From Thermomicrobiales bacterium (GTDB lineage: Bacteria; Chloroflexota; Chloroflexia; Thermomicrobiales; UBA6265): DNA of 64,000 nucleotides. Under the pieces are notes generated by a model. The model had not been told where the DNA came from. It was given only the letters and a program-made list of their open reading frames with translations, and made no database searches. Numbering within the stretch: the stretch's first letter is position 1; every line of letters begins with the position of its first letter. Shown here piece by piece: positions 1 to 64,000 of this stretch. The translations under genes were made by a program, and so were the position numbers. The stretch spans positions 10,507-74,506 of the forward strand of contig JBOGUF010000149.1 in assembly GCA_050696075.1 (NCBI GenBank), written 5' to 3'.

Positions 1-487
1 ATGCGACGCGAGCCGCCGAGCGGGAGGGCGCGTCCGAGCGCCACGGCCGATTCGAGGTCGGTGTAGTCGGGATCGAGGGCGGCGGGCGAGTCGCTCCAGG
101 CGCTGCCCAGGTCGTCCGCCGGTGCGGCCGGCTCCGAGAGGATGGGTTCCGAACCGAAATTGATGACGGCGGCGCGGTCGCTTGTGCCGGCGTCCTCCAA
201 CGCCTCCTCGATCCAAGTGTTGATCTGTGAACTTGTCTGGTCGGTGATGCTGCCGGAGCGATCGACGACAAAGACGGTGCTGACCGCCCCGGCGCCAGTC
301 GTCGTCAACGGCTCGGCGAGGGTGACGACGAGAAGGGCAACAATGACGACACGAAGCATGATGACGAGCCGTGACAGATCATCCTTGCGCGCGCTGAAGA
401 GCATCGCGGCGAGCGCGAAGAGAGGCGCTGCCAGCAAGAGCCAGAGGGCGTCCGGCCGGGCGAAGGTGAGGCCGAAGAGATCATCCA
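1..487 (-). CDS. VWA domain-containing protein (BatA/BatB-like), 5-prime part only; gene continues past window start
   Basis: Not in the ORF track because it is open at the window edge. Manual reverse translation from the ATG at 487 gives MDDLFGLTFARPDALWLLLAAPLFALAAM...GAVSTVFVVDRSGSITDQ. This is a BatA-type N-terminal TM segment followed by a DxSGS MIDAS motif. ATGA overlap with the stop of 481..2505. Confidence 0.75.
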
Positions 488-2505
488 TGGGCCGTTCGTC
501 CCGTCAGCGGTGCGCGGACGCGGCGGCGACGCCGCCACGGCACGACCGTGACCAACCACTCGAGCGCCAACAGGGCCAGGGCCGCCGCGACAAGCGCCGG
601 CCACAGATCGGAGAGTGTGCTCCCGAAACCCGCTTCGTCGCCGGCTTGCGCGGTGCCCAAGATCGCCGGCAGGTCGGGGTTGGCGCGCAGATCCGACTCC
701 CAGTCGCTGCCGGCATTGACGATGAAGCGGCCACTGCCGATCTCCTGCTCGTCGGCGCCGAGCTCAACGACCCCAAACTCGCCGGGCTGACCGGTGTCGG
801 CGAAGGCAACGTCGCGCAGTGGCTCCCGCGTTGACTCAGTCTCGTTTGCCGCTGCCTCGGCCCCGGCCACCGGCTCGCCGCCGCCGATGCGGAGATCGAT
901 CGGCTCGCCCGCGGGCGGGACGAAGCGGACGACGGACGCGGCCGAGCTCGGGCGGTAGAGTAGCGGCTCACCGAGCGGGACGGAGGAGGGGAGGGGACTC
1001 GGCGCCAGATCGTTGGCGATGTTGGCCATCAGGATCGGGAAGGCGTGACGCCGCGGCATGTTCGATTTGCCGACGTCGAACGCCAGCACGACCATCGGCT
1101 CGTTCGTGCCGGGCGTCGTGCCGCGGTAGATGAGCGGTCCCTCGGCGTCGGCCACAACCACGACATCGGCCGCGTCCAGCACGTGATCGGGTGTCTCGCC
1201 GAATTGGACGCCGGAGAGTTCGACGCCGAAGAGCAGCGGGTCCTCGGCGCGGATCGTCTCGGCGGCGGGGTCGTGCAGGACGCCCTCGACTTCGAAGAAG
1301 CCGCCCTGCTGGGGATGGACAAAGAGGACCGGCGTGCTGGGCAGGCCGCTGGCCGAGGGAGTCCAACTCTCGTAGACGACGAGGTCGTAGGCGCTGCCGG
1401 CGTTTTCGGCCGCCGGGCTGTCGGTCCCTTCGACAGTCACCTGAGCGCCGGGGAGGACCGAGAGGACGCGCTGCATCGTCAGCGGCGCATCGGATACCAG
1501 GAGGATGCGGAGGGCGAGGTCGTCGTCCTTTGCCAAGACGGCGGCAGCCCGGTTGTCGGCCGGTAGGGCGTCGTCATGGTCGACCGTGATGGTGACCTCG
1601 GTGGTGCCGGCGGGGATGCTTGTCACCAACTCGATGCTCGCGCCCGGCTCGATCGTCTCTTGCCCCGACTCCACCGAGACGACGTCGGCCAAGACCTCGT
1701 AGGGAACCGTCATCGGTTGATCGGAGAAGTTCGTGACTTGGGCATACAACTCGCGCTCGGCCGGGTTGGCGGCCGAGGCGCGGGTGGAGAGATCGGTGAT
1801 GGCGACGTTCGGCGACGCGGGATTGCCGACGGTGACGAGCTCGATCGGCGCGCCGACCGCGACGACGATGCCGGGGTCGGCGGTGAGCTTGCCGTCGGAG
1901 ATGAGGACGATCTGGTCATCCAAATCGGGCAGGATCAGATCCTTGGCCAGGCCGAGGGCGGCGTTGAGGTCGGCGCGACCGCCCGGCGCCGGGAAGCGGC
2001 CGAGTTGGTCGCGTAGCGCCTTGAGGCCGGCGGCGTCGGTCGCCTCGCGCGTCGTCAGATGGGTGCCGAGGATGAGGAGTGTTGCCACGTCGCCCTCGCG
2101 CAGGTCGTTGAGACGCGAGACAGCCTCGTCGCGGGCGGCCTCGTAGCGGGTGCGGGCGCCGTCGGCGTCGCGGGCGGTCATGCTCGTCGAGCCGTCGAGG
2201 AGGAGGATCAGGTGGCGCGGCTCGGTGCGCTGGCCGATCCCGGCCAAGACGGACGAGGTGACGGGGCGGGCGAGGGCGAACCCGATCGCGGCGACGATGA
2301 GCAGGTGGAGCAGGAGTAGGAGGCTCAGCGGCGGCCGGCGGAAGCGGGCCTCCTCTTGTTGCTCACGAATGGCGACCAGCCAGAAGCGAAGCGTCGGCAC
2401 GGGAAAGCGGTGCGGCGTGGTGTGCCGCATGTGAAACAGGATCACGAGCGGCAAGCCGACGAGCGCGGCCAAGCCCAGAGGGGCGAGCAGATCGATGCCG
2501 CTCAT
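481..2505 (-). CDS. VWA domain-containing protein (BatA-like N-terminal TM domain)
   Basis: 674-aa ORF with an N-terminal TM helix (LLAPLGLAALVGLPLVILFHMRH) and the VWA MIDAS motif LLLDGSTSM. ATGA start/stop overlap with the DUF58 gene. Confidence 0.85.
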   Translation of the reverse strand: MSGIDLLAPLGLAALVGLPLVILFHMRHTTPHRFPVPTLRFWLVAIREQQEEARFRRPPLSLLLLLHLLIVAAIGFALARPVTSSVLAGIGQRTEPRHLILLLDGSTSMTARDADGARTRYEAARDEAVSRLNDLREGDVATLLILGTHLTTREATDAAGLKALRDQLGRFPAPGGRADLNAALGLAKDLILPDLDDQIVLISDGKLTADPGIVVAVGAPIELVTVGNPASPNVAITDLSTRASAANPAERELYAQVTNFSDQPMTVPYEVLADVVSVESGQETIEPGASIELVTSIPAGTTEVTITVDHDDALPADNRAAAVLAKDDDLALRILLVSDAPLTMQRVLSVLPGAQVTVEGTDSPAAENAGSAYDLVVYESWTPSASGLPSTPVLFVHPQQGGFFEVEGVLHDPAAETIRAEDPLLFGVELSGVQFGETPDHVLDAADVVVVADAEGPLIYRGTTPGTNEPMVVLAFDVGKSNMPRRHAFPILMANIANDLAPSPLPSSVPLGEPLLYRPSSAASVVRFVPPAGEPIDLRIGGGEPVAGAEAAANETESTREPLRDVAFADTGQPGEFGVVELGADEQEIGSGRFIVNAGSDWESDLRANPDLPAILGTAQAGDEAGFGSTLSDLWPALVAAALALLALEWLVTVVPWRRRRRVRAPLTGRTAHG

Positions 2506-3509
2506 TCGATCAGCCCCTTCCCGTGCAGCAACCGGAGGACGATCGATTCGATCGGCCAGTTGGTCTGGAGGCGGAGGTAATCGACGTGCTCCGCGTTGCA
2601 GGCATGCTCGATCTCCGTCAGCCAGGCGCCAACCGCCTCCTCATATCGCTCCAGTACCCGCGTTGTTGGGGTCAGGCGCAGCCGGTCGCCAAGCTCGACC
2701 TCGATCAGCTCGGTTTGTTGCGGCCGGCCACCGAGACTGCTGGCGACGACGGACGCGGGAGACAATTCGGCCTCGTCGACGACGTGGAGCACGACCGTCT
2801 GCCAGCCGCGGCCGCGCAAGAGCAGCAAACTGTCCTCGATCTGTCCGGGATCGCCGGAGAGGAGGTCGGAGATCAGCAGCAGGATGCCGGGCCGGCGGCG
2901 GGCGCGCACGTACCGCTCGAGTGCCGCTGGCAGGTCGGTTTCGCCGAGCGGTTCGAGGCGGGTGAGATAGGTCAGCATCGGGACAACGTGCGCTCGTCCA
3001 TGAGATGGCCCGAAGGGTTGGCCAAGCTCGCGGCCGAAGGGGGTGATCACGACGCGGTCGAAATGCCACAGCGAGACATAACAGAGCGCGCCGGCGAGTT
3101 TCTGGGCATACCGGAGCTTCGTGGGGGTTTCCTCTTCGCCGCGCCAGTCCATCGAGTTGCTCGCGTCGAGCAGGACGTGGACGGTGAGCTCGGTGGTGAT
3201 CTCGCTGAGGCGGATGAAGACCTCGTCGAGGCGGGCGTAGAGGTTCCAGTCGATGCGGCGGTAGTCGTCGCCCTGACTGTAGCTCTTGAAGTCGGAGAAC
3301 TCGGGTGCGGAGCCGCGCCGCTTCGAGCGATGCTCACCGGTCAGGCCCTCGGCGATCGTGCGGCTGGAGACGACCGTCATCCGGCGCAGCCGCGCCAAGA
3401 GTTCTTCGGTGAAGAGCGGGGCTTCCCCGTGAGTGGACAGATTGCGCGTGCCACGGCCGTTGGCGGCCGACGGGCGGAGGCGGCCGAGGGTGGGGAGGGT
3501 CAGGCGCAT
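2502..3509 (-). CDS. DUF58 domain-containing protein
   Basis: Only the C-terminal 335 aa of the 818-aa track ORF. Start is the ATG at 3509 (MRLTLPTLGRL). EFSDFKSYSQGDDYRRIDWNLYAR and VLLDASNSM are typical of DUF58 proteins in MoxR/VWA clusters. Confidence 0.85.
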   Translation of the reverse strand: MRLTLPTLGRLRPSAANGRGTRNLSTHGEAPLFTEELLARLRRMTVVSSRTIAEGLTGEHRSKRRGSAPEFSDFKSYSQGDDYRRIDWNLYARLDEVFIRLSEITTELTVHVLLDASNSMDWRGEEETPTKLRYAQKLAGALCYVSLWHFDRVVITPFGRELGQPFGPSHGRAHVVPMLTYLTRLEPLGETDLPAALERYVRARRRPGILLLISDLLSGDPGQIEDSLLLLRGRGWQTVVLHVVDEAELSPASVVASSLGGRPQQTELIEVELGDRLRLTPTTRVLERYEEAVGAWLTEIEHACNAEHVDYLRLQTNWPIESIVLRLLHGKGLIE

Positions 3510-3564
3510 GGGGACCCTCCAGGCGGCGCCCCGACACGACGATTGACACGGCAAGCCATCTCCA

Positions 3565-5568
3565 TCACGAGTCACCGTCCGGGTCGGAGAAGTAGTCCTC
3601 AACGATGCCGCGGTAGGCGGGTGGGACACGGTTGCTGTCGGGGCCGGCCTCGTCGACCTCGCCCTGGACGGTGGCGCCGCTGCCCGCGGTGACGCCGGCG
3701 CCGGAGCCGAGGCTGGAGGTGCCGCTATTGCCACTGGTGCGGACGCTGCCCCCATCCGGACCCTCGTTGAGCTGGAGGGAGGAACTGGCGTCGGCGGTCG
3801 AATCCTGGCCTTCGCCTTCGCCGGGCTGCCGCGCGGAGACGTTCTCCTCCGACGGCGCGCCTTCGCCCCCCTCTCCGGTTTCCTGACGGCTCGTGCCGCT
3901 CGGGTCGTCGGAGGGCTGGCCACTGCCGGAGCCGGCGCCGGCGCCCTGTTGCGACTGCGCCTCCTCGGCGCCGGTGGCGCTGCTTTGGTCGCCGGCGGGC
4001 GGGCCCCCTGGACCCTCTTGACCACCCGGCTGGCCGACTTGGTCGTCCGGATTCCCGGCCTGTGCGCCCTGGCCGCCCTCGGCTTGCTCGCCCGGTATCT
4101 GGCCATCGCCCGGTTCCTGAGCAGAGGCGCCCGGCTCTCCCGAACCTTGTTGCTGCCCATCACCGGATTGGGCCTCGGCGCCAGAACCGGTGTCACCTGA
4201 TTGTGCCTGTTGAGCGGTCTGATCGGCGGCCTGGCCCTCTTGTCCGGGCTGGCCGTCTTGTTGGGCGCCCGGGTCCTGCTGAGCGGCATCGCTGCCGCCG
4301 GAGGGTGGGCTGTCGCCGTGCGTGGCTTGGGCCTGTTCCATCCGCTCGTTGAGCTCCTGCTGGGGGACCACCTGCTCGCCGGTGCGTTCGACCTCGTCGC
4401 CGAGCTGCCGCACGCCCTCCTGCGCCGGCGTGTCGCCCTGGCGCAGGCCATCGGCGGCCTGGTTGGTGGCGTCGGTGAGGTCCTGGCTGCCCGGCGACAT
4501 TTGCGACGCCGCCGCTTCCAGGTCCTGCGCCATGCCTTCGCGGGCCGACGGGGAGAGGTCGCCGGTGCGCTCGGAGAGGTCGCGCAGCTCGTTGGCGGCC
4601 GATTCATAGTCGCCCTGCTCGATCGCTTCGGCGGCGGCGCGAGTGACCGAGTGGTCGTTGAGCGCCTCGCCGAGGTGGTCGAGGTCCTGCCGTGCTTCGT
4701 TGGAGCGTTCGGCGGTTTGCTCGACCTCAGCCACGGTCGGCACGTTTGCCGGATCGACCTCGGCGGCGGCCTGGGCCGCGGCCTCGGCTTGCTGCTCGAA
4801 GCGCTCGACGGCGGGGACGAAGCGGGGCACCCCGGCGTTGGAGACATCCGGTACGACGCCGCCGACGCCGCGCAGGAAGTAGAGCGAGGCCAGGAGCAGC
4901 CCGACCGCGACGGCGAGGACAAGTTCCCGGACAGGCAGCCGGATGCGGAAGGCGGCATGGCGTCGCACCTCGGTGACGACGTTCGCCGCGTCGGCCATCT
5001 GAAGGTAGACGACCGAGGCGCGCTCGCCGTCGCGCGGTACGGCGCGGCCGAGATTCTCGACCGCGGTCGAGACGCGCTCGTGGAGGGCGAAGGAGCGGTC
5101 GAGCATCCGCGCCACCTGGTGGCGGGTGGGGCGGGAGAGGAAGGCCAGGATGACGCCGGGAATGGCGAGCGCGACGACGAGCACGATCAGCGCGTCGACG
5201 TCGAGCGCGGGGCCGCCGGCGAGCTCGACGAGGAGCCAAACGCACCCGGCGAGCAACCCGAGCCAGGAGGCGCGGGCGATGAATGTGAAGGCGCGTTGGA
5301 GCCAGATGCGGCGCGCGATCTGCCTTGTCATCCGGGCGACCTGCTCGCCCGCGAGTCCGGCGGCCTGCACCGGCGCATCCCGCGCTGGCAGTTGCGGCGG
5401 CGGCATGTCGGAACCGAGCCAGTAGGGCAGCCAAACGATCCGCCAGAGCAAGCGCCACCGCTCGTGACGGGTCAGCGGCGGCCGGGCGGCCGCTTCCCGC
5501 CATGCCGCGACGCGCGGCCGGACATCAAAGGGGGTCTGGGTTCGTGGGAGCGAGAGACGGGTAGCCAT
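3565..5568 (-). CDS. membrane protein with long Gln/Gly/Glu/Asp-rich low-complexity region
   Basis: 667-aa ORF with several N-terminal TM helices. About 250 aa of QGEDA-rich sequence follow, then a C-terminal VPPAYRGIVEDYFS motif. Position upstream of DUF58/VWA genes fits a Bat-like cluster. Confidence 0.7.
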   Translation of the reverse strand: MATRLSLPRTQTPFDVRPRVAAWREAAARPPLTRHERWRLLWRIVWLPYWLGSDMPPPQLPARDAPVQAAGLAGEQVARMTRQIARRIWLQRAFTFIARASWLGLLAGCVWLLVELAGGPALDVDALIVLVVALAIPGVILAFLSRPTRHQVARMLDRSFALHERVSTAVENLGRAVPRDGERASVVYLQMADAANVVTEVRRHAAFRIRLPVRELVLAVAVGLLLASLYFLRGVGGVVPDVSNAGVPRFVPAVERFEQQAEAAAQAAAEVDPANVPTVAEVEQTAERSNEARQDLDHLGEALNDHSVTRAAAEAIEQGDYESAANELRDLSERTGDLSPSAREGMAQDLEAAASQMSPGSQDLTDATNQAADGLRQGDTPAQEGVRQLGDEVERTGEQVVPQQELNERMEQAQATHGDSPPSGGSDAAQQDPGAQQDGQPGQEGQAADQTAQQAQSGDTGSGAEAQSGDGQQQGSGEPGASAQEPGDGQIPGEQAEGGQGAQAGNPDDQVGQPGGQEGPGGPPAGDQSSATGAEEAQSQQGAGAGSGSGQPSDDPSGTSRQETGEGGEGAPSEENVSARQPGEGEGQDSTADASSSLQLNEGPDGGSVRTSGNSGTSSLGSGAGVTAGSGATVQGEVDEAGPDSNRVPPAYRGIVEDYFSDPDGDS

Positions 5569-5581
5569 ATCGCGAAAGCCT

Positions 5582-5719
5582 CTAGCTGCTAGCTGCTAGC
5601 AACGAGTCGATCATCGAGACACAGATGCTGACCGCTTTGCCTACCCTTACGCTTGAAGTGCTCATGTGGTTCCCCGGTTCCGTGTGGCTAGCAGCTCGTG
5701 GCTAGCAGCTAGCGGCTAA
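5582..5719. repeat. inverted tandem-heptamer arrays (TAGCTGC units) flanking an ~85-bp spacer
   Basis: Left arm ctagctgctagctgctagc (5582-5600). Right arm ggctagcagctcgtggctagcagctagcggctaa (5686-5719). At least 12 bp are perfectly complementary. The right arm contains the TAG stop of 5716..7236. Confidence 0.8.
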
Positions 5720-7236
5720 TCCCAGGCCAGTTCCGAGCGGCCGCGGGCCCAGAGCCAGAGGCCGAGCCAGGCGATTGTGAGGGCGGCGAGGGCGCCCAGC
5801 ATCATGACGATGCGCCGCTGCCGGCTGTCGAGGTCGGCGAGCAGCGAGCGGGCCTGCGCGGTCATCTCCTCATCGCCGAGGCTGGCGTAGGTCGTGCCGG
5901 CTTGCAGGGCAGCGGCGCGGGCCTCCGGGTAGTCGCCCCAGCGGTGAGAGCGGGCGATCGCCTCGTCAAGCCGCGCGCCAGCGGCGACGCCGTCCGCGGC
6001 GAGGGTTTCGTAGGTGGTAATCAACTCGGTGGGGCGTTGGTCGACCGGCAGCTTCTCGTACTGGGAGACGGCCTGGATGAGGAGTGACGCGGCGCGATCG
6101 TAGGTATGGTGATCGAGCGCCTGTTGCACCTGGGTCATGAGTTGCTCGGCCTGGAGGCCGGTGTCGCATTGGGTCAGGAGGTCTTCGACTTCGGTCAGGC
6201 GTTCAGCGTCGCCGAGTTCGGAGAAGAGCTGCTGCGAGCCTTCAAGCGCCTGCTTGGCGGCGGCGTAGTTGCCCCGCGTCAGCAGGTTGCGCGCCGGTTC
6301 GAGGTCGAATCCGGCGACCAAATTGTCTTTCCACTCGCCGGCGACCCAGCGGGGAATGCTCTCCCGCCACTGCTTCTCAATATCCTCTGCTTCGCGGCCG
6401 TAGGTCTGCTCCAGCGCCTCGCGCCAGTCGGGTGCGGTGCGCAGGGTCGTCAGGAAGGTCTGGAGTTGCGGCAGGCGATACCGCGAGATCAGGAACGCGA
6501 CGACCGCGTAGGACTGACCGGCGATCAGGTTGTCGTCGTCGATGACCGGTGTCGGCCGGTTGAGATCGGACCAGGAGAGGAGGGGGCCGCTTTGGTTGGC
6601 TCCTTGGACGTCGGCGGCGTAGCGTGCGAGGCGCGCATTGACCGGCCGCTCCATATAGAGCGCGATCCCCTCGTCGAAGCCGCGGGGAATGGCGAAGTTG
6701 GAGGCGATGCCGGTCAGGATGTGGGAGACGGCGTGGCGCAGGGCGTTCTCCGCCTCGAGCGGCGTGCGGGCGCCGAAGCGGGAGTAGGCGATCGAGATCT
6801 CGTTCGCCGGCGGGTCGGCGACGGCCTCGACCCCTGGCATCTCGAACCGACCGGTCGCGGCGACGGCGGCGTCGAAGGCGGCCGTGTCGGCGTAGACGTA
6901 GACGGCGATCTTGTCGGCCGGCTGGACGGCAAAGACGACGCTCAACTCGGAGAGGGCGCGCTCGGCCGGATCCTGGTAGGTCCCGACGAAGGCGTCAGCG
7001 GTGAGGTGCTCGTTGGGTTGGACGTAAAAACGGAAGTGCTCGGTTTCGACCAGTGGCCAGTCGGACGGTTGGCCAGCCTCACCGGCTGGACCTGCCTGGT
7101 CAACCTGGCCAGCCAGCGGCGCGGCGGCGGCCGGCATAGTCGGCGCGAAGGTGAGCAGGACCAAGCCGAGCGTGGTGAGGAGCAGGGCACGCCGAAGGAT
7201 GGGGGGGGAGGGGGAGCGGTAAGAAGCGTAACCCAT
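5716..7236 (-). CDS. secreted/membrane-anchored protein with degenerate peptidase-MA-like domain and TPR-like C-terminal region
   Basis: 506-aa ORF with a signal-like N-terminus and a C-terminal TM helix. RHAVSHIL...GFDEGIALYME resembles the peptidase_MA_2 HExxH...EGxA pattern, but the Glu is replaced (HAVSH). Confidence 0.6.
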   Translation of the reverse strand: MGYASYRSPSPPILRRALLLTTLGLVLLTFAPTMPAAAAPLAGQVDQAGPAGEAGQPSDWPLVETEHFRFYVQPNEHLTADAFVGTYQDPAERALSELSVVFAVQPADKIAVYVYADTAAFDAAVAATGRFEMPGVEAVADPPANEISIAYSRFGARTPLEAENALRHAVSHILTGIASNFAIPRGFDEGIALYMERPVNARLARYAADVQGANQSGPLLSWSDLNRPTPVIDDDNLIAGQSYAVVAFLISRYRLPQLQTFLTTLRTAPDWREALEQTYGREAEDIEKQWRESIPRWVAGEWKDNLVAGFDLEPARNLLTRGNYAAAKQALEGSQQLFSELGDAERLTEVEDLLTQCDTGLQAEQLMTQVQQALDHHTYDRAASLLIQAVSQYEKLPVDQRPTELITTYETLAADGVAAGARLDEAIARSHRWGDYPEARAAALQAGTTYASLGDEEMTAQARSLLADLDSRQRRIVMMLGALAALTIAWLGLWLWARGRSELAWD

Positions 7237-7523
7237 CGGCGCAAGCCCTTCCGACGTCAGGCGTCAATGGAAGCGACCCGGGCTGGCCGGTCGACACGGA
7301 AACGGACACACCAGATATGCGAAGGAGTGCGTGAGACCGGCAGCCCCTCCGCCACCGCTGCAAGCGCATTTCCTTTGCCTACATGTTTCATTGTACGCCA
7401 TCCGCACGAATAGCCGTCGGCCAACCGAACCCAATCCGGTCTCCACTGGTTCGATCATCGCGCACCGCTGGGGGTTTGCACATCGGCAGGAATACGTAAA
7501 GTAGCCGGCGCGACTGTGCGTAG

Positions 7524-7560
7524 GCGGCAAGGCGGCAAGGCGTCAAGGCGGCAAGGCGTT
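7524..7560. repeat. tandem octamer array (GGCGGCAA x ~4.5)
   Basis: ggcggcaaggcggcaaggcgtcaaggcggcaaggcgtta read directly. No inverted partner seen nearby. Confidence 0.7.
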
Positions 7561-7611
7561 AGGGATGGCGAGCGGGCGAGTCGCCGCCTCGCCCAGTACC
7601 GAATCATCGCG

Positions 7612-8007
7612 CTATCGCCGCCAGAAGGCCCACCAGGGGCGGTCGGAGGTGGGTTCGGGGAGGGAGGCGGCGAGGTGGTCGCGGAGGTCGGCGAAGGGGA
7701 AGAGGTCGCGACGGCGGTCGCGCTCGTGCTCGAAGGCGGCGATGCGTTGGGCGAGGGTGGCGGTGTCGGCTTCGATCCAGCCCATGTCGAAGTCGCTCCA
7801 CTTCTTGTCGAGGGTAAGGATGGCGGCGAGGGTGTCGTTCTCGCGCTCGTCGGCGCTCTCCAACGCTAGCGCGTAGGCGCGTTGGTCGTGCTCCAGGTCG
7901 GCGCGCACCTCGGCGGCGACCTCAGTAACCGTTTTGCCGCGGTAGTCGGGATGCCACGTCAGGCGCTCGTTCATCGCGCCGGTAGTCGGTTCGCTGGCTT
8001 CTCCCAT
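7612..8007 (-). CDS. hypothetical protein
   Basis: 131-aa ORF with protein-like composition. No family recognised. Confidence 0.55.
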   Translation of the reverse strand: MGEASEPTTGAMNERLTWHPDYRGKTVTEVAAEVRADLEHDQRAYALALESADERENDTLAAILTLDKKWSDFDMGWIEADTATLAQRIAAFEHERDRRRDLFPFADLRDHLAASLPEPTSDRPWWAFWRR

Positions 8008-8054
8008 AGCTCACCCCTCCTTGCCCATACCAGGCGTCGGCATGGTTTCGGCCC

Positions 8055-9041
8055 CTAGTATGAAGGAACGGAGAGGAAGGCGATGACCTCATGGAGCAGT
8101 TGGGAACGGCCGCGCTCGTGCCGGTCGTTGAACAGATAGTGCGTGCCGTCCGGGATGGTGACGCTCCGCACCCGTTGGGCGTTGACCAGATCCTGTTCGA
8201 GCGCCGTTATGTCCACGGGGCGGGACCAGAAGTCGCGCTCGCCGCGCACGATGAGGGTGGCGGCGCGGATGTCTGCCGCGTCCCACTCTTTCCGTCCGCG
8301 CGTCAACTCGTAGCTCTCGCGTTGGAATCCAGTCGGGACGCGCATACTCGGTGGATTCCGCGTCTGGCTCGTCGGGTCACTGGCCAGCGCTTCGCGGGCG
8401 TAGGCGTCGGCGACGCGCGGGTCGCGCCATTCAGTCTTGTCCTCGACTGGGATCGTGCGATCCCACGAGGCGAGCAGACTCTCCGCCGTGCGGAGTCCGT
8501 AGGCGCCGATGGCGCGGTCGAACTCGCCGGGGCGATCCGAGGCCTCGAACCACGCCGCGATCGGCCAGGCTGCTTCGATGCCATAGATTGTGTTGAGCAG
8601 CACGAGGTGGCTGATGCGGTCGTTGTGTCCGGCCGCGTAGGCGGCGGCCCAATGCCCACCGGAGGCCCAGCCGAGGATCGCGACCCGTTCCACGTTGCGT
8701 CGTTCCCGGATGGTGTCGACGACCGCGCCAATGTCGCGCGCGGCTTCGGCGCAGCGCACGGCGGGCGGGTTGTCGGCAGCGGGCGCATCGAGGGCCGGGG
8801 GGCGTGTCGACCCACTCCAACCGCGCACATCACTGACGTAGACCGCGTGCCCGGCCATCGCGAGGTCGTGGGCAAGCGAGTAGCCAGGCACGGGCAGATC
8901 GAACGACGCGAGTCCGCCCGGCCCACCGCCGTGAACGAGAAGCAGCGGCGGTAGGTCGGCGGAGGCGCTGGCCGGTTTGATCTCGCGTACGAAGATGCTG
9001 ATGCCGGGTTCGCTGGTCGCGAAAAGGTCGGTTCGATCCAT
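8055..9041 (-). CDS. alpha/beta hydrolase
   Basis: 328 aa. LLLVHGGGPGG oxyanion region and the nucleophile elbow GWASGG. Start abuts the stop of the LuxR gene. Confidence 0.85.
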   Translation of the reverse strand: MDRTDLFATSEPGISIFVREIKPASASADLPPLLLVHGGGPGGLASFDLPVPGYSLAHDLAMAGHAVYVSDVRGWSGSTRPPALDAPAADNPPAVRCAEAARDIGAVVDTIRERRNVERVAILGWASGGHWAAAYAAGHNDRISHLVLLNTIYGIEAAWPIAAWFEASDRPGEFDRAIGAYGLRTAESLLASWDRTIPVEDKTEWRDPRVADAYAREALASDPTSQTRNPPSMRVPTGFQRESYELTRGRKEWDAADIRAATLIVRGERDFWSRPVDITALEQDLVNAQRVRSVTIPDGTHYLFNDRHERGRSQLLHEVIAFLSVPSY

Positions 9042-11468
9042 TCAGATAATCCCCAACTGGAAGCCGAGGGCGACAGCGGCGGCGCGGTTGTCGATGCCGA
9101 GCTTGACGAAGATGTTGGTGACGTGGGTGGTGGCGGTGCGGTGGCTGATGAAGAGCGCCTCGCCGATCTCGCGGCTCGACTTGCCCTCAGCCAGCAGGCG
9201 CAGCACTTCCAACTCGCGGGGCGTGATACCGGCACTCTCGGCGGCGGTGCGGACGGCGGGCGGGGCGGCAGGGTGGCTGGCGACGATCGCCGCGGCGTCG
9301 GCCACCGCCTGTTCGAGGGAGAGGTCGCGGCCGGCGATCCAGGCGGCGCGGAACCCTTCTTCGCCGAGCTGCTGCTTGGCAAGGGCGGTCGCGCGGTCGT
9401 ATTGGGCGCTGATGTAGGGTTGGAGGCTGAGGCCGATTCCCTCGCGGAGGGCGTCGGCGGCGGCGAAGAGGCGGACGGCGACCTCCGCCTGCTGGTGGGC
9501 GGCGGCGATGGCGGCGAGCCCGTGCAGGATCTCGACGACGCCCCACGGGTCGCGGTCGCCTTGTTCCCAGCCAAGGGTAAGGCTCTCGCGAAAGAGTTCG
9601 GCGGCGCGCTCGTCGTCGCCCTGGGCACGGGCGTAGATGGCGAGGTTGAGGAGGGCGGTGCCGATGCCCCAGATGTTGCCGAGGCGGCGCCAGCGGTCGA
9701 GCGCCTCCTGGTAGTGCCCGCCGGCGGCTTTCCAATTGCCGCGCTCGAAGGTTTCGATGCCGAACCGGTTGAGGGCGAACGGCACCCACGCGTCGTCGCC
9801 GAGCTCGTGGAAGAGGGCGAGGGCCGATTCGGCGTGGGAAGCCGCGTCGTCATGGTTGCCACGGGCGCCCTCGGCGAAGCTGAGGGTGAAGAGGCCACGG
9901 GCCCGGATTCGCGTGTCGCCGGCGTCTTCGGCAATGGCGATGGCTTCGCGCGCGAGATGGGCGCCGCGTTCGCCGTCGCCTTGGACGCTGGCGAAGAAGG
10001 CGGAGGCGAGCATCGCCCGCGCGCGGACGATCGGCGACACCTCGTCGGCCGCCGCGAGGAGACGGTCGTACCACCCGCGCCCTTCGGTGAGGTAGCCGCG
10101 CGTTTGCCAGAACCACCAGAGTGCGCGGGCCAGGCGGAGCGCCGTTTCGGGATCGCGTTCGGCGCTCCAGTCGAGCGCGGCGCGGAAGTTGGCGTGCTCC
10201 CATTCGAGCCGGTCGAGCCAGGCGATCTGGTCCAGGCCCCAGACGGCCGGTTCGGCTTCCTCGGCCAAAGCCAGCGCCCAGGCGGCGTGCCGCGCCCACG
10301 CCTCATCCTCTTCACCGGCCGCCACGAGTTGCTCGATCCCGAACTCGCGGATCGTTTGGAGCATCCAGAATCGCGGTTCCCCGCCCCGCTCGTCCTGTCG
10401 CAGCAGGCTCTTGTCGACGAGGGAGGCGAGACCGTCGAGGACGGAGTCATGCGTCGTGAGTCGTGGGTTGTGCGTAGCTCGTTCGTTGTTCCTCACGTCT
10501 CGCGACTCACGGCTCACGACTCGTTCGGCGGCGTCGAGCGAGCAGCCGCGGGCGAAGACGGCGAGGCGGCGGAAGAGGGTTTGCTCCTCCTCGTCGAGCA
10601 AGTCGTAGCTCCAGGCGATGGCGTCGCGCATCGTTTGGAGGCGGACAGGGAGGTCGCGCGGGCCGCCGGTGAGGACGTGCAGGCGGTTGGTGAGGCGAGC
10701 GAGCAGGGCTTGCGGCGAGAGGACTTTGACGCGGGCGGCGGCGAGCTCGATGGCGAGCGGCAGCCCGTCGAGGCGGCGGCAGATCTCGGCGACCGCGGCG
10801 GCGTTCGCCTCGGTGAGGGCGAATTCGGGACGGACGGCGCGGGCACGTTGGAGGAAGAGGGCGACAGCGTGGTTCGCCTCGAGATCGCCAAGCTGTGCGA
10901 TGCGGCCCGCGGGCAGCGGCAGTGGCGCGACCGGGAATTCATGCTCCCCGGTGAGGTGGAGCGAGACCCGGCTGGTAACGAGCGCCTTGACGCCGGGACA
11001 GGCGGCGAGCAGATTGGTGATGACCGGCGCGGCGGACGCGACCTGCTCGAAGCTGTCGATCACCAACAGCAGCGACTGGTGATGGAGCAGACGGTGGAGG
11101 CGCTGATCGACGGGCTCGTCGCCCTCATTGCGCAAATCGAACGCGCGCGCGATAGCGGGGAGGACGAGGGCGGGGTCGCGGATGGAGGCGAGGGGCACGA
11201 ACCAGACACCGTCGGGGAAGGCGTCCCGGAGGTCGGTGGCGGCTTGCAGGGCGAGGCGGGACTTGCCGACGCCGCTCGGTCCGGTCAGGGTGACGAGAGG
11301 GACGTGCTCCTCGGCGAGCAAGGCGCGGACGCCGGCGATCTCCTCGTCGCGGCCGATCAGGGGAGTGCGAGGCGTCGGCAGGCGCGCTCCGCCGCCCCCA
11401 TCGGGGCGGCGGAGCGGGGTCAGCATCGTTGGGCGCGTCTCTGGAGCCGCGGGCGTCGGGGTGGACAA
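9042..11468 (-). CDS. LuxR-family transcriptional regulator with N-terminal AAA/NB-ARC-like ATPase and TPR region
   Basis: 808 aa. Walker A GPSGVGKSRL, TPR-like repeats, and a C-terminal LuxR HTH (TPRELEVLRLLAEGKSSREIGEALFISHRTATTHVTNIFVKLG). Confidence 0.9.
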   Translation of the reverse strand: MSTPTPAAPETRPTMLTPLRRPDGGGGARLPTPRTPLIGRDEEIAGVRALLAEEHVPLVTLTGPSGVGKSRLALQAATDLRDAFPDGVWFVPLASIRDPALVLPAIARAFDLRNEGDEPVDQRLHRLLHHQSLLLVIDSFEQVASAAPVITNLLAACPGVKALVTSRVSLHLTGEHEFPVAPLPLPAGRIAQLGDLEANHAVALFLQRARAVRPEFALTEANAAAVAEICRRLDGLPLAIELAAARVKVLSPQALLARLTNRLHVLTGGPRDLPVRLQTMRDAIAWSYDLLDEEEQTLFRRLAVFARGCSLDAAERVVSRESRDVRNNERATHNPRLTTHDSVLDGLASLVDKSLLRQDERGGEPRFWMLQTIREFGIEQLVAAGEEDEAWARHAAWALALAEEAEPAVWGLDQIAWLDRLEWEHANFRAALDWSAERDPETALRLARALWWFWQTRGYLTEGRGWYDRLLAAADEVSPIVRARAMLASAFFASVQGDGERGAHLAREAIAIAEDAGDTRIRARGLFTLSFAEGARGNHDDAASHAESALALFHELGDDAWVPFALNRFGIETFERGNWKAAGGHYQEALDRWRRLGNIWGIGTALLNLAIYARAQGDDERAAELFRESLTLGWEQGDRDPWGVVEILHGLAAIAAAHQQAEVAVRLFAAADALREGIGLSLQPYISAQYDRATALAKQQLGEEGFRAAWIAGRDLSLEQAVADAAAIVASHPAAPPAVRTAAESAGITPRELEVLRLLAEGKSSREIGEALFISHRTATTHVTNIFVKLGIDNRAAAVALGFQLGII
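10453..10523. repeat. inverted heptamer arrays (GTCGTGA / TCACGNC) embedded in frame in the LuxR CDS
   Basis: Left arm gtcgtgagtcgtgggttgtgcg. Spacer tagctcgttcgttgttc. Right arm ctcacgtctcgcgactcacggctcacgactcg. The element encodes RVVSRESRDVRNNERATHNPRLTTHD. Confidence 0.8.
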
Positions 11469-11728
11469 CCATTCCTCCGATCAGCGAGCACATATCGGGC
11501 ACATGATGATTTCGCGCGGGTGGAACGTCAACCTGCGACCCGCGACCTGAAAGACGCGACCTGCCGCCGCGTTGCGAGCCGGTGTCCACGGATGGAACGT
11601 CGGGACCCTGATTCCGTTCCCCGCGGCGGGCGACGACGCGGATTCTGCGAAGATCGGAGCGAGCGAAGAGGCGCCCGGTCCTCTTTACGCGGTTCGTCAA
11701 TGCGCCGGGCAGCCCCTACCGCGCGTTC

Positions 11729-11923
11729 TTGGATTGGGAAGATTGCGCCACCGAGCCGGAGACGACGATCGCGCCGGAGTTGACGGCCTATGTCCGACCA
11801 GAGCTGACGTTCGCGAAACTGGGGTACGCCGGCATCCCGGAGACGCTCGGTGCGTATCCGCGGGACCTGGGGATGAACGAGCGGATGTTAGGGGCGCCAA
11901 ATGTGGTCGCGGCGGAGGAGTAG
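11729..11923 (+). CDS. possible small protein (64 aa), uncertain
   Basis: ORF with GC3-rich, coding-like codon usage. No recognisable family or clear RBS. Confidence 0.3.
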   Translation: MDWEDCATEPETTIAPELTAYVRPELTFAKLGYAGIPETLGAYPRDLGMNERMLGAPNVVAAEE

Positions 11924-11929
11924 CGAGCG

Positions 11930-12151
11930 CTATTCTCGCCACCATTCTCCGAAGATGCGGCCAAGCAGCAGCACGATGACGTGGCCGGCGAACGCGCCGG
12001 CGATGTAGCCGCCGATCAGGTGGAAGAGTCCCGCCGGGCTCAGGCCTTCCCCACTGAGCGAGAGCAAGAGGAAGCCGACGATCGCGCCAAGGATCACGGA
12101 CGCGCCGAGCGGACCGCAGCCGGCCCCAAAGCGGAAGCCACCTGGTGTCAT
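11930..12151 (-). CDS. GlsB/YeaQ/YmgE family stress-response membrane protein
   Basis: 73 aa, Gly-rich with 3 TM helices (GAIVGFLLL...LIGGYIAGAFAGHVIVLLLGRIF), typical of transglycosylase-associated proteins. Confidence 0.8.
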   Translation of the reverse strand: MTPGGFRFGAGCGPLGASVILGAIVGFLLLSLSGEGLSPAGLFHLIGGYIAGAFAGHVIVLLLGRIFGEWWRE

Positions 12152-12167
12152 GCTGGGGTGGCGTCCA

Positions 12168-13277
12168 TCACGCGATGCGCTCTTCGGTCTGGGGGTCGAA
12201 GAAGGCGGCGCGGCGGAAGCCGAAGTGGAAGTCGAGGTTGGCGTCGGGCTGGACGGTCAGGTGCGGATCGACGCGGCCGGTGTAGGTGCGGCCGCCGAGG
12301 TCGAAGTAGAGGAGCGCTTCGGAGCCGAGGTATTCGACGACCTTGACGGCTGCCTGGAAGCGGGCAGGCGGTCCCTCCACGCCGTTCGGTCCGACGTGGA
12401 GGTCCTCGGGGCGGATGCCAAGGGCGACGGGCTGGCCGACGAGTTCGGCGTAGCGGGCGCCGATTGCTGATGGCAGATCGACAACGAAGCCGTCGCCGAC
12501 GAGCTTCAAGCCGTCGGCTTGCTCCAGGCGACCGTGCATGATGTTCATCGGCGGCGACCCGATGAAGCCCGCGACGAAGAGGTTGGCCGGGTGATCGTAA
12601 AGGGCGCGCGGATCGGCCACCTGCTGGACGACGCCCTTGTTCATGACCACGATCTTTTGGCCCAGGGTCATCGCCTCGACCTGGTCGTGGGTGACGTAGA
12701 CCATGGTCGCGTCCAGGCGCTTGTGCAGTTCAGCGAGCTCGACGCGCATCGCGACCCGGAGTTGGGCGTCGAGATTGGAGAGCGGCTCGTCGAAGAGAAA
12801 AACCTTGGGTGAGCGGACAATGCAGCGGCCGAGCGCGACCCGCTGGCGCTGACCGCCGGAGAGTTCGCGCGGCCGGCGGTCGAGCATGGCGCTGATGCCG
12901 AGCATCTCCGCGGCGGAGCGGACCTTGGCGTCGACTACTTTCTTGGGGACGCCGAGGTTCACCAGGCCGAAGCTCATGTTCTTATAAACGCTCATGTGGG
13001 GGTAGAGCGCGTAGTCCTGGAAGACCATCGCGATGTCGCGCTCCTTCGGGTGCAGTTTGTTGACGACCCGATCGCCGATGGTGATCGTGCCCGAGGTTTG
13101 CTTCTCCAGGCCGGCGATCATGCGCAGGGTCGTCGTCTTGCCGCAGCCGGAGGGGCCAACGAGGACGACGAAGCGCCCGTCCTCGATGGCGAGGGTGGCG
13201 TTGTCGACCGCCTTGACTTCGCCCCGCATGCGGTCCTGGAAAATCTTGGTTACGTTGGTGAGTTGGACATCCGCCAT
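12168..13277 (-). CDS. sugar ABC transporter ATP-binding protein (MalK/UgpC/MsmX-like)
   Basis: 369 aa. Walker A GPSGCGKTT, signature LSGGQRQRVALGR, Walker B VFLFDEPLSNLD, and a TOBE-like C-terminus. Confidence 0.92.
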   Translation of the reverse strand: MADVQLTNVTKIFQDRMRGEVKAVDNATLAIEDGRFVVLVGPSGCGKTTTLRMIAGLEKQTSGTITIGDRVVNKLHPKERDIAMVFQDYALYPHMSVYKNMSFGLVNLGVPKKVVDAKVRSAAEMLGISAMLDRRPRELSGGQRQRVALGRCIVRSPKVFLFDEPLSNLDAQLRVAMRVELAELHKRLDATMVYVTHDQVEAMTLGQKIVVMNKGVVQQVADPRALYDHPANLFVAGFIGSPPMNIMHGRLEQADGLKLVGDGFVVDLPSAIGARYAELVGQPVALGIRPEDLHVGPNGVEGPPARFQAAVKVVEYLGSEALLYFDLGGRTYTGRVDPHLTVQPDANLDFHFGFRRAAFFDPQTEERIA

Positions 13278-13290
13278 GACTCTTCTCCGG

Positions 13291-13327
13291 AGGCGTTAGG
13301 CGTTAGGCGTTAGGCGTTAGGGCGTGT
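13291..13327. repeat. tandem heptamer array (AGGCGTT x ~5)
   Basis: aggcgttaggcgttaggcgttaggcgttagggcgt read directly. The inverse array is at 14411-14438, and the same heptamer recurs at 62873. Confidence 0.85.
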
Positions 13328-13334
13328 CTGCACC

Positions 13335-13435
13335 CCGTCATGCTGAGGCATCGAAGCATCCCCGCGCGAAGCGCAGCGGCGACTGACGACGATTCGGCTT
13401 CGCCGGGGGATGCTTCCCGGTGGTCAGCATGACGG
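13335..13435. repeat. REP/MITE-like nested palindrome, copy 1
   Basis: ccgtcatgctgaggc...gaagcatccccgcgcg...cgccgggggatgctt...ggtcagcatgacgg. Same family as the copies at 35931 and 58672. Intergenic within the ABC operon. Confidence 0.8.
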
Positions 13436-13460
13436 AGCGTCGCGAACATGCCCTCTCGCT

Positions 13461-14378
13461 TCATCCCTTTAATGCGCCGATTGTGAGGCCGCGTAGGAGG
13501 TAGCGTTGGAGGAGGAGGAAGATGATGATCACCGGGATGGCGGAGATGCTGGCACCGGCCATGAGCGGACCGTAGTCGATCGAGTTCTCGTAGCGGTATT
13601 GGGCGAGGCCGACGGAGAGGTTGCGCATGTCCGACGAGTTCGTGAAGAGGAGCCACCAGAAAAAGCTGTTCCATTCGTAGATGAAGGTGAAGATGGCGAC
13701 GACGGCGAGTCCAGGCTTGGCCAGCGGCAGGATGATCTTCCAGAAGATGCCGAACTCGGAGCAGGCGTCGATGCGGGCGCTGTCGATCAGGGTCGAGGGG
13801 AGCGTCTGCATGAACTGTTTGAGGAGGAACATGTTCCAGACGCTGCCAAGGCCGGGGATGATCAACACCCAGTAGGTGTTGATGAGTCTGAGGTCGGAGA
13901 TGAGCATGAAGAGCGGCACCCAAACGACGACGAAGGGGACCATGATCATGGAGAGGAGCAGCCAGAAGATCTGGCGACCGCCGGGAAAGCGCAGCTTGGC
14001 GAAGGCGTAGGCGGCCATCGCGTTGACGAAGAGGTTGCCGATGGTGACGACAATAGCGACGAGCGCGGTATTGAAGACCCACCGCGGCAGGTCGGACTCC
14101 TCGAAGATCGTGCGGTAATGGTCGAGGCTGATCGGATTAGGAATCCATTGCGGCGGCAGGCTCAGTAGTGAGGTGGATGACTTGACCGACGTGGTGAGCA
14201 TCCAATAGATCGGCAGGAGGGCAATACCGGCCCACGCGACCAAAATAGCGTAGACCAGCACCTTGGCGCCGACGTTCAGCGATCGGCTCGTTGGCAGCCA
14301 TGATGTCCGCTCGCGCGGCCGGGTTGAATCGAGCTCGGCGGCTCCGGCGGCTAATCGCTTCTCGTGGGTGATGCGCAC
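13461..14378 (-). CDS. carbohydrate ABC transporter permease
   Basis: 305 aa with the multi-TM MalG/BPD_transp_1 pattern. GTG start preceded by AGGAGG. Confidence 0.9.
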   Translation of the reverse strand: MRITHEKRLAAGAAELDSTRPRERTSWLPTSRSLNVGAKVLVYAILVAWAGIALLPIYWMLTTSVKSSTSLLSLPPQWIPNPISLDHYRTIFEESDLPRWVFNTALVAIVVTIGNLFVNAMAAYAFAKLRFPGGRQIFWLLLSMIMVPFVVVWVPLFMLISDLRLINTYWVLIIPGLGSVWNMFLLKQFMQTLPSTLIDSARIDACSEFGIFWKIILPLAKPGLAVVAIFTFIYEWNSFFWWLLFTNSSDMRNLSVGLAQYRYENSIDYGPLMAGASISAIPVIIIFLLLQRYLLRGLTIGALKG

Positions 14379-14410
14379 GACCGCGTTCCTCCTGGCTGTA
14401 CCCCGGCACC

Positions 14411-14438
14411 TAACGCCTAACGCCTAACGCCTCCGGCC
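14411..14438. repeat. tandem heptamer array (TAACGCC x 3-4), inverse of the 13291 array
   Basis: taacgcctaacgcctaacgcctccggcc read directly, just downstream of the stop of 14444..15421. Confidence 0.85.
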
Positions 14439-14443
14439 CCGTG

Positions 14444-15421
14444 TCAGTACTCGACGTCGGTCGACATCAGCTTGAATTGGAAGAGCGACAGGACGACGAT
14501 CACCGCGGCGAGAAGGAATGCCTGGGCCGACGCTAACCCGAATTGGTAGCGGGTGAAGGCGGTGAGGTAGATCTGATAGACCGCCGTAATCGTCCCGAAG
14601 TTCGGCCCGCCCTGGGTAAGCAGATAGATGAACTCGAAGACCTGGAACGAGGCGATCGTGCCGGTGACCAGCACGAAGAGGGTTGTCGGCTTGAGCAGCG
14701 GCCAGGTGATGCGTCGGAACTTGGTCCAGGCCGAAGCGGCGTCGATGTCGGCCGCCTCGTAGAGCGACTTGGGGATATTTCCCATCGCCGCCAGGTAGAG
14801 GATGACGCCGCCGCCGTGCCCGCCGAGGATGGGGATGAGCATCAGGGACCAGAGGCCGTGGGAGACGCCGAGAGTCGTGTTGGGGTCCTTGATCCAGAAC
14901 TGATTCTCGGCGCCGAAGAGCCCGACGAAATAGTTCAGGAGTCCGGCGATGGGATCGAACATCCAGTACCAGACCAGCGCGACCATGATCCCACCGATGT
15001 GGGCGGGTAAGTAATAGGCCGTCTTGAAGAAGTTTTGCGCCTTGGTGTTGAGGGGGAAGATCAACCAGGCAAGTGCCAACGAGATAACGATGCCCATGAC
15101 GACGGTGACACTGGCATAGACCGCGGTGTTCACCATCGCGCGCCGCCAGACCGAATCGGTGAGGGTGTCGCGGAAGTTCTTCAGCCCAACCCACGTCGCT
15201 TCCTGGTCGCGCCCGATCCCGACCTCCTGGAAGGCGATGAGGAACGAGCGAGCCAGCGGGTAGAGCAGAAAGAGGCCGACGAGTAGGACCAGCGGCGCAA
15301 TGAAGATATACGCCCACAGGTACTCGCGCCGGAAGTCGTTGAGCCGTTCGAGCCTGCTCGGCCGCTCGAATTCCGCGCGGGTACTGGCCGGATTGATATG
15401 TTGGGCCATCCTGTTCCCCAT
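14444..15421 (-). CDS. carbohydrate ABC transporter permease
   Basis: MalF-like multi-TM protein. The track ORF extends to 15568 across a palindromic repeat. Likely start is the ATG at 15421 or 15409 (MGNRMAQHINP...). Confidence 0.88.
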   Translation of the reverse strand: MGNRMAQHINPASTRAEFERPSRLERLNDFRREYLWAYIFIAPLVLLVGLFLLYPLARSFLIAFQEVGIGRDQEATWVGLKNFRDTLTDSVWRRAMVNTAVYASVTVVMGIVISLALAWLIFPLNTKAQNFFKTAYYLPAHIGGIMVALVWYWMFDPIAGLLNYFVGLFGAENQFWIKDPNTTLGVSHGLWSLMLIPILGGHGGGVILYLAAMGNIPKSLYEAADIDAASAWTKFRRITWPLLKPTTLFVLVTGTIASFQVFEFIYLLTQGGPNFGTITAVYQIYLTAFTRYQFGLASAQAFLLAAVIVVLSLFQFKLMSTDVEY

Positions 15422-15455
15422 CCATCCGGTGTGGGCCGCAACCGCGCCGTCACCC

Positions 15456-15642
15456 CGTCGTAGGGGAGGGACCCGCGCCGCAACTCCGCTCCCGTCGGGC
15501 GAAACCCGACATGCCGGCGTGCGGGCCGTCATGCCCCCATGGATGCGATCGCCAGCGGGAGGTCGCACTGGCCGCTGACGCGGCGTATCGCCCTACGGGC
15601 GATGGGGAGCGGAGTTGCGGCGCGGGTCCCTCCCCTACGACG
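15456..15642. repeat. 38-bp perfect inverted repeat enclosing a structured ~111-bp core (MITE- or ncRNA-like)
   Basis: cgtcgtaggggagggacccgcgccgcaactccgctccc (15456-15493) is the exact reverse complement of 15605-15642. Inner hairpins are gtcgggcgaaacccgac and atcgccctacgggcgat. Confidence 0.85.
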
Positions 15643-15655
15643 ACGGGTGGTCGCG

Positions 15656-17098
15656 TTATTCCTCCGCCATGATGCGCTCGACGTCGGAGACGATCCGTTC
15701 GAAGGCGTCTTCGGGCGACATGGCGCCGAGCATCATTGCTTCGTAACTGGGAAAGAGCCCCTCTTGCTGCGCTTTCGTCACCTTCGTGTTGATGTCCGAC
15801 GGCAGCGTGCGCGGGAGCACGCCGGCGCGGTCGAAGTACTCGCTGAAGAAGACGAGGTTGGGGTCAGCCATGTCGAGGATGCCGTTCTCCTGGCAGAAGT
15901 CGATGCCTGATTGGCGGGCCGGCACCTCATAGAGGTCCGCCGACCACACGCAGGTCGCTTCGGCCGTTGTCAAGTGCTTGGCGAAGTCGATGGCGACCCG
16001 ATAGAAGTCCGCCCCTTTGTCGTCGTCGCCCTGGAAGACGATATGGCCCGGAACGGACGTGGATGTGCCTTCCTTCTCGCCGTCGAGATGGGGGAAGGGG
16101 AGCAGCACAGGAGACAGGCAAGAGCCTTCTTCCTCTCCAGCTTCGATTTGGGCGCAGCGATTGGCCTCTTGCGGCACGGTGTAGGGGCCGGAGCGCGCGA
16201 TGAGCACCGCTTGCCAGGCGCGCCAGATCTCGACCCGGCGATCGGACTGGAGGGCGGGGGTTTCAGGCGGGGAGACGACGAGCTCGGTGTGGTAACTGAG
16301 CACGCGCTTCAAGTTCTCCAGCGCGCGCGGGTCGTTATAGAGGAACGTACCTTGTTCGTCGAAGGCGTAGGGCATCCCGGAGTTCATGTTCCAGAGCGAC
16401 CACATCTCGGGCATGCCGGAGTTGGCCCAGGTGCCGCTGTGGATCAGCCCCCACTGCTTGCCGTTGCGGCCCTCTTCCTTCGTGAGTTGCTGGGCGACCT
16501 CGGCGAACTCGTCGAAGGTCCAGCCGTTGGTCTGGATCGCCTTCCAGTCGATGCCGGCCTCTTCCAGCAGATCCTGGTTGCCGGACACGTTCCAGATTTG
16601 TTTCCAGATTGGGAAGCCCATCAGCTTGCCGTCGTAGGTGTAATACTGCAGGGTGTCCCCGAAGTCCGCCTTCTCTTCCTCAGTGAGGTACTCGTCGACG
16701 GACATCATGTAGCCGGTGTCGATCCAAGTTGGATTGAAGTAGGCGAACATGGTGTCGGGGGGCTCGCCGGCGGCGAGCTGAATGGTCACCTTCTGGGGGC
16801 CTTCTTCCCAGGTCAATTCCTCGTAATTGACCTCGACGTTGGGGTTGGCTTCGCGGAAGGTGTCGATAAAGTGTTGGAGGTTCTCTTCGTAGTGGTCCCC
16901 CTGGAACCAGGTCCAGAAGGTGAGGGAAACGTTCTCCTGGGCCGCGGTGGTGGCGTGCGCGCCATACGCCGCTACCAGGCCGGCAATCGTGGGGATTGAG
17001 AGCCGGAGGGCGATTGCGCGTTTCACCAACTCACGCCGTGAGACTCGACCGTACAGCGCATCCGCTCGGAGGATCTGGACAGCATCGTTGCTGGTCAT
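15656..17098 (-). CDS. ABC transporter substrate-binding protein (sugar, family 1)
   Basis: Tat/Sec-like leader (SRRELVKRAIALRLSIPTIAGLVAAYGAHA) and an SBP_bac_1-like body. The ATG at 17098 has an AAGGA RBS. The track ORF begins at the GTG at 17116. Confidence 0.88.
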   Translation of the reverse strand: MTSNDAVQILRADALYGRVSRRELVKRAIALRLSIPTIAGLVAAYGAHATTAAQENVSLTFWTWFQGDHYEENLQHFIDTFREANPNVEVNYEELTWEEGPQKVTIQLAAGEPPDTMFAYFNPTWIDTGYMMSVDEYLTEEEKADFGDTLQYYTYDGKLMGFPIWKQIWNVSGNQDLLEEAGIDWKAIQTNGWTFDEFAEVAQQLTKEEGRNGKQWGLIHSGTWANSGMPEMWSLWNMNSGMPYAFDEQGTFLYNDPRALENLKRVLSYHTELVVSPPETPALQSDRRVEIWRAWQAVLIARSGPYTVPQEANRCAQIEAGEEEGSCLSPVLLPFPHLDGEKEGTSTSVPGHIVFQGDDDKGADFYRVAIDFAKHLTTAEATCVWSADLYEVPARQSGIDFCQENGILDMADPNLVFFSEYFDRAGVLPRTLPSDINTKVTKAQQEGLFPSYEAMMLGAMSPEDAFERIVSDVERIMAEE

Positions 17099-17357
17099 CG
17101 TGCGTTCCTTTCTCACCGATTTCGGCTCGCCTTGCGCCGTTCCCCAACGGGCAGGGAGGGTAAGACATCGGTCCGCGGGTCAAGTGAATCCCATGGCTGC
17201 CTCCCGGTACCGGAACCGTCCGGTCTAGTGCGGGTAGCCCATCAGCTAGCAAGATGCTTGCCGAGAATGGGTCGCGTTCATCAGGCTTGCCCGATCACGT
17301 TGAACGGGGGTGATGGCGGCGGCGAGGTGTTGGACGCAGCATTGCCGCGGGCGCGAT

Positions 17358-18632
17358 TCAGCCGCCGAAGTAGTCTTCGCTGCCGACAGCGTAGCGCACC
17401 GCCTTCTCATCGTGCGCCTGCCACGGGCGCACGACGTGGGGCGGCGTGCGCTCCCAAGAGCTGTCGCCGGCCAGGCCGAAGGCGATCCCCAGCGGCGCCG
17501 GGCCGAGGTCGTTCAACCGCCCGTTGAACTTGTGCGATCCCCAGCGCGACCCGGTGGTCAGGAGGTCGAAGGTGCTAAAAGCCCCGCGCTCGTCGTCCCA
17601 GGTTGCTTCTCCCTGCAAGACGCAGTCGTAGCCGCTGGGGAGGCTGAAGAATTCGTCGCTATGGAACCGCGTGAACTCCACGTGCCAGGAGAGCCGCGCC
17701 GCGCCGGAGATGGTGAGCTCGATCCGGCGCCCATCGACGTGGGTGATCTCCGACGTAAGCTCCGCTCGCTCGATCGCCTCTTCGGGCCAGATGAACGGCT
17801 CGCCGCGCACGATGTCGCGCAGGTGGAAGCGGGCTAGCCGGCGCAGCACCGACCAGGGCGCGTCAGCACAGGCGCCGGCTTGGCGCGGCGCCGGTACGAG
17901 TGCTTTCGCTTCGTCGGCCGTGATCCAAGCAAAATCGTAGTTCCAGGCGTGCTTGTAGCGCGGGTTGTCGTCGTGCGGCTCGACGTCGCGCGGGAGGTCG
18001 CGGGCGACGATGTGAAGGACGAGGACGTCGTCGGGGACGGCGATGGCCACCGGCTCGGCGTCGGGCATCGGGGCCGGTTCGGCCGATCGGTCGTCGTCCA
18101 ACGCCTGCCAGCGCGCCAGTGCCTCCCGCATCATCCGCTCCATCTCGCGCGGATCGAGGCTGTTGCCGGAGGCGAGGAAGGCGCCATCAGGGCCGAAACA
18201 GTAACTCCCTTGGTGGCTGACCAATTCGCCCGGCTGATCGGCCATTCGTTGGGCGACGTGACCCTGGTGCGCGACGCCGCGGAAGAACCGTCCCTTGGCG
18301 TCGTCTTGCACCTGCATGCCGGAGACGTTCTCCGCCACTGGGACGAAGCGTTCGCTGGCGAGTTTGATGATCGTGGGATTGCTGAAGACCAGTGCACGGC
18401 CGGTCACGCCGTTGTTTCAGGTGCAGCCGAGGGGATTGCCGTTCATCGTCCAAAGGAAGACCGGCTTGTGCTGCGCCGCCGCGAGGCGGCAGGCTGCGAA
18501 GATGTCCTGCTGCCAGGGAATCGCCTGCCAGCGCAGTTCCTCTGCCTTCGGTCGGATGAACGCGAGGAGGTCGCGAAAGCGGCCCGCGTCAACCAGTACC
18601 TCGGCGTCCGCATTTGCTGGATGGGAACCCAT
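17358..18632 (-). CDS. thioredoxin-fold protein interrupted by one in-frame TGA (candidate selenoprotein or pseudogene)
   Basis: Track ORFs 18417..18632 and 17358..18407 are in the same frame, separated only by the TGA at 18417-18419. Joined sequence: ...HKPVFLWTMNGNPLGCT-TGA-NNGVTGRALVFSNPTIIKLASERFVPV. This looks like a thioredoxin_7/DUF255-type redox-motif region. Confidence 0.5.
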
Positions 18633-18791
18633 GACCCGTTACCTCTCTGCAACCGCTCGTCACGATGCGGCACGGCCGCCCTGAAGATCGTTGTTGCGTC
18701 CGCGACACTCTATCACCAGCCCTGAGCGATCGCCAGTCGTGCCCGACCAATCAACACAGGCTCTTTCCCATGCTCATCAGGCTCTTCTTCG

Positions 18792-19970
18792 TTAGATATC
18801 CGGTCCGGGTTCAAGGTCCTCGCAGATCAGGCCCCAGGGACGGGTGAGGGCGCGGGTCATGACGAGGGTGACGCGGCGGGGGCCGGTGAGCTTGAGGCGG
18901 CGGTGGAGGGCGGCGACGTCGCCGGGGAGGCCGCGGCGGCGGATGTTGACGGCGCCGACATCGAGTTGCCGCAGCCGGCTGGCGATCTGCTTCTGATGCC
19001 AGGGCAGCGACTCGACGACGCGCAGCGACCGGCCGAAGGGTGAACTGAGGGGTGCATCGGCGGAGAGGAAGGCGATCTGGTCGTCGATCTTCCAGGCGTC
19101 GAGGTCGCGGGCCAACTCCTCGACAAGGCCGGCGCGGGTGACGGCCGGGTTCGGGTCGAGGAGATAGGCGCCGGGCATGCGGACGGGAACGGGCGGGCCG
19201 GGGTTGGCGACCATGGTCGCGCCGGCTGGGAGGATGGTGGCGCGGCAGGAGGTGGTCGCCAGGGCAGGGGACCAGAGGACCGCTTCCTTCAAATCGCGGC
19301 CGTCGGCGACGAATTCGACTTCCCACCCGGGCGGGACGATCTCGCGCGGCAGTCCGGGCGCGGCTTTGACGCCGACGGCCGGAACGCGCTCGATCAGGCC
19401 GACGCACCAATCGAGCGGGGGTTCACTCTGGCCGTGGCCGAGTCGCCGGTCGCCGGCGCGGCGGGCGGGGTCGATGAAGATGGCATCAACGCCGTCGAGG
19501 GAGACGTCGCCGACGTCGCTTTCGATCGTGGTGATTGGGCCGGCGCGGTAGACGGCGGCGTTGAGTGCGGCCATGCGCAGGTGGACCGGATCGAGGTCGA
19601 CGGCGAGCGCCGCGCGACCGGCGGCGAGAGCAATCAGGTCGCCGCCGATGCCGGTGCAGAGATCGGCGACGGTCTGGACGCCGGCGTAGCGACGGGCGCG
19701 GTGGCGGGCGGTCAACTCGGAGGACGCCTGTTCCAGCCCCGGCCGGGTGAAATACATCGCCTTCGCCCGGCTGAACTTCGCCTGCCCAAGAACGCGCAGC
19801 TCGTGTTGCCAGAAGGCGGCGGCGACCAACTCCGCGGGATACTCGCGCCGCAGCGTGGCGGCGAGGCGCAACTCTTCCTCAGGCGTCGGCCGCGCCTGCT
19901 GGAGACGGGCCAGCACATCCTGACCGGCTATTGAAAGGAGGAGGTCCAGGCGCCTCATGCCGTCAGTCAT
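18792..19970 (-). CDS. class I SAM-dependent methyltransferase (THUMP-like C-terminal region)
   Basis: 392 aa with SAM motif I VADLCTGIGGDLIALA. Confidence 0.8.
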   Translation of the reverse strand: MTDGMRRLDLLLSIAGQDVLARLQQARPTPEEELRLAATLRREYPAELVAAAFWQHELRVLGQAKFSRAKAMYFTRPGLEQASSELTARHRARRYAGVQTVADLCTGIGGDLIALAAGRAALAVDLDPVHLRMAALNAAVYRAGPITTIESDVGDVSLDGVDAIFIDPARRAGDRRLGHGQSEPPLDWCVGLIERVPAVGVKAAPGLPREIVPPGWEVEFVADGRDLKEAVLWSPALATTSCRATILPAGATMVANPGPPVPVRMPGAYLLDPNPAVTRAGLVEELARDLDAWKIDDQIAFLSADAPLSSPFGRSLRVVESLPWHQKQIASRLRQLDVGAVNIRRRGLPGDVAALHRRLKLTGPRRVTLVMTRALTRPWGLICEDLEPGPDI

Positions 19971-20016
19971 GACGATAGGATGCCACGTTCTTGCCTGATG
20001 GCTGATAGCTGACGGC

Positions 20017-22425
20017 TCAGATCAGGCCGCGGCGGACGGCAACGGTGGCGGCCGCGGTGCGGTTGGCGGCGCCGAGCTTTTCCAGAATCGCGGCGACGTG
20101 CTTGGAGGCGGTGCGGGAGGAGATGAAGAGGGCGGCGGCGATCTCGTGGTCGGAGCGGCCCTCGCCGAGGAGGCGCAGCACGTCGCGCTCGCGCGGAGTG
20201 AGGCCGGCGCTGTCGGCCGGAGGCAGGGGTTCAGGGAGAGGCAACGCGAGAGCAGGCGCGGTTTCGGCGGCTGGTTCGAGGAGCGCCGTCGCGTGGGCGA
20301 TGGCCTGATCGAGGCGCCAGGCGCTGCCTATCGTCCAGGCAGCGGTGAAGGCTGTCTCGCCGAGGCGCGCGCAAGCGGCCTCCGCCGCGCGGGCGTACCG
20401 TTCTTGTTCGGGCAGTTCGAAGGCGTACCCGAGGGCCTGGGCGGCGGCCTCTGCCGCGCCGAGGAGCGCCGCGGCCTCTGCCGCCTGGTCGCGCTCCACG
20501 AGGAGGCAGGCGACGCGGGCCAAGGAGTCGACGATCCCTTCCTTCGACCCGACCCGTTGGTGCCAGGCGAGGCTCTCGCGGTACACCCGCGCGGCGCGGT
20601 CGTGGTCGCCAAGATCGCCGGTGACAAGTGCTAGGTCGCTGAGGGTGACGGCCACGCCCCATGGCTCATCGAGGTCGCGATAGCGACGCAGGGAGTCTTC
20701 GAGGAGGGCGACTGCCCGCGCCGGATCGCCCTGCCAGTAGGCGAGGATGCCGAGGTTGCAGCGGGCGAGGGCGACCCAGGTCGGCGCGTCCGACTGCTCG
20801 AAGAGGGCGAGCGCCTCCGCGAAGAGGGCAACCGCTCGATCGTAGTCGCCGCGACTCCGGGCCAGGGCGCCCAGCAAGTTGAGGATGGCGCCGGTGTCGC
20901 GGGTTTCATCAAGCTCGCGGTAGAGCGTCAGGGCTGATTCGGCGAAGGCGATGGCCCGCGCGGGATCACCGCGGGTGCGGGCGAGCGAGGCGGCGGCGTG
21001 GAGCGCCCGTGCCCGGATTGCGGGCGGCACTTCCGCCTGGCGCTCCACCGTGAGCGCCCGTTCAAGCCACTGCAACCCCTCGACGCGGTGGCTGCGGAGG
21101 GACCAGAAGGGCGCGAGGACGGTGGCCAGGCGGAGGAGAGACGTCGTGTCGCCGCGCTGCTCCAGCCAGGCCAGGGCCGCGCGCAAGTTGCCATACTCAC
21201 GCTCCAGGCGATCGAAGACTTCGGGATGGACCGGTTCCCGCATCGGGAAGGTCAGCGCGTGTTCGGCAAGATCCAGGCACCAGCGCGCGTGTTGACGCCG
21301 CGCCTCGTCGGCCTCGCCGCTCGCCGCCAGCCGCTCTAGGGCGTACTCCCGGATCGTCTCTAGGAGTCCGAAGCGCGACTCGTCTCCCTCTCCGCCGTCC
21401 TGTCGCACCAGGCTCTTGTCGACGAGGGAGGCGAGGAGGTCGAGGACGGAGGCGGAAGACGGAAGGCGGGAGGCGGGAGGCGGCCGAGGCGTCGTCATTA
21501 TCCGCCTTCCGCCTGCCGCCACCACTTCGGCGGCATCGAGGGAGAAGCCGGGGGTGAAGACGGCGAGGCGGCGGAAGAGGGCTTGCTCCTGCCCGTCGAG
21601 AAGGTCGTAGGACCAAGCGATGGCGGCGCGCAAGGTTTGGAGGCGGTCAGGGGCGTCGCGAGGGCCGCCGGTGAGGAGCGGCAAGCGTTGCTCGAGCCGG
21701 GAAAGGAGCGCGGGCAGGTTCAGGACTTTGACGCGGGCGGCAGCCAGCTCAATGGCGAGCGGCAGGTCGTCGAGGCGGGCGCAGATGGCATCGAGGAGCG
21801 GTTGATCGGCCGGCGTGACGGAAAATTGGGCGTCGACCGCGAGGGCGCGCTCGGCGAAGAGGCGGGCCGCGGCGGGTCGGGCCAGGGGCGGGACATGGAG
21901 GATACGCTCGCCGGAGAGACGGAGCGGTTCCCGGCTGGTGACCAGCGCGCGGAGGCGGGGGCAGACGGTGAGCAGCTCGGCCAAGATGGGCGCGGCGGCG
22001 ATGACGTGCTCGACATTGTCGATCAGGAGCAGCGCGTGGGTGTGACGGAGGGCGGCCTTCAGGCGGGCGATCAACGGCTGGTCGTGGGCCTCGCGCACGC
22101 CAAGGGCGCGGGCAATGGTCGCGGCGACAAGGTCCGGGTCGCGCAACGCGGCCAGCGGAATGAAAGCAACGCCGTCCTTGAAATCGGGTTCAAGTTCGGC
22201 CGCGACCTGAAGGGCGAGGCGCGTTTTGCCGACGCCACCGGGACCGGTCAGCGTCAGCAAACGGGTGTCGCCGCCCAGCAGCGTCGTCGCCATGGCGACT
22301 TCATCTGCCCGTCCGATGAGCGCGGTGAGCGGCGTCGGCAGGTTGGCGTCGGCGAACCGCTCCTCGCGGGGGAGGGTGGTGAGTTTGCTGGTTCGTGGCT
22401 TGGGTGAGAACGGCTCGGTCGACAT
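20017..22425 (-). CDS. LuxR-family transcriptional regulator with AAA ATPase and TPR region (paralog of 9042..11468)
   Basis: Walker A GPGGVGKTRL, TPR repeats and a C-terminal LuxR HTH. Start placed at the ATG at 22425 (MSTEPFSPKP). The upstream part of the track ORF translates a nonamer repeat (LANLANLAN). Confidence 0.9.
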   Translation of the reverse strand: MSTEPFSPKPRTSKLTTLPREERFADANLPTPLTALIGRADEVAMATTLLGGDTRLLTLTGPGGVGKTRLALQVAAELEPDFKDGVAFIPLAALRDPDLVAATIARALGVREAHDQPLIARLKAALRHTHALLLIDNVEHVIAAAPILAELLTVCPRLRALVTSREPLRLSGERILHVPPLARPAAARLFAERALAVDAQFSVTPADQPLLDAICARLDDLPLAIELAAARVKVLNLPALLSRLEQRLPLLTGGPRDAPDRLQTLRAAIAWSYDLLDGQEQALFRRLAVFTPGFSLDAAEVVAAGGRRIMTTPRPPPASRLPSSASVLDLLASLVDKSLVRQDGGEGDESRFGLLETIREYALERLAASGEADEARRQHARWCLDLAEHALTFPMREPVHPEVFDRLEREYGNLRAALAWLEQRGDTTSLLRLATVLAPFWSLRSHRVEGLQWLERALTVERQAEVPPAIRARALHAAASLARTRGDPARAIAFAESALTLYRELDETRDTGAILNLLGALARSRGDYDRAVALFAEALALFEQSDAPTWVALARCNLGILAYWQGDPARAVALLEDSLRRYRDLDEPWGVAVTLSDLALVTGDLGDHDRAARVYRESLAWHQRVGSKEGIVDSLARVACLLVERDQAAEAAALLGAAEAAAQALGYAFELPEQERYARAAEAACARLGETAFTAAWTIGSAWRLDQAIAHATALLEPAAETAPALALPLPEPLPPADSAGLTPRERDVLRLLGEGRSDHEIAAALFISSRTASKHVAAILEKLGAANRTAAATVAVRRGLI
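21448..21522. repeat. inverted heptamer arrays (GGAGGCG/GAAGGCG x5 and CCGCCTT x3) embedded in frame in the LuxR CDS
   Basis: Left arm ggaggcggaagacggaaggcgggaggcgggaggcg. Spacer gccgaggcgtcgtcattat. Right arm ccgccttccgcctgccgccac. The element encodes about GGRRIMTTPRPPPASRLPSSAS. Confidence 0.8.
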
Positions 22426-22532
22426 GCCAGGGTCCTGACGGGTAGTCAGCGTGCGGCGTGGCGCTATGGTTTCAACGATACCGCACTGGTAGCGGTTTTC
22501 GATATGAGCGTGGTGAGACAGGTTGGTGCGGT

Positions 22533-22568
22533 GGTTGGCCAGGTTGGCCAAGTTGGCCAGGTGGACAA
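22533..22568. repeat. tandem nonamer array (GGTTGGCCA x3-4) upstream of the LuxR gene
   Basis: ggttggccaggttggccaagttggccaggtggacaa read directly. Each unit contains the palindrome TGGCCA. Confidence 0.75.
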
Positions 22569-22943
22569 GCTGGAGCAATCGGACCGTGGGGCAGCGGGGG
22601 CCGCCCTGGACTAAAGTCGGGGCTCGGTGACGGCAGTCGGCTGGAAGCCGACTGCCCGCGGGCCGGGTGTGTCGATGATTCGGGCGATGGCACAGGGCAG
22701 CCGCTTGGTTGATCAGGTTGATCGCGGGATCAATCTGGGGTGGGTGAGAGACGACGAAAAGCGCCCTCTATCTATTAAGGCATTGATTTTTGGGGCAAAA
22801 TGGGACTCAGATTTCGATTATTGATCATGTGGTTATGTGTATTGTTGTGTCGTTCGTCGCGCTCGCTGGCTCCGATGCGGCGGGGAAGGACATGAGAGAA
22901 TGGGCGGTTATCGAGTGGTCATCCGTGGCGGTGATACGGGCGA

Positions 22944-23207
22944 ATGGATGGATTGTCCGTGGAGATAGCGAACGAGGAGATGCGGCGGTTGGCGGAGGAA
23001 CTCGCGGCGCTGACGAGCGAGGATGTGACGACGGCGATGACGGAAGCGATTCGAGAACGATTGGAACGCGTACGGTGCGAGCGAGGGAACGGCCTCGCGG
23101 AGCGACTCCTGGCAATCGGCCGAGATTGCGCGGCGCATCTGCCTGAGCCGGGGCGGTCCATCGATCATGGGGAGCTGCTGTACGACGAGCGTGGGTTGCC
23201 GCGGTAA
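22944..23207 (+). CDS. vapB: type II antitoxin VapB-like, orphan (no cognate PIN gene)
   Basis: 87 aa and clearly paralogous to 28412..28666. Shared sequence includes [10 protein letters not shown]...[14 protein letters not shown]. It is followed by no PIN ORF. Confidence 0.75.
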   Translation: MDGLSVEIANEEMRRLAEELAALTSEDVTTAMTEAIRERLERVRCERGNGLAERLLAIGRDCAAHLPEPGRSIDHGELLYDERGLPR

Positions 23208-23221
23208 ATGCGTTCGATTGA

Positions 23222-23542
23222 TCACCGAGTTACAACGGCACGCTGTTCAGCGAAGCGGGCGACCGCTTGTTCGTACGTTTCGCCGACGTGCGTGCGGGGA
23301 AATGCCTTGAACGTGTAATACGGTTGGTATGGTGATTCGGGCGGGAGTTCCGAACGCGCAGGCTGCTTCTTGAGCACCTCCGAGATGTCCCGACGGCTCG
23401 GTGAGTAGGCCAGTACGAAGCCCCGCACGGGTTCGGTGTACTGGTTGAAGACGGTCACCTTCATCAACACCCACTCACCGTAGTAGCGGGCAATCGCTTC
23501 GTCGAAGGTCTGCTCTTGTGGTTCGAGCGTCGATTCGTCCAC
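23222..23542 (-). CDS. hypothetical protein
   Basis: 106-aa ORF starting 60 bp downstream of a thyX-tail copy. No family recognised. Confidence 0.5.
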   Translation of the reverse strand: MDESTLEPQEQTFDEAIARYYGEWVLMKVTVFNQYTEPVRGFVLAYSPSRRDISEVLKKQPARSELPPESPYQPYYTFKAFPRTHVGETYEQAVARFAEQRAVVTR

Positions 23543-23602
23543 GGTCGTCTCCCCGCCGGTTGCCTAGGGTGATAGCGGCACCGATTTCGACAGAAGCCAA
23601 TC

Positions 23603-23701
23603 CTACATCGCCCGCCGTGCTTCCAAGTCCTCGAACTGGTCGTCGCGCCAGACGGGGATGTCGCGGTCGGGGTCGCCTTCGGGGCAGATGGGTTTGGCGG
23701 C
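23603..23701 (-). pseudogene. copy of the thyX-like gene 3-prime end (fragment)
   Basis: Reverse translation gives AAKPICPEGDPDRDIPVWRDDQFEDLEARRAM*. The thyX C-terminus is AAKPICPEGERYCGIPVWREYQFEELEARRVM*. Confidence 0.85.
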
Positions 23702-23774
23702 TGTCCTTTCGTACGTTATAACAGCGTATCAATGCTTACTCGACTTGTCCGTCCGGAAAAATGGGAGAGGTAAC

Positions 23775-24020
23775 GTGAGATCCCTTGAGCTGGTGGTGCC
23801 GGACGACCTCTACGCATCGGTCAGCGAAATCGAGATGCACAACCTGGCTCAGGAGGCACTCTTGGTCAGATTGTACGAACTCGGAAAGATTGGCTCGGGT
23901 CGTGCGGCTCAGGTTCTCGGCATCTCGCGCCGAGCATTCCTAGTTGATGTGCTCGGCCGCTACGGCGTGTCGTCGTTCGACGAGGAACTGGATTTGGCTG
24001 CCGAAGTTGCCCGTGGCTGA
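23775..24020 (+). CDS. UPF0175 family antitoxin-like protein
   Basis: GTG start after GGGAGAGG. LVRLYELGKIGSGRAAQVLGISRRAFLDVLGRYGV matches the UPF0175 pattern. 8-nt overlap with the downstream DUF3368 gene. Confidence 0.75.
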   Translation: MRSLELVVPDDLYASVSEIEMHNLAQEALLVRLYELGKIGSGRAAQVLGISRRAFLVDVLGRYGVSSFDEELDLAAEVARG

Positions 24021-24510
24021 ACAGTCACCTCTCGTGACGCCCGTCGTCAGCGATACAAGCCCACTGATCAGCCTCGCTGCTGTCGGCCTCATGTACCTCT
24101 TGCGTGATCTCTATCGAGAGATTGTCATCCCGGCCACCGTGCGCGACGAGTACGAGGTCGGCCGTCGGCCATCCGAGCCGCCTCTTCAGAACCTTACTTG
24201 GATCACGATCTCAGGCCTGGCACCCGACCTGTCGATCCCTGCTGCGCTCGACCCCGGTGAATCTGCCGCCATTGCGCTCGCGGTGCATATTCGAGCGCGC
24301 GCACTTCTGCTCGACGAGCGAATGGGGCGGCTGGTTGCTACCGAGCTCGGACTACCCGTGGTAGGCACCATGGGGGCGTTGTTGCGTGCGAAGCAGGCAG
24401 GTTTCGTCAAGGAAGTAAGACCGACGGTCGACGAGATGATTGCTCAGGGCATCCGCATCGGCCCTGCCGTGCGCTCGCAGGTGCTGCACATGGCCGGGGA
24501 AGACACGTAA
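24013..24510 (+). CDS. DUF3368 domain (PIN-like) toxin-like protein
   Basis: VVSDTSPLISLAAVGLMYLLRDLY...DPGESAAIALA...LLLDERMGR is typical of DUF3368. GTG start overlaps the stop of the upstream antitoxin-like gene. Confidence 0.8.
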   Translation: MAEQSPLVTPVVSDTSPLISLAAVGLMYLLRDLYREIVIPATVRDEYEVGRRPSEPPLQNLTWITISGLAPDLSIPAALDPGESAAIALAVHIRARALLLDERMGRLVATELGLPVVGTMGALLRAKQAGFVKEVRPTVDEMIAQGIRIGPAVRSQVLHMAGEDT

Positions 24511-24610
24511 TCGTCAATTCCTTCGAGACCACGACGCTGGATTCGACGTGCGATATTCATGCTGTCGTAGCGTTCGCTCGTTTCGGCTCCTTTGGGACAG
24601 CGACTTCTCG

Positions 24611-24686
24611 TTAGATCACCCGCCGCTTCTCCAACTCCTCGAACTGGTCGTTGCGCCAGACGGGGAGGCCGCGGTCGCGCTCGCCG
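24611..24686 (-). pseudogene. copy of the thyX-like gene 3-prime end (short fragment)
   Basis: Reverse translation gives ERDRGLPVWRNDQFEELEKRRVI*. Confidence 0.8.
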
Positions 24687-24745
24687 AAAGCGGAAAAGGT
24701 ATTCCTGTTTACAGTTGAGGCAACGCTTTGTAAGATCATTGGCAA

Positions 24746-25528
24746 GTGGAACGAAAATCAATACTTCGGCGAGTATCCGGCCGAAATCGCGACGATGCTT
24801 GCCACCGATTCAGGCAATTCAGGTTGTCGCTTTTCTGGTGGGTGACCGGAATAGACTCGTTAAGGATGATCGAGTGCGGTGGAGGCAATCGCGTGTCAAC
24901 GTCCCAGAGTCAGCCAACCAGCCTTTCCAACGAACAGTGGGAACAGTTCAGGAACAGCTTCGACGTTTGGCGCGCTCAGTCGAGCGCCAGTGACCAAGCA
25001 TTGTTCCAGCAGCCAATTGACGACAAGGCAACGCGCGCGGCCTTGCAACGAATTTTTCTCAACCACCCCGTGTACAGGAACTTGACTGTAAGGGAGGCTC
25101 TATTCCTTCTACGGCGAGAGGCACGAGATGCGATCGCGGCGTGTCGTGTCTTGCAGGCCAAGCCTGCCCCCTTTACACCGGACGAACAATCCCATCTCCT
25201 CCAACTCGACGCGGTTTGGTCCCAGTTTGGCGGATCGAATTGGTCACAGGTTGATTTCGCCGAATTGGCAGAGAAACGACTCGGATTTGAGTTCGCGCGC
25301 GACCATGGGCATACAAGGCCGAGGATTGCAGACAACGAGGGGGCAATTGAGGACTTGCAGAAGGGATGCGGCTGTCTGTTCCTGGGATTGCTCGTTACAG
25401 GCGGCACTTACCTGGTGGCTCGCGATGGAGGAACCTACATTGTGGCTTGGGGAGCCGTCGCCTGGGGACTCATCATGGTCTTATTGGCATTGCTGCGAAT
25501 CTTCAGCCAGCGAGTGCGCTCAAAATAA
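24746..25528 (+). CDS. hypothetical membrane-anchored protein (start uncertain)
   Basis: 260-aa ORF in a visibly AT-richer segment with two C-terminal TM helices. The real start may be internal, for example the ATG at 24866. Confidence 0.5.
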   Translation: MERKSILRRVSGRNRDDACHRFRQFRLSLFWWVTGIDSLRMIECGGGNRVSTSQSQPTSLSNEQWEQFRNSFDVWRAQSSASDQALFQQPIDDKATRAALQRIFLNHPVYRNLTVREALFLLRREARDAIAACRVLQAKPAPFTPDEQSHLLQLDAVWSQFGGSNWSQVDFAELAEKRLGFEFARDHGHTRPRIADNEGAIEDLQKGCGCLFLGLLVTGGTYLVARDGGTYIVAWGAVAWGLIMVLLALLRIFSQRVRSK

Positions 25529-25573
25529 CAGAGTCTTGGTCGCGCAAGGTCTCTTGATCAGCCACCGACGCCC

Positions 25574-25951
25574 CTAGAACAGCGCGGGGGCATCCAAACT
25601 CGACGAGGTAACCTGTTCGGGATCCAGTCCGTAAGTTGATGCCACCTTCTTTACAAGACTGTAGAGCCAGCCGGGGGATTCAGGAGCCACGTAAATCTTG
25701 TCGATTAGGGTATTGAGGTCCACGTTGATCTGAGTTCCGACCGCGATCTCCGAAGACGCGGGGGGTTTATGTAAGTGATAGTAAGGAAAGCACATAGCGC
25801 GTGCCTCGCGTTCATGTTCATAGCTCTTTCGTTTGTAAAGCAGCGCATAGGACACACGGCTCCTCGGAATCCTATCAGTATCAAAAGCAATGTACTTAAC
25901 TCTCCCGATTCGCACTGGAATCGAATCCCTAGGGTCGAATCTGTCGCGCAA
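25574..25951 (-). pseudogene. DUF2971-like protein, C-terminal fragment
   Basis: LLYKRKSYEHEREARAM resembles the conserved DUF2971 C-terminal motif. Separated from the N-terminal fragment (27307..27573) by the IS256 element. Confidence 0.6.
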
Positions 25952-25956
25952 CGGTC

Positions 25957-27316
25957 AAGTCCTCGAAGTTCTGTAAATTCCTCCGTGTCGTCGTTTCGTC
26001 GTAGTTGTGGTTAGTCCGCGGCGGTCGCCAGCGGCGTCGTTGGCTGGTCACGGGTGCGTCCCTGGTGGGTCATGTCCAGATACCGGCGCCCGCTCACCCA
26101 CTCCTCGCTCTGCTCCATCGCCAGCGCCGTCACCAACCGCAGCAGACTCGCCCGGTGCGGAAAGATGCGTACGACGCGGGTGCGTTGCTTGAGCTCCTGG
26201 TTGAGCCGCTCGACTCCCTTGGTCGTCCGGAGGCGCGTGCGGTGTTCGGCTGGGAAGCCCAGGCAGGTCAGTGCGTCGTCCAGATCGTCTTCCCACCGGA
26301 TCGCTAATGCCGGGTGGGTCGCTCGCCAGCGATCAGCGGCGTCCTGGGCCGCCGCGGTCGCCTGGCTATGGGTGCTCGCCGCGAAGATGCCGCGCAAATC
26401 GTCCGCCAGTTCTCGTCGGCGTCGCTGGCTGACGGTGGAGAGCAGGTTCCGGGTGACGTGGACCTGGCACCGCTGCCCGCTCGCCCCGTGGACGTGGCGT
26501 TCCATCGCCGCGTGCCAGCCCCGGTGGTCGTCACTGGTCACCCGTTCCACCCCGCGCCGTCCGCGCTCCTTGAGGGACCGGAAGAGGGTCTGGTAACTCG
26601 CCTCGTTCTCGGTATCGGCAACATCGACGGCCAGGATCTCACGCTGCCCATCACGCCGCACACCAGCCACGATCAGCACGCCCTGATTCACCACCCGACC
26701 GTCGCTCCGGACATGCTCGTAGCGCGCGTCCACCGCCAGGTACGGGTACGCTTGGTCCGTCAAGGTTCGGGTGCGCCATGCCGCCCGCTCGCCGTCGAGC
26801 CGACTCGTCAATGCCGAGACCTGGCTCGTGGAGAAGCTCATCCCACACAGCTCCTCGGTGATCGCGGCCACCTTTCGGGTCGAGACCCCCTGCACATACA
26901 TCTCCATCAAGGGGCTCACCAGCGCCTGCTCACTTCGCTGATACCGGGCGAAGAGCTCCGTCGAAAAGACGCCCTCCCGGTCTTGGGGAACGGCTAACGG
27001 CACCGCCCCCACCCGGGTCACCAGCGTCCGTGGCTTGGTGCCATGGCGGTACCCGGTGCGCCCCGCTGCGCGTTCATACCGCTCCGCCCCCAGATGCGCA
27101 CTCATTTCGGCTTCCAGGATTGCCTGCACGGTTCGCTCGACCAGACCCCGCGGAACCTCCGGATCGTCGATCAGCATTGGTCCTGTGGAACTGCGATCAC
27201 TACCATTGCTCATGGCCCTCGGTTGCTCCTCCTGATGGCGTGCGTCAACACCGCTATCGTGGAGGACGGTGGCCACCTCGGTCATCCGGCCACCTTTTAC
27301 AGAACTCTACGGACTC
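25957..27316 (-). mobile_element. IS256-family insertion sequence
   Basis: Imperfect terminal inverted repeats aagtcctcgaagttctgtaaa (25957-25977) and tttacagaactctacggactc (27296-27316), 16 of 21 matching. They enclose the transposase gene. No direct target duplication found. Confidence 0.8.
26011..27285 (-). CDS. IS256 family (Mutator-type) transposase
   Basis: 424 aa. Characteristic blocks LEAEMSAHLGAERYER, YPYLAVDARYEHVR, LIVAGVRRDGQREIL, QRCQVHVTRNLL and TTKGVERLNQELKQRTRVV. Confidence 0.92.
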   Translation of the reverse strand: MTEVATVLHDSGVDARHQEEQPRAMSNGSDRSSTGPMLIDDPEVPRGLVERTVQAILEAEMSAHLGAERYERAAGRTGYRHGTKPRTLVTRVGAVPLAVPQDREGVFSTELFARYQRSEQALVSPLMEMYVQGVSTRKVAAITEELCGMSFSTSQVSALTSRLDGERAAWRTRTLTDQAYPYLAVDARYEHVRSDGRVVNQGVLIVAGVRRDGQREILAVDVADTENEASYQTLFRSLKERGRRGVERVTSDDHRGWHAAMERHVHGASGQRCQVHVTRNLLSTVSQRRRRELADDLRGIFAASTHSQATAAAQDAADRWRATHPALAIRWEDDLDDALTCLGFPAEHRTRLRTTKGVERLNQELKQRTRVVRIFPHRASLLRLVTALAMEQSEEWVSGRRYLDMTHQGRTRDQPTTPLATAAD

Positions 27317-27573
27317 AATCCCTCGGCCGCGTCTGAGGCAATAAGGTCGATGGCTTCGTCTCCGGCAACCTCCAGATTGTTTTCATCGTAGCGATTGACC
27401 AAATTCCGTCGGGGATACGACCCCTCAAAGCGATCTCCACGTTTGTCAGCACGGGAAAAGAATAGTGCGGAGTCACTCAAAAGAGTGACGAACTTAGTGA
27501 AGTCCATGAACCGCCAAATCTTGGCATTTTCCGTTGGCCGAAGGGGGCTGCATGCAATGCTTGAACTTGGCAT
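27307..27573 (-). pseudogene. DUF2971-like protein, N-terminal fragment
   Basis: IWRFMDFTKFVTLLSDSALFFSRADKRGDRFEG matches the DUF2971 N-terminal motif. The ORF ends inside the IS terminal repeat. Confidence 0.6.
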
Positions 27574-27595
27574 CGACTCGCGGACCGCGCTATCT

Positions 27596-27940
27596 TCATG
27601 CGTAGTACAGAATGCCGTCGTCGAACAGTTCCTTGGGATCGGGGCGTCCTGAGCCACCAATTGTCCCGTCGGGACGTAGATACTGGTGGACGAGAGCGAT
27701 GCGCTGGCCGGCGGCGTCGAGGTATGCGACCATTTGACTACGGGTGCCTGGAGGTTCGGCCGGACTGCTGGGAGGACATTCGTCCCACAGCACTTGTGTG
27801 AACCCTCCGGCCTGTGCTCGCTGCCAATAGTCGCCGTCGTGGAAGCGCTGCCGTAGTTCCCACGGGCTGACGCGCTGGCGAGGAGGCCGATCCAATGAGG
27901 ATTCCTCTCGATCAAGCAATCCTTGACCAGCTTTCGGCAT
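27596..27940 (-). CDS. hypothetical protein
   Basis: 114-aa ORF (..VAYLDAAGQRIALVHQYLRPDGTIGGSGRPDPKELFDDGILYY). Its 5-prime end overlaps the divergent ORF 27895..28149, so the start is uncertain. Confidence 0.45.
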   Translation of the reverse strand: MPKAGQGLLDREESSLDRPPRQRVSPWELRQRFHDGDYWQRAQAGGFTQVLWDECPPSSPAEPPGTRSQMVAYLDAAGQRIALVHQYLRPDGTIGGSGRPDPKELFDDGILYYA

Positions 27941-28149
27941 TCTTGGCCGATGAAATCTCGCTCGACGAGTTTAAGGACTGGCTGGTCGACGCGACGTGGC
28001 ATCTTACTCCAGATGATGAATCGTCGGCTGCCAGGCTTGCCATCCGCATCAAGCACCGACTTGCCGAGCATTCGAGCGGGTACATCTCCGATGACGCGTT
28101 GAGGCAAGTACTTCGGCCCTACTCCCCTCAGCCGGTTGCTCGTGCATAG
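27895..28149 (+). CDS. hypothetical protein
   Basis: 84-aa ORF with helical, acidic composition. No family recognised. Confidence 0.45.
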   Translation: MRIPLDQAILDQLSAFLADEISLDEFKDWLVDATWHLTPDDESSAARLAIRIKHRLAEHSSGYISDDALRQVLRPYSPQPVARA

Positions 28150-28219
28150 GCCCAAAGCGGGATCACCGATGGACGTCCGCCGTGCCCTAATCCCTCGCTC
28201 CTGAATCCTGTCCCCTGAA

Positions 28220-28354
28220 TCACATCACCCGCCGGTTCTCTAATTCCTCGAACTGGTAGGCGCGCCAGACGGGGATGCCGCAGTAGCGTTCACCTTCGGG
28301 GCAGATCGGTTTAGCGGCGGAGCGGGCGCGCATGACGCGGGGGGCCGTCGACGT
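28220..28354 (-). pseudogene. copy of the thyX-like gene 3-prime end (fragment)
   Basis: Reverse translation gives (YVDG)PPRVMRARSAAKPICPEGERYCGIPVWRAYQFEELENRRVM*. Nucleotide similarity to 34132-34270 is obvious by eye. The stop sits at the end of a short CTGAATC/CTGTCCC heptamer array (28201-28221). Confidence 0.88.
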
Positions 28355-28370
28355 AAGAACAAGCCGGGCA

Positions 28371-28379
28371 TGGTAGAAT
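28371..28379 (+). promoter_or_regulatory. candidate extended -10 promoter element for vapBC
   Basis: tggtagaat (TGnTAGAAT) ends 32 nt upstream of the vapB ATG. It lies immediately beside the border of the thyX-tail copy. Confidence 0.4.
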
Positions 28380-28411
28380 TGATCTAACGATGAGGTAGAA
28401 AGGTAGAACAT

Positions 28412-28666
28412 ATGGGATTGAACATCAAGAACGCCGAGACGCAACGGCTCGCACGAGAGCTCGCAACTCTGACCGGCGAGAGCATGACGGCGGCCGTGAC
28501 CGAAGCCGTGCGAGAGCGGCTCGACCGCGTACGTCGGGAACAGGACGATGGCTTGGTCGATCGTCTCCTGGCGATCGGTCGGGATTGCGCGGCGCACATG
28601 ACGGAACCCTATAGGTCCGTCGATCATGGCGATCTGCTCTACGACGAGCGCGGGTTGCCAAGGTGA
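28412..28666 (+). CDS. vapB: type II antitoxin VapB
   Basis: 84 aa. 4-nt overlap with the downstream PIN gene. Confidence 0.85.
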
Positions 28667-29058
28667 TCGTCGACACGTCGGCGCTGATCGCCATTCTTCG
28701 TGACGAAGCCGAGGCTGAGCTGTGTGCCACGGCAATCCGACAAGCGAGCGTCCGGCGCATCTCGGCCGCTAATTTTCTCGAGGCCGCTGTCGTCGTCGAC
28801 GGGAGCCGCGACCCGATTGCCAGCCGCCGCTTTGATGAGTTTTGTCGCACGGCCAACCTTTTGATCGAACCGGTGACCGAAGCACAGGCGCGGATCGCGC
28901 GGGCCGCCTACCGGGACTTCGGCCGTGGCAGCGGACATCCGGCGCGGCTGAACTTCGGAGACTGCTTTGCTTACGCGCTGGCCAAGGTGACGGGCGAACC
29001 GCTGCTCTTCAAGGGCGATGACTTCGTCCACACAGATATCAAGCCGGTCTCCGCGTAA
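28663..29058 (+). CDS. vapC: type II toxin VapC (PIN domain ribonuclease)
   Basis: 131 aa. [12 protein letters not shown] (first acidic residue) and [11 protein letters not shown] motifs typical of VapC. Confidence 0.9.
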
Positions 29059-29103
29059 AACAACCTCCTCACCGCACTAACCCGACGTGGCCTGACCCTT
29101 GAC

Positions 29104-29229
29104 TCACATCACCCGGCGCGCTTCCAACTCCTCAAACCGGTCGTCGCGCCAGACGGGGAGGCCGCGGTCGGGGTCGCCGTCGGGGCAGATCGGTTTGGCG
29201 GCGGAGCGGGCGCGCATGACGCAGGGGGA
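29104..29229 (-). pseudogene. copy of the thyX-like gene 3-prime end (fragment)
   Basis: Reverse translation gives PPCVMRARSAAKPICPDGDPDRGLPVWRDDRFEELEARRVM*. It begins 9 nt after the stop of the anti-sigma-like gene. Confidence 0.88.
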
Positions 29230-29238
29230 GGCCGGCGA

Positions 29239-29583
29239 TTAGGCGGGCGGTCGGCGGGCCACCTGCCCGCGTCGCGAGCCGACGACGGACCATCCAACGG
29301 CGATGAGAAGGAGGAACAATCCGACGACGCCGACAACTTGCGACGCGCGCCGACGCCGGTGCGCCGCGCGCAGGTCATGACGCCGCGCGAATTGGGCGAC
29401 GATCGCCGCCCGCGCCGCCGGGTCGTCGACGCGGGGATAGTGCTCCTGCAGCAGCCGGGTGACGTCGTCGTCGGTTTCCAGCCGCGACCATCGCGGCCCA
29501 CGGATCGTGCGCCCGGTGTCGTCGGAGTCTCCGCCATCGGTTGCCGCCGGGTGATCGCCCGGCAGTCCTTCGGGAGTCGGCAT
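29239..29583 (-). CDS. putative anti-sigma factor / single-pass membrane protein
   Basis: The ATG at 29583 lies 17 nt after the sigma gene stop and has a GAGGG RBS. One TM helix (VVGVVGLFLLLIAVGWSVVG). The assignment rests on position downstream of the ECF sigma gene. Confidence 0.55.
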   Translation of the reverse strand: MPTPEGLPGDHPAATDGGDSDDTGRTIRGPRWSRLETDDDVTRLLQEHYPRVDDPAARAAIVAQFARRHDLRAAHRRRRASQVVGVVGLFLLLIAVGWSVVGSRRGQVARRPPA

Positions 29584-29599
29584 CGTCGTCGGTACGCCC

Positions 29600-30196
29600 T
29601 CAGCCTTCTTGCTCCGCGTCCCGAACGTACGCATCGTAGCGCAGTCGGAACTGTTGCTGCGCCCGGCTGATCCGGCGTTCGGCCGCGGCAATGGAGATCC
29701 CGAGGACGCCGGCCACCTCCGGGGCGGTGAGCCCCTTCAGGCTGTGCAGAAGCAGCGCCTCGCGCAACGCCGGACTGAGGTCAGCAAGCACCCGCTCGAC
29801 CAGCTCCCGTTCGCCGACGACGGCGAACTCGTCGGGTTGCCGCGATCCAGAGAGGACTTGCTCGGCCTGCCCCGGCTGTTCGCGCAGCCATTCCATCGAG
29901 ACAACCTGCCGCCGTCGCTGCTTCCGCCGCGCCGCCCGCAGGCGGTTCTGGGCGATGCGATAGAGCCAAGCGCCGAAATCGCGTTCGGCCCCCGGCTGGT
30001 CGAGATCGATAAGCGTGACGAGGAAGCTGTCTTGGGTGAGGTCAGCGGCCAGATCCGGATCGCCAGTGCGGCCGGTGAGGTAGCGCACCAGGAGCGGGTA
30101 GTAGCGCTCGACCAGGACCGTCCAGGCGGTCTCTGAGCCCGCGCGGGCGGCCACGACGAGCTGGGAGTCGGTGGACGAAGCGTCGGCGGAGGACAT
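29600..30196 (-). CDS. RNA polymerase ECF-type sigma-70 factor
   Basis: 198 aa. Region 2 (YYPLLVRYLTGRTGDPDLAADLTQDSFL, WLYRIAQNR) and region 4 (LKGLTAPEVAGVLGISIAAAERRISRA). Confidence 0.9.
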   Translation of the reverse strand: MSSADASSTDSQLVVAARAGSETAWTVLVERYYPLLVRYLTGRTGDPDLAADLTQDSFLVTLIDLDQPGAERDFGAWLYRIAQNRLRAARRKQRRRQVVSMEWLREQPGQAEQVLSGSRQPDEFAVVGERELVERVLADLSPALREALLLHSLKGLTAPEVAGVLGISIAAAERRISRAQQQFRLRYDAYVRDAEQEG

Positions 30197-30408
30197 CGTT
30201 GGCCCCAGAGCGAGCGGTCACTCTGCTTCTCCGCTCGATCTTTGTCCGGGGTAGTAGAACTCGAGATGCCAAACAAATGAGGAGGATGGGCTGGCCCGTT
30301 GTGGCTACGGCACGGCCAATCGGAGGTTGATGTCCGGTTGTGGGTCCCTCATGCACTTAACAGAGTAGAAGGACGTAGCTGCAGGGATACGCGACGGAGA
30401 GCGGAAGC

Positions 30409-31056
30409 ATGGAAGGATGGTGGCTAGCCTCCTACATAGGACTCTGGGGAGCAGTACTTCTCCAAGTGCTCGTCATCCTGGGGCTCGCGCGAGAAGTCGG
30501 GACCATGCGTCTCCATGACGGTTCCCCAGGCGCGCTAAAGTCGGATGTCGGACTCGCTCAGGGCAGCGCCGCTCCTGAGTTCGCGGCGACGGAGGTGCCC
30601 AGCGGTCGAGTCGTTCGCTTTCATGCTGCGGAGCGGCACCGGACGTTGTTGACGTTTGTTGCACCGAAATGTGTCCCTTGCCACCGGCTACTGTCCGAAA
30701 TTACAGGTGGTTGGGGCGATTCGAGTCGGAATCTTCGAGTCCACGTGGTCTGCGAGGGAGACGAAGCCGAGGCGAGTGCATTGCTGCGACAGATTGGCCT
30801 CAGGATACCTCTGCTCTCTGACCCCGGTGCCAAGATACGTGGGTTCTACGGCAATCCCCCGATTCCATTCGCGTACCTGATCAATGAACGTGGAGTCATC
30901 GCACAACGGGGCATTGTGAACACCCGCAACGATATTGAGCGGCTAATCGATGGCCATACTCACCTGCCACACGGGCATGATGGGATACCTGAAAGCCCAT
31001 CACCCAGCGGAACGATGTCGGCATCGGAAATCCCGGCCCAGTCGGGGAGGAGCTAG
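30409..31056 (+). CDS. MauD-like membrane-anchored TlpA/redoxin-family thiol-disulfide oxidoreductase
   Basis: 215 aa with an N-terminal TM helix, the CxxC motif PKCVPCH, and LINERGVIAQRGIVNTRNDIERLI resembling the MauD C-terminal region. The MauD comparison is from memory. Confidence 0.75.
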   Translation: MEGWWLASYIGLWGAVLLQVLVILGLAREVGTMRLHDGSPGALKSDVGLAQGSAAPEFAATEVPSGRVVRFHAAERHRTLLTFVAPKCVPCHRLLSEITGGWGDSSRNLRVHVVCEGDEAEASALLRQIGLRIPLLSDPGAKIRGFYGNPPIPFAYLINERGVIAQRGIVNTRNDIERLIDGHTHLPHGHDGIPESPSPSGTMSASEIPAQSGRS

Positions 31057-31059
31057 TTC

Positions 31060-31494
31060 ATGGAAAAGTGGATTGACGCCTTGTCATCAAGGCTGGCCCA
31101 GCGAACGTCGCGGAGAGGCGTGATCGGATTGAGTGGTCGAGCGCTCCTAGCTGTCAGCGCCGCCATATTCGGGATGGCTGCTAGGTCGGATAGCGTGGCC
31201 GCTGCCTGCTCAACATGTGGCGGTGGCGGATGCAGCGACGGCGTCGGCCGCCCCTGCGGCGGCACCGGCAACGGAACCTGCTATCCCCAATCGCTCCGGC
31301 TGTACGGTGGTAACTGCACCACCGGCGGCAACTGTAACGCGGCGGCTGGGCTGACAAATGGCTGGGTCTGGTACTGCTGCGATCCGCACTTGCAGATTAT
31401 CAAGTGTCAGGATTGCTGCGACAGCGATACCTCGGAATTCGTCGGCTTTTGCCAATCGTTTACTGGTTCCTACTGCGCCTCGCCAACGCCGTAA
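31060..31494 (+). CDS. Tat-exported cysteine-rich protein, methylamine dehydrogenase light chain (MauA)-like
   Basis: 144 aa. Leader MEKWIDALSSRLAQRTSRRGVIGLSGRALLAV resembles the long MauA Tat leader. The mature part has 14 Cys. TNGWVWYCCDP...QDCCD resembles the MauA ASWVASCYNP...RDCCG block. Confidence 0.65.
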   Translation: MEKWIDALSSRLAQRTSRRGVIGLSGRALLAVSAAIFGMAARSDSVAAACSTCGGGGCSDGVGRPCGGTGNGTCYPQSLRLYGGNCTTGGNCNAAAGLTNGWVWYCCDPHLQIIKCQDCCDSDTSEFVGFCQSFTGSYCASPTP

Positions 31495-31578
31495 GGACTG
31501 TCAGGCAGTAGAAGCGGAGGACGTGGGTTCTCTTGGCTGGAAACAGTTCATCTGAAGCTAGACGGTAAGGAGGTAGTC

Positions 31579-31743
31579 ATGGCGGGAATTGGAGCCCACG
31601 CTCGCTTAGTTACCGCGGCGACAAGCGGAGCGGTAGCAACAGCCGTCGTGGCCACAATAGGATGGTCACTGACCTGGGTGCTGTTCACCGGCAGCTTGGT
31701 GTTGGAGAGCGTTGTCGGGATGTCCAAGGCCAGCACTGCCTGA
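31579..31743 (+). CDS. small hydrophobic protein (54 aa), below ORF-track cutoff
   Basis: Manual translation gives MAGIGAHARLVTAATSGAVATAVVATIGWSLTWVLFTGSLVLESVVGMSKASTA*. It is preceded by a strong RBS (taAGGAGGtagtc ATG). Confidence 0.55.
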   Translation: MAGIGAHARLVTAATSGAVATAVVATIGWSLTWVLFTGSLVLESVVGMSKASTA

Positions 31744-31752
31744 GGGCTATCG

Positions 31753-32379
31753 ATGATCGGGACGATCAGCCCCCTCGTGCAGGAGGCGCGAAGCCAATGG
31801 TGGCAAAGCAGCGCCCTTCATTCCCTGGGAAGTGTTGCGGGCGGAGTGATCACATTGGGGGCGCTGGGAGGGCTCGGTTACTTCCTCATGAGGGGAATTG
31901 ATCAGACCGCACGCTGGGCAGCCTTCGGTCTGATCACCCTCTTGCTGGCTTTAGGGGAGTTGGATGTGCTTCGGTGGCCGCTCGTGCGGACCGCACGGAG
32001 CGTCCCCAAGTCTTGGTGGCAGGATTGGGGCCCGAGACGAGGAGCGTTCACCTACGGGTTTGTCCTAGGGCTGGGCGTCACTACTGTCATTCCGTTTGGA
32101 ACCTACTACGCAATGGCCGCCGGAGCGCTTCTCGTGGGCGATATCCTCTACGCCGTAGGAGTAGGTGTCGCATACGGTCTTGGTCGTGCCTTACCAGTTC
32201 TCGTCGTGGGTGCAGCCTTAGTGTACCCCCACCATGCGGCCACACCGCGGGTGGTCACGACGCAGATTACAGAGAAGATACTCGGCTCTCGGAGGACCGC
32301 ACATCTGGTTAATGGCCTTGTGGGGGCGAGCTTTGCGGGAGCAACCGCAATAACTGTGGCAGTGAGCCTATGGTCATAA
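31753..32379 (+). CDS. integral membrane protein (DsbD_2/CcdA-like topology, no Cys)
   Basis: 208 aa with about 6 predicted TM helices and Gly-rich helices. Family assignment is tentative. Confidence 0.65.
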   Translation: MIGTISPLVQEARSQWWQSSALHSLGSVAGGVITLGALGGLGYFLMRGIDQTARWAAFGLITLLLALGELDVLRWPLVRTARSVPKSWWQDWGPRRGAFTYGFVLGLGVTTVIPFGTYYAMAAGALLVGDILYAVGVGVAYGLGRALPVLVVGAALVYPHHAATPRVVTTQITEKILGSRRTAHLVNGLVGASFAGATAITVAVSLWS

Positions 32380-32849
32380 CTGATGTAAAGGATAACGATC
32401 GTTCCTGTGAAGTCGTCTGCGTGACAACGCGCTTGCGTTTCCGAGGGCTGTGCGCACTCGTCAAGTTTCTCCTTGCTTATCGGCACGTACGCCAGGACTT
32501 GCATGGTGCTCTTGGATTGATGCATGTGTCACTCGTGTGGGAGCGGCCCTCTACTGTCTATATTCTCTCCATCTGGCGTTCGGAGGAACTAATGCGTCGA
32601 TGGGTTGGCACCGAGGCCCATGTAAGTGCGGTTCGCCAAACGTACCGCAATCTCACGCACGAAACATGGTCGGGTCTGTGGCGGCTCAATGCCGTTAGCC
32701 CAAGCGCGCGGCGTTGGCCGTCGGCTCCAACGATGGAGGCGACACCGCCGGTATGCGCCCCCGGAGTTCCGGATTGGCCATCTCCAGGGCGCAGCAGCCG
32801 GACGTGCGACTTGATCACGAATATCCTTGCGACAATGTGGCGAGTATAA
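32370..32849 (+). CDS. hypothetical protein (possibly DUF3291/ABM-like)
   Basis: 159-aa ORF. VTTRLRFRG...LSIWRSEELMRRWVGTEAHVSAVR resembles the DUF3291 pattern. Weak call. Confidence 0.4.
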   Translation: MVITDVKDNDRSCEVVCVTTRLRFRGLCALVKFLLAYRHVRQDLHGALGLMHVSLVWERPSTVYILSIWRSEELMRRWVGTEAHVSAVRQTYRNLTHETWSGLWRLNAVSPSARRWPSAPTMEATPPVCAPGVPDWPSPGRSSRTCDLITNILATMWRV

Positions 32850-32976
32850 ACATAATGTAATCTACGATACATCATGTTTGGACGATCGACAGGGTGCAGA
32901 CGAACCAGTTGGCACTTTAGGCAGTATGGTTGATGGATTGTGCCATGCGGGGTATTGCATCTAGCACACGAGGAGG

Positions 32977-34080
32977 ATGCCGATGTCATGGGTGCGTAGG
33001 CTGGTCGGGATCGTTGCCGTGACCGTGCTCGGTCTGGGCGCCACCGCGCATGCCGATGTCCCTGCCGCGCCGGCGCGAGACTTCGTCGCTATCGAAGAAC
33101 GGGGCGTCGTGCACGTTGTCGATCCGGCTACTGGTGACGTGTGGGAGCAGTTAGGAGGTCACGGCGCCTTGGCGAGCGTGGCCGCCACGAGTGGACACGT
33201 CTATGTCAGCGTGGCATCGACCGATGGCAGTGGCACCATGGTGTTCGCCATTTGGATGCCGACCGCCCACCGCGAGTCGATCGGGCATCTGCCGGAGGTG
33301 GCGTTGGCAAACAGGCTGTCTCCGACCGGCGACCGCTTATATGTGACCGCGTTCGTGAACGGCTCCCCCATCACGACGCCCAGCGCGACGATCAGCTTGC
33401 CCCTTCCCGACGGTGGGCTGACCAAGCCCGACAACACCGCCGCCCGCGACGCGGGTGGCGGTGTCCTATCTCCCGAAGGGACGCGGTGGTATCGTCTACG
33501 CACCCTATGGAAGGAGGATCGGATAGAGGGGGTCGAGTTGCAAGCGCTGGCCTTCCAGGAGGGGGGCACGCCAATCGAATCGACCCTCCGGCTGCCGATG
33601 TCCGACTACCACTCGCTCCTCATGGCGCCGAACGGACGCACCCTGTTCGCCGTCGACTACGGAGGTGCGTTCAACCAGCAGCAAACCATTCACGTTATCG
33701 ACGCCGGACATGATCAGCCTACTCTGGCGCGGTCGATTGCGATCCAACGGGGGCCAACAAAGGCCCTGCTGTGCCAAGCTGCCCTCTCACCCCAGGGTGA
33801 CCGACTGTATGTGGCATCACACGACGGCCCAGCCCGGCACGGGATATTGGTGTTTGACACCGACTCCTGGGAGCGGGTTGCGCACCTACGCCCGGATGAC
33901 GCGTATCGGTGCCTGGTCGTCTCCCCCGATGGCGACCGGCTGTACGGGGCAGCAAAGGCCTCGGGCGGGTATGCTCTGGTGACGATCGACGCGCGGACGG
34001 GGGCTGAGCTCCGGCACGTGCCGCTGGAACTGGACAGCGGCTGCTGCCCGTCCGTTCTTCTGGCAGTCGCCTCTGAATGA
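32977..34080 (+). CDS. secreted beta-propeller repeat protein (YVTN/YncE-like; possible amine dehydrogenase heavy-chain analogue)
   Basis: 367 aa with a signal peptide (VLGLGATAHA). Repeated SP.GDRLYV motifs (LSPTGDRLYVTA, LSPQGDRLYVAS, VSPDGDRLYGAA). The stop lies 51 bp from the convergent thyX stop. Confidence 0.7.
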   Translation: MPMSWVRRLVGIVAVTVLGLGATAHADVPAAPARDFVAIEERGVVHVVDPATGDVWEQLGGHGALASVAATSGHVYVSVASTDGSGTMVFAIWMPTAHRESIGHLPEVALANRLSPTGDRLYVTAFVNGSPITTPSATISLPLPDGGLTKPDNTAARDAGGGVLSPEGTRWYRLRTLWKEDRIEGVELQALAFQEGGTPIESTLRLPMSDYHSLLMAPNGRTLFAVDYGGAFNQQQTIHVIDAGHDQPTLARSIAIQRGPTKALLCQAALSPQGDRLYVASHDGPARHGILVFDTDSWERVAHLRPDDAYRCLVVSPDGDRLYGAAKASGGYALVTIDARTGAELRHVPLELDSGCCPSVLLAVASE

Positions 34081-34131
34081 CCTTGGCCGCGGTCATCGCC
34101 ACGTTGCGGGATAGGCGCTGAGCCCCCGGGG

Positions 34132-35871
34132 TTACATCACTCGCCGTGCTTCCAACTCCTCGAACTGGTACTCCCGCCAGACGGGAATGCCGCAGTAGCG
34201 CTCGCCTTCGGGGCAGATCGGCTTGGCGGCGGAGCGGGAGCGCATGACGCAGGGGGGGCCGTCGACGTAGCGGCCGATGGTGGGGTGGACTTCCCGGATT
34301 TGGGCGACTTCCTGGCGGGCGGTGGCGAAGATTTCGCGCTGGGCGTCGTAGCAGAGGCGCTTGATCCACTTCCAAAAGTAGGTGAGTAGGGTACCGCTCT
34401 CGTAGAAGCGGACACGGTGGGCGTTGGGCAGGAGGTAGAGGGCGACTTCCGGGGCGACGCCCTGGTCGAGCAACGCGTTCTTCGCGTCCCAGAGCGCTTG
34501 GACGGTGGCGTCGTACTCGGCGCGGGCAGCCGGGTTGCGGGCAATGGCCCAGGGGAGGATGACGTCCGGGTCGCGGCGGAGGTGGGCGCTGAGGATGGGG
34601 CCGGAAGAGAGGGTGCCGCGGTGGCGCTGGTTTTGGGCTTCTTCCGCGCCGCTGATGCGCTTCTGGAAGGTGAAGGGAACGTGGTTCATCGTTTGCATCA
34701 GCTTCGAGTGCATGCCGAGGAAGAGGGCGTGGCCGAGGTACGGATTCTGTGAGCCATCGAGGACCTGAGCGATGGCGTCCTCGTCGGAGAGGGCGTCCGG
34801 GGTGAGGCCGAGGACGGTGCGGACGGCGTCGGCCATCGTCCGCTCGGCGGCGGGATTGTGGCTGATGAGCTTGCTGTCGAGGTCACCGAGCTCCTCGTCG
34901 AAGCGGCGGCAGAAGGCTTCCGTCTCCTCCGGGGTTTGGGCGAGGTTGGCTTGCCAATTGGCCAAGGCCTCAGCTTCGAGCGTGTCGTCGGTGCTGAGGG
35001 CGCGCAGATCGAGCGGGTGGTCGGGCGCGCCGAGGAAGTAGGGATCGAGGGCGAGGACTTCTTCGACCATGCGGTTGACGATGAAGCGGACCTCGGTCGG
35101 GGCGTCCGGTTGGTTGGCGAGGGCGTGGTAGCGGAGCAAGGTGAGCCCGTTGACGGTGTGATAGAGGTGGGCCGGGGTGGCGAGGGGGAGGACGTAGCGG
35201 GCGACTTCTTGGGCGCGCTTCTGGACGGCGCCGGCGACGCGCTCCTCGGCCCGTGGCCCCTTCGCCTTGGCACGGGCGGGAAAGACGGTGGCGTAGTCGC
35301 GCTGAAAGTCGGGGATGAGGATCTCGGTGAGGCGGCGGTAGCCCTCGAGGCTGCGCTCGATGGCGTCCTGGTAGATCGACAGCATCGGCTCGGGCAACGC
35401 CGGCGTGACCATGACCTTGCCGGAGACTTCGCGGTAGCGCTGGGAGACCTGCTCCGAGTTATAGAAGGGGTGGGCGTGGAAGAAGGACCAGATCGCCAGG
35501 CGGGAGACATTGTCGAGGACGAAGACGAAGGTGGCGTGCTGGAGGGTGGTGTGGTGGCCGGCGGCGAAGAGATCGGCGTAGAGCTTGAGGGTGCGCTGGC
35601 GGCGGTCTTCGCGTTCGGCGGCCTTTTCCGGGCTGAGACCTTCCGGGGCGGGGCCGTGGATGAGTTTGAGGACGTTCTCGACCTTGGCCGGGCGGGCGCC
35701 GTAGCAGGACCAGGCGGCGGCGACGGAGAGGGCGAAGGGGTGGTGGCTCGATTCGTCGCGCAACAGGGTGACGACGGGCGCGGCGGAATGGAACGGCGAC
35801 GGTGCGTGGCCGTTCGATGTCGCGGCCGGTGTTTGGGTGGTGGTTGGTTGTTCAATCACGGTGGCCGACAT
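34132..35871 (-). CDS. thyX: FAD-dependent thymidylate synthase ThyX-like, long two-lobe form with Cys-rich C-terminal tail
   Basis: ThyX motifs HHTTLQHATFVF..SEQVSQRY (first lobe, with RHR degenerate) and QNQRHRGTLSS (second lobe). Start placed at the ATG at 35871, with a GGAGG RBS 10 nt upstream. The track ORF N-terminus (MLRCLSMTT) is a translated REP element. Confidence 0.85.
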   Translation of the reverse strand: MSATVIEQPTTTQTPAATSNGHAPSPFHSAAPVVTLLRDESSHHPFALSVAAAWSCYGARPAKVENVLKLIHGPAPEGLSPEKAAEREDRRQRTLKLYADLFAAGHHTTLQHATFVFVLDNVSRLAIWSFFHAHPFYNSEQVSQRYREVSGKVMVTPALPEPMLSIYQDAIERSLEGYRRLTEILIPDFQRDYATVFPARAKAKGPRAEERVAGAVQKRAQEVARYVLPLATPAHLYHTVNGLTLLRYHALANQPDAPTEVRFIVNRMVEEVLALDPYFLGAPDHPLDLRALSTDDTLEAEALANWQANLAQTPEETEAFCRRFDEELGDLDSKLISHNPAAERTMADAVRTVLGLTPDALSDEDAIAQVLDGSQNPYLGHALFLGMHSKLMQTMNHVPFTFQKRISGAEEAQNQRHRGTLSSGPILSAHLRRDPDVILPWAIARNPAARAEYDATVQALWDAKNALLDQGVAPEVALYLLPNAHRVRFYESGTLLTYFWKWIKRLCYDAQREIFATARQEVAQIREVHPTIGRYVDGPPCVMRSRSAAKPICPEGERYCGIPVWREYQFEELEARRVM

Positions 35872-35930
35872 CTCCCGCATGCCTCCATTAGGCCGTATTT
35901 GCACACTGTCATCCGGCGGCGGCGGGCGCT

Positions 35931-36024
35931 CCGTCGTCATGCTGAGGCAGCGAAGCATCCCCGCGCGCCGCGCCGACGGACCGGCTTCGCCGGGGGATGC
36001 TTCGGCTTCGCCTCAGCATGACGG
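35931..36024. repeat. REP/MITE-like nested palindrome, copy 2
   Basis: ccgtcgtcatgctgaggcagcgaagcatccccgcgcg...cgccgggggatgcttcggcttcgcctcagcatgacgg. Flanking ttagg..tttgca / gcaaac..ccctaa extensions reach about 35888-36047. Confidence 0.85.
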
Positions 36025-36141
36025 GGCTTGGCAAACAGGCCCTAATCATCGGTCACGTCAACGCGGGACCGCGTGGCAACGGACCCATTATACATGTACG
36101 TACACTCCTGGTAAGGGGGCCATCTGAGCGGTGGGCGGTCG

Positions 36142-36975
36142 CTAGCGCATGGCGCCGACCAGGATGACTTCGCTCGGCAGGCGGATCTCGTTGTTATCGC
36201 GGTGCTGTTCAAGGAAGTCGACGATGCGACGGTGGAGGTGGTCGGCGTCGGCGGGGCGGCTGGCGAGGGCGGCGGCGAGTTGGCCATCGTTGCGGTTGAG
36301 CATCTGCTGCCAATATGCATCGGGGTCGTCGACGACGCGTTCGACGATGCGGCGCTCGACGGCGACGTGCTCGAAGCCAGCCTCGGCAACCAGGCGCTCG
36401 ATGAGGCCGGGTTCGCCGAGGGCGAGCGGACCGGGCAGGTTCGCGTCGTCAGGAGATGGAGGCACAACTTCGGCCACCATCCGTGCCGGGGCGAAGAGGG
36501 GGACGCGGTCGGCGGTGCTCCAGACGGCGATGCCGAGACGGCCGCCGGGACGCAGCACGCGCCGCAATTCGCCGAGCGCTCGCGCCCGATCGGGCACGAA
36601 CATGAGGCCGAACTGGCAGTAGGCGACGTCGAAGGAGGCGCCGGGGAGGTCGAGCGCCTCGGCGCCCATGGCGCGGAAGGAAACGTTCGGCAGCCCTTCG
36701 GCCGCGCTGGGGCCGGTGACGAACTCTTCCCATTCGGGCGCGATGTCGGTGGCGAGGACCGGGCCGGTCGGACCGGTGAGGCGGGCGGCGCGGAGGGCGA
36801 CGACGCCGGGGCCGGTGGCGACGTCGAGCACGCGGTCGCCGGGATCGGGCGCGACGAGGCCGAGCAGGAGGTCGGCGACGGCGGCGTTGATTTGGGCGGC
36901 GGCGGTGGCGTATTCGTGGCGGCGGGCGCCCCAATCGCGGCGCATACGGTCGCGGATTTCTGCGGACGAAGTCAT
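36142..36975 (-). CDS. class I SAM-dependent methyltransferase
   Basis: 277 aa from the ATG at 36975 (AAGGAG RBS). Motif I VLDVATGPG, then FDVAYCQFGLMF and LRPGGRLGIAVW. The upstream part of the track ORF is a frame shadow. Confidence 0.85.
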   Translation of the reverse strand: MTSSAEIRDRMRRDWGARRHEYATAAAQINAAVADLLLGLVAPDPGDRVLDVATGPGVVALRAARLTGPTGPVLATDIAPEWEEFVTGPSAAEGLPNVSFRAMGAEALDLPGASFDVAYCQFGLMFVPDRARALGELRRVLRPGGRLGIAVWSTADRVPLFAPARMVAEVVPPSPDDANLPGPLALGEPGLIERLVAEAGFEHVAVERRIVERVVDDPDAYWQQMLNRNDGQLAAALASRPADADHLHRRIVDFLEQHRDNNEIRLPSEVILVGAMR

Positions 36976-37132
36976 TGGTGGTGGCTCCTTGGGTCGGTGC
37001 GCGATGGCTTGTTCGCCATTATGGGGGATTGCGGCGCGCGGGGGAGTTTCCCGGCGTTGATGGCGTCCCCGACGTTGCAACGCCAGGCACAACCGACGAA
37101 GACCGACGCCGGGTTGAACCCCCCCGCTTAAC

Positions 37133-38002
37133 CTACGAAGCCCCTCCGGGACCGCGGACATCGCGGCCCGTGTGCAATCCCGACGGAGGTTGGTGGGTTG
37201 CGGAGTTTGGCACGGATGGTGGGGCGGGCCAGTCGAAGACGTCGAAGACTTGGGGGGCGAGGGCGGGTGGTGGCGGCAGGTAGCGATCGGCGCGGACCAT
37301 CGCTTCGACGTAGTCGTAGATGGCGACGACTTGCTCGTCGCCGGTGATTGAATGGATCCAGATCTGGTGGCCGGCGAAGAGGAGGAGGGCGACGTTGGAG
37401 AGGGCGCAGGGGCCGAGGCAGCCGCCAATAGAGAGGTGGACCTTGTGGCGGATGCGGCGGCGGGCCCATTCGCGGTGATAGAGGTCGGTGGGGACGGGGG
37501 CGTGGCCGCGTTCGGTGTGGCCGCAGCAGCAGCCGGTGGCGCAGACGAAGAGTTGCCCCGGACGGCGAAAGACGTTGATCGGCTCGCCGTCGCCACGCCA
37601 GACGATATTGCGCACGGCCGAGGTGTGCGGCGAGCGGGTGAGGCTGTCGATGGCGTCCGAGGTGGTTTCGTAGTGCTCGTGGTCGTCGTAGACGCCCGCG
37701 GCGTGCTCGGCGGTGCGGGCGTCGAGCTCGTCGGGGGTGATGAGATTCGTCTCGATCAGGAGGCGCTCGAAGGAGGCGAGCCAGCGCTCGTAGTAACCGG
37801 AGTCGTCGCCGTGCCCCTCGGCGGCGGCGATCTCGGCGGCGAGGCGGGCGCGGAAGTCGTCCCAGGGAAACTGCTCGGCGTCGCTGAGGGCGACGGCCAT
37901 GCCGAAGATGCGGCCCTCCCAGGGGGCTTCGAAGACCAACTCGCCGTTGCGGCGGGGGACGGCGAGGTCGTCGCCGAGCTCTTCGATACGGTGATCGGAC
38001 AT
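37133..38002 (-). CDS. nitrile hydratase accessory protein fused to a Cys-rich ferredoxin-like domain
   Basis: The N-terminal ~100 aa (ELVFEAPWEGRIFGMAVALSDAEQFPWDDFRARLAAEI...YYERWLASFERLL) match NHase activator proteins. The C-terminal half has FVCATGCCCGH and GGCLGPC. Confidence 0.7.
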   Translation of the reverse strand: MSDHRIEELGDDLAVPRRNGELVFEAPWEGRIFGMAVALSDAEQFPWDDFRARLAAEIAAAEGHGDDSGYYERWLASFERLLIETNLITPDELDARTAEHAAGVYDDHEHYETTSDAIDSLTRSPHTSAVRNIVWRGDGEPINVFRRPGQLFVCATGCCCGHTERGHAPVPTDLYHREWARRRIRHKVHLSIGGCLGPCALSNVALLLFAGHQIWIHSITGDEQVVAIYDYVEAMVRADRYLPPPPALAPQVFDVFDWPAPPSVPNSATHQPPSGLHTGRDVRGPGGAS

Positions 38003-38019
38003 CGCCGCGCTCCTTGCCG

Positions 38020-38628
38020 TCAGCCCGCCAGCCCGGAGGTTGCCGGCGCGGCCACCTTGGCGACGCCGATCATGGCGTCGCGGGTGACGAGCGCGGCGAG
38101 TTCTTCCTCGGTGAGGTGATCGGTTCCGGCGGGGCGTTCCGGGAGGATCATGTAGCGTTGGTCGGCGCTGCTGTCCCAGACGTGGATCGTGACGGTCTCG
38201 TCGATGTCCAGGCCGAACTCGGTAAGCACCTCGCGCGGCTCGATAACGGTGCGGGAGCGGTAGGCGAAGCTCTTGTACCAGGTCGGAGGCAGCCCGAGCA
38301 CCCTCCAGGGATAGCAGGAGCAGAGGGTACAGACCACGAGGTGGTGGTCGGTCGGCGTGTTCTCGATCACGACGAGGGGGGCGCCGCTGGGGATGCCGAA
38401 ATCGGTGATGGCCGCGCCGGCGTCGTGGAGCAGGCGCTGCTTGAAGGCGGGGTCGGACCAGGCGCGGGCGACGATGCGGGCGCCCATGAGCGGACCGATG
38501 TCCTGCTCGAACTTGCTGATTTGAGCGTCGACGGCCTCGGCGGAAATGAGTCCCTTTTCGATGAGGAGCGACTCGATGGCTTTGGTGCGCAACGCGACAT
38601 ACGGTTCCTGTTCCGGGTCGTACGGCAT
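38020..38628 (-). CDS. nthA: nitrile hydratase alpha subunit, cobalt type
   Basis: Metal-binding signature VCTLCSCYPW (the Thr/Tyr variant is cobalt-type). Start at the ATG at 38628 with an AAAGGA RBS. Confidence 0.92.
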   Translation of the reverse strand: MPYDPEQEPYVALRTKAIESLLIEKGLISAEAVDAQISKFEQDIGPLMGARIVARAWSDPAFKQRLLHDAGAAITDFGIPSGAPLVVIENTPTDHHLVVCTLCSCYPWRVLGLPPTWYKSFAYRSRTVIEPREVLTEFGLDIDETVTIHVWDSSADQRYMILPERPAGTDHLTEEELAALVTRDAMIGVAKVAAPATSGLAG

Positions 38629-38663
38629 GGCGCGCATCCTTTCGGCGGCTGTCTGGTCAGACG

Positions 38664-39332
38664 TCAGGACGAGGTGGGTTCGAGGTAACTCTCCCAGAGG
38701 TCGATGTTGAGCATTTGGCACGGCTCGGCGGGTTTGCCCCAGAGTTCGCGGCTATCGAAGCGGACGTTGTAGACGACTTGCGGGTCCGCGCCCAGGCCGT
38801 GGGCGTTGGTGTCGGGGAAGATTTCTGGACCATGGACGAGATGGATGACGCCCTGCTTGCCGCGAGCGTAGCGTGGGAGCCGGGTATGGCCTGTCGGATG
38901 GACGTTGCGGGTGACGACCGGGTCGCCGACTGAAAAGCGCGGCGTCAACCGCGGAAGCGGCGCGTGCGAGGTCTCGCGCGGCGACCACTGAGGGGGCGCG
39001 GCGGTGGGCCGAGGCAGGGGGGCGTCGGGATCGGAGCGAAGTCGTTCCGTTCTGGCGTCAAGTTCGTCGGCGGTGAGGATGCCCGCCTGGATCAGGTTGT
39101 CCTCGATGGTGGCGAGCCAGCGCTCGTAATAGGTCGAGCGCAGGTAGTGGGCGGGGTCCATGCGTTCGATGCCGTAGCGGAAGGCGTCGAGATTGAAGTA
39201 GCCCTGGCCGAGGGTGAGTTGCTGGAGGGCGAGGACGTGGGCTTCCCACGCGGCATGAAAGAGCGGCTCGTCCTTCTCCCGCGCGATCGGTCCAAAACCG
39301 TGCATCCCGCCGAGGTCGTGGACGCCGTTCAT
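38664..39332 (-). CDS. nthB: nitrile hydratase beta subunit
   Basis: Starts MNGVHDLGGMHGFGPI, the canonical NHase beta N-terminus. 222 aa. The upstream part of the track ORF belongs to a hydrolase relic. Confidence 0.92.
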   Translation of the reverse strand: MNGVHDLGGMHGFGPIAREKDEPLFHAAWEAHVLALQQLTLGQGYFNLDAFRYGIERMDPAHYLRSTYYERWLATIEDNLIQAGILTADELDARTERLRSDPDAPLPRPTAAPPQWSPRETSHAPLPRLTPRFSVGDPVVTRNVHPTGHTRLPRYARGKQGVIHLVHGPEIFPDTNAHGLGADPQVVYNVRFDSRELWGKPAEPCQMLNIDLWESYLEPTSS

Positions 39333-39396
39333 GGCTCGTCTCCCACCGTGTCGCGCCATCCGCATTGAGATCGTACCGCATCGGCGGCGTCCGGTG

Positions 39397-39632
39397 TCAG
39401 GCTTTCGATATTTCGTCTCGGAAAGAGAGGAGGGCGTCGGCGACGGCGCCGGGGTGGGTGTAGATGACGCCGTGGGGGGCGCGGGGAACATCGACGCGCT
39501 GAGCCCGTGAATGAGGAGGATGGGCGGCCCCGTCCATTGCGGTGGACCTGGCCAGACGCGGGCGTGCCAGCGGCGACCTTCGACGGTCTGCACACACCGG
39601 ACCGGACGTGGCGGGGAGTAATCGGTAGTCAT
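39397..39632 (-). pseudogene. alpha/beta hydrolase relic (N- and C-terminal pieces joined, frameshifted)
   Basis: One frame gives ..WTGPPILLIHGLSAS, a hydrolase N-terminus. Another gives QRVDVPRAPHGVIYTHPGAVADALLSFRDEISKA*, a hydrolase C-terminus. The catalytic core is missing. Confidence 0.55.
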
Positions 39633-39645
39633 CGGTCGAGCTACG

Positions 39646-40116
39646 TCACACGCCGAACGCCGAACGCCGAACTTCTTCGACCGCGGCGGCGCACCAGGCG
39701 GCGACCTCTTCGGTGAGACCGAGGGTTGGCCACTGGTCGGAGCCGTGCCAGCCGACGCTGTCGTCGGCGACGGTGATTGTGGGATCGGCAGCGGTGGCGA
39801 AGTAGATGAGATCGATGTGCTGGTGGCCGGGGGTGATCTCTTCGAGTTGGATGCCGGCGGGGCGGCAAAGTTGGCGAGGAAGACCGGGGTGGTCGAGATC
39901 GAGGCCGTGGGCGGGGAGGAGGGTCGCCTCGACGCCGGTCTCTTCGCGCACCTCGCGCAGGGCGGCCTCGTCGGGCAGCTCGTCGGGTTCGATGTGGCCG
40001 CCGGGCGGCAGCCAGCGGGCGAGCTTGCGATGCCAATGGAGGAGTACGCGACCGTCGTGGACGACGAGGACCGCGACGGTGAAATCGCGGCTCGGCTGGG
40101 ACGGGGTGTTGGTCAT
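39646..40116 (-). CDS. NUDIX hydrolase
   Basis: Nudix box GGHIEPDELPDEAALREVREETG. Start at the ATG at 40116, overlapping the stop of the upstream gene (ATGA). Confidence 0.85.
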   Translation of the reverse strand: MTNTPSQPSRDFTVAVLVVHDGRVLLHWHRKLARWLPPGGHIEPDELPDEAALREVREETGVEATLLPAHGLDLDHPGLPRQLCRPAGIQLEEITPGHQHIDLIYFATAADPTITVADDSVGWHGSDQWPTLGLTEEVAAWCAAAVEEVRRSAFGV

Positions 40117-40880
40117 GCGTTGGAAGCCGGCGTATCCGGGTCGTCGGGCGGCGGAGGCGGAGTGACGGCCGGGGAGGGTTGCTCCGGGTCGCCGGGCGTC
40201 AACCAGGAGGCAGCGGCGGCTTCGACCCACGACCAGTGGGCGGGGGTGGTGCCGACGTGGTACCCCTCGTTGGATGCAATGTAGTCATCATCGGGCGGCG
40301 GTGCCCCGTGGGCACGTTCCGGCCAGGCTCCGGACGTGATAGAGACAGTATCGCGGCTCGGCCAGGGATGGACGCCGTGTGGGGTGTGGCCGTTGGCGCC
40401 GGGAGCGGGCGCGGTGGTGGTGACGACCGCGGCGGGGTCGTTGGCGTCCATCAGGGTGCGCCAACTGCCACGGAGATCGCGCCACCAGGCGCCGTGGGCC
40501 TGGCCGTTCGCCGGGGCGGTCGAAGGCGCGGCGACACCTGTCTGAGCGGCGGGCAACGGGCCGGAGATGGGGCGATCGAGGACCGGGGCGACGGGATCAA
40601 GGTGCTCTTCGTGGATGGCCCAGCGCACGATCTGGAAGACGGTCACCGCCAGGGCGTGGAGCGCGACGATCGAGCCCCAGGCGCGCAGGCCGTCATCGAC
40701 GGTGATTTGATCCGGTGAGCGGTAGAGATCGAGCAGGATGAGGGCGGTCGCCGCGACGAGGAAGAGGGCGACGTGGAGGCCAACCAGGCCGAAGCCAAGT
40801 GCCCACGTGCCGCATCGGCGACCCAGTCGCGCGAGCCGCAGCATCTGCCAGGTCTCTTTGGGCGAGCGTGCCGTTGCCAT
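40113..40880 (-). CDS. membrane protein (two TM helices, Pro-rich C-terminus)
   Basis: Start at the ATG at 40880 (MATARSPKETWQM). Two hydrophobic helices. No family recognised. Confidence 0.6.
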   Translation of the reverse strand: MATARSPKETWQMLRLARLGRRCGTWALGFGLVGLHVALFLVAATALILLDLYRSPDQITVDDGLRAWGSIVALHALAVTVFQIVRWAIHEEHLDPVAPVLDRPISGPLPAAQTGVAAPSTAPANGQAHGAWWRDLRGSWRTLMDANDPAAVVTTTAPAPGANGHTPHGVHPWPSRDTVSITSGAWPERAHGAPPPDDDYIASNEGYHVGTTPAHWSWVEAAAASWLTPGDPEQPSPAVTPPPPPDDPDTPASNA

Positions 40881-40930
40881 GAAACCGTCTGTCCCGTGAC
40901 GCCGTCGACGGTGCGCGTCGGGCGGGCGTC

Positions 40931-41389
40931 CTACCGCGCCGGAAGCATGCCCAGAATACGTTCCAACTGCTTGCGGTCGTTCTCGACCAGATCCCGGATG
41001 CGCGCGCGAATCGTTGTCCCGCCGGTGACCTCCTGATCCCATTCGCCTTCTTCGAGTGGGCGCAGGAGGGCGAGTGTGACCTCGCGGGCGTAGCCGAACT
41101 GCGCGATCAGCACGGCGGTCGTGTCGTCTGAGTGCTCGGTGCCGACGATCGGCGCCTCGTCCCCGAAGATGTCGGGCATCGGCACACCGGTCACGTACTC
41201 CTTCAGCGCCTGCGAGAAGCGCAACTCATCATCACGCAAGCGGCGTACCACGTCGCGGACGGAGGCGCCGCCGGAGCCCACTTGGCGGGCCTGTGCCTCC
41301 GGCGCCTGGCGGACCTTGATGTTGAGCTCGCGAAAGGTGTTGATGAGCCCATCGATGAGCTCCTGGGATGATCCCGTCTGCACCGCCAT
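40931..41389 (-). CDS. DinB-like helical-bundle protein (tentative)
   Basis: About 152 aa with a helical pattern. Weak resemblance to DinB/YfiT-type proteins. Confidence 0.5.
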   Translation of the reverse strand: MAVQTGSSQELIDGLINTFRELNIKVRQAPEAQARQVGSGGASVRDVVRRLRDDELRFSQALKEYVTGVPMPDIFGDEAPIVGTEHSDDTTAVLIAQFGYAREVTLALLRPLEEGEWDQEVTGGTTIRARIRDLVENDRKQLERILGMLPAR

Positions 41390-41749
41390 GATTCCTCCCC
41401 CCGTTCCGCGCATTCCCCTGCCAGTTAATACGCACGACGCGGCGTTTGGTTTATCCGCGCCCCGTGCCGCGCCGGTCGCTTGCTACCGATTGTACGCACC
41501 AACGTGCTCGACGCCAACAACCGGGCGTACTATCGGGGCGGTCCATTCGTTCGGATGGGCGTGCGGGAGCGGTGGAAGGCGCGGGAATTGAGGGGGGTGG
41601 AACGAGTGAAGCGAGTGTTGAATGCCGATGACCCGGGGATAAATCCCCAGGCTCCACCGACGAAGCCCTTCCCAGGCTGTGCTGATCGCGCATTGAGTTT
41701 AATCCAGCGAGGCGGCAGCTACCGAGGACCCAGATGACACGGTGCTGCC

Positions 41750-42097
41750 ATGTACCGTGCCTATTACGCCGCCTTTAGCAGTGCGGCGGAGTATCTCCTG
41801 GCGAATACACCGAATCTTGTCCGAACCGCACTGACCCACGACACCGTCTGGCACGCGTTCCGCGACACGACCGATCGTGATCGCTGGACGATCTTCGACG
41901 ATGGCATGAATCTCAAACACCATAGGATCGACGCCGACTATTGGCGACCGATGGGGGTACGCCGGCCCCAATCCATTGTGCGCGACGTGCTCATTCGTTC
42001 GGCGCGGATTCTGCGCGTGCTTCAGCAAGTCCAGTCCTCGTTAGGATCAGATCGCCAGCAACTCCTCAACCTTGAACAGATCGGCGTTGAGGATTGA
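41750..42097 (+). pseudogene. degenerate paralog of the HEPN-like gene at 50106..50501
   Basis: Shares AAEYLLANTPNL..THD.VWH.F...RDRWTIFDDGMNLKHHRIDADYWRPM with the intact copy. It lacks the first ~40 aa; the upstream frame is broken by a frameshift and a stop. It reads through into the asd-tail copy. Confidence 0.6.
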
Positions 42098-42105
42098 GGG
42101 TCTGA
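42047..42105 (-). pseudogene. copy of the asd 3-prime end (fragment)
   Basis: Reverse translation gives PSILNADLFKVEELLAI*. The asd C-terminus is GASILNAELFRVEGLLPV*. Confidence 0.75.
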
Positions 42106-42253
42106 TGGAGTCGAGGACGGCGATGTGGTCGACGATCCGGTGGATTGGACAGGGACCGTGGGGCCGGCTTACAGGGCAATGTATGGGGGCGTGGAGCGGT
42201 TTGGTAAGATAGACGCAAAGTATCAGTGTATCGGTCGTGGCGAGGTGTGGGCG

Positions 42254-45200
42254 ATGGTGGCGCCGTTCGATGCGCCGGTCGTCTGCCCGATCCTCGTCGG
42301 GCGCGCACTGCACCTGGCCTCGCTTCAGCGCTGCATCAATCAGGTGCTGGGCGGGCAGGGCAAGCTCGTGCTCGTCGGGGGCGAGGCGGGCATCGGCAAG
42401 TCGCGGTTGGTGACCGAGGCGAGAACGCTTGCCGAAGGGCAAGGGATGCTCGGCTTGCAGGGACATGCCTTCGAGCCGGACCGCGCGGTGCCCTATGCGC
42501 CGCTGCTCGACCTGTTGCGGACCTTCGTCGCTTCCCTGGCGCCGGAGGAGGTACCACGGCAGCTTGGTCCGTCCGGTCCCGAGTTGACGAAGTTGGTCCC
42601 TGAGCTGTGCGGGTTGTTGCCCGCCGCGCGGCCGATGCCCGCGCTCGATCCCGCGCACGAGAAGCGTCGCCTTTTTCACGCGCTCGGGCAATTTCTTAGC
42701 CACCAGGCCGAAACGCGGCCGGTGCTGGTCGTCGTCGAAGACGTGCATTGGACCGACGACACGAGCCTGGAATGGTTGCGCTACCTGGCGGGGCGGATCG
42801 CCACGCGGCCGATACTCATCCTCCTGACCTTCCGCAACGACGAGGTGGGGGAGAGCCTGGCCCACACGCTGGCGGAACTGGACCGAGTGCGGGCCGTGGC
42901 CGAGCTGCGCTTGACGCGGTTATCTGCCGCCGACGCCCGCGCGATGGTCGACGCGATCGTTGCGGGACAGCGCCGGTTTCCCGGCGCCCTGATCAACGAG
43001 ATCTACGCTCTGACTGACGGCAACCCGTTCTTCATCGAAGAAGTCTTGCGCTCGGTGATTGCCGCGCGGTCAGACGACGGTGGCGGGGCAACGGCCGCGA
43101 TCGGTGGGCTGCCGATCCCCCGCGGCGTCGAGGATGCGATCCAACGGCGGGCGGCACAACTCAGCGAGGACGCCCGCCGGACCTTGACGCTGGCGGCCGT
43201 GACCGGGCGGCGCTTCGACTTCACGCTCTTGCAGGCGCTGACCCGGTGTGGCGCAGCCGACCTCCTGCGGCAGATCAAGGAACTGATCGCGGCGCAACTG
43301 GTGGTCGAGGAGTCGGACGAGCGGTTCGCCTTCCGCCACGCGCTGACGCGGCAAGCGATCGACGCCGGTCTCCTGGCGCGGGAGCGCCACGCGTTGCACC
43401 GGGAGGTGGCGGAGACGATCGAGCGAACCTACGCGGGCGCGCTCGATGAGTACGTCGCTGATCTGGCGCAGCACTTCTTCGAGGCGGGGGTGTGGGCGAA
43501 GGCGTTGGAGTACGCGCGGCGTGCCGGGGAAAACGCGCTCGGTTTGCATGCGCCGCGTGCTGCGGTCGAACACCTGACGCGCGCGCTGGAGGCAGAGACG
43601 CGGTTGGGACTGCCCGCAAGAGCGCGGACGCGGCGAGATCGCGGGCGAGCCTACGAGACGCTTGGCGACTTTGAGCGGGCACGCGCCGACGACGAGGCGG
43701 CGCTGGAGATTGCGCTAACGGCGGGCGATCGACGGGAGGAGTGGCAGGCGCTTCTGGCACTGGGGATGTTGTGGGCGGGCCGTGACTACGCGCGGACCGG
43801 CGGCTATTGGCGGCGCGCCCTGGACGTGGCGCGGGAGATGGGCGATGCCTCCGCGATTGCCCACAGCCTGAATCGGGTGGGCAATTGGCACACGAACATC
43901 GAAGAACCGCACGCCGCGCGGGCGTACCATCAGGAAGCACTCGCCATCTTTGAAACGGCCAACGACCGGCGCGGCATCGCCGAGACGTTGGATTTCCTGG
44001 GCATGGCGAGCTACCTCGGCGGCGACGTGCTCCCTGCCGCGCGCTACTACGAACGCGCCGTCGATCTGTTCGGCGAGTTGGACGACCGGCAAGGCGTGGT
44101 TTCCGGCCTGGCAATGATGACGATCGGGAGCGGAGACATCGCGGCCTATACCAAACCTTCACCCATCACGACCTTCGCCGAGCGGGCGCGGGCCGGCGAG
44201 CTGGGCGAGTTGGCGGTAGCGATCACGCGTGAAATCGACTGGCGTTCCGGCGAAGCGTATGCCTGTTTCACCACGGCGATCTGCGCCAGCGCGAAAGGGG
44301 AGTACGCGTTGGCGTTGCCGCGCGCTCACGAGGCCCTGGCCATTGCGCGGGAGATCGAGCACCGGCAGTGGACGACGTCGTCGCAAATCGGTCTGGGCAT
44401 CCTCTTTCTTGATTTGCTGGACTTGGCGCAGGCTCAGCGCCACCTAGAGCAGGCCGTGGCGCTGGCGAACGCCATCGGGTCGCTGTACTGGGTTCGTATG
44501 GGCTCGGGGTTTCTTGCCTCGACGCTCGTTGCGCGGCGTGATCTCGCGCGGGCGGAATCCGTCCTGCAGACAGCCCTCGGACCCGATGACCCGGCGCAGA
44601 CCCTGGCGCAACGACGGGTCTGGTATGCACGCGGTGAGCTTGCCCTTGCCCGCGGCGACGCGGACCTCGCCTTGCGGATCGTCGACCAATTGGTCGCGAC
44701 CGCCGATGACGGCGAGGACAGCAACGCGAGGAGTGTTCCCCATCTTGGACGGCCGCGGGGGGCGGCGCTGGCCGCGCTGGGGCGACCGGCGGAGGCGGAA
44801 GCCGCGTTCCAGGCGGCGCGCGTTGGGGCGGAAGCCCGCGGGGCACGGCCGCTGCTGTGGCGTGTCCACCTCGCCCTTGGCGATCTGTTCGAGACCCAGA
44901 CTCGCGGAGACGCCGCCGCGCGCGAGTTCGCGGCTGCCCGCGCCATCATCGAGGCGCTGGCCGTCGATATACCCGATGACGCCGTGCGGGCAACGTTTCT
45001 GCGGGGCGCGGCCGAGCTTCATCCACGGCTGAGGCCGCTCTCGCCGCACCAAGCCGCGAAGCGGGCGTTCGGTGGGCTGACCGAGCGCGAACGGGACGTG
45101 GCCGCTCTGATCGCGCGAGGCAAGTCGAACCGGGAGATCGCGGCGGACTTGTTCGTCAGCGAGCGGACCGTGGCCACCCACGTCGGCAATATCCTCGCCA

Positions 45201-45271
45201 AGTTAGGGCACTCCTCGCGGACCCAGGTTGCGCTCTGGGCGCAGGCAAAGGGGCTAACGGACCCAGAGTGA
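42254..45271 (+). CDS. large LuxR-family regulator (LAL/MalT-like: AAA ATPase + TPR + LuxR HTH)
   Basis: Walker A GGEAGIGKSRL, TPR repeats, and the C-terminal HTH LTERERDVAALIARGKSNREIAADLFVSERTVATHVGNILAKLG. Start set at the ATG at 42254 (GAGGTG RBS). The track start at 42125 lies in the asd-tail copy. Confidence 0.88.
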   Translation: MVAPFDAPVVCPILVGRALHLASLQRCINQVLGGQGKLVLVGGEAGIGKSRLVTEARTLAEGQGMLGLQGHAFEPDRAVPYAPLLDLLRTFVASLAPEEVPRQLGPSGPELTKLVPELCGLLPAARPMPALDPAHEKRRLFHALGQFLSHQAETRPVLVVVEDVHWTDDTSLEWLRYLAGRIATRPILILLTFRNDEVGESLAHTLAELDRVRAVAELRLTRLSAADARAMVDAIVAGQRRFPGALINEIYALTDGNPFFIEEVLRSVIAARSDDGGGATAAIGGLPIPRGVEDAIQRRAAQLSEDARRTLTLAAVTGRRFDFTLLQALTRCGAADLLRQIKELIAAQLVVEESDERFAFRHALTRQAIDAGLLARERHALHREVAETIERTYAGALDEYVADLAQHFFEAGVWAKALEYARRAGENALGLHAPRAAVEHLTRALEAETRLGLPARARTRRDRGRAYETLGDFERARADDEAALEIALTAGDRREEWQALLALGMLWAGRDYARTGGYWRRALDVAREMGDASAIAHSLNRVGNWHTNIEEPHAARAYHQEALAIFETANDRRGIAETLDFLGMASYLGGDVLPAARYYERAVDLFGELDDRQGVVSGLAMMTIGSGDIAAYTKPSPITTFAERARAGELGELAVAITREIDWRSGEAYACFTTAICASAKGEYALALPRAHEALAIAREIEHRQWTTSSQIGLGILFLDLLDLAQAQRHLEQAVALANAIGSLYWVRMGSGFLASTLVARRDLARAESVLQTALGPDDPAQTLAQRRVWYARGELALARGDADLALRIVDQLVATADDGEDSNARSVPHLGRPRGAALAALGRPAEAEAAFQAARVGAEARGARPLLWRVHLALGDLFETQTRGDAAAREFAAARAIIEALAVDIPDDAVRATFLRGAAELHPRLRPLSPHQAAKRAFGGLTERERDVAALIARGKSNREIAADLFVSERTVATHVGNILAKLGHSSRTQVALWAQAKGLTDPE

Positions 45272-45529
45272 TATCCCCGACATTTCGAACCGCCGCGAGG
45301 GATCGTCCCGTGCCTCTTACGTAGGCGAGATTCCTCTCTGCGATCGGAATGACGGAGTGGCGCTCTCCGCGTAGACCGGAATCTCCGTAACACCGTACCC
45401 ACCATCTCGTCATTTTTGCTGATCCCTCAGGACGACCACGCTTCTACTGTGGAAGGCGTCACCGTTGGCACGGCGGCCAGGCGCGGCGGAACGTTGGTCG
45501 GTGGGTGATGTGCGGAAAGGAGAGCGCCG

Positions 45530-45811
45530 ATGCCCAAGTTTCTGGTTGAGCGGAAGATCCCGAGTGCCGGGCGAATGAGTCTTGAGGAGTTGCGGGCCAC
45601 CGCCGCAACGTCGAACGACGTCGTCCATGACATGCAGCGGGACGGCACGCCGATCCAGTGGGTCCAGGGATTCGTCACGGACGACGCGATCTTCTGCGTC
45701 TATCTGGCGCCGGACGCGGAGGCGATTCGCGGCCACGCCAGCACCAGCGGGTTCCCGGCCGACCAGGTGATGGACGTGCGCGCCGTCATCGACCCGACGA
45801 CCGGGGAGTAG
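45530..45811 (+). CDS. DUF4242 domain-containing protein
   Basis: 93 aa. MPKFLVER...FCVYLAPDAEAIRGHASTSGFPADQV matches the DUF4242 pattern. GGAAAGGAG RBS. Confidence 0.7.
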   Translation: MPKFLVERKIPSAGRMSLEELRATAATSNDVVHDMQRDGTPIQWVQGFVTDDAIFCVYLAPDAEAIRGHASTSGFPADQVMDVRAVIDPTTGE

Positions 45812-45944
45812 TAGGTAGCAGAACCGATTTCTGAACAAAGGGGATCGCCATGCGACGCCCTACCGTTGCCCTCGAGACCGTCGTCCTCGGACGGATGGCT
45901 CGATGACGCACGCGGCACGCAATTGCAATGCAGGAGGAACTGCT

Positions 45945-47168
45945 GTGAATCATCGTCGCAGATTGACTCTCGCCGTCGTCGGCACGCTGGCATTGATACT
46001 GTTCGGACCGCTCTTTGCCGCGGCCCAAGATGCCACCCCGGATGCTTCCCAAGGCGGAGTGACGGTGGTAGCGAGCGGGCTGACCAATCCACGGGGTTTT
46101 GTGTGGGACGAGGACGGCACGATGTACCTCGCCCTGGCTGGTACCGGCCTTGATACCTCGGCCATGCCGGCGGGCACTGGTTCTCCCGCGGCAGAAAGCG
46201 AGGATGCCGGGGCCGGGACCGGCTCGCCGGTCGTCGAGGGCGTCGGCGAGGGCGGGACGACCGCCAGCCTGACCGCCGGGGTGATCACCATCGTCGACGG
46301 CTGCGCCATGCCGGTGGTGGAGGGTTGGCCCTCGGGCGGGCTGCCGGAGTTGGGGTGGGTGCTGGGCGTCTCCGACCTGGCGTTCCTGGACGGCCAACTC
46401 TATGCCCTGGTGGACCTGCACGGGGCCGGTCCGGTCGCGTCGCACGAGGAGGAGGTGCCGAACGGCGTCTACCGGGTCGAGGACGACGGCACGATGACGC
46501 TGGCGGCCGACATCTCCGCCTGGATCCAGGCCAACCCGGTCGCGGAGCCGCACGAGCCGCTCAGCCCGTATGGCGAGCCGTTCGCGATGATCGCCGGGGA
46601 CGGCATGCTCTGGATTGCCGAGGCAAACCATCAGCAGGTGCTGACCGTGACGCCGGACGGCACGATCGCCCGCGTGGCCGATCTCTCGGTGCTGGGCAAC
46701 GCGGCGCCGGACGCGCTGGCGCCGGCGCCGGGCGGCGGGGTCTACGTCGGGCTGCTGACGGCGCTGCCGTTTACCGATGGCACGGCGAAGGTGATCGAGG
46801 TGGCGCCCGATGGGACCGTCTCCGACATCTGGACCGGGTTGACGGCGGTGACGTCGATCGCGGTGGCGGACGACGGGACGCTCTACGCGCTGGAGATGGC
46901 GACGGGCAACAGCCCCGATCCGCCGTTCTATGCGCCCGGCACCGGGAAGGTCGTGCGCCAGACCGGGCTGGACAGCGCCGAGGAGGTCGTGAGCGGGCTG
47001 ACCTTCCCGGTCAAGATGAAGTTCGGGCCGGATGGCGGGCTCTACGTCGGTTCCCCCGCCGTCGGCGCGAACAGCGGCGAGGGGATGATTGTGCGGATCG
47101 ACGTGTCGTCGGCCAACGTGATCGCGATGGCGGATCAGGCCGCGACTGAGGATTCCTGCACGTCGTAA
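45945..47168 (+). CDS. ScyD/ScyE-family beta-propeller-like secreted protein
   Basis: GTG start after GGAGGA, followed by a signal peptide. GLTNPRGFVWDEDGTMYLA is typical of the ScyD/ScyE family. Confidence 0.7.
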   Translation: MNHRRRLTLAVVGTLALILFGPLFAAAQDATPDASQGGVTVVASGLTNPRGFVWDEDGTMYLALAGTGLDTSAMPAGTGSPAAESEDAGAGTGSPVVEGVGEGGTTASLTAGVITIVDGCAMPVVEGWPSGGLPELGWVLGVSDLAFLDGQLYALVDLHGAGPVASHEEEVPNGVYRVEDDGTMTLAADISAWIQANPVAEPHEPLSPYGEPFAMIAGDGMLWIAEANHQQVLTVTPDGTIARVADLSVLGNAAPDALAPAPGGGVYVGLLTALPFTDGTAKVIEVAPDGTVSDIWTGLTAVTSIAVADDGTLYALEMATGNSPDPPFYAPGTGKVVRQTGLDSAEEVVSGLTFPVKMKFGPDGGLYVGSPAVGANSGEGMIVRIDVSSANVIAMADQAATEDSCTS

Positions 47169-47376
47169 CGGCTTCTCCCGCGCTTCCGAGGTCGGGCCGC
47201 GGCACGGCCGCGTCGTCGGGCAAACGGTGATTGAGCGCAGCCACTGACGGCGGAGATTGACCACGGGCACGGCACCTCCGGCATGCGGTACGACACCGGC
47301 ATGTCGGAGGTGAAGCATCCAACCCGTTGAAGAACTCGCGGTCCGCGCGGACCGTCGAGCAGAGGAGGCTCTTGCC

Positions 47377-48549
47377 ATGTGTGAGACGGCTTCGAATCCG
47401 GCTGATGCCGGCGCCGTAGCGAAGATCCTCTCGTCGAAAGGTGCGGCGGCCTCTCGTTTCAGCGATTCAGAACGGGGCGCGATTGCGGCGCACCATCGGG
47501 CGCTCGCCGACAGGCGATGGACCGAGAGCCTGCATGCACGCAGCGAGGCCCTACATCATCATGCGCTGCTGCACGCCGTCCAGGACCAGGAAGTCGGGTC
47601 ACTTCGCAACGCCGTAACGTGGGGGCCTGTGTCATCACAGATCGTTGAGCAAGCGAGACCGCGGAACGCCAGAACCTCCGGCATTGGGCAATCGCCGATT
47701 GGATGCGACGCACATCGCACCTCTCCCCCTTATGCACTTGGCGACCCGCTGCAGGAAGACGTGGGGGTCGGTGCAACGGTGTTGGTGTCGGACGATCCCG
47801 TGGCCCCGGTGTTTGCGGGAGTGGTGCCGGATCTCAACAACCTGAAGACGTTCTCTCAGCTCGCATTGCCCAACGACGGCAAGCTCTCCTTGGGCGTCGG
47901 TCTCGGGAAAGTCCGCGTTGGTGCGAACGTCTACACGCTGCATCCACCCGCTATGGAGTTCCCACAGACCTTCCCAATACGAGGCGGGCTATTGGAGGTG
48001 ACTAACGCCAAAGCTAGCCTGGGCTACCACCTCGCTGTCCTGCCTGGTGCTCCGCTCCAGGTCGAGAAGCTGCTGAAGGTGGCAGTGGACATCATCGTCG
48101 GTGAGCAATCTCGACCATTTTACCTCGTCAATCCACCGGCGATGGGTCCGCCGATTCTGCAAGCGTTCGGCGTTGCCCATCTCGTTGTCTCCAGCTCGGA
48201 CGGGGGAGTAGCCGAAGACGACGTGGTCTTCCTTGAGCACAGGGAGGGAGCCTTCCAGATTTTCGGTACGCCGACCGTCATGCGCGAATTCAGCATCGCT
48301 CAGACGCTCACCCTGCTGCCGGGGACACGCTGGGTATACGTGGGGATCGAGGTGCGTCTAGAAGTACACCGGTGGTTTATTCTGCCGCCACCCCCAGATG
48401 TCGAAGACAGAGAGGGCTTCGTCATGATTGACCTGCGATCGCCCGCGCACAATACGCAGCCCATCCACCATCTCCTCGCACCTGGTGGCTCTGTGAACGT
48501 GCCACATATTGGCATGACGATCTGCCGTCCCGATGAGGTCTTCGCGTAG
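47377..48549 (+). CDS. hypothetical protein (orphan; extent uncertain)
   Basis: 390-codon open frame in an AT-richer segment. About 70 percent GC at third positions in the stretch I checked, which favours this strand. Opposite-strand ORFs are short and in mixed frames. Confidence 0.4.
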   Translation: MCETASNPADAGAVAKILSSKGAAASRFSDSERGAIAAHHRALADRRWTESLHARSEALHHHALLHAVQDQEVGSLRNAVTWGPVSSQIVEQARPRNARTSGIGQSPIGCDAHRTSPPYALGDPLQEDVGVGATVLVSDDPVAPVFAGVVPDLNNLKTFSQLALPNDGKLSLGVGLGKVRVGANVYTLHPPAMEFPQTFPIRGGLLEVTNAKASLGYHLAVLPGAPLQVEKLLKVAVDIIVGEQSRPFYLVNPPAMGPPILQAFGVAHLVVSSSDGGVAEDDVVFLEHREGAFQIFGTPTVMREFSIAQTLTLLPGTRWVYVGIEVRLEVHRWFILPPPPDVEDREGFVMIDLRSPAHNTQPIHHLLAPGGSVNVPHIGMTICRPDEVFA

Positions 48550-48630
48550 CGCGGGGCAGGGTGCGGAGAGCAGCAGGCGCCGCTGCTCTCCGCTCGTCTT
48601 GCCGATCAGAAGGCGGCCCTCTCGCTCCCC

Positions 48631-48690
48631 AAACCGGTAGCAGCCCTTCGACATGGTATTGTGGCCGAGGAGGACGTACTCGATGTCGAT
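48631..48690 (-). pseudogene. copy of the asd 3-prime end with internal ~46-nt deletion
   Basis: aaaccggtagcagcccttcgac matches the asd terminus. It is directly joined to atggtattgtggccgaggaggacgtactcgat, which matches asd 50558-50590 (VLLGHNT). Confidence 0.75.
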
Positions 48691-48760
48691 CGTACAACAT
48701 TGTACAATCGGTGCATTGCTGAACGAACGTATTGTCGTGCCCATGGTAAGGACGAGAGCG

Positions 48761-49078
48761 ATGAGCGAACGAAGCCCTGTAACACAGACGATGAAGGCGT
48801 CCGACGCGCGGCAGCAGTTCAGCGACGTCATCAATCGTGTGTATCGCAACCAGTCGCGCATCCTGATTGAACGTAGCGGCATCCCAGTCGCGGCGATCGT
48901 TCCCGCCGATGACCTGGCACGCTTGGATCGGCTGGAGCGGGAGCGGGCCGAGCGCTTCGCCGGCCTGAGGCGGATCAGCGACGCCTTCGCCGACGTGCCG
49001 GTTGACGAACTGGAACGCGAGGTTGAGCGAGCCGTCGTGGCCCGCCGGGAGCGGGCGCAGGCCGCTGCTGAAGCGTGA
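48761..49078 (+). CDS. Phd/YefM family antitoxin
   Basis: MKASDARQQFSDVINRVYRNQSRILIERSGIPVAAIVPADDLARL is a typical Phd/YefM N-domain. Start is uncertain (48761 or 48791). GTGA overlap with the PIN gene. Confidence 0.78.
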   Translation: MSERSPVTQTMKASDARQQFSDVINRVYRNQSRILIERSGIPVAAIVPADDLARLDRLERERAERFAGLRRISDAFADVPVDELEREVERAVVARRERAQAAAEA

Positions 49079-49515
49079 TTCGCGCGGTCCTCGACATCAA
49101 CGTCCTCCTCTCCGGCATCGTCGGCGTGGAGCGGGGGAGGAGTACCCCGGGTGGGCTCATGCGCGCCTGGCGGGCGCAACGCTTCGAACTCGTCACCTCG
49201 GAGCACATCCGAAGCAGTGTCCAGCGCAACCTGACCGAGGATCCATACTTTTCCCGGCGCCTCCCACCCGAGGAGGTAGCGGCCAATATTGTCTCCTTGG
49301 CCGTCGACGTGACACACGCCATCATTTCCGTCCAGGTGGTTGGGGTTGCAACCCACTCGGAAGACGACTTGGTGCTCTCCGCCGCCGCTAGCGCCGGCAT
49401 CGACTACCTCGTGACCGGCGATCACGGGCTACAAGGCGTCGGATCCTACCAAGGGGTGAAGATCGTCAACCCTCGCGCGTTCCTGGATGTCCTGACAGCG
49501 GAAGTAGCGCCATAA
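49075..49515 (+). CDS. PIN-domain toxin (TIGR00305-like)
   Basis: 146 aa. AVLDINVLLSG and DYLVTGD motifs. Confidence 0.82.
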   Translation: MIRAVLDINVLLSGIVGVERGRSTPGGLMRAWRAQRFELVTSEHIRSSVQRNLTEDPYFSRRLPPEEVAANIVSLAVDVTHAIISVQVVGVATHSEDDLVLSAAASAGIDYLVTGDHGLQGVGSYQGVKIVNPRAFLDVLTAEVAP

Positions 49516-49658
49516 GCCGCTCCGCCCCACGCCGCGAGTCAGCCGACGATCGGGTTGCGGCCAGGTACCGTAATGACGCCGGTAAAACGTCGTCTTAGCT
49601 CGGAACAAGCCACAAGTCCTTTGATTTGACCAGGGCAGGCACGGGAACTTGATGGTCC

Positions 49659-49718
49659 TTACACCGGCAAGAGCCCTTCGACCTTGAAGCGTTCGGCGTT
49701 GAGGATCGACGCCCCGCG
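49659..49718 (-). pseudogene. copy of the asd 3-prime end (fragment)
   Basis: Reverse translation gives RGASILNAERFKVEGLLPV* with its own TAA stop. Confidence 0.8.
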
Positions 49719-49780
49719 AACTGGGATGGATTTGGACGCCTTCGTGCTAATCTATCCATTGGCACCAGTTGGAGGAGCGC

Positions 49781-50113
49781 ATGAGGGCAACAGCGGCATA
49801 CAGTGCAACGGACTATCTGTTTCGCGACGAGGGAGCGGTCCGCGCCTATCTGGACGAGCATCCGGAGGTCATTCCGGCACTGGTCGAAGCCAGCCGACTG
49901 TTGCCGCACTCCTTTGGTATGAACGCTGCCATCGTGCTCGACGTATTGACCGATCCGGAGGAACCAGACGCTACGAACCTTTTTGCGCTCATACGGACCT
50001 CATTGGAGCCCAACGAGGCGCTCCCGTTGCTCGACGACTTCAACGAGCGTTGGTGGCGCCCCGTCTCCGCGACCTTCGACGCCGATGTCCATTTCGGCCT
50101 CGACTATGTCTGA
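49781..50113 (+). CDS. hypothetical protein, putative partner of the HEPN-like protein
   Basis: The ATG at 49781 follows GGAGGAG. 110 aa. 8-nt overlap with the downstream gene, consistent with a two-gene module. Confidence 0.6.
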   Translation: MRATAAYSATDYLFRDEGAVRAYLDEHPEVIPALVEASRLLPHSFGMNAAIVLDVLTDPEEPDATNLFALIRTSLEPNEALPLLDDFNERWWRPVSATFDADVHFGLDYV

Positions 50114-50501
50114 GCCGTTCGAATGGCGGCATCTCCTTGACCTTGCTCTGGAACTCGCACAGCACGCAGATGACGAGACTCGACTGCGAACGGCGGTCAG
50201 TCGCGCCTATGACGCCGCTTATTGCAGCGCGGCAGAATATGTGCTGGCGAATACGCCGAACCTGAAACGCACAGACCTCACACATGACGCTGTTTGGCAT
50301 GTGTTCCGGACTCCAAGCAACCGCGATCGCTGGACGATCTTCGACGACGGGATGAATCTCAAGCATCACCGTATCGACGCGGACTATTGGCGACCGATGC
50401 AGGCCCGTCGACCGGCATCGATTATGCGCGACGCGCTTTATCGATCCGCGCGGATCTTGAGATTGCTCGAAAGGCTGGAACCTGAGTCATCAGACCGGTA
50501 G
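50106..50501 (+). CDS. HEPN domain-like protein (putative toxin)
   Basis: 131 aa. SRAYDAAYCSAAEYVLAN..THDAVWHVF and NLKHHRIDADY resemble the HEPN (PF05168-type) helices and R..ADY motif. Its 3-prime end overlaps the convergent asd stop by 12 nt. Confidence 0.6.
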   Translation: MSEPFEWRHLLDLALELAQHADDETRLRTAVSRAYDAAYCSAAEYVLANTPNLKRTDLTHDAVWHVFRTPSNRDRWTIFDDGMNLKHHRIDADYWRPMQARRPASIMRDALYRSARILRLLERLEPESSDR

Positions 50502-51551
50502 CAGCCCCTCGACCCTGAAGAGTTCGGCGTTGAGGATGGAGGCGCCGGCGGCGCCGCGGATGGTGTTGTGGCCGAGGAGGACGTACTTGACGCCGAGGAT
50601 GGGGCAGGGGCGGACGCGGCCGACGACGGAGGCCATGCCGCGCTCCGCCTCACGGTCGAGGATCGGTTGGGGGCGGTTGCGCTCCTGACGGACGATGACC
50701 GGGCGCGCGGGGGCGCTGGGGAGACCGAGTTCCTGCGGCTTGCCGCGGAAGTTCTCGAAGGCCGCCACGACCTCCTCGGGCGAGGCGGGCTGCTTGAAAC
50801 GAACCGAGACCGCTTCGGTGTGGCCGTCGCGGACCGGGACGCGGTTGCAGGAGGCGCTGACGGTCACCGGGAGGAAGCTGAAGCCGCCGTCGGGTCCGGG
50901 GTAGGCGCCAAGCAGTTTTTGGGTCTCCTCGGCCATTTTCTCTTCTTCGCTGCTGATGAAGGGGACGACGTTGTCGATCATGTCGAGCGAGGGGACGCCG
51001 GGGTAGCCGGCGCCGGAGACGGCCTGCATCGTGGTGACCATCACCGCGTCGAGGCCGAAGGCGTCCTGGAGCGGTTTGAGGGTGAGGACCATGTGGATGG
51101 CGGAACAGTTCGGGTTGGTGGCGATGAAGCCGGACCAGCCGCGGTTGCGCTTTTGCAGCTCGATCGCCTGGACGTGGTCAGGGTTGACTTCGGGGATCAA
51201 GAGGGGGACGTCCGGCTCCATGCGGTGGGTCGAGGTGTTACTGAGGACGGCGTGCCCGTCTTTGGCCAGGCGCTGCTCGATTTCGCCGGCGACCTCGCCG
51301 GGGAGGGCGGAGAAGGCGATCGGGCTGTCGATCTGGTCGGCGTAGTCCTTGATGACCAAGTCGGCGGCGTCCGAGGGCATGAAAGCATCGAGCCGCCAGT
51401 CGGTCGCCTCGCGGTACGTCTTGCCGATCGAGCGTTCGGAAGCGACGAGTTCGGCCACCCGGAACCAAGGGTGGTTGTCAAGGAGTTGGACGAAACGCTG
51501 TCCAACGCTGCCTGTGGCGCCGAGCACGGCTACGGGAATGCGGTCTGCCAT
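50490..51551 (-). CDS. asd: aspartate-semialdehyde dehydrogenase
   Basis: 353 aa. VAVLGATGSVGQRF NAD(P) motif, active-site region NPNCSAI, and C-terminal LLGHNTIRGAAG. Confidence 0.93.
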   Translation of the reverse strand: MADRIPVAVLGATGSVGQRFVQLLDNHPWFRVAELVASERSIGKTYREATDWRLDAFMPSDAADLVIKDYADQIDSPIAFSALPGEVAGEIEQRLAKDGHAVLSNTSTHRMEPDVPLLIPEVNPDHVQAIELQKRNRGWSGFIATNPNCSAIHMVLTLKPLQDAFGLDAVMVTTMQAVSGAGYPGVPSLDMIDNVVPFISSEEEKMAEETQKLLGAYPGPDGGFSFLPVTVSASCNRVPVRDGHTEAVSVRFKQPASPEEVVAAFENFRGKPQELGLPSAPARPVIVRQERNRPQPILDREAERGMASVVGRVRPCPILGVKYVLLGHNTIRGAAGASILNAELFRVEGLLPV

Positions 51552-51574
51552 TGATTGCTCCTTTCGGTCGCAAC

Positions 51575-51604
51575 GGGTCAGGGGTCGGGAGTCAGGAGTC
51601 AGGG
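51575..51604. repeat. tandem heptamer array (GRGTCRG x4), left arm of the four-helix-bundle cassette
   Basis: gggtcaggggtcgggagtcaggagtcaggga. It contains the TGA stop (tca at 51599-51601) of the four-helix-bundle gene. Confidence 0.85.
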
Positions 51605-51973
51605 ACGACGTTCGAGCTTACGCTCAAGAGCGTTTCTTAGAGAAGCGAGTTGTTTGCCTAAGGGCACGACGATTTCCTTCACTTCCTCGAATTGTGCGGC
51701 CTTCAGATACCCAAATCGGACCGCTAATTCACATTGCGTTTCAACCTCCGCCAATGAACTACGAGCAATAGAGATGGCTTGCAAATACTCCTTCGTCGAT
51801 TCCCTGGTGTGTCCCTCCGCGACGTTGGATGGAATTGAAACGGCAGCTCGGCGCAGTTGATTTGCCAGACCATACAGTTCGTGACGAGGAAATGCTTCGG
51901 TTTGCTTGTGGATCATTTCCGCGAGGTCCATCCCTAGTTTCCACACCCGAAGATCCCGAAAGCTCTCAATCAC
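51599..51973 (-). CDS. four helix bundle protein (TIGR02436 / 23S rRNA intervening-sequence protein family)
   Basis: GTG start at 51973 after GAGAGGAG. FRDLRVWKLGMDLAEMIHKQTEAFPRHELYGLANQLRRAAVSIPSNVAEG is the family signature. The upstream part of the track ORF is a shadow. Confidence 0.85.
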   Translation of the reverse strand: MIESFRDLRVWKLGMDLAEMIHKQTEAFPRHELYGLANQLRRAAVSIPSNVAEGHTRESTKEYLQAISIARSSLAEVETQCELAVRFGYLKAAQFEEVKEIVVPLGKQLASLRNALERKLERRP

Positions 51974-51997
51974 CTTCGCTCCTCTCGTCGCCTTTGC

Positions 51998-52026
51998 CCC
52001 TGACTCCTGACTCCTGACCCCTGTCA
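51998..52026. repeat. tandem heptamer array (CCTGACY x4), right arm, inverse of 51575-51604
   Basis: cctgactcctgactcctgacccctgtca. Its reverse complement matches the left arm with 1-2 mismatches over ~24 bp. It contains the TGA stop of aspartate kinase (52024-52026). Confidence 0.85.
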
Positions 52027-53475
52027 CCCAACTCGTAATGATTCGGCCAGCATGTCGGAGCGGCGGGGGCGGCGGCCACGGGCGCTGGCGGTTTGGGGGC
52101 GGATGAAGGCGGTGTGGATCGCTACGACGGCGCGGTCGGCGGCGCGGGCCGGGACGGCGGCGACGAGGGCCGCGTTCGACATCTGCTGACTCGCGGCCAG
52201 GACGGGAACGCCGGCGCGGTGGAGGACGCCGAGCATGCGGGCCAGGGCAGCGGGTTTTTCGGCCGCGCCCTGGCCGATCGCGGCGACGACGGCGACCTCC
52301 TCGGTGCAACCGACTTCGGCCTCGAAGTCGCGGGCGCCAAGGACTTCCTCGATCCGGCACTGGGTGCGGCCACAGCCGCCGCCGGTGGCGGCGTCGACCA
52401 GGTAGGTCATGCGGCGGCGGGAGGAGGCTTGGGCGGCGAGCACGACTTCGATCCGGTCTTCGTGCAGCGCGCCGAAGACGGCCGAGGCGGCGCCGGAGAG
52501 GTCTTCCAGCTCCGGGACGTCGACGGTCAGAAGCAGCAGACCGTGCATAGCGGTGACCGCCTTGACTTGGTCGCCGGCCGCCTCGCGAGTGACGAGCGTG
52601 CCCGGCTCGGTGGGGGCGACGGTGGAAAGGATGCGGACCGGAATGCCGCGGGCGACGGCGGGACGGATGGTGCGGGGGTGGAGGACCTTGGCGCCGAAGT
52701 GGGCCAGCTCTTGGGCCTCGTCGAAGCTGACGCTCGGCACGACGCGGGCGTCGGGCACCTTGCGGGGGTCGGCGGAGAGGACGCCGGGCACGTCGGTCCA
52801 GATATGGATCTCGTCGGCGTCGAGGGCCGCGCCGAGCAGCGTTGCGCTGTAGTCGGAACCTCCGCGGCCGAGGGTGGTCGTCGTCCCGTCCGGGGCGAAG
52901 CCGATGAAGCCGGTCATGACGACGGTGAGCCCCTGGTCGAGGAGGGGGCGGACGACGGCGTTCGCCTGCTCGCGGGTGCGGACACGGTCGGGGCGAGCCG
53001 CGCCGAAGCGGTCGTCAGTGGCGATGACGCGGTCGGCGAAGAGGTGGACGGCCGGCGTGCCGCGCGATCTGAGCGTGGCGGCCATGAGGACGCTGAGTGC
53101 CTTTTCACCGGTGGCGCCGATGCGGTCCGAGTCGCGGTGGGAAAGGTCGCCGGCTTCGGCGACGTCGTTGAGGGCGTCGTCAAGCGTGGCGTGGAGTTGG
53201 TCGAGCTCGACGAGGGCGGCGAGGCGCTCCGCTTCGTCCTCGATGCCGTCTGCAATGCCGAGGTGCTTTTCGCGGATAGTGGCGGCGATGGCAGCGGCCT
53301 GGTCGCGCTCGCCGGTCGCGGCGGCGCGGGCAGCGTCGAGAAGCAGGTTAGTGACGCCGCTGGCGGCGGAGACAACCGCGGCGCGGGGTTGGGGTTGGGC
53401 CTCGGTAATCGCGGCGGCATCCCGGACGCGGTCGCGATTGCCGACCGAGGTGCCGCCGAATTTGAGGACGATCAT
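52024..53475 (-). CDS. ask: aspartate kinase
   Basis: 483 aa. N-terminal MIVLKFGGTSVG, a kinase core, and C-terminal ACT-like regions. Confidence 0.92.
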   Translation of the reverse strand: MIVLKFGGTSVGNRDRVRDAAAITEAQPQPRAAVVSAASGVTNLLLDAARAAATGERDQAAAIAATIREKHLGIADGIEDEAERLAALVELDQLHATLDDALNDVAEAGDLSHRDSDRIGATGEKALSVLMAATLRSRGTPAVHLFADRVIATDDRFGAARPDRVRTREQANAVVRPLLDQGLTVVMTGFIGFAPDGTTTTLGRGGSDYSATLLGAALDADEIHIWTDVPGVLSADPRKVPDARVVPSVSFDEAQELAHFGAKVLHPRTIRPAVARGIPVRILSTVAPTEPGTLVTREAAGDQVKAVTAMHGLLLLTVDVPELEDLSGAASAVFGALHEDRIEVVLAAQASSRRRMTYLVDAATGGGCGRTQCRIEEVLGARDFEAEVGCTEEVAVVAAIGQGAAEKPAALARMLGVLHRAGVPVLAASQQMSNAALVAAVPARAADRAVVAIHTAFIRPQTASARGRRPRRSDMLAESLRVG

Positions 53476-53480
53476 GACGT

Positions 53481-53589
53481 AGCTCCTAGCCGCTAGCTGC
53501 TGGCCTCTAGCTTCTTGCGTGCCATCTCCACGTCGCTGTGGACACCCGCTAACTCAAGGCTAGGAGCTAACGGCTAATGGCTAGTTGCT
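53481..53589. repeat. imperfect inverted heptamer arrays (AGCNNCT-type) between attenuator and ask start
   Basis: Left arm agctcctagccgctagctgctggcctctagcttcttg. Right arm caaggctaggagctaacggctaatggctagttgct. 53480-53491 and 53558-53569 are 12 bp perfectly complementary and include the ask Shine-Dalgarno sequence. Confidence 0.75.
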
Positions 53590-53590
53590 G

Positions 53591-53623
53591 ACAAAACAAG
53601 AGCGGGAGCGTTGCCGCTCCCGC
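53591..53623 (-). terminator. intrinsic terminator (attenuator) downstream of the leader peptide
   Basis: On the minus strand: GCGGGAGCG-GCAA-CGCTCCCGC followed by TCTTGTTTTGT. Confidence 0.75.
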
Positions 53624-53659
53624 CTGCCGGTTCGTTTGGATGTTCGCCGGGCCTTCGCC

Positions 53660-53776
53660 CTACTCGCTACGCACCCTCCGACCGACAGGCATGGGCTTGG
53701 TAATCATGATGCCGGTGATGGCAATCATGGTCTCAGTAGTGGTGCCGGTCGTGATAGCGCGCACAATCTCACTCAT
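53660..53776 (-). CDS. putative Thr/Ile/Met-rich leader peptide of the ask-asd operon
   Basis: Manual translation gives [38 protein letters not shown]. That is 8 Thr, 6 Ile and 3 internal Met in 38 codons. It lies upstream of the terminator and ask. Confidence 0.65.
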
Positions 53777-53923
53777 GGCAGCACTATAAACGGTGAAGCG
53801 TTGGAACGCAAGAGGTTACGGCCCCCGGCCGGTCGATTGCTTGGCGATGCATTTTCGGCATGGAATGTGCTGCTAGCGTCGGGGTATCTGGAACCATGGA
53901 CCGATAACAAGGGAGGGAAGGTG

Positions 53924-55141
53924 ATGGTCGCTGTCTGCTCGCGCGCGCGAGATCGGTTGGCCGCGATACTGGGCGCCGTCGTCGTGCTCGCCGTGGTGGT
54001 CGCGTCGTCGGGCGTCGCCGTGGCGGGTGCGCAGACCGCGTCGCCGCCGGCTGGGGCGACGCCGGCCGGTGCGCCGGGCATCGTGAAGGAGCCGTACGGA
54101 ACCGTGGATGGCGAGGCAGTCGATCGGTACACCTTGACCAACGCCGCCGGCATGGAGGTCGTGATTTTGACCTACGGCGGCATCATGCAATCGATTACCG
54201 TGCCCGACCGCGACGGGACTTTGGCGAATGTCGCGCTCGGGTTCGACAACCTGGACGACTACGTCAACCGTAACCCGTACTTCGGCTGCATCACCGGCCG
54301 CTACGCGAACCGGATCGCCAATGGATCCTTTACCCTCGAGGGCGAGACGTACCAATTGGCGATCAACAACGACCCGAACACGCTCCATGGCGGCGAGAAG
54401 GGGTTTGACAAGTACGTTTGGGCGGCGGAAGAGGTGAGCGGCGCGGACGGCATGGGCATCCGGCTCAGCCGCGTCAGCCCGGACGGCGAGGAGGGCTACC
54501 CCGGCACGCTGACGGTCGAGGTGACGTACACCCTGACGGAGAACAACGAACTGCGGATCGACTATCGCGCCACGACCGACGCCGCGACGGTGGTCAACCT
54601 GACCAACCACTCGTACTTCAACCTGGCCGGGGAGGGCGCGGGGAGCATCTTCGACCACGAACTGCAGATCTTCGCGGCCAACTACACGCCGGTCGACGGG
54701 ACGTTAATTCCGACCGGGGCGATCGCCCCGGTCGCGGGGACGCCGTTCGACTTCACGCGGTCGACGGCGATCGGCGCCCGTATCCGCGACGGGAGCAACG
54801 AGCAGATCGTGATCGGACGGGGATACGACCATAACTTCGTGCTCGACCGCGCCAGCTCAGACGATGTCTCGCTGATCGCGGCGGCGCGGGTACATGACCC
54901 GGCGAGTGGGCGGGTGATGGAGGTTTCGACAACCGAGCCGGGCATCCAGTTCTACACCGGCAACTTCCTCGACGCGACGCTGGTCGGCCCGAACGGCGCG
55001 ATCTACCGCCAGGGCGACGGCTTCGCCCTTGAAACGCAGCACTACCCGGACTCCCCGAACCAACCGGATTTCCCCTCGACCGTGCTGCAGCCGGGCGAGG
55101 AGTACACCTCGACGACGGTGTACGCGTTTTCGACGGAGTAG
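53924..55141 (+). CDS. galM: aldose 1-epimerase (galactose mutarotase), secreted/anchored form
   Basis: ATG at 53924 after GGGAGGGAAGG, followed by a signal/TM segment. Motifs [38 protein letters not shown] and HSYFNL. Confidence 0.88.
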
Positions 55142-55153
55142 GGCGGCAAGAGC

Positions 55154-55188
55154 GGGAGGCGGAAGGCGGAAGGCGGAAGGCGGGAGAC
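55154..55188. repeat. tandem heptamer array (GGAAGGC x ~5), solitary
   Basis: gggaggcggaaggcggaaggcggaaggcgggagac starts 13 nt after the galM stop. It is followed by the hairpin gccgggttgaaaacccggc. Confidence 0.8.
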
Positions 55189-55273
55189 GGCCAGGCGGGG
55201 TCATTCCGGCGTTGCGTGACGCCGGGTTGAAAACCCGGCGATCAGATCAAGTACGCCGTGCTGGAGCGCAGCG

Positions 55274-56377
55274 GTGGCATCACGATCATCCCCAAGCACG
55301 TCGGCTAAGCAGGCGAAACAGACTCTGAACGGCAATGCGGTGGCGGATGCCCGCGCGGCAGGGCCGCGGTACGTTACCGACGCCAAGCCGGGCATCCGGC
55401 GGCAGCGGTCGGGACGCGGTTTCCGCTACCTGGATGCAAACGACAAGCCGGTGCGCGACCAGGCGACACTGGCGCGGATCAAGGCGCTGGCGATCCCGCC
55501 GGCCTGGACCGACGTCTGGATCAGCCCGTCGCCGAGCGGTCACATCCAGGCGACCGGGCGGGACAACGCCGGGCGCAAGCAGTACCGCTACCACCCCGCC
55601 TGGCGAGAGGTGCGGGACGAGGCGAAGTACGTTCGGCTCGTCGCGTTCGGCCGGGCGTTGCCGGCGATCCGGGCGCGCGTAAGCGAGGACATGGGGCGGC
55701 GCGACTTGTCGCGCGACCGGGTAGTCGCGGCGGTCGTGCGGCTGCTCGAGGAAACGCTGATTCGGGTCGGCAACGAGGAGTACGCGCAAGCGAACCGCTC
55801 GTTCGGGCTGACGACGCTGCGCGACCGGCACGTCGAGGTGAACGGCGCCACGCTGCACTTCCAATTCCGGGGCAAGGGCGGGAAGGAGCACGCGATCGAG
55901 TTGCACGACCCGCGGGTGGCCCGCGTCGTCCGGCGCTGCCGCGAGATCCCCGGCCAGGCGCTGTTTCAGTACCTCGACGAGGCGGGCGAGCGCCAGCTTG
56001 TCGACTCGGGCGACGTCAACGACTACCTGGGAGAGGTCGCGGGCGCGGAGTTCACGGCGAAGGACTTTCGGACCTGGGCGGGCACCCTCTCGGCTTGCCG
56101 CGCCTTCCTGGCGTGCGAACAGGCGACGTCGAAGACGGAGGCGGAACGGCTAGTCGTCGGCGTCGTCGACGAGGTGGCGGCGCACCTGGGCAACACCCGC
56201 GCCGTCTGCCGCCGCTGTTACATCCACCCGGCGGTGATCGACGCCTTTGTGGAGGGCAGCCTGGCCGCAGCCTTCGCGGCCGACGAGGAGGCGTCCGACG
56301 GGGAAGGACCGGAACTGACGGAGCGCGAGCGGGACCTGCTGAACTTCCTGGAAAAGGCGGCCAAGGCGAGCCGTTGA
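55274..56377 (+). CDS. DNA topoisomerase IB (bacterial poxvirus-like type)
   Basis: 367 aa. YVTDAKPGIRRQRSGRGFRYLD, LAIPPAWTDVWISP and GRKQYRYHP are typical of bacterial TopIB. C-terminal catalytic region with CRRCYIHP. Confidence 0.85.
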   Translation: MASRSSPSTSAKQAKQTLNGNAVADARAAGPRYVTDAKPGIRRQRSGRGFRYLDANDKPVRDQATLARIKALAIPPAWTDVWISPSPSGHIQATGRDNAGRKQYRYHPAWREVRDEAKYVRLVAFGRALPAIRARVSEDMGRRDLSRDRVVAAVVRLLEETLIRVGNEEYAQANRSFGLTTLRDRHVEVNGATLHFQFRGKGGKEHAIELHDPRVARVVRRCREIPGQALFQYLDEAGERQLVDSGDVNDYLGEVAGAEFTAKDFRTWAGTLSACRAFLACEQATSKTEAERLVVGVVDEVAAHLGNTRAVCRRCYIHPAVIDAFVEGSLAAAFAADEEASDGEGPELTERERDLLNFLEKAAKASR

Positions 56378-56389
56378 CGGCCCACGACG

Positions 56390-57019
56390 TTACCCAAGCA
56401 GCTCTCGGACGATTTGGGCGACCGCCTTGCCGAGTTTTTCGTGTTCGCTTGATTCGAAGTGGATGCCGTCGAGGTCGGAGGAGACGATGACGCCGGCGGC
56501 GTCGAGGAAGGTGACGCCGGGATACCAGGAGGCGCACGCGCGGTAGTGGTAGGCGAAGTCGCGGGATTTTGGCTGGGCGCCGGCGAACATGTCGGCGAAG
56601 GCGGTGAGCGTGGCGACCGGGGGCGGGGCGATGAGGAGCACCTTGGGCGGTCCGCCGTCCGGACCGAACGGGGTGAGGCGGGCGAGATTGGCGAGGTAGG
56701 CGGCGCTTTCGGCGATGTCGGATGCGCTCCGGTGGAAGCGTTCCTTCAGGTCGTTGGCGCCGAGCATGATCGTGACCAGATCGAACGGGTGGTGCGATTC
56801 AAGGCAGGGTGGCAGGTAGTCGAGACCGTTGCGGTGCGGTTGGAGGGGGTCGTCGACGTTGGTCGTGCGGCCGTTGAGCCCTTCCTCGATCACGCGGTAA
56901 TCGGGGCCGAGTTCCCGCTGGAGGACGCCGGGCCAGCGGGTGTCCGGGCCGAACCGGAGGTGGGTCGCCGGGTCGTAGCCCCAGGTGTTCGAATCGCCGA
57001 AGCAGACGACGGTCTTCAC
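56390..57019 (-). CDS. SGNH/GDSL hydrolase family protein
   Basis: 209 aa. Block I FGDSNTWG, and GANDL. Confidence 0.88.
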   Translation of the reverse strand: MKTVVCFGDSNTWGYDPATHLRFGPDTRWPGVLQRELGPDYRVIEEGLNGRTTNVDDPLQPHRNGLDYLPPCLESHHPFDLVTIMLGANDLKERFHRSASDIAESAAYLANLARLTPFGPDGGPPKVLLIAPPPVATLTAFADMFAGAQPKSRDFAYHYRACASWYPGVTFLDAAGVIVSSDLDGIHFESSEHEKLGKAVAQIVRELLG

Positions 57020-57128
57020 GCGGTGCTCCTTTGCCGATCAGGATCGGTGTGACCGGCGCAGGATACCCGCGTCGTTTCTGCCGGCCAAGACCCCTTGCCG
57101 AAACCTCGATCAGTTCCTATTCTCTGTT

Positions 57129-57165
<37 letters not shown>

Positions 57166-57340
57166 AGTGATGACCATGCGGTGCGCCAATCCGCCGGGGG
57201 CGACTGTGGACGGCAAGCCCGGCTGGTGCTACATCGATATGAGCGATCTCCCGCTGTCCTGAGACGTTTGCGTGCGTGGACAGCGGGGGTGGGCGCCGAG
57301 GAAGCGACCCCCTCCCGGTTTTTTCGGGGGTAGCTTGCAC

Positions 57341-58627
57341 ATGGTCAATCGACGATGGGTCCGCCTCGGCGGCCTCTGGCGGCACGCCGACTTCCGGCGG
57401 TTTTGGGCTGCCGAGACAATTTCGCAATTCGGCTCCCACATCACGCTCCTTGTCCTGCCGCTGATGGCGGTGATCAGCCTCGACGCTTCTCCCTTCGAGA
57501 TGGGCCTACTGACGGCGATGGGAACGCTGCCGTTCCTGCTCGTCGGCCTCTTCGTCGGGGTCTGGGTGGATCGGATGCGGCGGCGGCCAATCATGGTCAT
57601 CACCGACGTCGGCCGGGCGGCGGTGCTGCTCGTGATCCCGGTCGTCGCCTGGTTCGACCGGCTGAACATGGGCGTGCTCTACACCGTCGCGTTCCTGGTC
57701 GGGGTGCAAACGGTCTTCTTCGACGTCGCCTACGCCTCGTACGTACCGTCGCTGGTGCGGCGGGAGCGGTTGGTCGATGCGAACAGCAAGTTGCAGGCGT
57801 CGGCTTCGGTGGCGCAGGTCGCCGGGCCGGGTCTGGGCGGCGTGCTGGTTGGGTTGATCACCGCGCCGGTGGCGATCCTGCTCGACGCCTGCTCGTTTCT
57901 CCTCTCGGCGCTCTTTCTGCGGCGAATCGAGACGGATGAGGCGGAACCGGAGCGGGCCGCGGAACGCCAGCCGATGCTGCGCCAGATCCGCGAGGGGCTG
58001 GCCGTGGTCGGGTCGGACCGGGTGCTCCGGGCACTGGTCGGAACGAGCGCGGTCAACACGTTTGCGGGCTACATCTTCCTCTCGGTCTACATCCTCTTCA
58101 TGTCGCGCGAGTTGAACCTGGGGGCGACGGCAATCGGGGTGGTGCTAGCGACCGGGGGCGTCGGCGCGTTCATCGGCGCGATGCTTGCGGGGCCGGCGGC
58201 GCGGCGCTTTGGACAGGGGCCGGCGCTGATTCTCGGCCAGTTTCTCTTCGGCGCGACCGGGCTGACGGTGCCGCTGGCGATCTTCATTCCGAGCGTGGCG
58301 TTGCCGCTGGTGATCGCCGCGGAGTTCCTCCAATGGCTGACGCTGCTGATCTACAGCGTGAATGCGGTCAGCCTGCGGCAGGCAATCACGCCCGACCGCC
58401 TCTTGGGGCGGGTGAACGCGACGGCTCGATTTGTCGCCACGGGGGCGCAGCCGATCGGCTCGCTGGCCGGCGGCGCGCTGGGTGGGTTGATCGGGGTGCC
58501 GATGACGCTGGTGGTGGGGGAGATCGGGATGTTCGTCGCCGTCGCCTGGCTGCTCTGGTCGCCGGTGCGGGCGATCCGGCAGGCGGTGGTGGTGGAGGAG
58601 CCGGCAGCCGTCACGGCTGCCGCGTGA
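57341..58627 (+). CDS. MFS transporter
   Basis: ATG at 57341 (MVNRRWVRLGGLWRHADFRRFWAAETISQFG), about 12 TM helices, MFS_3/EntS-like N-terminus. Confidence 0.88.
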   Translation: MVNRRWVRLGGLWRHADFRRFWAAETISQFGSHITLLVLPLMAVISLDASPFEMGLLTAMGTLPFLLVGLFVGVWVDRMRRRPIMVITDVGRAAVLLVIPVVAWFDRLNMGVLYTVAFLVGVQTVFFDVAYASYVPSLVRRERLVDANSKLQASASVAQVAGPGLGGVLVGLITAPVAILLDACSFLLSALFLRRIETDEAEPERAAERQPMLRQIREGLAVVGSDRVLRALVGTSAVNTFAGYIFLSVYILFMSRELNLGATAIGVVLATGGVGAFIGAMLAGPAARRFGQGPALILGQFLFGATGLTVPLAIFIPSVALPLVIAAEFLQWLTLLIYSVNAVSLRQAITPDRLLGRVNATARFVATGAQPIGSLAGGALGGLIGVPMTLVVGEIGMFVAVAWLLWSPVRAIRQAVVVEEPAAVTAAA

Positions 58628-58671
58628 CGGGACGAGTCCTCATTGCATTCGGAATGGCGGGGTGTGTTGCG

Positions 58672-58817
58672 GTTAGGGTCTGTTTGAAAAGCTCCGTCAT
58701 GCTGAGGCGAAGCCGAAGCATCCCCGCGCGAAGCGCCGCGCTGGCGGTGAGGCACGCGGCGTCGCCGGGGGATGCCCTTCGGTGCCTCAGCATGACGGTG
58801 TGCAAACGCGCCCTAAT
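58672..58817. repeat. REP/MITE-like nested palindrome, copy 3 (full length with outer arms)
   Basis: gttagggtctgtttgaaaagctccgtcatgctgaggc ... gcctcagcatgacggtgtgcaaacgcgccctaatc. The outer arm overlaps the TAG stop of the S8 peptidase gene. Confidence 0.85.
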
Positions 58818-60372
58818 CGTCTGACTCCTCGGAATCCTCTGAATCGTCGGATTCGTCATCGTCGTCGTCCGCCTCTTCGGTGACCGTCGCGGTCGGCTCT
58901 GGCGGCGTGGTTGGTTCGATGGTGGGGGTTGGTTCGATCGTCGCGGTCGGCTCCGCCGTTGGGCTGGCCGCGAGGGTGGCGGTGGGCTCGGCGGTGGGGC
59001 TGGCGACTTCGTCCGCCGCGGCGACGGTCGGACAGTCGACGGCGGCGACGACGTCGAGCCGACCGGCGCCGAGCAGACCGACAAAGCTCGGATTGGCGCC
59101 GTCGACGTCGACGGCGGTCGCCTGGAGTTGGGCGTTCACCTCGGCGGCCGACCAGCCGGGGTTCTGGGACAAGAGCAGCGCGGCGGCGCCGGAGACGAAC
59201 GGCGTCGCCATGCTCGTCCCGCTCCAGGTGGCGTAGCCGCCGCCCGGCACGGTGCTGGCGATGCCGGTGCCCGGCGCGCTCACGGCGAGCGCGGGGTGGA
59301 AGTTGCTGAAGGCGCTCTTCAGGTCTTGCGCGTCGGTCGCGGCGACGCCGAGGGCGACGCCGCCACTGGCGGGATATTCCTCGGGCTCGAATCGGTTGAG
59401 GTTGCCGGCGGCGGCGGTGACGATGATGCCTCGCCCGGCCGCGTCGGCGACCGCCTCCTCGGTGACGATGGCATCGTGGGTCGAGCCAAGACTCAGGTTG
59501 ATGACGCGGGCGCCGTGGTCGATCGCATAGTAGATCGCGGCGGCAAGGAAGAAAGCGTCGCCGCCGCCGTCGCTGTCGAGTGCCTTGACCGGGAGGATGG
59601 AGGCGCCGGGGGCGGTCAGGACGATGGTGCCGGCGACGTGGGTGCCGTGCCCGACCATCTCGTCGACGAAGCCGTCGCCGTCGTCGTCGATGCCGTTGCC
59701 GACGTCGGCCACGTTGCCGTTCTGCTCGAAGACGTTCCAGCCGGTTGCCAGGACGCGCCCAGCGAAGACGGGGTGCGCGGCGTCGATGCCGGTGTCGATC
59801 ACGGCGACAACGACCCCGTCACCGCGGGCGCAATCGTGCGCCGCGGGCAGGCCGAGGAGGTCGGACGCGTACTGGCCGTTGTAGGCGCCGGCGTCCGCGC
59901 CGCCGCTGGTGAAGAAGTAACCTGGGCGCCCCTCCGGCGCCTGGCTGGTGAAGTTCAGCTCCGCCCAGACTGCCGCCGGGTCGTCCTCCAGTGTGTCCGC
60001 GAGGTCTTCCTCGTCGACACTGTCCGGCAGGCGCAGCAGGTAGATGCCGCGTGAGGCGATGTCGGCGATAACGGAGGCGCCATGGCGGCTGTTGAAGGCG
60101 GCAACATCGGCGCCGGGGGCGAGTCGCACGATCGCTTGGTCGGCGCGGAAGCGGTCCACCGTTGGGTCGTCGTCATCGTCATCGTCGTCATCATCGGCGT
60201 CGTCGTCGTCGCTGTCCTGATGGCGCGCGAGATCGCCCGCGCGTGCCCCGCCATCGGGCGCGGCGAAGCCCGCCACGGTGGCGATGGCCGACCAGAACGG
60301 CACGATCAGCAGACAGGCCATCAGCGCGAGGATGCTCACGCGCCGCACGGTACGCTCAACCATTCGGGTCAC
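58813..60372 (-). CDS. S8 family (subtilisin-like) serine peptidase with acidic tracts and Pro/Thr-rich repeats
   Basis: Catalytic triad motifs VAVIDTGID, GHGTHVAG and GTSMATPFVSG. Poly-Asp run DSDDDDADDDDDDDDDD. C-terminal PTAEPTAT repeats and an acidic tail. Confidence 0.9.
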   Translation of the reverse strand: MTRMVERTVRRVSILALMACLLIVPFWSAIATVAGFAAPDGGARAGDLARHQDSDDDDADDDDDDDDDDPTVDRFRADQAIVRLAPGADVAAFNSRHGASVIADIASRGIYLLRLPDSVDEEDLADTLEDDPAAVWAELNFTSQAPEGRPGYFFTSGGADAGAYNGQYASDLLGLPAAHDCARGDGVVVAVIDTGIDAAHPVFAGRVLATGWNVFEQNGNVADVGNGIDDDGDGFVDEMVGHGTHVAGTIVLTAPGASILPVKALDSDGGGDAFFLAAAIYYAIDHGARVINLSLGSTHDAIVTEEAVADAAGRGIIVTAAAGNLNRFEPEEYPASGGVALGVAATDAQDLKSAFSNFHPALAVSAPGTGIASTVPGGGYATWSGTSMATPFVSGAAALLLSQNPGWSAAEVNAQLQATAVDVDGANPSFVGLLGAGRLDVVAAVDCPTVAAADEVASPTAEPTATLAASPTAEPTATIEPTPTIEPTTPPEPTATVTEEADDDDDESDDSEDSEESDD

Positions 60373-60573
60373 TCCACTACCCTACAGCCGCTCCCGGACG
60401 GTTCCGCGACGTCGCCTGTCGGACCATGAGAAATGCCTGTCATGCAAGAAACATGCCCGGCACCGTTCGCTTAGGAGAGGCGCTATCGGCCGAGGAAAAT
60501 ACATCCGCGCCCGATCTTCCCTCCGTGTGGATAATCGCTTCACGGCGGGCACGGCACGACGTGCCCCTACCGA

Positions 60574-62895
60574 GTGGGAAGAGGGATGGAGAGCGGGACA
60601 GAACGCATTGGTTACGTAGGGCGGTCGATCCGGCGATTGGGGGACGAGCGGCTATTGCGTGGGGCGGGTCGTTTTGTGGACGACGTGCGGATTGCCGGCA
60701 CGCTCCACGTCGCGTTTGCGCGCGGTCCAGTGGCGCATGGGGTGATCCGGTGGATTGACGCGACGGCGGCGGCGCGTGTGCCCGGCGTCGTGGGTGTCTT
60801 CACCGGGGAGGAGGTCGCGGGGTGGGTCGAACCGGTGGGTGGCGGGGCGGATCTATTGCCGGGGCGTGAGTTGCGGCGGTATCCGCTCGCGGTCGCACGG
60901 GTGCGGTTCGTGGGGGATGCGGTCGCGGCAGTGGTGGCGGACGATCCGGCCGTTGCCCGCGACGCCGCGGACCGGATCGAAGTCGCCTACGACGAGTTGC
61001 CGGTGGTGGTCGACGCCGAGGCGGCGCTGGCCGCGGACGCGCCGCTGGTCTATCCGGGATGGGGGAGCAACCTTGCCTTCCGCTGGCAGGTCGAAGCGGG
61101 CGACGTCGAGGACGCCTTCGCCCGGGCAGAGCGGATTGTTTCGATCCGGGTAGTCAACCAGCGGGTCTACGCCGCTTTCCTCGAGCCGCGCGGGGTGCTG
61201 GCCAACCCGGAGCCGGGCGGTGATCTGACCGTTTGGGCCTCGACCCAAGGGCCGCACGGGTTGCGAACGGCGATTGCCGGCAGCCTGCGCGTTCCCGAGC
61301 ACCGGTTGCGGGTGATCGCGCCGGACGTGGGCGGCGCGTTCGGCAGCAAGGGCGGGACTTACCCTGAGTACCTGCTGATTCCCGCGCTGGCGATGCGGCT
61401 GGGGCGTCCGGTCAAGTGGATCGAGAGCCGGACGGAGAGCTTGCTGGCGACCAGCCACGGCCGGGACCAGGTACAGCGGTTGCGGGCGGCGGTGGCGGCG
61501 GACGGCGAGATTTTGGGGGTCGACATCGAGATCGTCGCCAACCTGGGGGCGTACAACGCGGCGATGACCGGGCGGATGACGGGGTTGATGTCGGCCGGGC
61601 CGTACCGATTCCGCAATCTGCGCACGACGGTCCTGGGGGCGATGACGAATGTGACGCCGCTCGGCTCCTACCGCGGCGCGGGCCGGCCGGAGGGGGCCTA
61701 CATGCTGGAGCGGCTGATCGAAGCGGTGGCGCGTGAGTTGGAGCTTGACTCGGCAGCGGTTCGTCGCCGCAACTTCATCCCGCCCGCGGCCTTCCCGTAC
61801 CAGTCGCCAACCGGCGCGATCTACGACAGCGGCGACTACGACACGACGTTGACCGAAGCCCTGAGCCGGCTGGACTACGACGCCTTCCGAATGGAGCTAG
61901 CGGAGGCGCGGCGTGCCGGGCGGTTGGTCGGCGTCGGCATCGGCGTCTATTGCGAGTATGCGGGGCCGGGTTGGGACACGGCGACGGTGCGGGTCAGCCC
62001 AAGTGGGGCGGTGACGGTGACGTCCGGAACCTCGCCGCACGGGCAGGGACAGGAGACGAGTTTGGCGCAGGTGGTCGCCGATCAGTTGGGGGTGACGCCG
62101 GATGACGTAGCGGTGCGGACCGGTGACACCGCGTTGACGCCGCAAGGGCTGGGCACCTTTGGCAGTCGCGGCACGTCGGTCGGCGGCTCGGCGATCCTGC
62201 TGGCGGCGCGGGAGGTCCACCAGAAGGCGCGACGGATTGCCGCGCACCTGCTGGAAGCGGCGGACGAGGACGTCGTCTTTGCCAATGGGCGCGTCGAGGT
62301 GCGGGGCGTGCCTAATCGGGGGATCGCGTTTGCCGACATCGCCCGCGCCGCGCACGCCTTCAACGGACCACCGGGCGGCGAGGAGCCGGGGCTGGAAGCG
62401 ACGCGGACCTTTCTGCCGTCGAACAGGACGACCCCGTATGGGGTCCACCTGGCGGTGGTCGAGGTCGACCGCGAAACGGGCGAGGTAGCGTTGCAACGCT
62501 ACCTGGCTGTCGACGACTGCGGCCCGCTGATCAACCCGCAATTGGTGGAGGGGCAGGTAGTGGGCGGGCTGGCGCAGGGGGTCGGCCAGGCGCTGTACGA
62601 GGCGATTGTCTTCGACGGTGCGGGGCAGCCGCTGACGGGCTCGTTCCTCGACTACGCCGTGCCGCGGGCGACGCAACTGCCGACCTTCGAGACCGCCCAC
62701 ACCGTGACGCCAAGCCCGTTCAACCCGCTCGGCGTCAAGGGGGTGGGCGAGGCCGGCACGACGGGGGCGCCGCCGGCGGTGGTCAACGCGGTGCTGGACG
62801 CGCTGACCCCGCTCGGCGTGCGGCATCTGGATATGCCGCTGACGCCGGAGCGGGTGTGGCGGGCGATGAACGAGGCGTTAGGCGTTAGGCGTTAG
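60574..62895 (+). CDS. xanthine dehydrogenase/aldehyde oxidase family molybdopterin-binding subunit (CoxL-like)
   Basis: 773 aa. An N-terminal a/b-hammerhead-like region (GRFVDD), GGAFGSK and GQGQET motifs. The start may be the ATG at 60586. The C-terminus (ALGVRR*) is encoded by the heptamer array. Confidence 0.9.
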   Translation: MGRGMESGTERIGYVGRSIRRLGDERLLRGAGRFVDDVRIAGTLHVAFARGPVAHGVIRWIDATAAARVPGVVGVFTGEEVAGWVEPVGGGADLLPGRELRRYPLAVARVRFVGDAVAAVVADDPAVARDAADRIEVAYDELPVVVDAEAALAADAPLVYPGWGSNLAFRWQVEAGDVEDAFARAERIVSIRVVNQRVYAAFLEPRGVLANPEPGGDLTVWASTQGPHGLRTAIAGSLRVPEHRLRVIAPDVGGAFGSKGGTYPEYLLIPALAMRLGRPVKWIESRTESLLATSHGRDQVQRLRAAVAADGEILGVDIEIVANLGAYNAAMTGRMTGLMSAGPYRFRNLRTTVLGAMTNVTPLGSYRGAGRPEGAYMLERLIEAVARELELDSAAVRRRNFIPPAAFPYQSPTGAIYDSGDYDTTLTEALSRLDYDAFRMELAEARRAGRLVGVGIGVYCEYAGPGWDTATVRVSPSGAVTVTSGTSPHGQGQETSLAQVVADQLGVTPDDVAVRTGDTALTPQGLGTFGSRGTSVGGSAILLAAREVHQKARRIAAHLLEAADEDVVFANGRVEVRGVPNRGIAFADIARAAHAFNGPPGGEEPGLEATRTFLPSNRTTPYGVHLAVVEVDRETGEVALQRYLAVDDCGPLINPQLVEGQVVGGLAQGVGQALYEAIVFDGAGQPLTGSFLDYAVPRATQLPTFETAHTVTPSPFNPLGVKGVGEAGTTGAPPAVVNAVLDALTPLGVRHLDMPLTPERVWRAMNEALGVRR

Positions 62896-62981
62896 GCGTT
62901 AGCACTTCCGTCGTGCCGGGCCAGATGCCTCGACGAACTCCGACGCTCGGCATGACGATGCTGACGCCTGACGCCTAACGG
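62873..62981. repeat. inverted heptamer arrays (AGGCGTT x4 / CTGACGC-CTAACGG) around a diverged REP-like core
   Basis: Left arm aggcgttaggcgttaggcgttaggcgtt. Core with cgtcgtgccggg...ctcggcatgacg. Right arm ctgacgcctgacgcctaacgg. It lies between two convergent genes. Confidence 0.8.
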
Positions 62982-62984
62982 CTG

Positions 62985-63521
62985 CTACGCCACTCTTCGC
63001 TGTCGGATCGCGACCACGAACAGTACGGTCGCGGCGGCGCCGAGCGCGAGGAGCAGCGAGGTCGAGTCGCCGAGGGCGGTAGTGCCGGCGCCGGTTGCAG
63101 GCACCTGGGTTGGGGCGCTGCCGTCGTCTGCCGCGGGATCGGGCGCGGGATCGGGCGCGGGATCGGCGGCGCCGGTGACGACGACGACGGCGGTCATGTT
63201 GGGATGGATGGCGCAGAAGTAGCTGTAGGTGCCGGGCGTGTCGAAGGTCAGGCTATAGGTATCCCCTTGGCCGAGGTTGCCGGAGTCGAATGAGCCGTCG
63301 TCGGCGGTGACGGTGTGCGGAGCCGAGTCGTTGTTGGTCCAGGTGACCGTGGTGCCCACCGAGACGGTGATCGAGCCCGGCGCGAAGGCGAAGCCTTCGA
63401 TTGCGACCGATGAATCCTGGGCGCGAGTCGTCCCCCCGCTGGAGATGACAAGCAGGGCCACGGCCATCGTAATCGCCGTCACGAGCGACAGCATCGCCCG
63501 TGGGGAATGCAGTCGGGTCAT
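62985..63521 (-). CDS. cupredoxin (plastocyanin/amicyanin-like) with C-terminal sorting-signal-like tail
   Basis: Copper ligand pattern HTV...YFCAIHPNM. Pro/Asp linker (PAPDPAPDPA). Tail is VPATG + a hydrophobic helix + RQRRVA. Confidence 0.85.
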   Translation of the reverse strand: MTRLHSPRAMLSLVTAITMAVALLVISSGGTTRAQDSSVAIEGFAFAPGSITVSVGTTVTWTNNDSAPHTVTADDGSFDSGNLGQGDTYSLTFDTPGTYSYFCAIHPNMTAVVVVTGAADPAPDPAPDPAADDGSAPTQVPATGAGTTALGDSTSLLLALGAAATVLFVVAIRQRRVA

Positions 63522-63662
63522 CGCTTCCCCCCATCATGTGGTTCTTCAGCGTGTGTGGCGTATCCCTCCGCGGGCATTCACCGCCCCGGGAACGGCGGCC
63601 CGTGCCAATACTACGCGGACGCCTTCGCGGTGGATGGGGCGTCCCCGGCGTGCCTTGGTCGG

Positions 63663-63691
63663 TTGACTTTCGGATAGACGCTGCCTATACT
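63663..63691 (+). promoter_or_regulatory. candidate sigma-70-type promoter
   Basis: TTGACT, a 17-nt spacer, then TATACT, read directly. About 140 nt upstream of the ATG at 63831. Confidence 0.45.
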
Positions 63692-63830
63692 CCGGCTAAA
63701 TCTGCAACCGTGTTTCACGATATAAAATCCTTCGCGTTTCATGGTTCCTGGGGACAGGCTCGGCGTTGCGCGTGGATGGGTGGATGGCGACGGTCGCGCA
63801 TTGCGCGACCAATGCACCAAGGAGGCAACG

Positions 63831-64000
63831 ATGGATCAGCGCGAAGTCCTGGCAGTGCTCACGGCGAAGCTGCGAAGCGGGGCGATCTCCCGACGACAGT
63901 TCCTGCAAGCGGCATCATTCTTCGGATTGGGGGCAGCCGCTGTGCCGATGGGTGCGGCAGCCGCACCGGCTCCTCGCGCCCGCGGCGTGCGGTCCATGGC
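63831..64000 (+). CDS. Tat-signal protein, 5-prime part only (runs off window end)
   Basis: AAGGAGG RBS. MDQREVLAVLTAKLRSGAISRRQFLQAASFFGLGAAAVPMGAAAA is a twin-arginine leader. Function not determinable. Confidence 0.6.
   Translation, partial: MDQREVLAVLTAKLRSGAISRRQFLQAASFFGLGAAAVPMGAAAAPAPRARGVRSM

Follow-up and report, generated by a model that had tools for sequence, protein, structure and literature searches.

What are the arrays of tandem heptamers, many of them in inverted pairs, that lie along the 64,000-nt stretch of DNA analysed here (the window), which is part of a Thermomicrobiales (Chloroflexota) genome? Tandem Repeats Finder and direct reading of the sequence placed period-7 arrays at every coordinate of the original prediction. 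Each listed with its partner, these arrays lie at 5582-5600/5684-5718, 10444-10465/10492-10522, 13291-13321/14409-14432, 21448-21483/21501-21520, 51577-51603/51999-52023, 53480-53512/about 53556-53590, and 62873-62902/62961-62984. With periods 4 to 15 compared at a threshold of at least 2.7 copies, the window holds nine perfect arrays of period 7 and only zero to one of each other period. In 100 order-2 Markov simulations, chance yielded on average 0.03 perfect period-7 arrays and never more than 1. Within the window, therefore, period 7 is over-represented among tandem repeats as had been proposed, and the expectation of paired inverted arrays at at least six loci was likewise borne out, since six loci have inverted pairs that give stems of 20-37 bp. 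Of 17 inverted pairs, 16 have their G-rich arm on the 5' side. No T-run follows the long stems, which are thus not canonical intrinsic terminators. The suggestion that each locus has its own unit stands in part: several units differ between loci, but GGCGTTA is present at three window sites, GGCGGAA at 21.4k and 55.1k and also in another genome (L005), and GGRGTCA-type units reappear in other genomes.

One of the pairs, between ask and asd, encloses a gene:

51996-52025, minus strand: 5' arm of GGGGTCA/GGAGTCA units (mRNA sense), starting at the ask stop codon (TGA, 52026-52024)
51599-51973, minus strand: gene for a four-helix-bundle protein (PF05635/TIGR02436), between the two arms
51577-51604, minus strand: 3' arm of TGACTCC/TGACCCC units (mRNA sense), ending about 10 nt before the asd ribosome-binding site

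Folding predicts a terminal stem of about 32 bp between the arms. The enclosed protein (124 aa, with a GTG start preceded by AGGAG) matches TIGR02436 with 112 bits (cutoff 24) and has an identical copy in an NCBI Thermomicrobiales MAG; the TGA stop of its gene is part of the first 3'-arm unit, and the gene is the single one of PF05635/TIGR02436 type in the window. Its GC content is 0.51, versus 0.67-0.72 in the neighbouring genes, and the GC content of the cassette gene was below that of the host locus in all eight genomes checked. The ask-asd spacer is 472 nt long in the window versus 36-60 nt in L003, L004, L008, and L009, and the four-helix-bundle cassette is restricted to the closest relatives. 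Among these, L170 has an intact cassette whose unit counts differ from those in the window, and L001 has a spacer of 389 nt in which the four-helix-bundle gene has an internal deletion. Based on the low GC content, the restriction to the closest relatives and the decay already under way in one of them, we conclude that the 51577-52025 hairpin is an inserted cassette in the ask-asd mRNA, built like a 23S rRNA intervening sequence.

The link between four-helix-bundle genes and heptamer arms holds across genomes. The four-helix-bundle loci that were fetched come from Thermomicrobiales, Acidobacteriota, NC10, and one unplaced genome; all of them lie co-oriented between operon genes, and every one is preceded by a G-rich heptamer array and followed by its complement. 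In at least three other phyla, inverted heptamer arms surround cassettes homologous to this one, each cassette having a unit of its own, and GGGGNNN repeats form the arms of four-helix-bundle loci in other genomes. Homologs on viral contigs have a near-perfect period-7 array in a flank in 20 of 32 cases, with units that vary from cassette to cassette; the same 32 homologs have 1, 0, 1, and 0 arrays of periods 5, 6, 8, and 9, respectively.

The remaining paired arrays carry no gene, and within this genome these hairpins have no sequence in common with the four-helix-bundle cassette:

53476-53598, minus strand: hairpin in the ask 5' leader, predicted by folding, with GCTAGNN-type arms at about 53556-53590 and 53480-53512
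5577-5718, minus strand: hairpin with GCTAGCN-type arms (5718-5684 and 5603-5577) in the spacer from a peptidase-MA gene to the next gene
14406-14434, minus strand: GGCGTTA array of 3.4 copies (mRNA sense) in the spacer of two ABC permease genes, the 5' partner of the next array
[quoted passage not shown]
62871-62983, plus strand: hairpin between convergent genes, with arms of GGCGTTA (4.3 copies, 62871-62904) and CTGACGC/CTAACGG (62960-62983)
10438-10528, minus strand: in-frame hairpin in LuxR-type STAND ATPase gene A (9042-11468), in the linker from the NB-ARC domain to the 'LVDKSLL' helix
21442-21526, minus strand: in-frame hairpin in STAND paralog B (20017-22578), at the equivalent protein position

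Several of these hairpins abut translation signals. In the peptidase-MA spacer, where the loop is about 80 nt, the TAG stop of the upstream gene (5718-5716) lies in the first unit and the downstream Shine-Dalgarno sequence GCTAGAGG is carried by the last. The ask leader hairpin (-51.7 kcal/mol, z = -3.3) has the ask Shine-Dalgarno sequence GCTAGGAG in the last unit of its 3' arm. Between the convergent genes, the 5' arm contains the final seven codons and the TAG stop (62893-62895) of a molybdopterin-enzyme gene, and the 62866-62990 region folds at -73.6 kcal/mol (z = -7.5). The ABC transporter arms are predicted to form a 30-bp duplex that includes flanking CCGGAG/CTCCGG (-73.8 kcal/mol); since the partners are 1.1 kb apart, this pairing may fail to form during transcription. 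Stems are weak or periodically mismatched at 5576-5722 (z = -1.7) and in the leader of L001.

The two STAND hairpins are translated. Their arms are of GAGTCGT type (10522-10492) and ACGACTC type (10465-10444) in gene A (z = -2.7), and of GGCGGAA and TTCCGCC type in paralog B (z = -3.2). Among 50 STAND homologs the linker has a modal length of 29 aa. Heptamer hairpins of differing sequence occupy this site in A and B of the window and in L014, L119, and L093, while one in L127 is only possible; that of L119 has a perfect stem of 37 bp in an organism of 50% GC. We regard this linker of the STAND ATPase family as a permissive site for long stems that are translated in frame.

Comparison of orthologous spacers, which had been put forward as a check, showed that unit number varies between close relatives (e.g., L170) and that the units themselves turn over. 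The ask-asd spacer unit is GGAGTCA in the window and L001, GGCAGTA in L002, the 8-mer ACGGACAG in L005, CCGCCAG in L006, AGTGCCG in L010, AGGGAAG in L011, and GGGGAC(G) in L014; in the remaining relatives this spacer is without any array. The ask leader has distinct heptamer hairpins in the window, in L001 and in L002/L005, and L010 and L014 have a leader array for which no partner array was detectable. In most of these cases the Shine-Dalgarno sequence forms the end of the 3' arm. Hairpins at orthologous sites have a period of 7, sometimes 6 or 8, which speaks for generic slippage over a dedicated heptamer mechanism. The enclosed four-helix-bundle gene, the in-frame place of two hairpins and the turnover of units at orthologous sites had all been overlooked in the original prediction.

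Further arrays, the first four of which are unpaired and had not been listed before, are the following:

55142-55198, plus strand: unpaired GGCGGAA array of 5.7 copies, beginning right after the TAG stop of an aldose-epimerase gene
57127-57165, plus strand: unpaired CGGTACG array of 4.9 copies, in front of an MFS transporter gene in the intergenic region of a divergent gene pair
39647-39675, minus strand: unpaired GTTCGGC array of 3.3 copies (sense) that supplies the C-terminal codons of ORF 39646-40230 (GC3 of 0.81)
19992-20012, no strand assigned: short, imperfect, unpaired TGGCTGA-type array in the spacer that follows STAND gene B
28196-28221, minus strand: short run of degenerate GGRGTCA-type units that follows the stop codon of a partial gene copy
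29085-29103: second copy of the degenerate GGRGTCA-type units

Folding predicted no stem for the four unpaired arrays, and a hairpin function consequently cannot explain every array. The last two entries had been described as CCTGAMY arrays following two thyX-tail copies. The arrays exist, as short and degenerate GGRGTCA-type units, but the ThyX identity is unsupported: the two copies, both downstream of an ECF sigma factor gene, match neither ThyX nor any other family.

We consider it probable that the paired arrays are the arms of long stem-loops, one enclosing the four-helix-bundle gene and the others sitting at places that tolerate a stem, i.e., operon spacers (from the stop of one gene to the ribosome-binding site of the next), a 5' leader, the end of a gene in a convergent pair, and the STAND linker. 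At the DNA level, replication slippage favouring 7-base units would grow and turn over the arms, and either selection for pairing or templated correction from one arm to the other may keep them complementary; together these processes could make the units differ from locus to locus and from species to species. In the RNA, the near-perfect duplexes of 20-37 bp might be sites for RNase III or other processing, might act as barriers to 3' exonucleases, or might sequester a Shine-Dalgarno sequence until opened by the upstream ribosome. These putative roles are modelled on REP elements in operons and on intervening-sequence stems in rRNA.

It is conceivable, though we think it unlikely, that the hairpins are functionless debris of a 7-base slippage bias and quasi-palindrome template switching, kept where harmless. 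Many bacteria have an excess of heptamer simple-sequence repeats, put down to polymerase slippage (Mrazek 2007, cited in PMC4679880 and PMC4692102), and the period 6 and 8 variants at one orthologous site, the unpaired arrays, the many relatives that are array-free at corresponding sites and the differing unit numbers of close relatives would all fit this history. However, pure drift does not readily explain why arrays span exactly from stop codon to Shine-Dalgarno sequence, why the G-rich arm is so consistently 5', why one protein linker repeatedly holds hairpins in unrelated organisms or why the association with a four-helix-bundle gene spans phyla. We are somewhat more doubtful that these are mobile miniature hairpins (MITE- or REP-like) copied in trans by a transposase or by four-helix-bundle-linked machinery, the gene-less ones being non-autonomous derivatives of the gene-carrying cassette. 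That cassette is clearly inserted and of foreign GC content, distant STAND homologs have hairpins inserted at one common site, orthologous spacers differ in the presence of arrays, and units are shared (GGCGTTA within the window, GGCGGAA with L005). Moreover, an arm of STAND copy A (10496-10518) has a 23-nt identity with the ask-asd spacer of L010, the longest match once orthologous genes and recurring array units are set aside. Yet the hairpins are without a conserved core, target-site duplication or adjacent transposase, units are highly diverse inside one genome, and 64 kb hold just one four-helix-bundle gene. The ask-leader units also resemble the native ribosome-binding-site region (GCTAGGAG compared with GACTAGGAG in L004), which suggests growth in place.

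Two other readings concern what the repeats themselves might encode. DNA-level switches, either contingency loci in which slippage would frameshift STAND genes or alter the leader, or G-quadruplexes or cruciforms regulating transcription, seem to us very improbable. A one-unit change in the in-frame arrays would indeed shift the reading frame, G-rich heptamer repeats formed G-quadruplexes in vitro (PMC4692102), and four-helix-bundle loci of other genomes have GGGGNNN arms; the arrays here, however, are short (3-5 units) and often imperfect, so that slippage rates should be low, and those of the window are mostly without runs of at least three G. Least credible, and hardly to be entertained, is the original prediction that the arrays were selected as three-frame stop modules guaranteeing termination at gene ends. 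The underlying arithmetic is correct, as 7 is coprime to 3 and a stop triplet in the unit appears in all three frames, and in 10 of 18 arms at least one strand has a stop in every frame. Four genes had been said to end inside arrays; the stops at 5716, 51599, and 62893 do so, but that at 52024 lies in a degenerate unit at the edge of the array following ask, which has no sense-strand stop. Five of the 18 arms (21448, 21500, 39647, 55142, and 57127) are free of stop triplets on both strands, the 39647-39675 array encodes a C-terminus, and two hairpins are translated in frame, the sole unit junction in copy A able to give an in-frame TGA reading CGA. Depending on context, stop content is thus selected against or tolerated. 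The property is a by-product that any inserted repeat with a stop triplet acquires automatically; the stop content of the unit has likewise been remarked on for TAACTGA repeats (PMC4679880).

Precedents for heptamer repeats and for paired inverted arrays exist in cyanobacterial STRR, Xanthomonas GGGAATC repeats and the Coxiella intervening sequence, while the link to a gene cassette and the recurrent in-frame insertion appear to be undescribed in the literature searched. Cyanobacterial STRR (units CCCCAGT, TTGGTCA, and CAACAGT) are similarly tandem heptanucleotides scattered through intergenic DNA, and are said, in work by Vioque from 1997, to lengthen helix P12 of RNase P RNA; they belong to another phylum and comprise a small genome-wide set of units, in contrast to the locus-to-locus change seen here. 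REP elements shield upstream mRNA from 3' exonucleases (malE-malF). The REP/BIME of enterobacteria and REPINs (PMC3116915) are likewise stem-loops in intercistronic operon spacers, including those of ABC transporter operons, but REPs have one conserved palindrome per genome and need a RAYT transposase, whereas here a conserved sequence is absent, tandem repeats make up the arms and a non-exhaustive search showed no RAYT. TAACTGA repeats of Beggiatoaceae, Cyanobacteria, and Bacteroidetes, for which a translational role was proposed, also lie just ahead of start codons and overlap the ends of the preceding genes, but have a single unit and are nearly all direct (inverted in 1 of 170; PMC4679880).

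The view that paired inverted heptamer arrays were uncharacterised proved too strong given the precedents in Xanthomonas (PMC4692102) and Coxiella (PMC4990558). Xanthomonas genomes have 70-75 paired convergent GGGAATC arrays each (Rehm et al., 2015, PMC4692102); as here, these are intergenic in a high-GC genome, lie mostly between co-oriented genes, and differ in length and sequence among related species. They have a single dominant unit, unlike the many units here, and that paper stresses G-quadruplexes rather than stems and reports neither an enclosed gene nor in-frame coding insertions. The closest counterparts of the ask-asd cassette are the 23S rRNA intervening sequences of Leptospira and Coxiella (S23p/four-helix-bundle protein). 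In that of Coxiella, RNase III cuts a terminal stem of 28 bp; strain-variable GACAGAT tandem heptamers lie in the stem region, at the 5' end of the element, and the cut falls at the first repeat (PMC4990558). Intervening sequences sit in helix 25 or 45 of 23S rRNA rather than in an mRNA operon spacer, and in the ask-asd cassette both arms consist wholly of heptamer units. In both settings, the terminal inverted repeats around a PF05635-family gene pair over about 30 bp, and the enclosed gene is prone to decay, as in L001 here and in strain AuQ01 of Coxiella.

Tandem Repeats Finder listed period-7 arrays, with the sequences described, at all of the coordinates named by the original prediction, and a scan across periods bore out the excess of heptamers: at period 7 the window has nine perfect arrays with 2.7 copies or more, compared to none or one for each other period from 4 to 15. 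In 100 order-2 Markov simulations of the window, the mean number of perfect period-7 arrays was 0.03 and the maximum was 1. Reverse-complement pairs of arrays occur at six loci, giving seven pairs if those at 13.3k/14.4k and 62.9k, which have a common unit, are counted apart:

5577-5603 / 5684-5718, inverted pair
10444-10465 / 10492-10522, inverted pair inside STAND ATPase gene copy A (9042-11468)
13289-13323 / 14406-14434, inverted pair
21448-21486 / 21500-21521, inverted pair inside STAND ATPase gene copy B (20017-22578)
51577-51604 / 51996-52025, inverted pair around the four-helix-bundle gene (51599-51973) in the spacer between ask and asd, both minus strand
53480-53512 / 53556-53590, inverted pair in the 5' leader of ask
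62871-62904 / 62960-62983, inverted pair

Four further arrays that were absent from the original prediction (19992-20012, 39647-39675, 55142-55198, and 57127-57165) are unpaired, and none formed a stem on RNA folding. The units in the window include GGCGTTA, GGAGTCA, GCTAGCN, and GGCGGAA, and most have no runs of three or more G. The proposal that each locus has its own unit holds in that many units differ by locus, but GGCGTTA is present three times in the window and GGCGGAA at both 21.4k and 55.1k. Scanned for Rfam families and tRNAs over its full length, the window showed no known RNA family or tRNA overlapping an array.

The setting of the arrays, in a window of about 67% GC, was determined from Pfam annotation of the neighboring genes, 12 array-adjacent genes being put through Pfam. 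Arrays lie in co-oriented spacers between a peptidase-MA gene and the next gene, among two ABC permease genes and an ATPase gene (an exact look-up of the ABC ATPase protein returned no record), and between ask and asd. Another pair is situated between convergent genes for a molybdopterin enzyme and a cupredoxin, one array is directly 3' of the stop codon of an aldose epimerase gene, and two pairs are inside large LuxR-type STAND ATPase genes with the domain order NB-ARC, TPR, GerE. Thermomicrobiales MAGs (Chloroflexota) contain the nearest relatives of the ask gene (52024-53475, minus strand), with amino-acid identities that reach 93%. At 55200-55250, past the unpaired GGCGGAA array, the stretch separating the epimerase gene from the topoisomerase IB gene has two ordinary GC-rich hairpins, ccggcgttgcgtgacgccgg and ccgggttgaaaacccgg.

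A lower-GC island (22800-33000; 0.53-0.63) contains a toxin-antitoxin pair and the only transposase gene found, which is of the IS256/Mutator family (26011-27285; Pfam E = 1e-114). The 3' end of a minus-strand ORF (29109-29537) is present in two directly repeated copies that are about 81% identical, at 28170-28360 and 29060-29250. Upstream of this ORF is an ECF sigma factor gene (29600-30196). As no family matches the ORF, an earlier thyX label for the duplicated tails was dropped. The VapB-like (Rv0623 family) and PIN-domain genes of the toxin-antitoxin pair (28412-29058) are between the two tail copies, as if inserted with the duplication.

The paired arrays are the arms of stems. Folded as RNA, 62866-62990 has a predicted energy of -73.6 kcal/mol (z = -7.5), the ask-leader hairpin has z = -3.3, and the two hairpins inside genes have z = -3.2 and -2.7, with the stem at 5576-5722 being weaker (z = -1.7). 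In the minimum-free-energy fold the 51.6k/52.0k arms form a terminal stem of about 32 bp that closes a 390-nt loop. The arms at 13.3k/14.4k form a perfect 30-bp duplex, reaching past the repeats into CCGGAG/CTCCGG; this inverted repeat (13289-14434) encloses an ordinary ABC permease gene and would loop a whole cistron out of the mRNA. No T-run directly follows the stems at 62983, 51577, 5577, or 13289, and a role as canonical intrinsic (Rho-independent) terminators is therefore ruled out.

One stem, at 51577-52025, encloses a gene, as an intervening sequence does. The DNA between its GGAGTCA arms (390 nt, 51% GC) encodes a 124-aa protein behind a good ribosome-binding site, and this protein is a member of the four-helix-bundle family TIGR02436 (112.4 bits, cutoff 24), with PF05635, "23S_rRNA_IVP," present in 120/120 homologs among the matches listed. 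The PF05635 family was first found within 23S rRNA intervening sequences, and we know of no function assigned since the 1990s to the four-helix-bundle proteins of these sequences. Identity with Avd, the DGR accessory protein, was rejected (NF033474 DivGenRetAVD, 31.2 bits, cutoff 80), and no reverse transcriptase was present among the 12 array-adjacent genes put through Pfam. The junctions are tight: the ask stop codon adjoins the 5' arm, the TGA of the four-helix-bundle gene falls in the unit with which the 3' arm begins, and this arm ends about 10 nt upstream of the asd ribosome-binding site.

The spacers between ask and asd in 22 further Thermomicrobiales loci measure 36-180 nt and contain no four-helix-bundle gene; among the relatives only the two closest, L001 and L170, have the cassette. 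In L001 (93% identity) it has lost about 34 codons internally, while in L170 it is intact and differs in its unit counts. The cassette is thus a recent, compositionally foreign insertion, and in one lineage it is already decaying. A tblastn search of the window with the protein and its 120 homologs found no second copy or remnant, including in the loops of the other hairpins, so a recent origin of the gene-less hairpins from this cassette is unsupported. Elsewhere beside asd, a segment of about 1 kb (49425-50489, GC about 0.59) is extra in this genome, since in L001 the sequence downstream of asd runs straight into the counterpart of 49424-48692.

The same architecture was found around homologs whose surrounding DNA we fetched from Thermomicrobiales (L081, L083, L084, and L171), Acidobacteriota (L085 and L086), NC10 (L088), and an unplaced genome (L089). 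In all of these loci the four-helix-bundle gene is co-oriented between two operon genes, and its GC is below that of the host locus. The flanking genes encode the following:

ABC permease and MR_MLE enzyme
MoxR and DUF5682
response regulator and next gene
ABC permease and ATPase
E1-alpha and E1-beta

Each of these cassettes has a G-rich heptamer array upstream and a complementary C-rich array downstream, with units including GGGGTCG, GGGGCTA, GAGGATA (10 copies), GGGGTTA, and GGTGCTG. Among 32 homologs on contigs from viral collections, 20 have a near-perfect period-7 array (at least 12/14 matches across three units) in one or both flanks, compared to 1, 0, 1, and 0 for periods 5, 6, 8, and 9. 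These units again vary by cassette (CAGTGGT, GGGTGTA, GTTGGCT, GGTAAGA, AGAGTGG, AACGTTC, and others), and one cassette has 8-mers. A heptamer of its own for each copy is a general property of such cassettes, and we consider the connection between four-helix-bundle cassettes and inverted heptamer arms to be well-supported and apparently undescribed.

Spacers without the gene often still hold a hairpin with tandem-repeat arms; in more distant relatives the ask-asd spacer has ordinary hairpins or none.

Repeat units in the ask-asd spacers of relatives
L002: GGCAGTA
L005: ACGGACAG (8-mer, x3.5)
L006: CCGCCAG (x4.3, without partner)
L010: AGTGCCG (x4.3, with partner)
L011: AGGGAAG-type
L014: GGGGAC(G)

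Similarly, long hairpins are present in the ask leaders of the window, L001, and L002/L005, their units being related yet different (GCTAGNN, AGCTGNN/ATCAGCT, and AGCTTCG), and in all four the Shine-Dalgarno sequence is inside the last unit of the 3' arm. The leaders of L010 (CTGANNG) and L014 (GCCGAAC) have a heptamer array beside the start codon for which no complementary partner was seen, and the predicted folds close no such stem. L004, which has no array, reads GACTAGGAG at the Shine-Dalgarno point, so the repeated leader unit seems to be native sequence that has been amplified. Thus the hairpin sequence turns over while the architecture persists. The GGCGGAA unit of 21.4k and 55.1k is also present in L005, and an exact 23-nt identity (cgtctcgcgactcacggctcacg) links window 10496-10518, in an arm of STAND copy A, with L010 11505-11527, in the ask-asd hairpin loop; this is the longest match apart from orthologous genes and recurring array units. 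Arrays may have arisen by growth in place or by copying between sites. As synteny past ask-asd is not conserved in 25 related loci, there is no orthologous comparison for the 55.1k, 57.1k, and 62.9k arrays.

Upstream of ask, 53595-53777 (minus strand) encodes a 38-codon peptide rich in Thr, Ile, Met, and Lys, which are end products of the aspartate pathway. It is followed by a GC-rich hairpin with a T-run (ccggcaggcgggagcg...cgctcccgc, then ttgtttt), a terminator-like structure at 53634-53595 that is separate from the heptamer stems. The peptide core and T-run hairpin are kept upstream of ask in L003, L007, L009, L022, and L024, and the region looks like a leader-peptide transcription attenuator of the ask-asd operon. 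The heptamer hairpin stands between this putative attenuator and the ask start codon.

The hairpins of STAND copies A and B, paralogs with 45% identity, are at one protein position, between "AAE.V" and "VLD.L.SLVDKSL." In 50 metagenome homologs the linker between these motifs has a mode of 29 residues (range 24-31); longer linkers that contain a heptamer hairpin are as follows.

Heptamer-hairpin linkers in STAND ATPases
Window copy A: GAGTCGT
Window copy B: GGCGGAA
L014: GGACTGA x2 / TCAGTCC x4.4
L119 (organism of 50% GC): CAGTGGT x5, 37-bp perfect stem, -86 kcal/mol
L093: longer linker with hairpin
L127: perhaps the same

All of these hairpins are open in frame. In copy A, TGA occurs at successive unit junctions in frames 1, 2, (0), and 1, with the frame-0 junction being CGA. 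The hairpins are therefore translated and under selection for openness. As they recur at this linker, it is either permissive or a hot spot.

The arms also have a polarity. The G-rich arm is the 5' arm in 16 of the 17 inverted heptamer pairs from the window and all fetched loci, or 13/14 independent loci from several phyla including Bacteroidota and Gemmatimonadota; three STAND hairpins and most viral-contig cassettes are also G-rich first. Since the property is identical on both strands, it is uninformative on gene orientation. We speculate that a C-rich unpaired 5' arm would meet Rho before its partner was transcribed. Telomerase-like end addition was rejected as the source of the G-rich arm, the observed 5' polarity being opposite to telomeric.

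How these structures act is best considered together with what else they might be. We expect that the 20-37 bp duplexes act in RNA, where they may be RNase III substrates or barriers to 3' exonucleases, like REP elements. The stems in operon spacers span the stop codon to the ribosome-binding site, and could mask the Shine-Dalgarno sequence of the downstream gene, which would become accessible once the upstream ribosome had melted the 5' arm. The original prediction had instead regarded the arrays as three-frame stop modules. Because 7 and 3 are coprime, a unit with a stop triplet does give stops in all three frames, and 10 of 18 arms have these on at least one strand, but five have no stop on either strand, the array after ask has none in the sense direction, and the array at 39647-39675 codes for a C-terminus. 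With the in-frame hairpins, these exceptions make the stop module a side effect rather than what the arrays are for; it explains the harmless overlap of stop-containing arrays with gene ends. The original observation is thus confirmed and its interpretation right in part. A role as DNA-level switches is a further, improbable rival. As DNA, the 30-bp inverted repeat at 13289-14434 could allow inversion of that segment.

A purely neutral origin by slippage has a precedent in the proposal of slippage for over-represented heptamer repeats, as relayed by two citing papers (Mrazek, 2007, via PMC4679880 and PMC4692102); set against it are the exact reach of arrays from stop codon to Shine-Dalgarno sequence, the polarity, the recurrence of hairpins at one protein linker, and the cross-phylum association with four-helix-bundle genes. 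We suggest that slippage favoring 7-base units, combined with selection for pairing or arm-to-arm templated repair, would produce locus-specific units. Descent from MITE-like mobile elements would fit the 23-nt identity between unrelated sites, but, unlike MITE or REP-REPIN elements, the window loci share nothing past the repeated unit; no duplicated flanks (target-site duplications) were seen on reading the loci, and no transposase adjoins an array. A bolder and rather improbable alternative is that heptamer-armed stems and four-helix-bundle (Avd-like) genes together make up a single, widespread class of selfish cassettes akin to intervening sequences. Such cassettes would insert at transcribed, tolerant sites (rRNA helices, operon spacers, leaders, and protein linkers), be neutralized at the RNA level through cleavage of their own long stem, and leave gene-less "solo" hairpins, whose arms would then evolve in concert to give a different unit per locus and a G-rich 5' arm. 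If true, STRR, the Xanthomonas GGGAATC repeats, and the window arrays would be footprints of one element family, with S23p/four-helix-bundle proteins as its mobility or maintenance factor.

Few long simple repeats are as common in bacteria as heptamer repeats, and the window links these with four-helix-bundle proteins outside rRNA. Operon spacers in several phyla show the order G-rich arm, four-helix-bundle gene, complementary arm, each cassette with units of its own. Gene-less hairpins at orthologous sites show complete sequence turnover, and some hairpins are in frame within proteins. Putative RNase III processing of mRNA spacers, putative translational coupling via the stems that span stop codon to ribosome-binding site, and putative binding of heptamer RNA or DNA by the four-helix-bundle protein are testable handles. 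On the practical side, gene callers will misplace starts and stops in heptamer arrays, and 30-bp perfect inverted repeats are difficult for assemblers and read mappers.

In the searchable literature, the Coxiella paper discussed below is the only one found to combine four-helix-bundle or S23p proteins with heptamers. Searches there did not find a general link between four-helix-bundle cassettes in mRNA spacers and inverted, cassette-specific heptamer arms, recurrent in-frame heptamer hairpins at one protein linker, unit turnover at orthologous Thermomicrobiales sites, or a G-rich-arm-first rule. Like the cyanobacterial STRR, the window arrays are tandem heptanucleotide units, but the host's kin are Thermomicrobiales MAGs rather than heterocystous cyanobacteria, and the units are not those of STRR1-3. 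Vioque reportedly found in 1997 that cyanobacterial STRR heptamers lengthen helix P12 of RNase P RNA, and Elhai is said to have described small dispersed repeats in Nostoc in 2008. Repeats of TAACTGA have been described at starts and ends of genes (PMC4679880). Xanthomonas has paired convergent heptamer arrays (PMC4692102), and those of the window are likewise paired, close, convergent, and mainly intergenic (six loci), but their units are many and there is no dominant GGGAATC/GGGANTN unit with quadruplex-capable G-tracts.

The closest likeness is to the 23S rRNA intervening sequence, with which the ask-asd element shares terminal inverted repeats and a predicted long stem around a PF05635 gene. 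Unlike that sequence, which is found in helix 25 or 45, it is situated between two coding genes, and Rfam identified no rRNA or other RNA family in the window. The Coxiella intervening sequence has an S23p gene, a 28-bp terminal stem that is cut by RNase III, and three strain-variable GACAGAT heptamers at its 5' end, the first of which is where the enzyme cuts (PMC4990558). Based on this matching build, the window element may be regarded, by analogy, as an mRNA-borne counterpart of the rRNA intervening sequence.

What the first reader, a model, noticed from the sequence alone, without database searches (positions are those of the whole stretch)
10453..10523. Inverted heptamer-array element translated in frame inside a LuxR regulator, with would-be in-frame stops edited out
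The 808-aa regulator contains a 71-bp element with the same architecture as the intergenic ones: left array GTCGTGA-type, an ~17-nt spacer, and right array CTCACGN-type. It encodes RVVSRESRDVRNNERATHNPRLTTHD.

On the coding strand the right array would give TGA once per 7 nt. I checked the reading frame across its five units. The two units whose triplet falls in frame (plus-strand 10500-10502 and 10521-10523) read TCG, which is CGA (Arg) on the coding strand. The three out-of-frame units keep TCA.

That is the pattern expected if an inserted repeat has been purged of in-frame stops and is translated as a linker.
Basis: seen in the sequence. Interest (0 to 1): 0.7.

Follow-up and report, generated by a model that had tools for sequence, protein, structure and literature searches.

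The report
Heptamer hairpin repeat translated inside regulator
A short hairpin-forming DNA repeat built from 7-base units, common between genes in this Thermomicrobiales genome, sits in frame in a floppy surface loop of a regulator protein and stays readable only because its two in-frame stop codons have mutated; this is a neat but not unprecedented case of junk-like repeat DNA becoming protein.

Summary
Window 10446-10523 (codons 316-341, RVVSRESRDVRNNERATHNPRLTTHD) of the 808-aa STAND-ATPase/TPR/LuxR gene is two inverted arrays of 7-nt units around an 18-nt spacer. It has the strongest lag-7 signal in the 64 kb. The frame bookkeeping holds: the two in-frame units read CGA and the three out-of-frame units keep TGA.

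The origin is at DNA level. A period of 7 is not a codon multiple, GC3 is 0.65 against 0.88, and four of the gene's seven rare CGA codons lie here.

The segment is not a linker to the TPR. It fills the alpha2-alpha3 loop inside the winged-helix domain (pLDDT about 50). That loop is about 13 residues in most homologues across phyla and 28 here.

It is not a unique clean insertion. The second paralogue in the window carries a different inverted heptamer array (GGCGGAA) at the same boundaries. Distant paralogue P0027 has the same element, with the same two CGA, inside a roughly 240-nt tract of about 95% identity, which suggests gene conversion. P0026 is a hybrid of two array types. P0053 and P0052 show the same in-frame stop removal independently.

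It is most likely a tolerated passenger. The closest analogues are Rickettsia palindromic elements and translated TAACTGA heptamer repeats. I rate it a new variant of a known kind.

The parts
9042..11468 (-). Host gene: 808-aa STAND P-loop NTPase, winged helix, TPR and LuxR/GerE HTH regulator (LAL/MalT-like architecture)
   Evidence: Pfam GerE, TPR_12, AAA_22, AAA_16, NACHT and NB-ARC. GC3 is 0.87. AF2 model has pLDDT 89.7 and pTM 0.82. Top Foldseek matches are 6mfv (STAND-TPR), Apaf-1 and plant NLRs. Identical to NCBI MGH2534169.1, a Thermomicrobiales MAG.
10446..10523 (-). Translated element: codons 316-341, RVVSRESRDVRNNERATHNPRLTTHD
   Evidence: GC3 is 17/26 = 0.65 against 0.88 in the rest of the gene (binomial P = 0.0024). 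Arg codons are CGA x4, CGT and AGG, against CGC 53, CGG 8, CGT 7 and CGA 3 elsewhere in the gene.
10491..10523 (-). mRNA 5' arm: CGAGTCG TGAGCCG TGAGTCG CGAGACG TGAGG, the stop-bearing strand of the heptamer (consensus TGAGTCG)
10473..10490 (-). 18-nt spacer (hairpin loop) AACAACGAACGAGCTACG, identical in paralogue P0027
10447..10472 (-). mRNA 3' arm: CACAACC CACGACT CACGACG CATGA, the complementary heptamer CGACTCA, which has no stops in any frame
   Evidence: The same arm occurs as a perfect (CTCACGA)x4 in P0026.
10521..10523 (-). In-frame unit 1: CGA (Arg316) where the array consensus has TGA
   Evidence: shared with P0027
10500..10502 (-). In-frame unit 4: CGA (Arg323) where the array consensus has TGA
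   Evidence: shared with P0027
10493..10516 (-). Three retained out-of-frame TGA (+ strand TCA at 10493-95, 10507-09 and 10514-16)
10399..10640 (-). Tract of about 95% nucleotide identity to distant paralogue P0027 (the genes are 62% identical overall); a candidate gene-conversion tract that includes the element
   Evidence: upstream 113/117, element 73/78, downstream 45/48; identity collapses abruptly after gene nt 1070.
20017..22578 (-). Paralogous regulator (853 aa, 47% aa identity)
21452..21525 (-). The paralogue's loop at the same boundaries: an inverted array of a different, stop-free heptamer (GGCGGAA / TTCCGCC)
   Evidence: D3, D8. Hairpin of -47.1 kcal/mol, z = -2.4.
51579..52028 (.). 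Context: intergenic inverted arrays of GAGTCAG-type heptamers (51579-51605 and 51996-52028). These are the closest intergenic relatives in the window of the GAGTCGT unit of the finding. The same heptamer is translated in the loops of P0053 and P0052.
   Evidence: (I19)
62871..62984 (.). Context: a compact intergenic inverted heptamer array, (AGGCGTT)x4.3, a 55-nt spacer, then its complement, lying between convergent genes

Best explanation
The segment is a decayed copy of a lineage-specific, hairpin-forming simple-sequence cassette: two inverted arrays of a 7-nt unit around a short spacer. In this Thermomicrobiales genome such cassettes normally lie between genes, abutting start and stop codons.

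Here the cassette occupies the whole alpha2-alpha3 loop of the winged-helix domain of a STAND/TPR/LuxR regulator. That loop is the one place in this protein family that tolerates between about 7 and 45 residues.

Because the cassette is an inverted pair, one arm always presents the stop-bearing strand (TGAGTCG) on the coding strand, with a TGA in frame every third unit. The gene stays open only because the two in-frame TGA are CGA.

The cassette is read through and appears in the protein as a roughly 20-residue disordered, hydrophilic surface loop. The mRNA can still form an imperfect hairpin.

The cassette and its highly conserved flanks have moved between distant paralogues, most likely by gene conversion. 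Ours and P0027 share it, and P0026 is a hybrid.

Shown: the anatomy, the frame, the non-coding codon usage, the position in the fold, the recurrence in paralogues, and the repeated in-frame stop loss.

Inferred: that it arrived as a pre-formed cassette, that it is translated in vivo, and that it is functionally neutral.
For: - **Lineage specificity.** Period-7 arrays number 14 in this 64-kb window, against 0-5 for periods 5, 6 and 8-11. They are nearly absent from about 80 homologue loci of other phyla but abundant in Thermomicrobiales loci L029, L036 and L025.
- **Location of strong arrays.** Nearly all strong arrays in the window are intergenic or touch a gene end. The only strong one deep inside a gene is in the second paralogue's loop, and the array of the finding, which scores just below that threshold, lies in the same loop of this gene.
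- **Related heptamers.** GAGTCGT here, GAGTCGG in L029 and GAGTCAG at window 51579/51996.
- **DNA-level origin.** A period of 7 is not a codon multiple. GC3 is 0.65 against 0.88 (P = 0.0024), and the element holds 4 of the gene's 7 CGA codons.
- **Loop length.** The family mode is 13 aa (spacing 29). Long loops are scattered across the tree rather than forming one group.
- **Structure.** H311-318, then coil 319-338 with pLDDT about 50, then H339-352 and the beta wing.
- **Same site, other heptamers.** Seen in the window paralogue, P0045, P0053, P0052, L038 and L111.
- **Stop removal replicated.** In P0053 the in-frame units read CAA and CTT. In P0052 the in-frame unit reads CGA. Out-of-frame TGA are kept; pooled Fisher p = 0.005.
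- **Shared tract with P0027.** 113/117, 73/78 and 45/48 identical, in genes that are 62% identical overall and sit in different clades.
Against: - No intergenic copy of this exact cassette (GAGTCGT arms plus this spacer) was found in the roughly 120 kb of this or a near-identical genome that I could read.
- No target-site duplication or other insertion scar is visible.
- The ancestral loop is entirely gone, so an origin in place cannot be excluded.
- The flanks are conserved among all paralogues (86-92%), so the excess identity to P0027 in the flanks (94-97%) is modest.
- The true orthologue's loop is unassembled.
- That P0027 and P0026 belong to the same genome as the window rests only on adjacent GenBank accession numbers.
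- Translation and neutrality are untested.
Confidence: 0.62

Rival explanations
1. Origin in place. The loop grew by replication slippage of local sequence into a 7-nt array. The complementary arm arose by template switching or fold-back at the same spot. No pre-formed cassette was ever inserted. The resemblance to intergenic arrays reflects a shared mutational process, not shared descent.
For: - Heptamer repeats are the over-represented long simple-sequence-repeat class in many bacteria, which has been attributed to polymerase slippage (PMC4692102 and PMC4679880, both citing Mrazek 2007).
- There is no insertion scar, and the ancestral loop is fully replaced.
- In P0045 the conserved Ala-Glu codons GCG GAA run straight into the (GGCGGAA)n array, which looks like local seeding.
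- Array boundaries differ between paralogues.
- Orthologous intergenic arrays change unit, and even period (7 versus 8), between genomes about 85% identical.
Against: - 7-8 of 9 loop elements are inverted pairs with a spacer, the same architecture as the intergenic cassettes.
- The same few heptamers (GGCGGAA, GAGTCAG) recur in loops and in intergenic DNA of different genomes.
- Slippage alone does not explain inverted arms.
Confidence: 0.2
2. Contingency or hypervariable site. The heptamer arrays are kept in this loop because gain or loss of one 7-nt unit shifts the frame and switches the regulator off and on. In addition or instead, cassette exchange between paralogues diversifies a functional winged-helix surface.
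For: - Heptanucleotide repeats mediate phase variation in Haemophilus, including inside an ORF (PMC2651432).
- Many paralogues use the same site, one of them as a hybrid of two array types.
- The arrays in P0026 are perfect, at about 3.5 and 4 units, so they are prone to slippage.
Against: - The arrays in the finding are short and about 80% matched, which makes them poor slippage substrates.
- Ours, P0027 and P0026 all have exactly 78 nt between the anchors, with no unit-number difference.
- No frameshifted allele was seen in any homologue.
- The organism is a free-living soil-type lineage with no obvious need for switching.
Confidence: 0.1
3. Functional mRNA hairpin. The inverted arrays are retained because the stem-loop in the transcript controls the regulator's own expression, for example through ribosome pausing, a nuclease site or a protein-binding site.
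For: Both in-gene elements in the window fold better than shuffled controls (z = -2.1 and -2.4). Arms remain complementary in most loop elements.
Against: - The z-scores are modest and the stems are full of mismatches.
- The arms of P0026 are not complementary at all, yet its gene is intact.
- All five differences between ours and P0027 fall in the arms, and none of them forms an obvious compensatory pair.
- There is no Rfam match.
Confidence: 0.06
4. Chance low-complexity sequence in a variable loop, unrelated to the intergenic repeats.
For: The loop varies in length and sequence across the family.
Against: - It has the highest lag-7 score in 64 kb.
- The inverted architecture is repeated in several paralogues.
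- Codon usage is atypical.
- The TGA pattern depends on reading frame in three independent elements.
Confidence: 0.02

Closest known systems
Rickettsia palindromic elements (RPEs), palindromic repeats inserted in frame in protein-coding genes
   Same: Both are hairpin-forming non-coding repeats found both between genes and in frame inside ORFs. Both are translated and are placed where the fold tolerates them (review PMC10969869).
   Different: RPEs are roughly 100-150 bp families with conserved sequence and a conserved encoded peptide, inserted in many unrelated genes. This element is 78 nt, is built from 7-nt tandem units whose sequence differs from copy to copy, and was seen only in one loop of one paralogous regulator family. 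Sequence relationship to RPEs was not compared, and none is expected.
TAACTGA heptamer direct repeats of Beggiatoaceae, cyanobacteria and Bacteroidetes (MacGregor 2015, PMC4679880)
   Same: Both are 7-nt tandem repeats that are mostly intergenic and close to start or stop codons. In both, the forward strand gives stops in all three frames, so only the reverse strand is found translated. In one case that translation falls in a variable surface loop of an RpoC-like protein.
   Different: The TAACTGA repeats are a single heptamer, almost always as direct arrays (one inverted case is reported). Here there are many different heptamers arranged as inverted pairs, so one arm must lose its in-frame stops.
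Over-represented intergenic heptameric repeats: GGGAATC in Xanthomonas, GGGGAYT in Nostoc, cyanobacterial STRR, (GATAGRA)n in Chloroflexus
   Same: All are lineage-specific excesses of intergenic 7-nt arrays. Length and sequence turn over fast between close relatives, and some occur as inverted pairs (PMC4692102, PMC6749651).
   Different: Those are one or a few G-rich units per genome and are discussed as G-quadruplex formers. None was reported as recurrently translated in one protein loop.
Phase-variable heptanucleotide repeat loci (Haemophilus hmw promoters and ORFs)
   Same: Both are 7-nt tandem units at or within a gene, where a change in unit number alters expression or frame (PMC2651432).
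   Different: Those tracts are long (8-38 perfect units) and polymorphic between strains. Here the arrays are 3-4.7 imperfect units, with no length variants seen.

Membership tests
Inverted heptamer-array cassettes of this Thermomicrobiales lineage (descriptive class, defined here) | Tandem units with period 7 | tested here: met
   TRF reports period 7 for both arms. The lag-7 score of 0.66 is the maximum of the window.
Inverted heptamer-array cassettes of this Thermomicrobiales lineage (descriptive class, defined here) | Second array that is the reverse complement of the first, separated by a non-repetitive spacer | tested here: met
   Arms TGAGTCG-type and CGACTCA-type with an 18-nt spacer. 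Hairpin of -33.2 kcal/mol, z = -2.1. Intergenic examples have spacers of 5-120 nt.
Inverted heptamer-array cassettes of this Thermomicrobiales lineage (descriptive class, defined here) | Intergenic position abutting start or stop codons | tested here: not met
   The element lies 945 nt into an ORF. That location is the point of the finding.
Inverted heptamer-array cassettes of this Thermomicrobiales lineage (descriptive class, defined here) | Unit sequence shared with intergenic copies | tested here: inconclusive
   No intergenic GAGTCGT array was found in the DNA available. The nearest are GAGTCGG (L029 9006-9028) and GAGTCAG (window 51579-51605). The rest of the genome could not be scanned.
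MITE (miniature inverted-repeat transposable element) | Target-site duplication flanking terminal inverted repeats | tested here: not met
   There is no direct repeat at the 10446/10447 and 10523/10524 junctions. The flanks are simply the conserved codons for AAE and SVLD.
MITE (miniature inverted-repeat transposable element) | Multiple near-identical copies at unrelated loci | tested here: not met
   The only other copies are in the same loop of paralogues P0027 (93.6% identical) and, for one arm, P0026. A search with the encoded peptide found at most 7 word-sharing candidates among 5.8 billion proteins, and none scored.
REP/BIME with RAYT transposase | A cognate RAYT (IS200/IS605-like TnpA) in the genome and a conserved REP sequence | not testable with these tools
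   Only 20 window proteins were scanned. They include an IS256/Mutator-family transposase at 26011-27285 but no RAYT. The whole genome was not available. The heptamers vary in sequence, which argues against sequence-specific recognition.
Rickettsia palindromic elements | Sequence homology to an RPE family and its conserved peptide | not tested
   No comparison was run. The taxon, length and unit structure all differ, so this is treated as a functional analogue only (PMC10969869).
Phase-variable simple-sequence contingency locus | Long, perfect tract with unit-number polymorphism and frameshifted alleles | tested here: not met
   The arrays are 3.1 and 4.4 copies at about 80% match. Ours, P0027 and P0026 have the identical 78-nt length. 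All homologues are in frame. Population data were not available.
STAND NTPase / LAL-type LuxR regulators (host protein) | P-loop NTPase, helical and winged-helix domains, TPR sensor and C-terminal LuxR HTH | tested here: met
   Pfam AAA_22, NB-ARC, NACHT, TPR_12 and GerE. Walker A motif GPSGVGKS. AF2 model plus Foldseek matches to 6mfv, Apaf-1 and NLRs.

The most novel reading that the evidence does not exclude
The alpha2-alpha3 loop of the winged-helix domain in Thermomicrobiales STAND/LuxR regulators may be a dedicated cassette site. Hairpin heptamer cassettes would be captured there and swapped between paralogues through the near-identical flanks. That would give heritable on/off switching (a 7-nt slip shifts the frame) and sequence diversification of a regulatory surface. 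This would amount to a contingency system for a whole family of transcription regulators in a free-living bacterium, fed by a genome-wide repeat class that has not been described.
Probability: 0.1. Interest if true: 0.75.

Novelty: new variant of a known kind. Interest (0 to 1): 0.45.

Why it matters
It documents how non-coding simple-sequence DNA becomes protein sequence. The case has an internal control, because TGA survives out of frame and is lost in frame, and that pattern is replicated in three independent elements.

It shows that one structurally permissive loop of a large paralogous regulator family repeatedly takes up such DNA and passes it between paralogues.

It also flags an apparently undescribed repeat class in Thermomicrobiales: inverted arrays of many different heptamers at gene boundaries. 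This class breaks assemblies, can mislead gene callers and domain models, and turns over faster than the genes around it.

For annotation, long low-confidence loops in these regulators should be read as repeat-derived rather than as functional motifs.

Tried and rejected
- **Third paralogue.** ORF 2502..4958(-) was tested and rejected. It is 20% identical with a proline/arginine-rich translation, so it is a wrong-frame ORF.
- **Source genome.** The genome-contig scan returned only distant homologues (at most 49% identity). The source genome was not among them. The metagenome scan also gave no close orthologue.
- **Exact-protein look-ups.** Look-ups of P0001 and two other window proteins found nothing. 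The claim that P0027 and P0026 share the window's genome therefore rests on the accession series only.
- **True orthologue.** The true orthologue (L083, 88% nt identity, syntenic) starts at the position equivalent to window 10389. The empty-or-filled-site test was therefore impossible.
- **Closest full-length homologue.** The loop of P0002 (64% aa identity, also 28 aa) does not align with ours at DNA level and has no lag-7 signal.
- **Peptide search.** The element peptide was too short as a query. Doubling it gave 7 word-sharing candidates, none of which scored.
- **RNA families.** Rfam and tRNA scans of the window gave no hits.
- **Target-site duplication.** None was found. The CGTCGAG and TCGAGG motifs on both sides are just the Leu-Asp codons of two helix caps.
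- **Integron attC.** I considered this because GTTAGGC/GCCTAAC fits the GTTRRRY/RYYYAAC core. Only one heptamer family fits. By my own estimate the chance of at least one such fit among about 15 families is roughly 20%. No integrase was seen, so I did not pursue it.
Full report
**1. The observation**

The + strand at 10453-10523 reads GTCGTGA GTCGTGG GTTGTGC, then GTAGCTCGTTCGTTGTTC, then CTCACGT CTCGCGA CTCACGG CTCACGA CTCG. Tandem Repeats Finder calls period 7 for both arms: 10444-10465 with 3.1 copies and 10492-10522 with 4.4 copies, both at about 80% match.

The segment lies in ORF 9042..11468 on the minus strand (808 aa). The ORF has GC3 of 0.87 and Pfam matches to P-loop/NB-ARC/NACHT, TPR and GerE/LuxR domains.

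On the coding strand the element is:
- 5' arm: CGAGTCG TGAGCCG TGAGTCG CGAGACG TGAGG
- spacer: AACAACGAACGAGCTACG
- 3' arm: CACAACC CACGACT CACGACG CATGAC

It translates as RVVSRESRDVRNNERATHNPRLTTHD, codons 316-341.

Units 1 and 4 of the 5' arm begin on a codon boundary and read CGA (window 10521-10523 and 10500-10502). Units 2, 3 and 5 read TGA out of frame.

The lag-7 self-match of this 77-nt stretch is 0.66. That is the highest in the 64-kb window, and only windows starting within a few bases of the element reach it. The mRNA strand folds into a long imperfect hairpin of -33.2 kcal/mol, z = -2.1.

**2. The genomic background**

The window is 66% G+C. It holds 14 clear period-7 arrays, against 0-5 for periods 5, 6 and 8-11. 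The arrays use many different units: AGGCGTT, GGCGGAA, GTCAGGA, CTAGCTG, CGGTACG and ACGCCGA. Most lie directly against start or stop codons.

Several form inverted pairs:
- 62871-62904 with 62960-62984, 55-nt spacer
- 5577-5603 with 5684-5718
- 51579-51604 with 51998-52023, 393 nt apart
- 13287-13314 with 14409-14436, which are 28 nt, 100% complementary, and flank an ABC permease gene

Among 80 loci with homologous regulators from many phyla, such arrays are essentially absent. The exceptions are a few Thermomicrobiales contigs (L029 with 13 arrays in 14 kb, L036 and L025) and L038. There too they are inverted pairs of yet other heptamers.

The source is a Thermomicrobiales MAG. The protein is identical to MGH2534169.1.

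At an orthologous intergenic spacer in a genome about 85% identical, arrays sit at the same place but have different units and a different spacer (window 5569-5715 against L083 4720-4872). At another orthologous spot the period is 7 in one genome and 8 in the other. Turnover is therefore fast.

**3. Where the element sits in the protein**

An AlphaFold2 model built on 113 homologues has pLDDT 89.7 and pTM 0.82. It gives helix 293-302, strand 309-310, helix 311-318, coil 319-338 (pLDDT about 50), helix 339-352 and strands 357-359 and 366-368. That is a winged-helix domain with the element in its alpha2-alpha3 loop.

Foldseek places the model with STAND proteins: 6mfv, Apaf-1 and plant NLRs. The segment is therefore a surface loop inside the winged-helix domain. 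It is not the linker to the TPR.

**4. Is the segment extra?**

In 113 homologues at 45% identity or more, the loop between 'AAE' and 'LD' is most often 13 residues. It ranges from 7 to 45, and ours is 28.

At DNA level, across about 110 homologue copies in the fetched loci, the spacing from 'AVF' to 'LVDKSL' is 29 residues in the great majority. Ours is 44.

The long loops with a lag-7 signal are:

| Gene or locus | Lag-7 score |
|---|---|
| ours | 0.62 |
| P0027 | 0.65 |
| P0026 | 0.66 |
| window paralogue | 0.58 |
| L038 | 0.49 |
| L111 / L116 | 0.59 |

In a distance tree built without the loop columns, long loops are scattered among 13-residue loops. This fits repeated gains.

The element's GC3 is 17/26 = 0.65 against 0.88 for the rest of the gene (P = 0.0024). 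Its six Arg codons are CGA x4, CGT and AGG. The rest of the gene uses CGC 53, CGG 8, CGT 7 and CGA 3.

A period of 7 cannot come from selection on protein sequence. The sequence is therefore of DNA-level, non-coding-like origin. However, the element replaces the whole ancestral loop and no target duplication is visible. 'Clean insertion' is not demonstrated.

**5. It is not private to this gene**

The second regulator in the window is 20017..22578(-), 47% identical. It has conserved flanks that stop and restart at exactly the same positions (10446/10524 against 21451/21526, D8 at 93% and D3 at 81%). Between them lies a different inverted array, GGCGGAA/TTCCGCC, of 74 nt. It forms a hairpin of -47.1 kcal/mol, z = -2.4.

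P0027 and P0026 both come from GCA_975325355.1. Their accession numbers sit next to that of the window's protein, so they are probably from the same MAG.

- P0027 carries the same element as ours (73/78 identical), including the same two in-frame CGA. This is despite 62% nucleotide and 52% protein identity overall and a distant place in the tree.
- The high-identity tract with P0027 runs over gene nt 830-1070 (113/117 upstream, 45/48 downstream) and ends abruptly. Other paralogues reach 86-92% in the same flanks, so gene conversion is likely but not proven.
- P0026 is a hybrid: (GGCGGGA)x4 as the 5' arm and a perfect (CTCACGA)x4 as the 3' arm, with non-complementary arms and again exactly 78 nt.

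**6. The stop-removal claim**

For ours and P0027 the two CGA share a single history. Independent replicates exist.

P0053 comes from another genome (L165). Its loop has GGAGTCA/CCTGACT arrays, the same unit as the intergenic arrays at window 51579/51996. Its two in-frame units read CAA and CTT. Two out-of-frame units keep TGA and one reads TGG.

P0052 (L166) has CGA in its in-frame unit and TGA in two out-of-frame units.

Pooled, in-frame units are changed 5 of 5 and out-of-frame units 1 of 8, one-sided Fisher p = 0.005. An intact ORF requires the in-frame changes. The informative part is that TGA is otherwise retained. The arrays therefore descend from TGA-bearing units, and only the translated frame was cleared.

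Because the cassette is an inverted pair, one arm presents the stop-bearing strand whichever way it lies. The other loop elements (window paralogue, P0045, L038, L111 and the 5' arm of P0026) use stop-free heptamers. That is consistent with a selective filter.

**7. Mechanism**

The best-supported reading has confidence of about 0.6. The element is a hairpin-forming heptamer cassette of the lineage's intergenic repeat class. It came to occupy the one length-tolerant loop of this regulator family and was cleared of in-frame stops. It is translated as a disordered loop and spreads among paralogues by recombination through the conserved flanks.

The rivals are:
- origin in place by slippage and template switching (about 0.2), supported by the lack of scars and by P0045, whose array continues from the Ala-Glu codons
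- a contingency or hypervariable site (about 0.1)
- a functional mRNA hairpin (about 0.06)
- chance (about 0.02)

**8. Comparison with known systems**

Heptamer repeats are known to be over-represented in bacteria. They are intergenic and fast-evolving in Xanthomonas, Nostoc and Chloroflexus (PMC4692102, PMC6749651).

TAACTGA repeats give three-frame stops in one orientation. In the other orientation they are translated, once in a variable surface loop (PMC4679880).

Rickettsia palindromic elements are the classic case of in-frame, fold-compatible palindromic insertions (PMC10969869).

This case differs in three ways. It combines many unit sequences in inverted pairs. It recurs in one loop of one paralogue family. 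It shows frame-specific stop clearing. I found no description of these arrays in Thermomicrobiales. No Rfam family matches.

**9. Verdict**

It is a new variant of a known kind, of moderate interest.

Noticed in passing
window 13287-13314 and 14409-14436: Two (AGGCGTT)n / (CCTAACG)n arrays, 28 nt and 100% complementary including the CCGG ends, lie 1094 nt apart. They bracket exactly one gene, the ABC permease 13461..14378, within a sugar-transporter operon. A similar pair at 51579-51604 and 51998-52023 brackets 393 nt.
   Followed up: partly
window 5569-5715 versus L083 4720-4872; window 7522-7558 versus L083 2870-2900: At orthologous intergenic spacers of two genomes about 85% identical, arrays occupy the same place, touching the stop TAG and the start ATG. 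Their units differ (CTGCTAG/GCTAGCA versus GCGTGAG/CCTAACG) and so does the spacer. At the second site the unit has period 8 (GCCTTGCC) in the window and period 7 (GCCTGCC) in L083.
   Followed up: partly
window, all intergenic arrays (for example 5684-5718, 39647-39675, 51996-52028, 55142-55198, 62871-62904): Arrays commonly overlap or abut stop codons. Many units contain TAG, TGA or TAA, so three or more units give stops in all three frames. This may be a functional read-through barrier or simply a selective filter.
   Followed up: no
window 13289-13323, 14406-14434, 62871-62904: The commonest unit, read as GTTAGGC / GCCTAAC, fits the 7-bp integron attC core consensus GTTRRRY / RYYYAAC. The other units do not fit and no integrase was seen. 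I estimate it is probably coincidence, with roughly a 20% chance of one such fit among about 15 unit families.
   Followed up: no
window 13317-13374, 35935-36045, 58673-58816: A separate dispersed repeat family of about 40-100 nt (core CGTCATGCTGAGGCATCGAAGCATCCCCGCGCG) occurs in both orientations, once directly next to a heptamer array. It looks REP- or MITE-like.
   Followed up: no
window 23590-23736, 24615-24686, 28207-28353, 29091-29237, 34119-34265: Five copies of a 72-147-nt repeat (64-88% identical) lie in a lower-GC3 stretch. That stretch also holds an IS256/Mutator-family transposase (26011..27285), a DUF3368 protein and an ECF sigma factor. It may be a mobile or recently acquired region.
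   Followed up: no
window 8055-9041 versus L083 1349-2347: The alpha/beta-hydrolase gene immediately downstream of the regulator, whose start abuts the regulator's stop, is absent from the syntenic orthologue locus. That locus has about 1 kb of unrelated sequence instead.
   Followed up: no
L083 position 1 (equivalent to window 10389): The orthologue's contig ends 55 nt from the element, inside the tract that is near-identical among paralogues. The repeat and conversion tract probably broke the assembly.
   Followed up: partly
window 15443-15493 and 15605-15655: A 51-nt inverted repeat, 88% complementary and 111 nt apart, lies between the solute-binding-protein gene and the first permease gene of the ABC operon. 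It is not heptameric.
   Followed up: no
L111 1256-1328 / L116 4365-4437; L038 3882-4001: More distant homologues (37-41% identity, 69-70% G+C; L038 is labelled Anaerolineales) also carry heptamer arrays in the same winged-helix loop. Their loops are 51 and 63 residues long. The phenomenon therefore reaches beyond this one genome.
   Followed up: partly

Follow-up and report, generated by a model that had tools for sequence, protein, structure and literature searches.

An in-frame TGA conserved across a putative thioredoxin-like protein family of Chloroflexota, Planctomycetota and Armatimonadota very likely encodes selenocysteine

How should a lone TGA codon within an otherwise open reading frame be interpreted? 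The question is raised by a 64-kb stretch of DNA (hereafter the window; G+C content 66%) from a Thermomicrobiales metagenome-assembled genome (MAG). On its minus strand, two open reading frames share a single frame: one of 71 aa (18632..18417), with an ATG start at 18632 and an AGAGG 9 nt upstream of that ATG, and one of 349 aa (18407..17358). As the initial annotation had pointed out, and as the list of open reading frames and the joined translation bear out, the sole interruption between the two is the TGA at 18419..18417, two codons past a Cys. The joined translation across the TGA reads ...KPVFLWTMNGNPLGCT*NNGVTGRALVFSNPTIIKLASERFVPV..., and the residue context of the internal codon is ...KPVFLWTMNGNPLGC-T-[TGA]-NNGVTGRALVFSNP.... 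In GenBank the gene is split into two hypothetical proteins, ACRDJW_18065 (71 aa, upstream half) and ACRDJW_18060 (349 aa, downstream half).

The comparative evidence makes it very likely that a single gene spans the region and encodes a 424-residue selenoprotein in which UGA72 is recoded to selenocysteine (Sec). The features on which this reading draws are collected in Table 1. A scan of the window for a second selenoprotein, based on in-frame TGA codons, returned antisense-frame artefacts only, such as the codon at 4198-4200, which lies opposite the real gene 3565..5568.

Table 1. Features of the predicted selenoprotein gene, with positions numbered along the window
Feature	Position	Strand	Description or basis
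Complete predicted selenoprotein gene	17358..18632	minus	424 codons including Sec72; terminal TGA stop at 17360..17358
In-frame TGA, codon 72, very likely read as selenocysteine	18417..18419	minus	Homolog comparison
Cys70 (TGC), C of the C-T-U motif, candidate resolving residue	18423..18425	minus	Conserved in about 92-100% of the family
Putative Thioredoxin_7/DsbD-like domain with the Sec site, about residues 30-170	18123..18545	minus	Weak matches, all sub-threshold
Beta-rich C-terminal domain, about residues 200-424	17361..18035	minus	Invariant columns; AlphaFold model of P0306
Best SECIS candidate	18387..18405	minus	6-bp stem, nt 15-20 / 28-33 (numbering starts at the U of UGA); 7-nt loop CCGUGCA with G23-U24
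Hairpin of the initial annotation, an alternative fold that excludes the one at 18387-18405	18396..18412	minus	ACGGC-GUGACCG-GCCGU, nt 8-12 / 20-24
UUCA lower stem, could pair with UGAA at 18416-18419	18383..18386	minus	99% paired in 26 Chloroflexota sequences

Scanning one genome per species yielded 80 homologous loci, distributed over Chloroflexota (Thermomicrobiales, Thermoflexus, Chloroflexia), Planctomycetota, Armatimonadota and a few other groups, and their tblastn alignments continue past the stop into the N-terminal part. Translated in frame, 75 of the 76 readable loci (the window counted) have TGA in one shared column; these loci span Chloroflexota, Planctomycetota and Armatimonadota and show the site consensus LWAMNG[NH]P[LM][GA]C[TV]-*-[NG]NG[VI]. 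The sole genomic locus without TGA (L053) carries GCC (Ala). Since the loci share only 31-84% identity and are drawn from several phyla, the recurrence of the codon is not an assembly-copy artefact.

Metagenome contigs were scanned independently of gene calling with the DNA pattern M-N-G-[NH]-P-x-[GA]-C-[TV]-NNN-N-N-G, in which the critical codon is unconstrained. Among the matches listed, which come from 120 contigs, the free codon was TGA in 121 of 121. Alignment of homologs thus finds TGA at this column almost throughout, not Trp or Arg, an outcome that supports the selenoprotein reading first raised by the initial annotation.

Searches of predicted proteins met the same boundary from both sides. 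The joined protein retrieved 256 relatives, the best 120 of which all cover just 73-82% of the query; nine retrieved relatives all start M/V-[AT]-G-R, directly past the TGA position, as gene callers render a family with a conserved internal stop. A profile of the 71-residue N-terminal fragments, run against 1.84 billion representative proteins, matched 1902 of them at E<=1e-3 and 950 at E<=1e-10, and 148 of the best 150 among the 1902 stop exactly one residue before the TGA. The two remaining proteins read through the site: P0224 has Ser there and a C-terminus that looks frame-shifted, and P0306 has Ala and is a paralog of the L053 type. One further read-through protein, P0316 (Leu), encoded on a single 996-bp contig, came from a profile built across the site.

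Codon-level comparison of the window with its 84% identical relative L001 revealed 17 synonymous versus 9 non-synonymous differences in the 71 codons upstream of the TGA, and 20 versus 9 in 110 codons downstream. This synonymous excess on both sides indicates purifying selection on both halves. Judged from such comparisons, selection has maintained the TGA at codon 72 across a large protein family, and the coding sequence on either side of it is likewise conserved in frame. The initial annotation had also entertained a fresh pseudogene, in which a recent nonsense mutation would have left a plain stop in a thioredoxin-fold gene. A lone in-frame stop in an otherwise intact frame does resemble a young pseudogene, and GenBank handles the halves as separate genes; this reading is nevertheless refuted, and we grant it virtually no chance, given that the same stop recurs in 75/76 genome loci and in 121/121 metagenome matches listed, that both halves are under constraint, and that no homolog supplies a sense codon as the source of the TGA save in the three isolated Ala, Ser and Leu cases.

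A different objection is that the locus holds two real genes, a 71-residue peptide followed by a 349-residue protein that restarts at a GTG four codons on, the pair perhaps being translationally coupled. Chloroflexota members do have GTG or ATG four codons past the TGA, so gene callers place a start there. However, most Planctomycetota and Armatimonadota relatives have GTC, ATC or ATT at the corresponding codon and no start nearby, and their called proteins begin deep in the conserved region, as in Pla163_34300 at about residue 96; in these relatives the downstream part therefore cannot be a separate gene. Moreover, the three intervening codons N-N-G, directly after the TGA, are invariant or nearly so, and a break here would part the first strand from the first helix of one domain. 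We consider two genes extremely unlikely. The single-gene reading also agrees with the tblastn match of the joined protein to L001, which spans residues 1-424. TGA is the gene's own terminator as well, as it is in many relatives, and decoding of the internal TGA must therefore be context-dependent.

Most redox selenoprotein families comprise far more Cys than Sec members. In the present family, protein searches and DNA scans found no Cys at the Sec column among the matches listed; the only exceptions to TGA are Ala (L053, P0306), Ser (P0224) and Leu (P0316), and the usual argument from Sec/Cys pairing is consequently unavailable. Such a lack of Cys-containing homologs is unusual for redox selenoproteins, and a near-absence of Cys forms has been reported for just a few selenoprotein families such as GrdA (PMC1794560).

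In paralogs L013 and L016 Cys70 is replaced by Leu while the TGA is kept, and some MAGs encode two paralogs, one with G-C-T-U and one with G-L-T-U. Retention of the TGA in G-L-T-U paralogs suggests that the Cys is dispensable and the Sec essential. The C-x-U spacing, which the initial annotation took as lowering confidence, does not do so: two paralogs keep the TGA without the Cys, and a 2026 review that lists 119 prokaryotic selenoprotein families with domain identifiers and motifs includes several CxU families (PMC13188914).

Sec insertion in bacteria calls on a SECIS hairpin, for which the bSECISearch model gives the following rules (PMC13188914): a stem of 4-16 bp, a loop of 3-9 nt with G within its first two positions, 16-37 nt from UGA to loop, and a minimum free energy <= -7.5 kcal/mol. 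The best candidate in the window, the hairpin at 18387-18405, has a spacing of 17 nt and an energy of -7.7 kcal/mol; its stem, loop length, spacing and energy lie within these rules, but its G, the third loop base, lies outside them. By stability alone it is unexceptional, as 39% of the gene's other 30-nt windows are at least as stable.

Comparison across 26 Chloroflexota sequences lends this hairpin further weight. Its stem (nt 15-20 / 28-33) is 85% paired, and the loop, CGUGA or CCGUGCN, places G and U at nt 23-24. The pair 16-32 covaries, being G-C in 18 sequences, A-U in 6, G-U in 2 and unpaired in none, a covariation visible in the protein as a coupled Thr/Ala ... Val/Ala change, and the covariation score of the nt 15-33 stem was reached by 0 of 500 shuffles. 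We take the G23/U24 numbering of the Chloroflexota loop to be that of the SelB-contacting G23/U24 of E. coli fdhF.

The initial annotation had instead proposed the hairpin at 18396-18412. This hairpin exists (-8.3 kcal/mol), with a pairing probability in the window of about 0.75 versus 0.21 for the 18387-18405 stem, and it is 93% paired in Chloroflexota relatives. As a SECIS it fits less well: it begins 9 nt past the UGA, outside the 16-37 nt of the model, shows no compensatory changes and is not conserved in other phyla. The outer pairing that had been suggested to include the UGA, between UGAA and UUCA, exists too; it is absent outside Chloroflexota and, being nearly invariant, is uninformative. 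An H-type pseudoknot formed by the two hairpins was considered and left aside, as nothing spoke in its support.

Beyond Chloroflexota, the hairpins conform more closely to the model. All four bSECIS rules hold in 28 of 48 Planctomycetota and Armatimonadota relatives, in which a stem of 6-9 bp (e.g. CCAGACG/CGUCUGG) starts about 17-19 nt past the UGA, the loop of 3-5 nt starts with G (mostly GUC or GGUCG), and the energy ranges from -9 to -14 kcal/mol. Over all relatives, about two-thirds carry a hairpin within every rule (loops of 3-5 nt with G first or second, namely GUC, GGC, GGUCG or CGUGA; -9 to -16 kcal/mol), and about a quarter have none, including the closest relatives of the window (L001-L004, L010-L012). 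In most relatives the loop has G as base 1 or 2, usually followed by U, with G-G or G-A in a minority. Hairpin energies in the family average -10.9 kcal/mol, whereas windows elsewhere in these genes average -7.4 kcal/mol. In L053, where Ala takes the place of the TGA, the hairpin is missing too.

Codon usage carries a corresponding signature. Synonymous variation is suppressed at codons +1 and +5 to +10, where the stem lies, and the favoured codons there include the rare Arg codons CGT and AGA. Chloroflexota members use AAC at +1 (26/26), GCC at +5 (20/20), GGC at +6 (18/19), the rare CGT at +7 (24/26) and CTG at +9 (11/11), and the other phyla use GCC at +6 (28/29), rare AGA/AGG at +7, CGG at +8 (35/36) and GTC at +10 (40/46). 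Four-fold sites elsewhere in the alignment have an entropy of about 1.2-1.9 bits.

The register of the hairpin shifts by about 4 nt between phyla and also differs between Planctomycetota subgroups. These shifts explain why RNAalifold returned no structure for the Planctomycetota group and why a fixed-register pair count gave weak, marginal covariation there. Rfam SECIS models gave no match, either at the gathering threshold or at E<=10. The family hairpins resemble the bacterial SECIS consensus (prototype E. coli fdhF) in lying within the coding sequence after the UGA, with a loop spacing of 17-23 nt, a stem of 6-9 bp and a loop of 3-7 nt with G-U; they depart from it in the variable register and, in the window, in the loop position of the G and the marginal energy. 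Taken as a comparative prediction, a SECIS is well supported for the family, and here it is probably the hairpin at 18387-18405, 7 nt 3' of the one chosen in the initial annotation.

The machinery for Sec insertion is represented near three homologs. In two Armatimonadota MAGs, a tRNA-Sec gene lies 3.8 kb (L034) and 9.4 kb (L035) upstream of the homolog, so that tRNA-Sec accounts for 2 of the 11 tRNA genes identified across about 1 Mb flanking the genome loci, and in a planctomycete (L046) selD lies 5 kb downstream. As tblastn queries against the window and every locus, E. coli SelA, SelB and SelD retrieved this selD and otherwise generic GTPase matches. The 64-kb window has no tRNA gene and no Rfam match, and neither it nor about 9 kb of further contig, available from a second assembly of the same organism, contains selA, selB, selD or tRNA-Sec; most flanks of the homologous loci lack them too. 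Full Sec machinery is known in some Planctomycetes (PMC4807772).

These observations bear on whether the UGA might be decoded in a way other than Sec, through hairpin-stimulated near-cognate read-through (Trp, Cys or Arg) or through regulated termination that yields a short and a long product. Such decoding would accord with the lack of Sec genes in the window and the adjoining 9 kb, with a window hairpin that fits the bSECIS model in part only, and with the want of a Cys form for comparison. Against it stand the tRNA-Sec or selD genes near homologs in three loci and the share of tRNA-Sec among the flanking tRNA genes; the position of the codon, at the redox site of a thioredoxin-like domain and adjoining a Cys; and the co-occurrence of a TGA that is obligate across phyla and a hairpin within the coding region, its loop starting G-U (in a minority G-G or G-A), which is the signature of bacterial Sec. 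On balance, non-Sec decoding appears very unlikely. Under Sec decoding, as modelled on the established bacterial pathway, the UGA would be recoded by SelB carrying Sec-tRNA(Sec), and SelB would be recruited by the hairpin within the coding sequence, most likely the one at nt 15-33 past the UGA.

What kind of protein would result is suggested by a set of faint similarities. Pfam gave no significant match for the window protein; Thioredoxin_7 (PF13899) scored 12.2 bits against a gathering threshold of 27, and was matched below threshold by 8 of 28 diverse members (best E 0.018). In NCBIfam only the VPGUxxT families NF041382 and NF041383 matched; they scored 18.9 and 13.7 bits over residues 38-100 of the window protein (range about 14-21 bits), against cut-offs of 275 and 350, and were matched by 7-8 of the 28 members with scores of similar size (best E 1.9e-5). 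The family profile gave two non-significant matches among PDB sequences, 3f9u (E 0.54, over the domain) and 3ira (E 0.6, over 39 N-terminal positions). From their depositor names, "exported cytochrome c biogenesis-related protein" and "conserved protein", we take both to be of the Thioredoxin_7/DUF255 type. In the alignment to 3f9u the Sec falls on the first Cys of CVNC, and hhalign assigned this pairing a probability of 28% over 115 co-linear columns.

Structural models were available for the non-Sec relatives P0306 and P0224. AlphaFold gives the Ala paralog P0306 an N-terminal part in the order beta-alpha-beta-alpha-beta-beta-alpha, where confidence at the site is low (pLDDT <50); for P0224 the model is poor throughout. 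Because the sub-threshold matches agree with one another and place the Sec at the redox position, a thioredoxin-like N-terminal domain is plausible, though unproven. The Thioredoxin_7/DUF255 assignment of the initial annotation accordingly receives weak support, its matches being consistent and all of them sub-threshold.

A weak, co-linear similarity to Thioredoxin_7, DsbD-gamma and DUF255 proteins (3f9u, 3ira) extends along the entire N-terminal domain, through a KP(v/i)(f/l)L strand, an active-site loop, a helix, an F(V/I)P strand and a C-terminal helix. In contrast to these proteins, the second Cys of CxxC is Gly here, the partner Cys stands two residues upstream of the Sec, and an extra 230-residue C-terminal domain follows. 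By this distant homology, Sec72 would be the nucleophile, taking the place of the nucleophilic Cys of CxxC at the start of the first helix of the Thioredoxin_7/DsbD-like domain, and the protein would act as a Sec-dependent redox enzyme. Cys70 could form a selenenylsulfide with Sec72.

The motifs invariant in the family, namely RDLPR, WNxDxxW, HLRDxVRGEP, GEAxW, G.RWG...N.R.DDLGPAP and RT.PH, fall in the C-terminal domain; R272, E278, E342 and H399 are among its invariant residues. In the P0306 AlphaFold model this domain forms a confident beta-rich domain (residues 190-370), for which Foldseek found no match in the PDB at E<=0.001; sequence searches likewise returned no PDB sequence relative and no Pfam match. 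A lipocalin/avidin/YceI-like barrel was suggested by weak Foldseek matches only, which we did not trust. We speculate that this domain might bind the substrate.

Localization appears to differ between phyla. Chloroflexota members, that of the window included, lack a signal peptide and would be cytoplasmic. By a simple hydrophobicity test, signal peptides were predicted at 36 of 76 loci, all in Planctomycetota or Armatimonadota, and these versions, about two-thirds of those in the two phyla, would act outside the cytoplasm. Bythopirellula members have an additional N-terminal domain of about 150 residues, signal peptide included.

Comparison with the 119 catalogued families (PMC13188914) by their Pfam and NCBIfam identifiers found none that matches the protein, except for the sub-threshold VPGUxxT. 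As no catalogue identifier matches and the gene is annotated as two hypothetical proteins by the NCBI pipeline, in which those models are employed, we regard it as representing a selenoprotein family not yet catalogued, set apart from the 119 by the listed domain identifiers. VPGUxxT (NF041382/NF041383; OS_HP5, from the Olavius symbiont study) is likewise a bacterial selenoprotein with a thioredoxin-like domain, and the match covers the Sec stretch; however, its motif is V-P-G-U-x-x-T rather than G-C-T-U-N-N-G, its profiles are 287 and 349 long versus 424 aa here, and the C-terminal domain remains unmatched. The catalogued CxU families share the single residue between Cys and Sec, but the protein has no sequence match to PF13192, NF041203 or NF041198, and in one paralog clade of the present family the Cys is dispensable.

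We thus regard the general kind as familiar, a thioredoxin-like redox selenoprotein with a coding-region SECIS, and the near-total lack of Cys forms and the C-terminal domain without relatives as its unusual traits. The balance tips slightly toward a broader claim, namely that this is an undescribed, widespread and essentially obligate-Sec enzyme family, numbering 950 or more clusters at 50% identity, spread over Chloroflexota, Planctomycetota and Armatimonadota, and with a C-terminal domain without known relative. If the obligate-Sec reading is true, Sec would perform something that Cys cannot replace, and the family may be one reason why these phyla keep selenocysteine machinery. Large families all but devoid of Cys forms are rare, and this one could offer a way to ask what Sec does beyond Cys.

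Reading the TGA as Sec would also have consequences for annotation and ecology. Thousands of "hypothetical protein" entries of 71 residues and of about 330-350 residues would merge into one protein, a correction that extends to Rohdeia mirabilis Pla163 (Pla163_34300), a planctomycete in culture whose genome is complete (NZ_CP036290) and carries the homolog at about 4.498 Mb. A selenium requirement would be added for Chloroflexota, Planctomycetota and Armatimonadota, whose relatives here were sampled in soil, freshwater and the sea, and estimates of selenium use in these habitats would be adjusted. The C-terminal domain would count as a novel conserved domain, neither PDB nor Pfam having yielded a structural or sequence relative.

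Genomic context varies among the family members, with no neighbourhood shared across phyla. The copy in the window is flanked by a THUMP-like methyltransferase gene and a sugar ABC-transporter operon. A histidine-phosphatase-like gene, recognized by eye from its RHA motif, follows the homolog in 10 loci, all of them in Chloroflexota.

Two kinds of divergence at or beside the Sec site distinguish paralogs within the family. In the clade formed by the 10159 region of locus L053 and the protein P0306, Ala (GCC) replaces Sec and the hairpin downstream of the site has been lost. Several otherwise invariant C-terminal residues are also altered in this clade, with HLRDxVRGE becoming HLVDHVRGG. The Ala paralog has possibly become inactive or been repurposed. 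Loci L013 and L016 retain the TGA but have lost the adjoining Cys, reading G-L-T-U where G-C-T-U is usual; each is the second paralog of its genome, with partners L007 and L026 in the same MAGs.

Genes of the Sec machinery were identified near family homologs in Armatimonadota and Planctomycetota (table below). tRNA-Sec accounts for 2 of the 11 tRNA genes in approximately 1 Mb of sequence flanking the homolog loci, and the selD homolog shares 39% identity with E. coli SelD over 312 aa.

Selenocysteine machinery genes near family homologs, and neighbours of the selenoprotein gene in the window
Feature	Location	Strand	Relative position	Genome
tRNA-Sec gene	L034:6235-6329		3.8 kb upstream of homolog	Armatimonadota MAG
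tRNA-Sec gene	L035:556-650		9.4 kb upstream of homolog	Armatimonadota MAG
selD homolog	L046:16053-16985		5 kb downstream of family member	Planctomycetota MAG
Sugar-type ABC transporter operon	window 15656-17116 and on downstream to ~12000	-	immediately downstream of selenoprotein gene	
THUMP-like methyltransferase	window 18792-19970		upstream of selenoprotein gene	
AAA/TPR/GerE regulator	window 20017-22578		upstream of selenoprotein gene	

The two window hairpins 3′ of the UGA (18396-18412 and 18387-18405) overlap. Their geometry would allow an H-type pseudoknot, with stems at nt 8-11/21-24 and 15-20/28-33, counted from the U of the UGA.

In GenBank, window 17358-18632 is annotated as two hypothetical proteins, ACRDJW_18065 and ACRDJW_18060 (71 aa and 349 aa), a two-piece annotation common to nearly all family members in protein databases. 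Rohdeia mirabilis Pla163, which is in culture, is affected too: its Pla163_34300 is annotated with a start only at residue ~96 of the family protein. Another in-frame TGA in the window (4198-4200, + strand), located between long high-GC3 ORFs, proved to be an artefact of a frame antisense to the real gene 3565..5568 (-); such shadow ORFs are common in the window because of its high G+C content.

The transporter operon comprises SBP_bac_1, two permeases and a MalK-like ATPase, and no functional link was found between the selenoprotein and this operon, the methyltransferase or the regulator. Directly 3′ of the selenoprotein gene, 10 Chloroflexota loci carry a gene resembling histidine phosphatases (PGAM-like), a likeness called by eye from a conserved VILVRHA motif. 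This candidate lies ~1 kb downstream of the TGA in L008, L009, L012, L015, L017, L019, L020 and L023, and at other offsets in L011 and L022; it is absent after the selenoprotein gene in the window and in the loci of other phyla.

Some members exhibit extended domain architectures. The Bythopirellula members L048, L052 and L054 possess a signal peptide and an additional N-terminal domain, together ~150 residues (DLSGVWKLRLSFGNRG...), which lie ~630 nt upstream of the TGA and precede the thioredoxin-like domain. In L071, the portion beyond the TGA reaches 746 aa, a length that suggests a C-terminal fusion.
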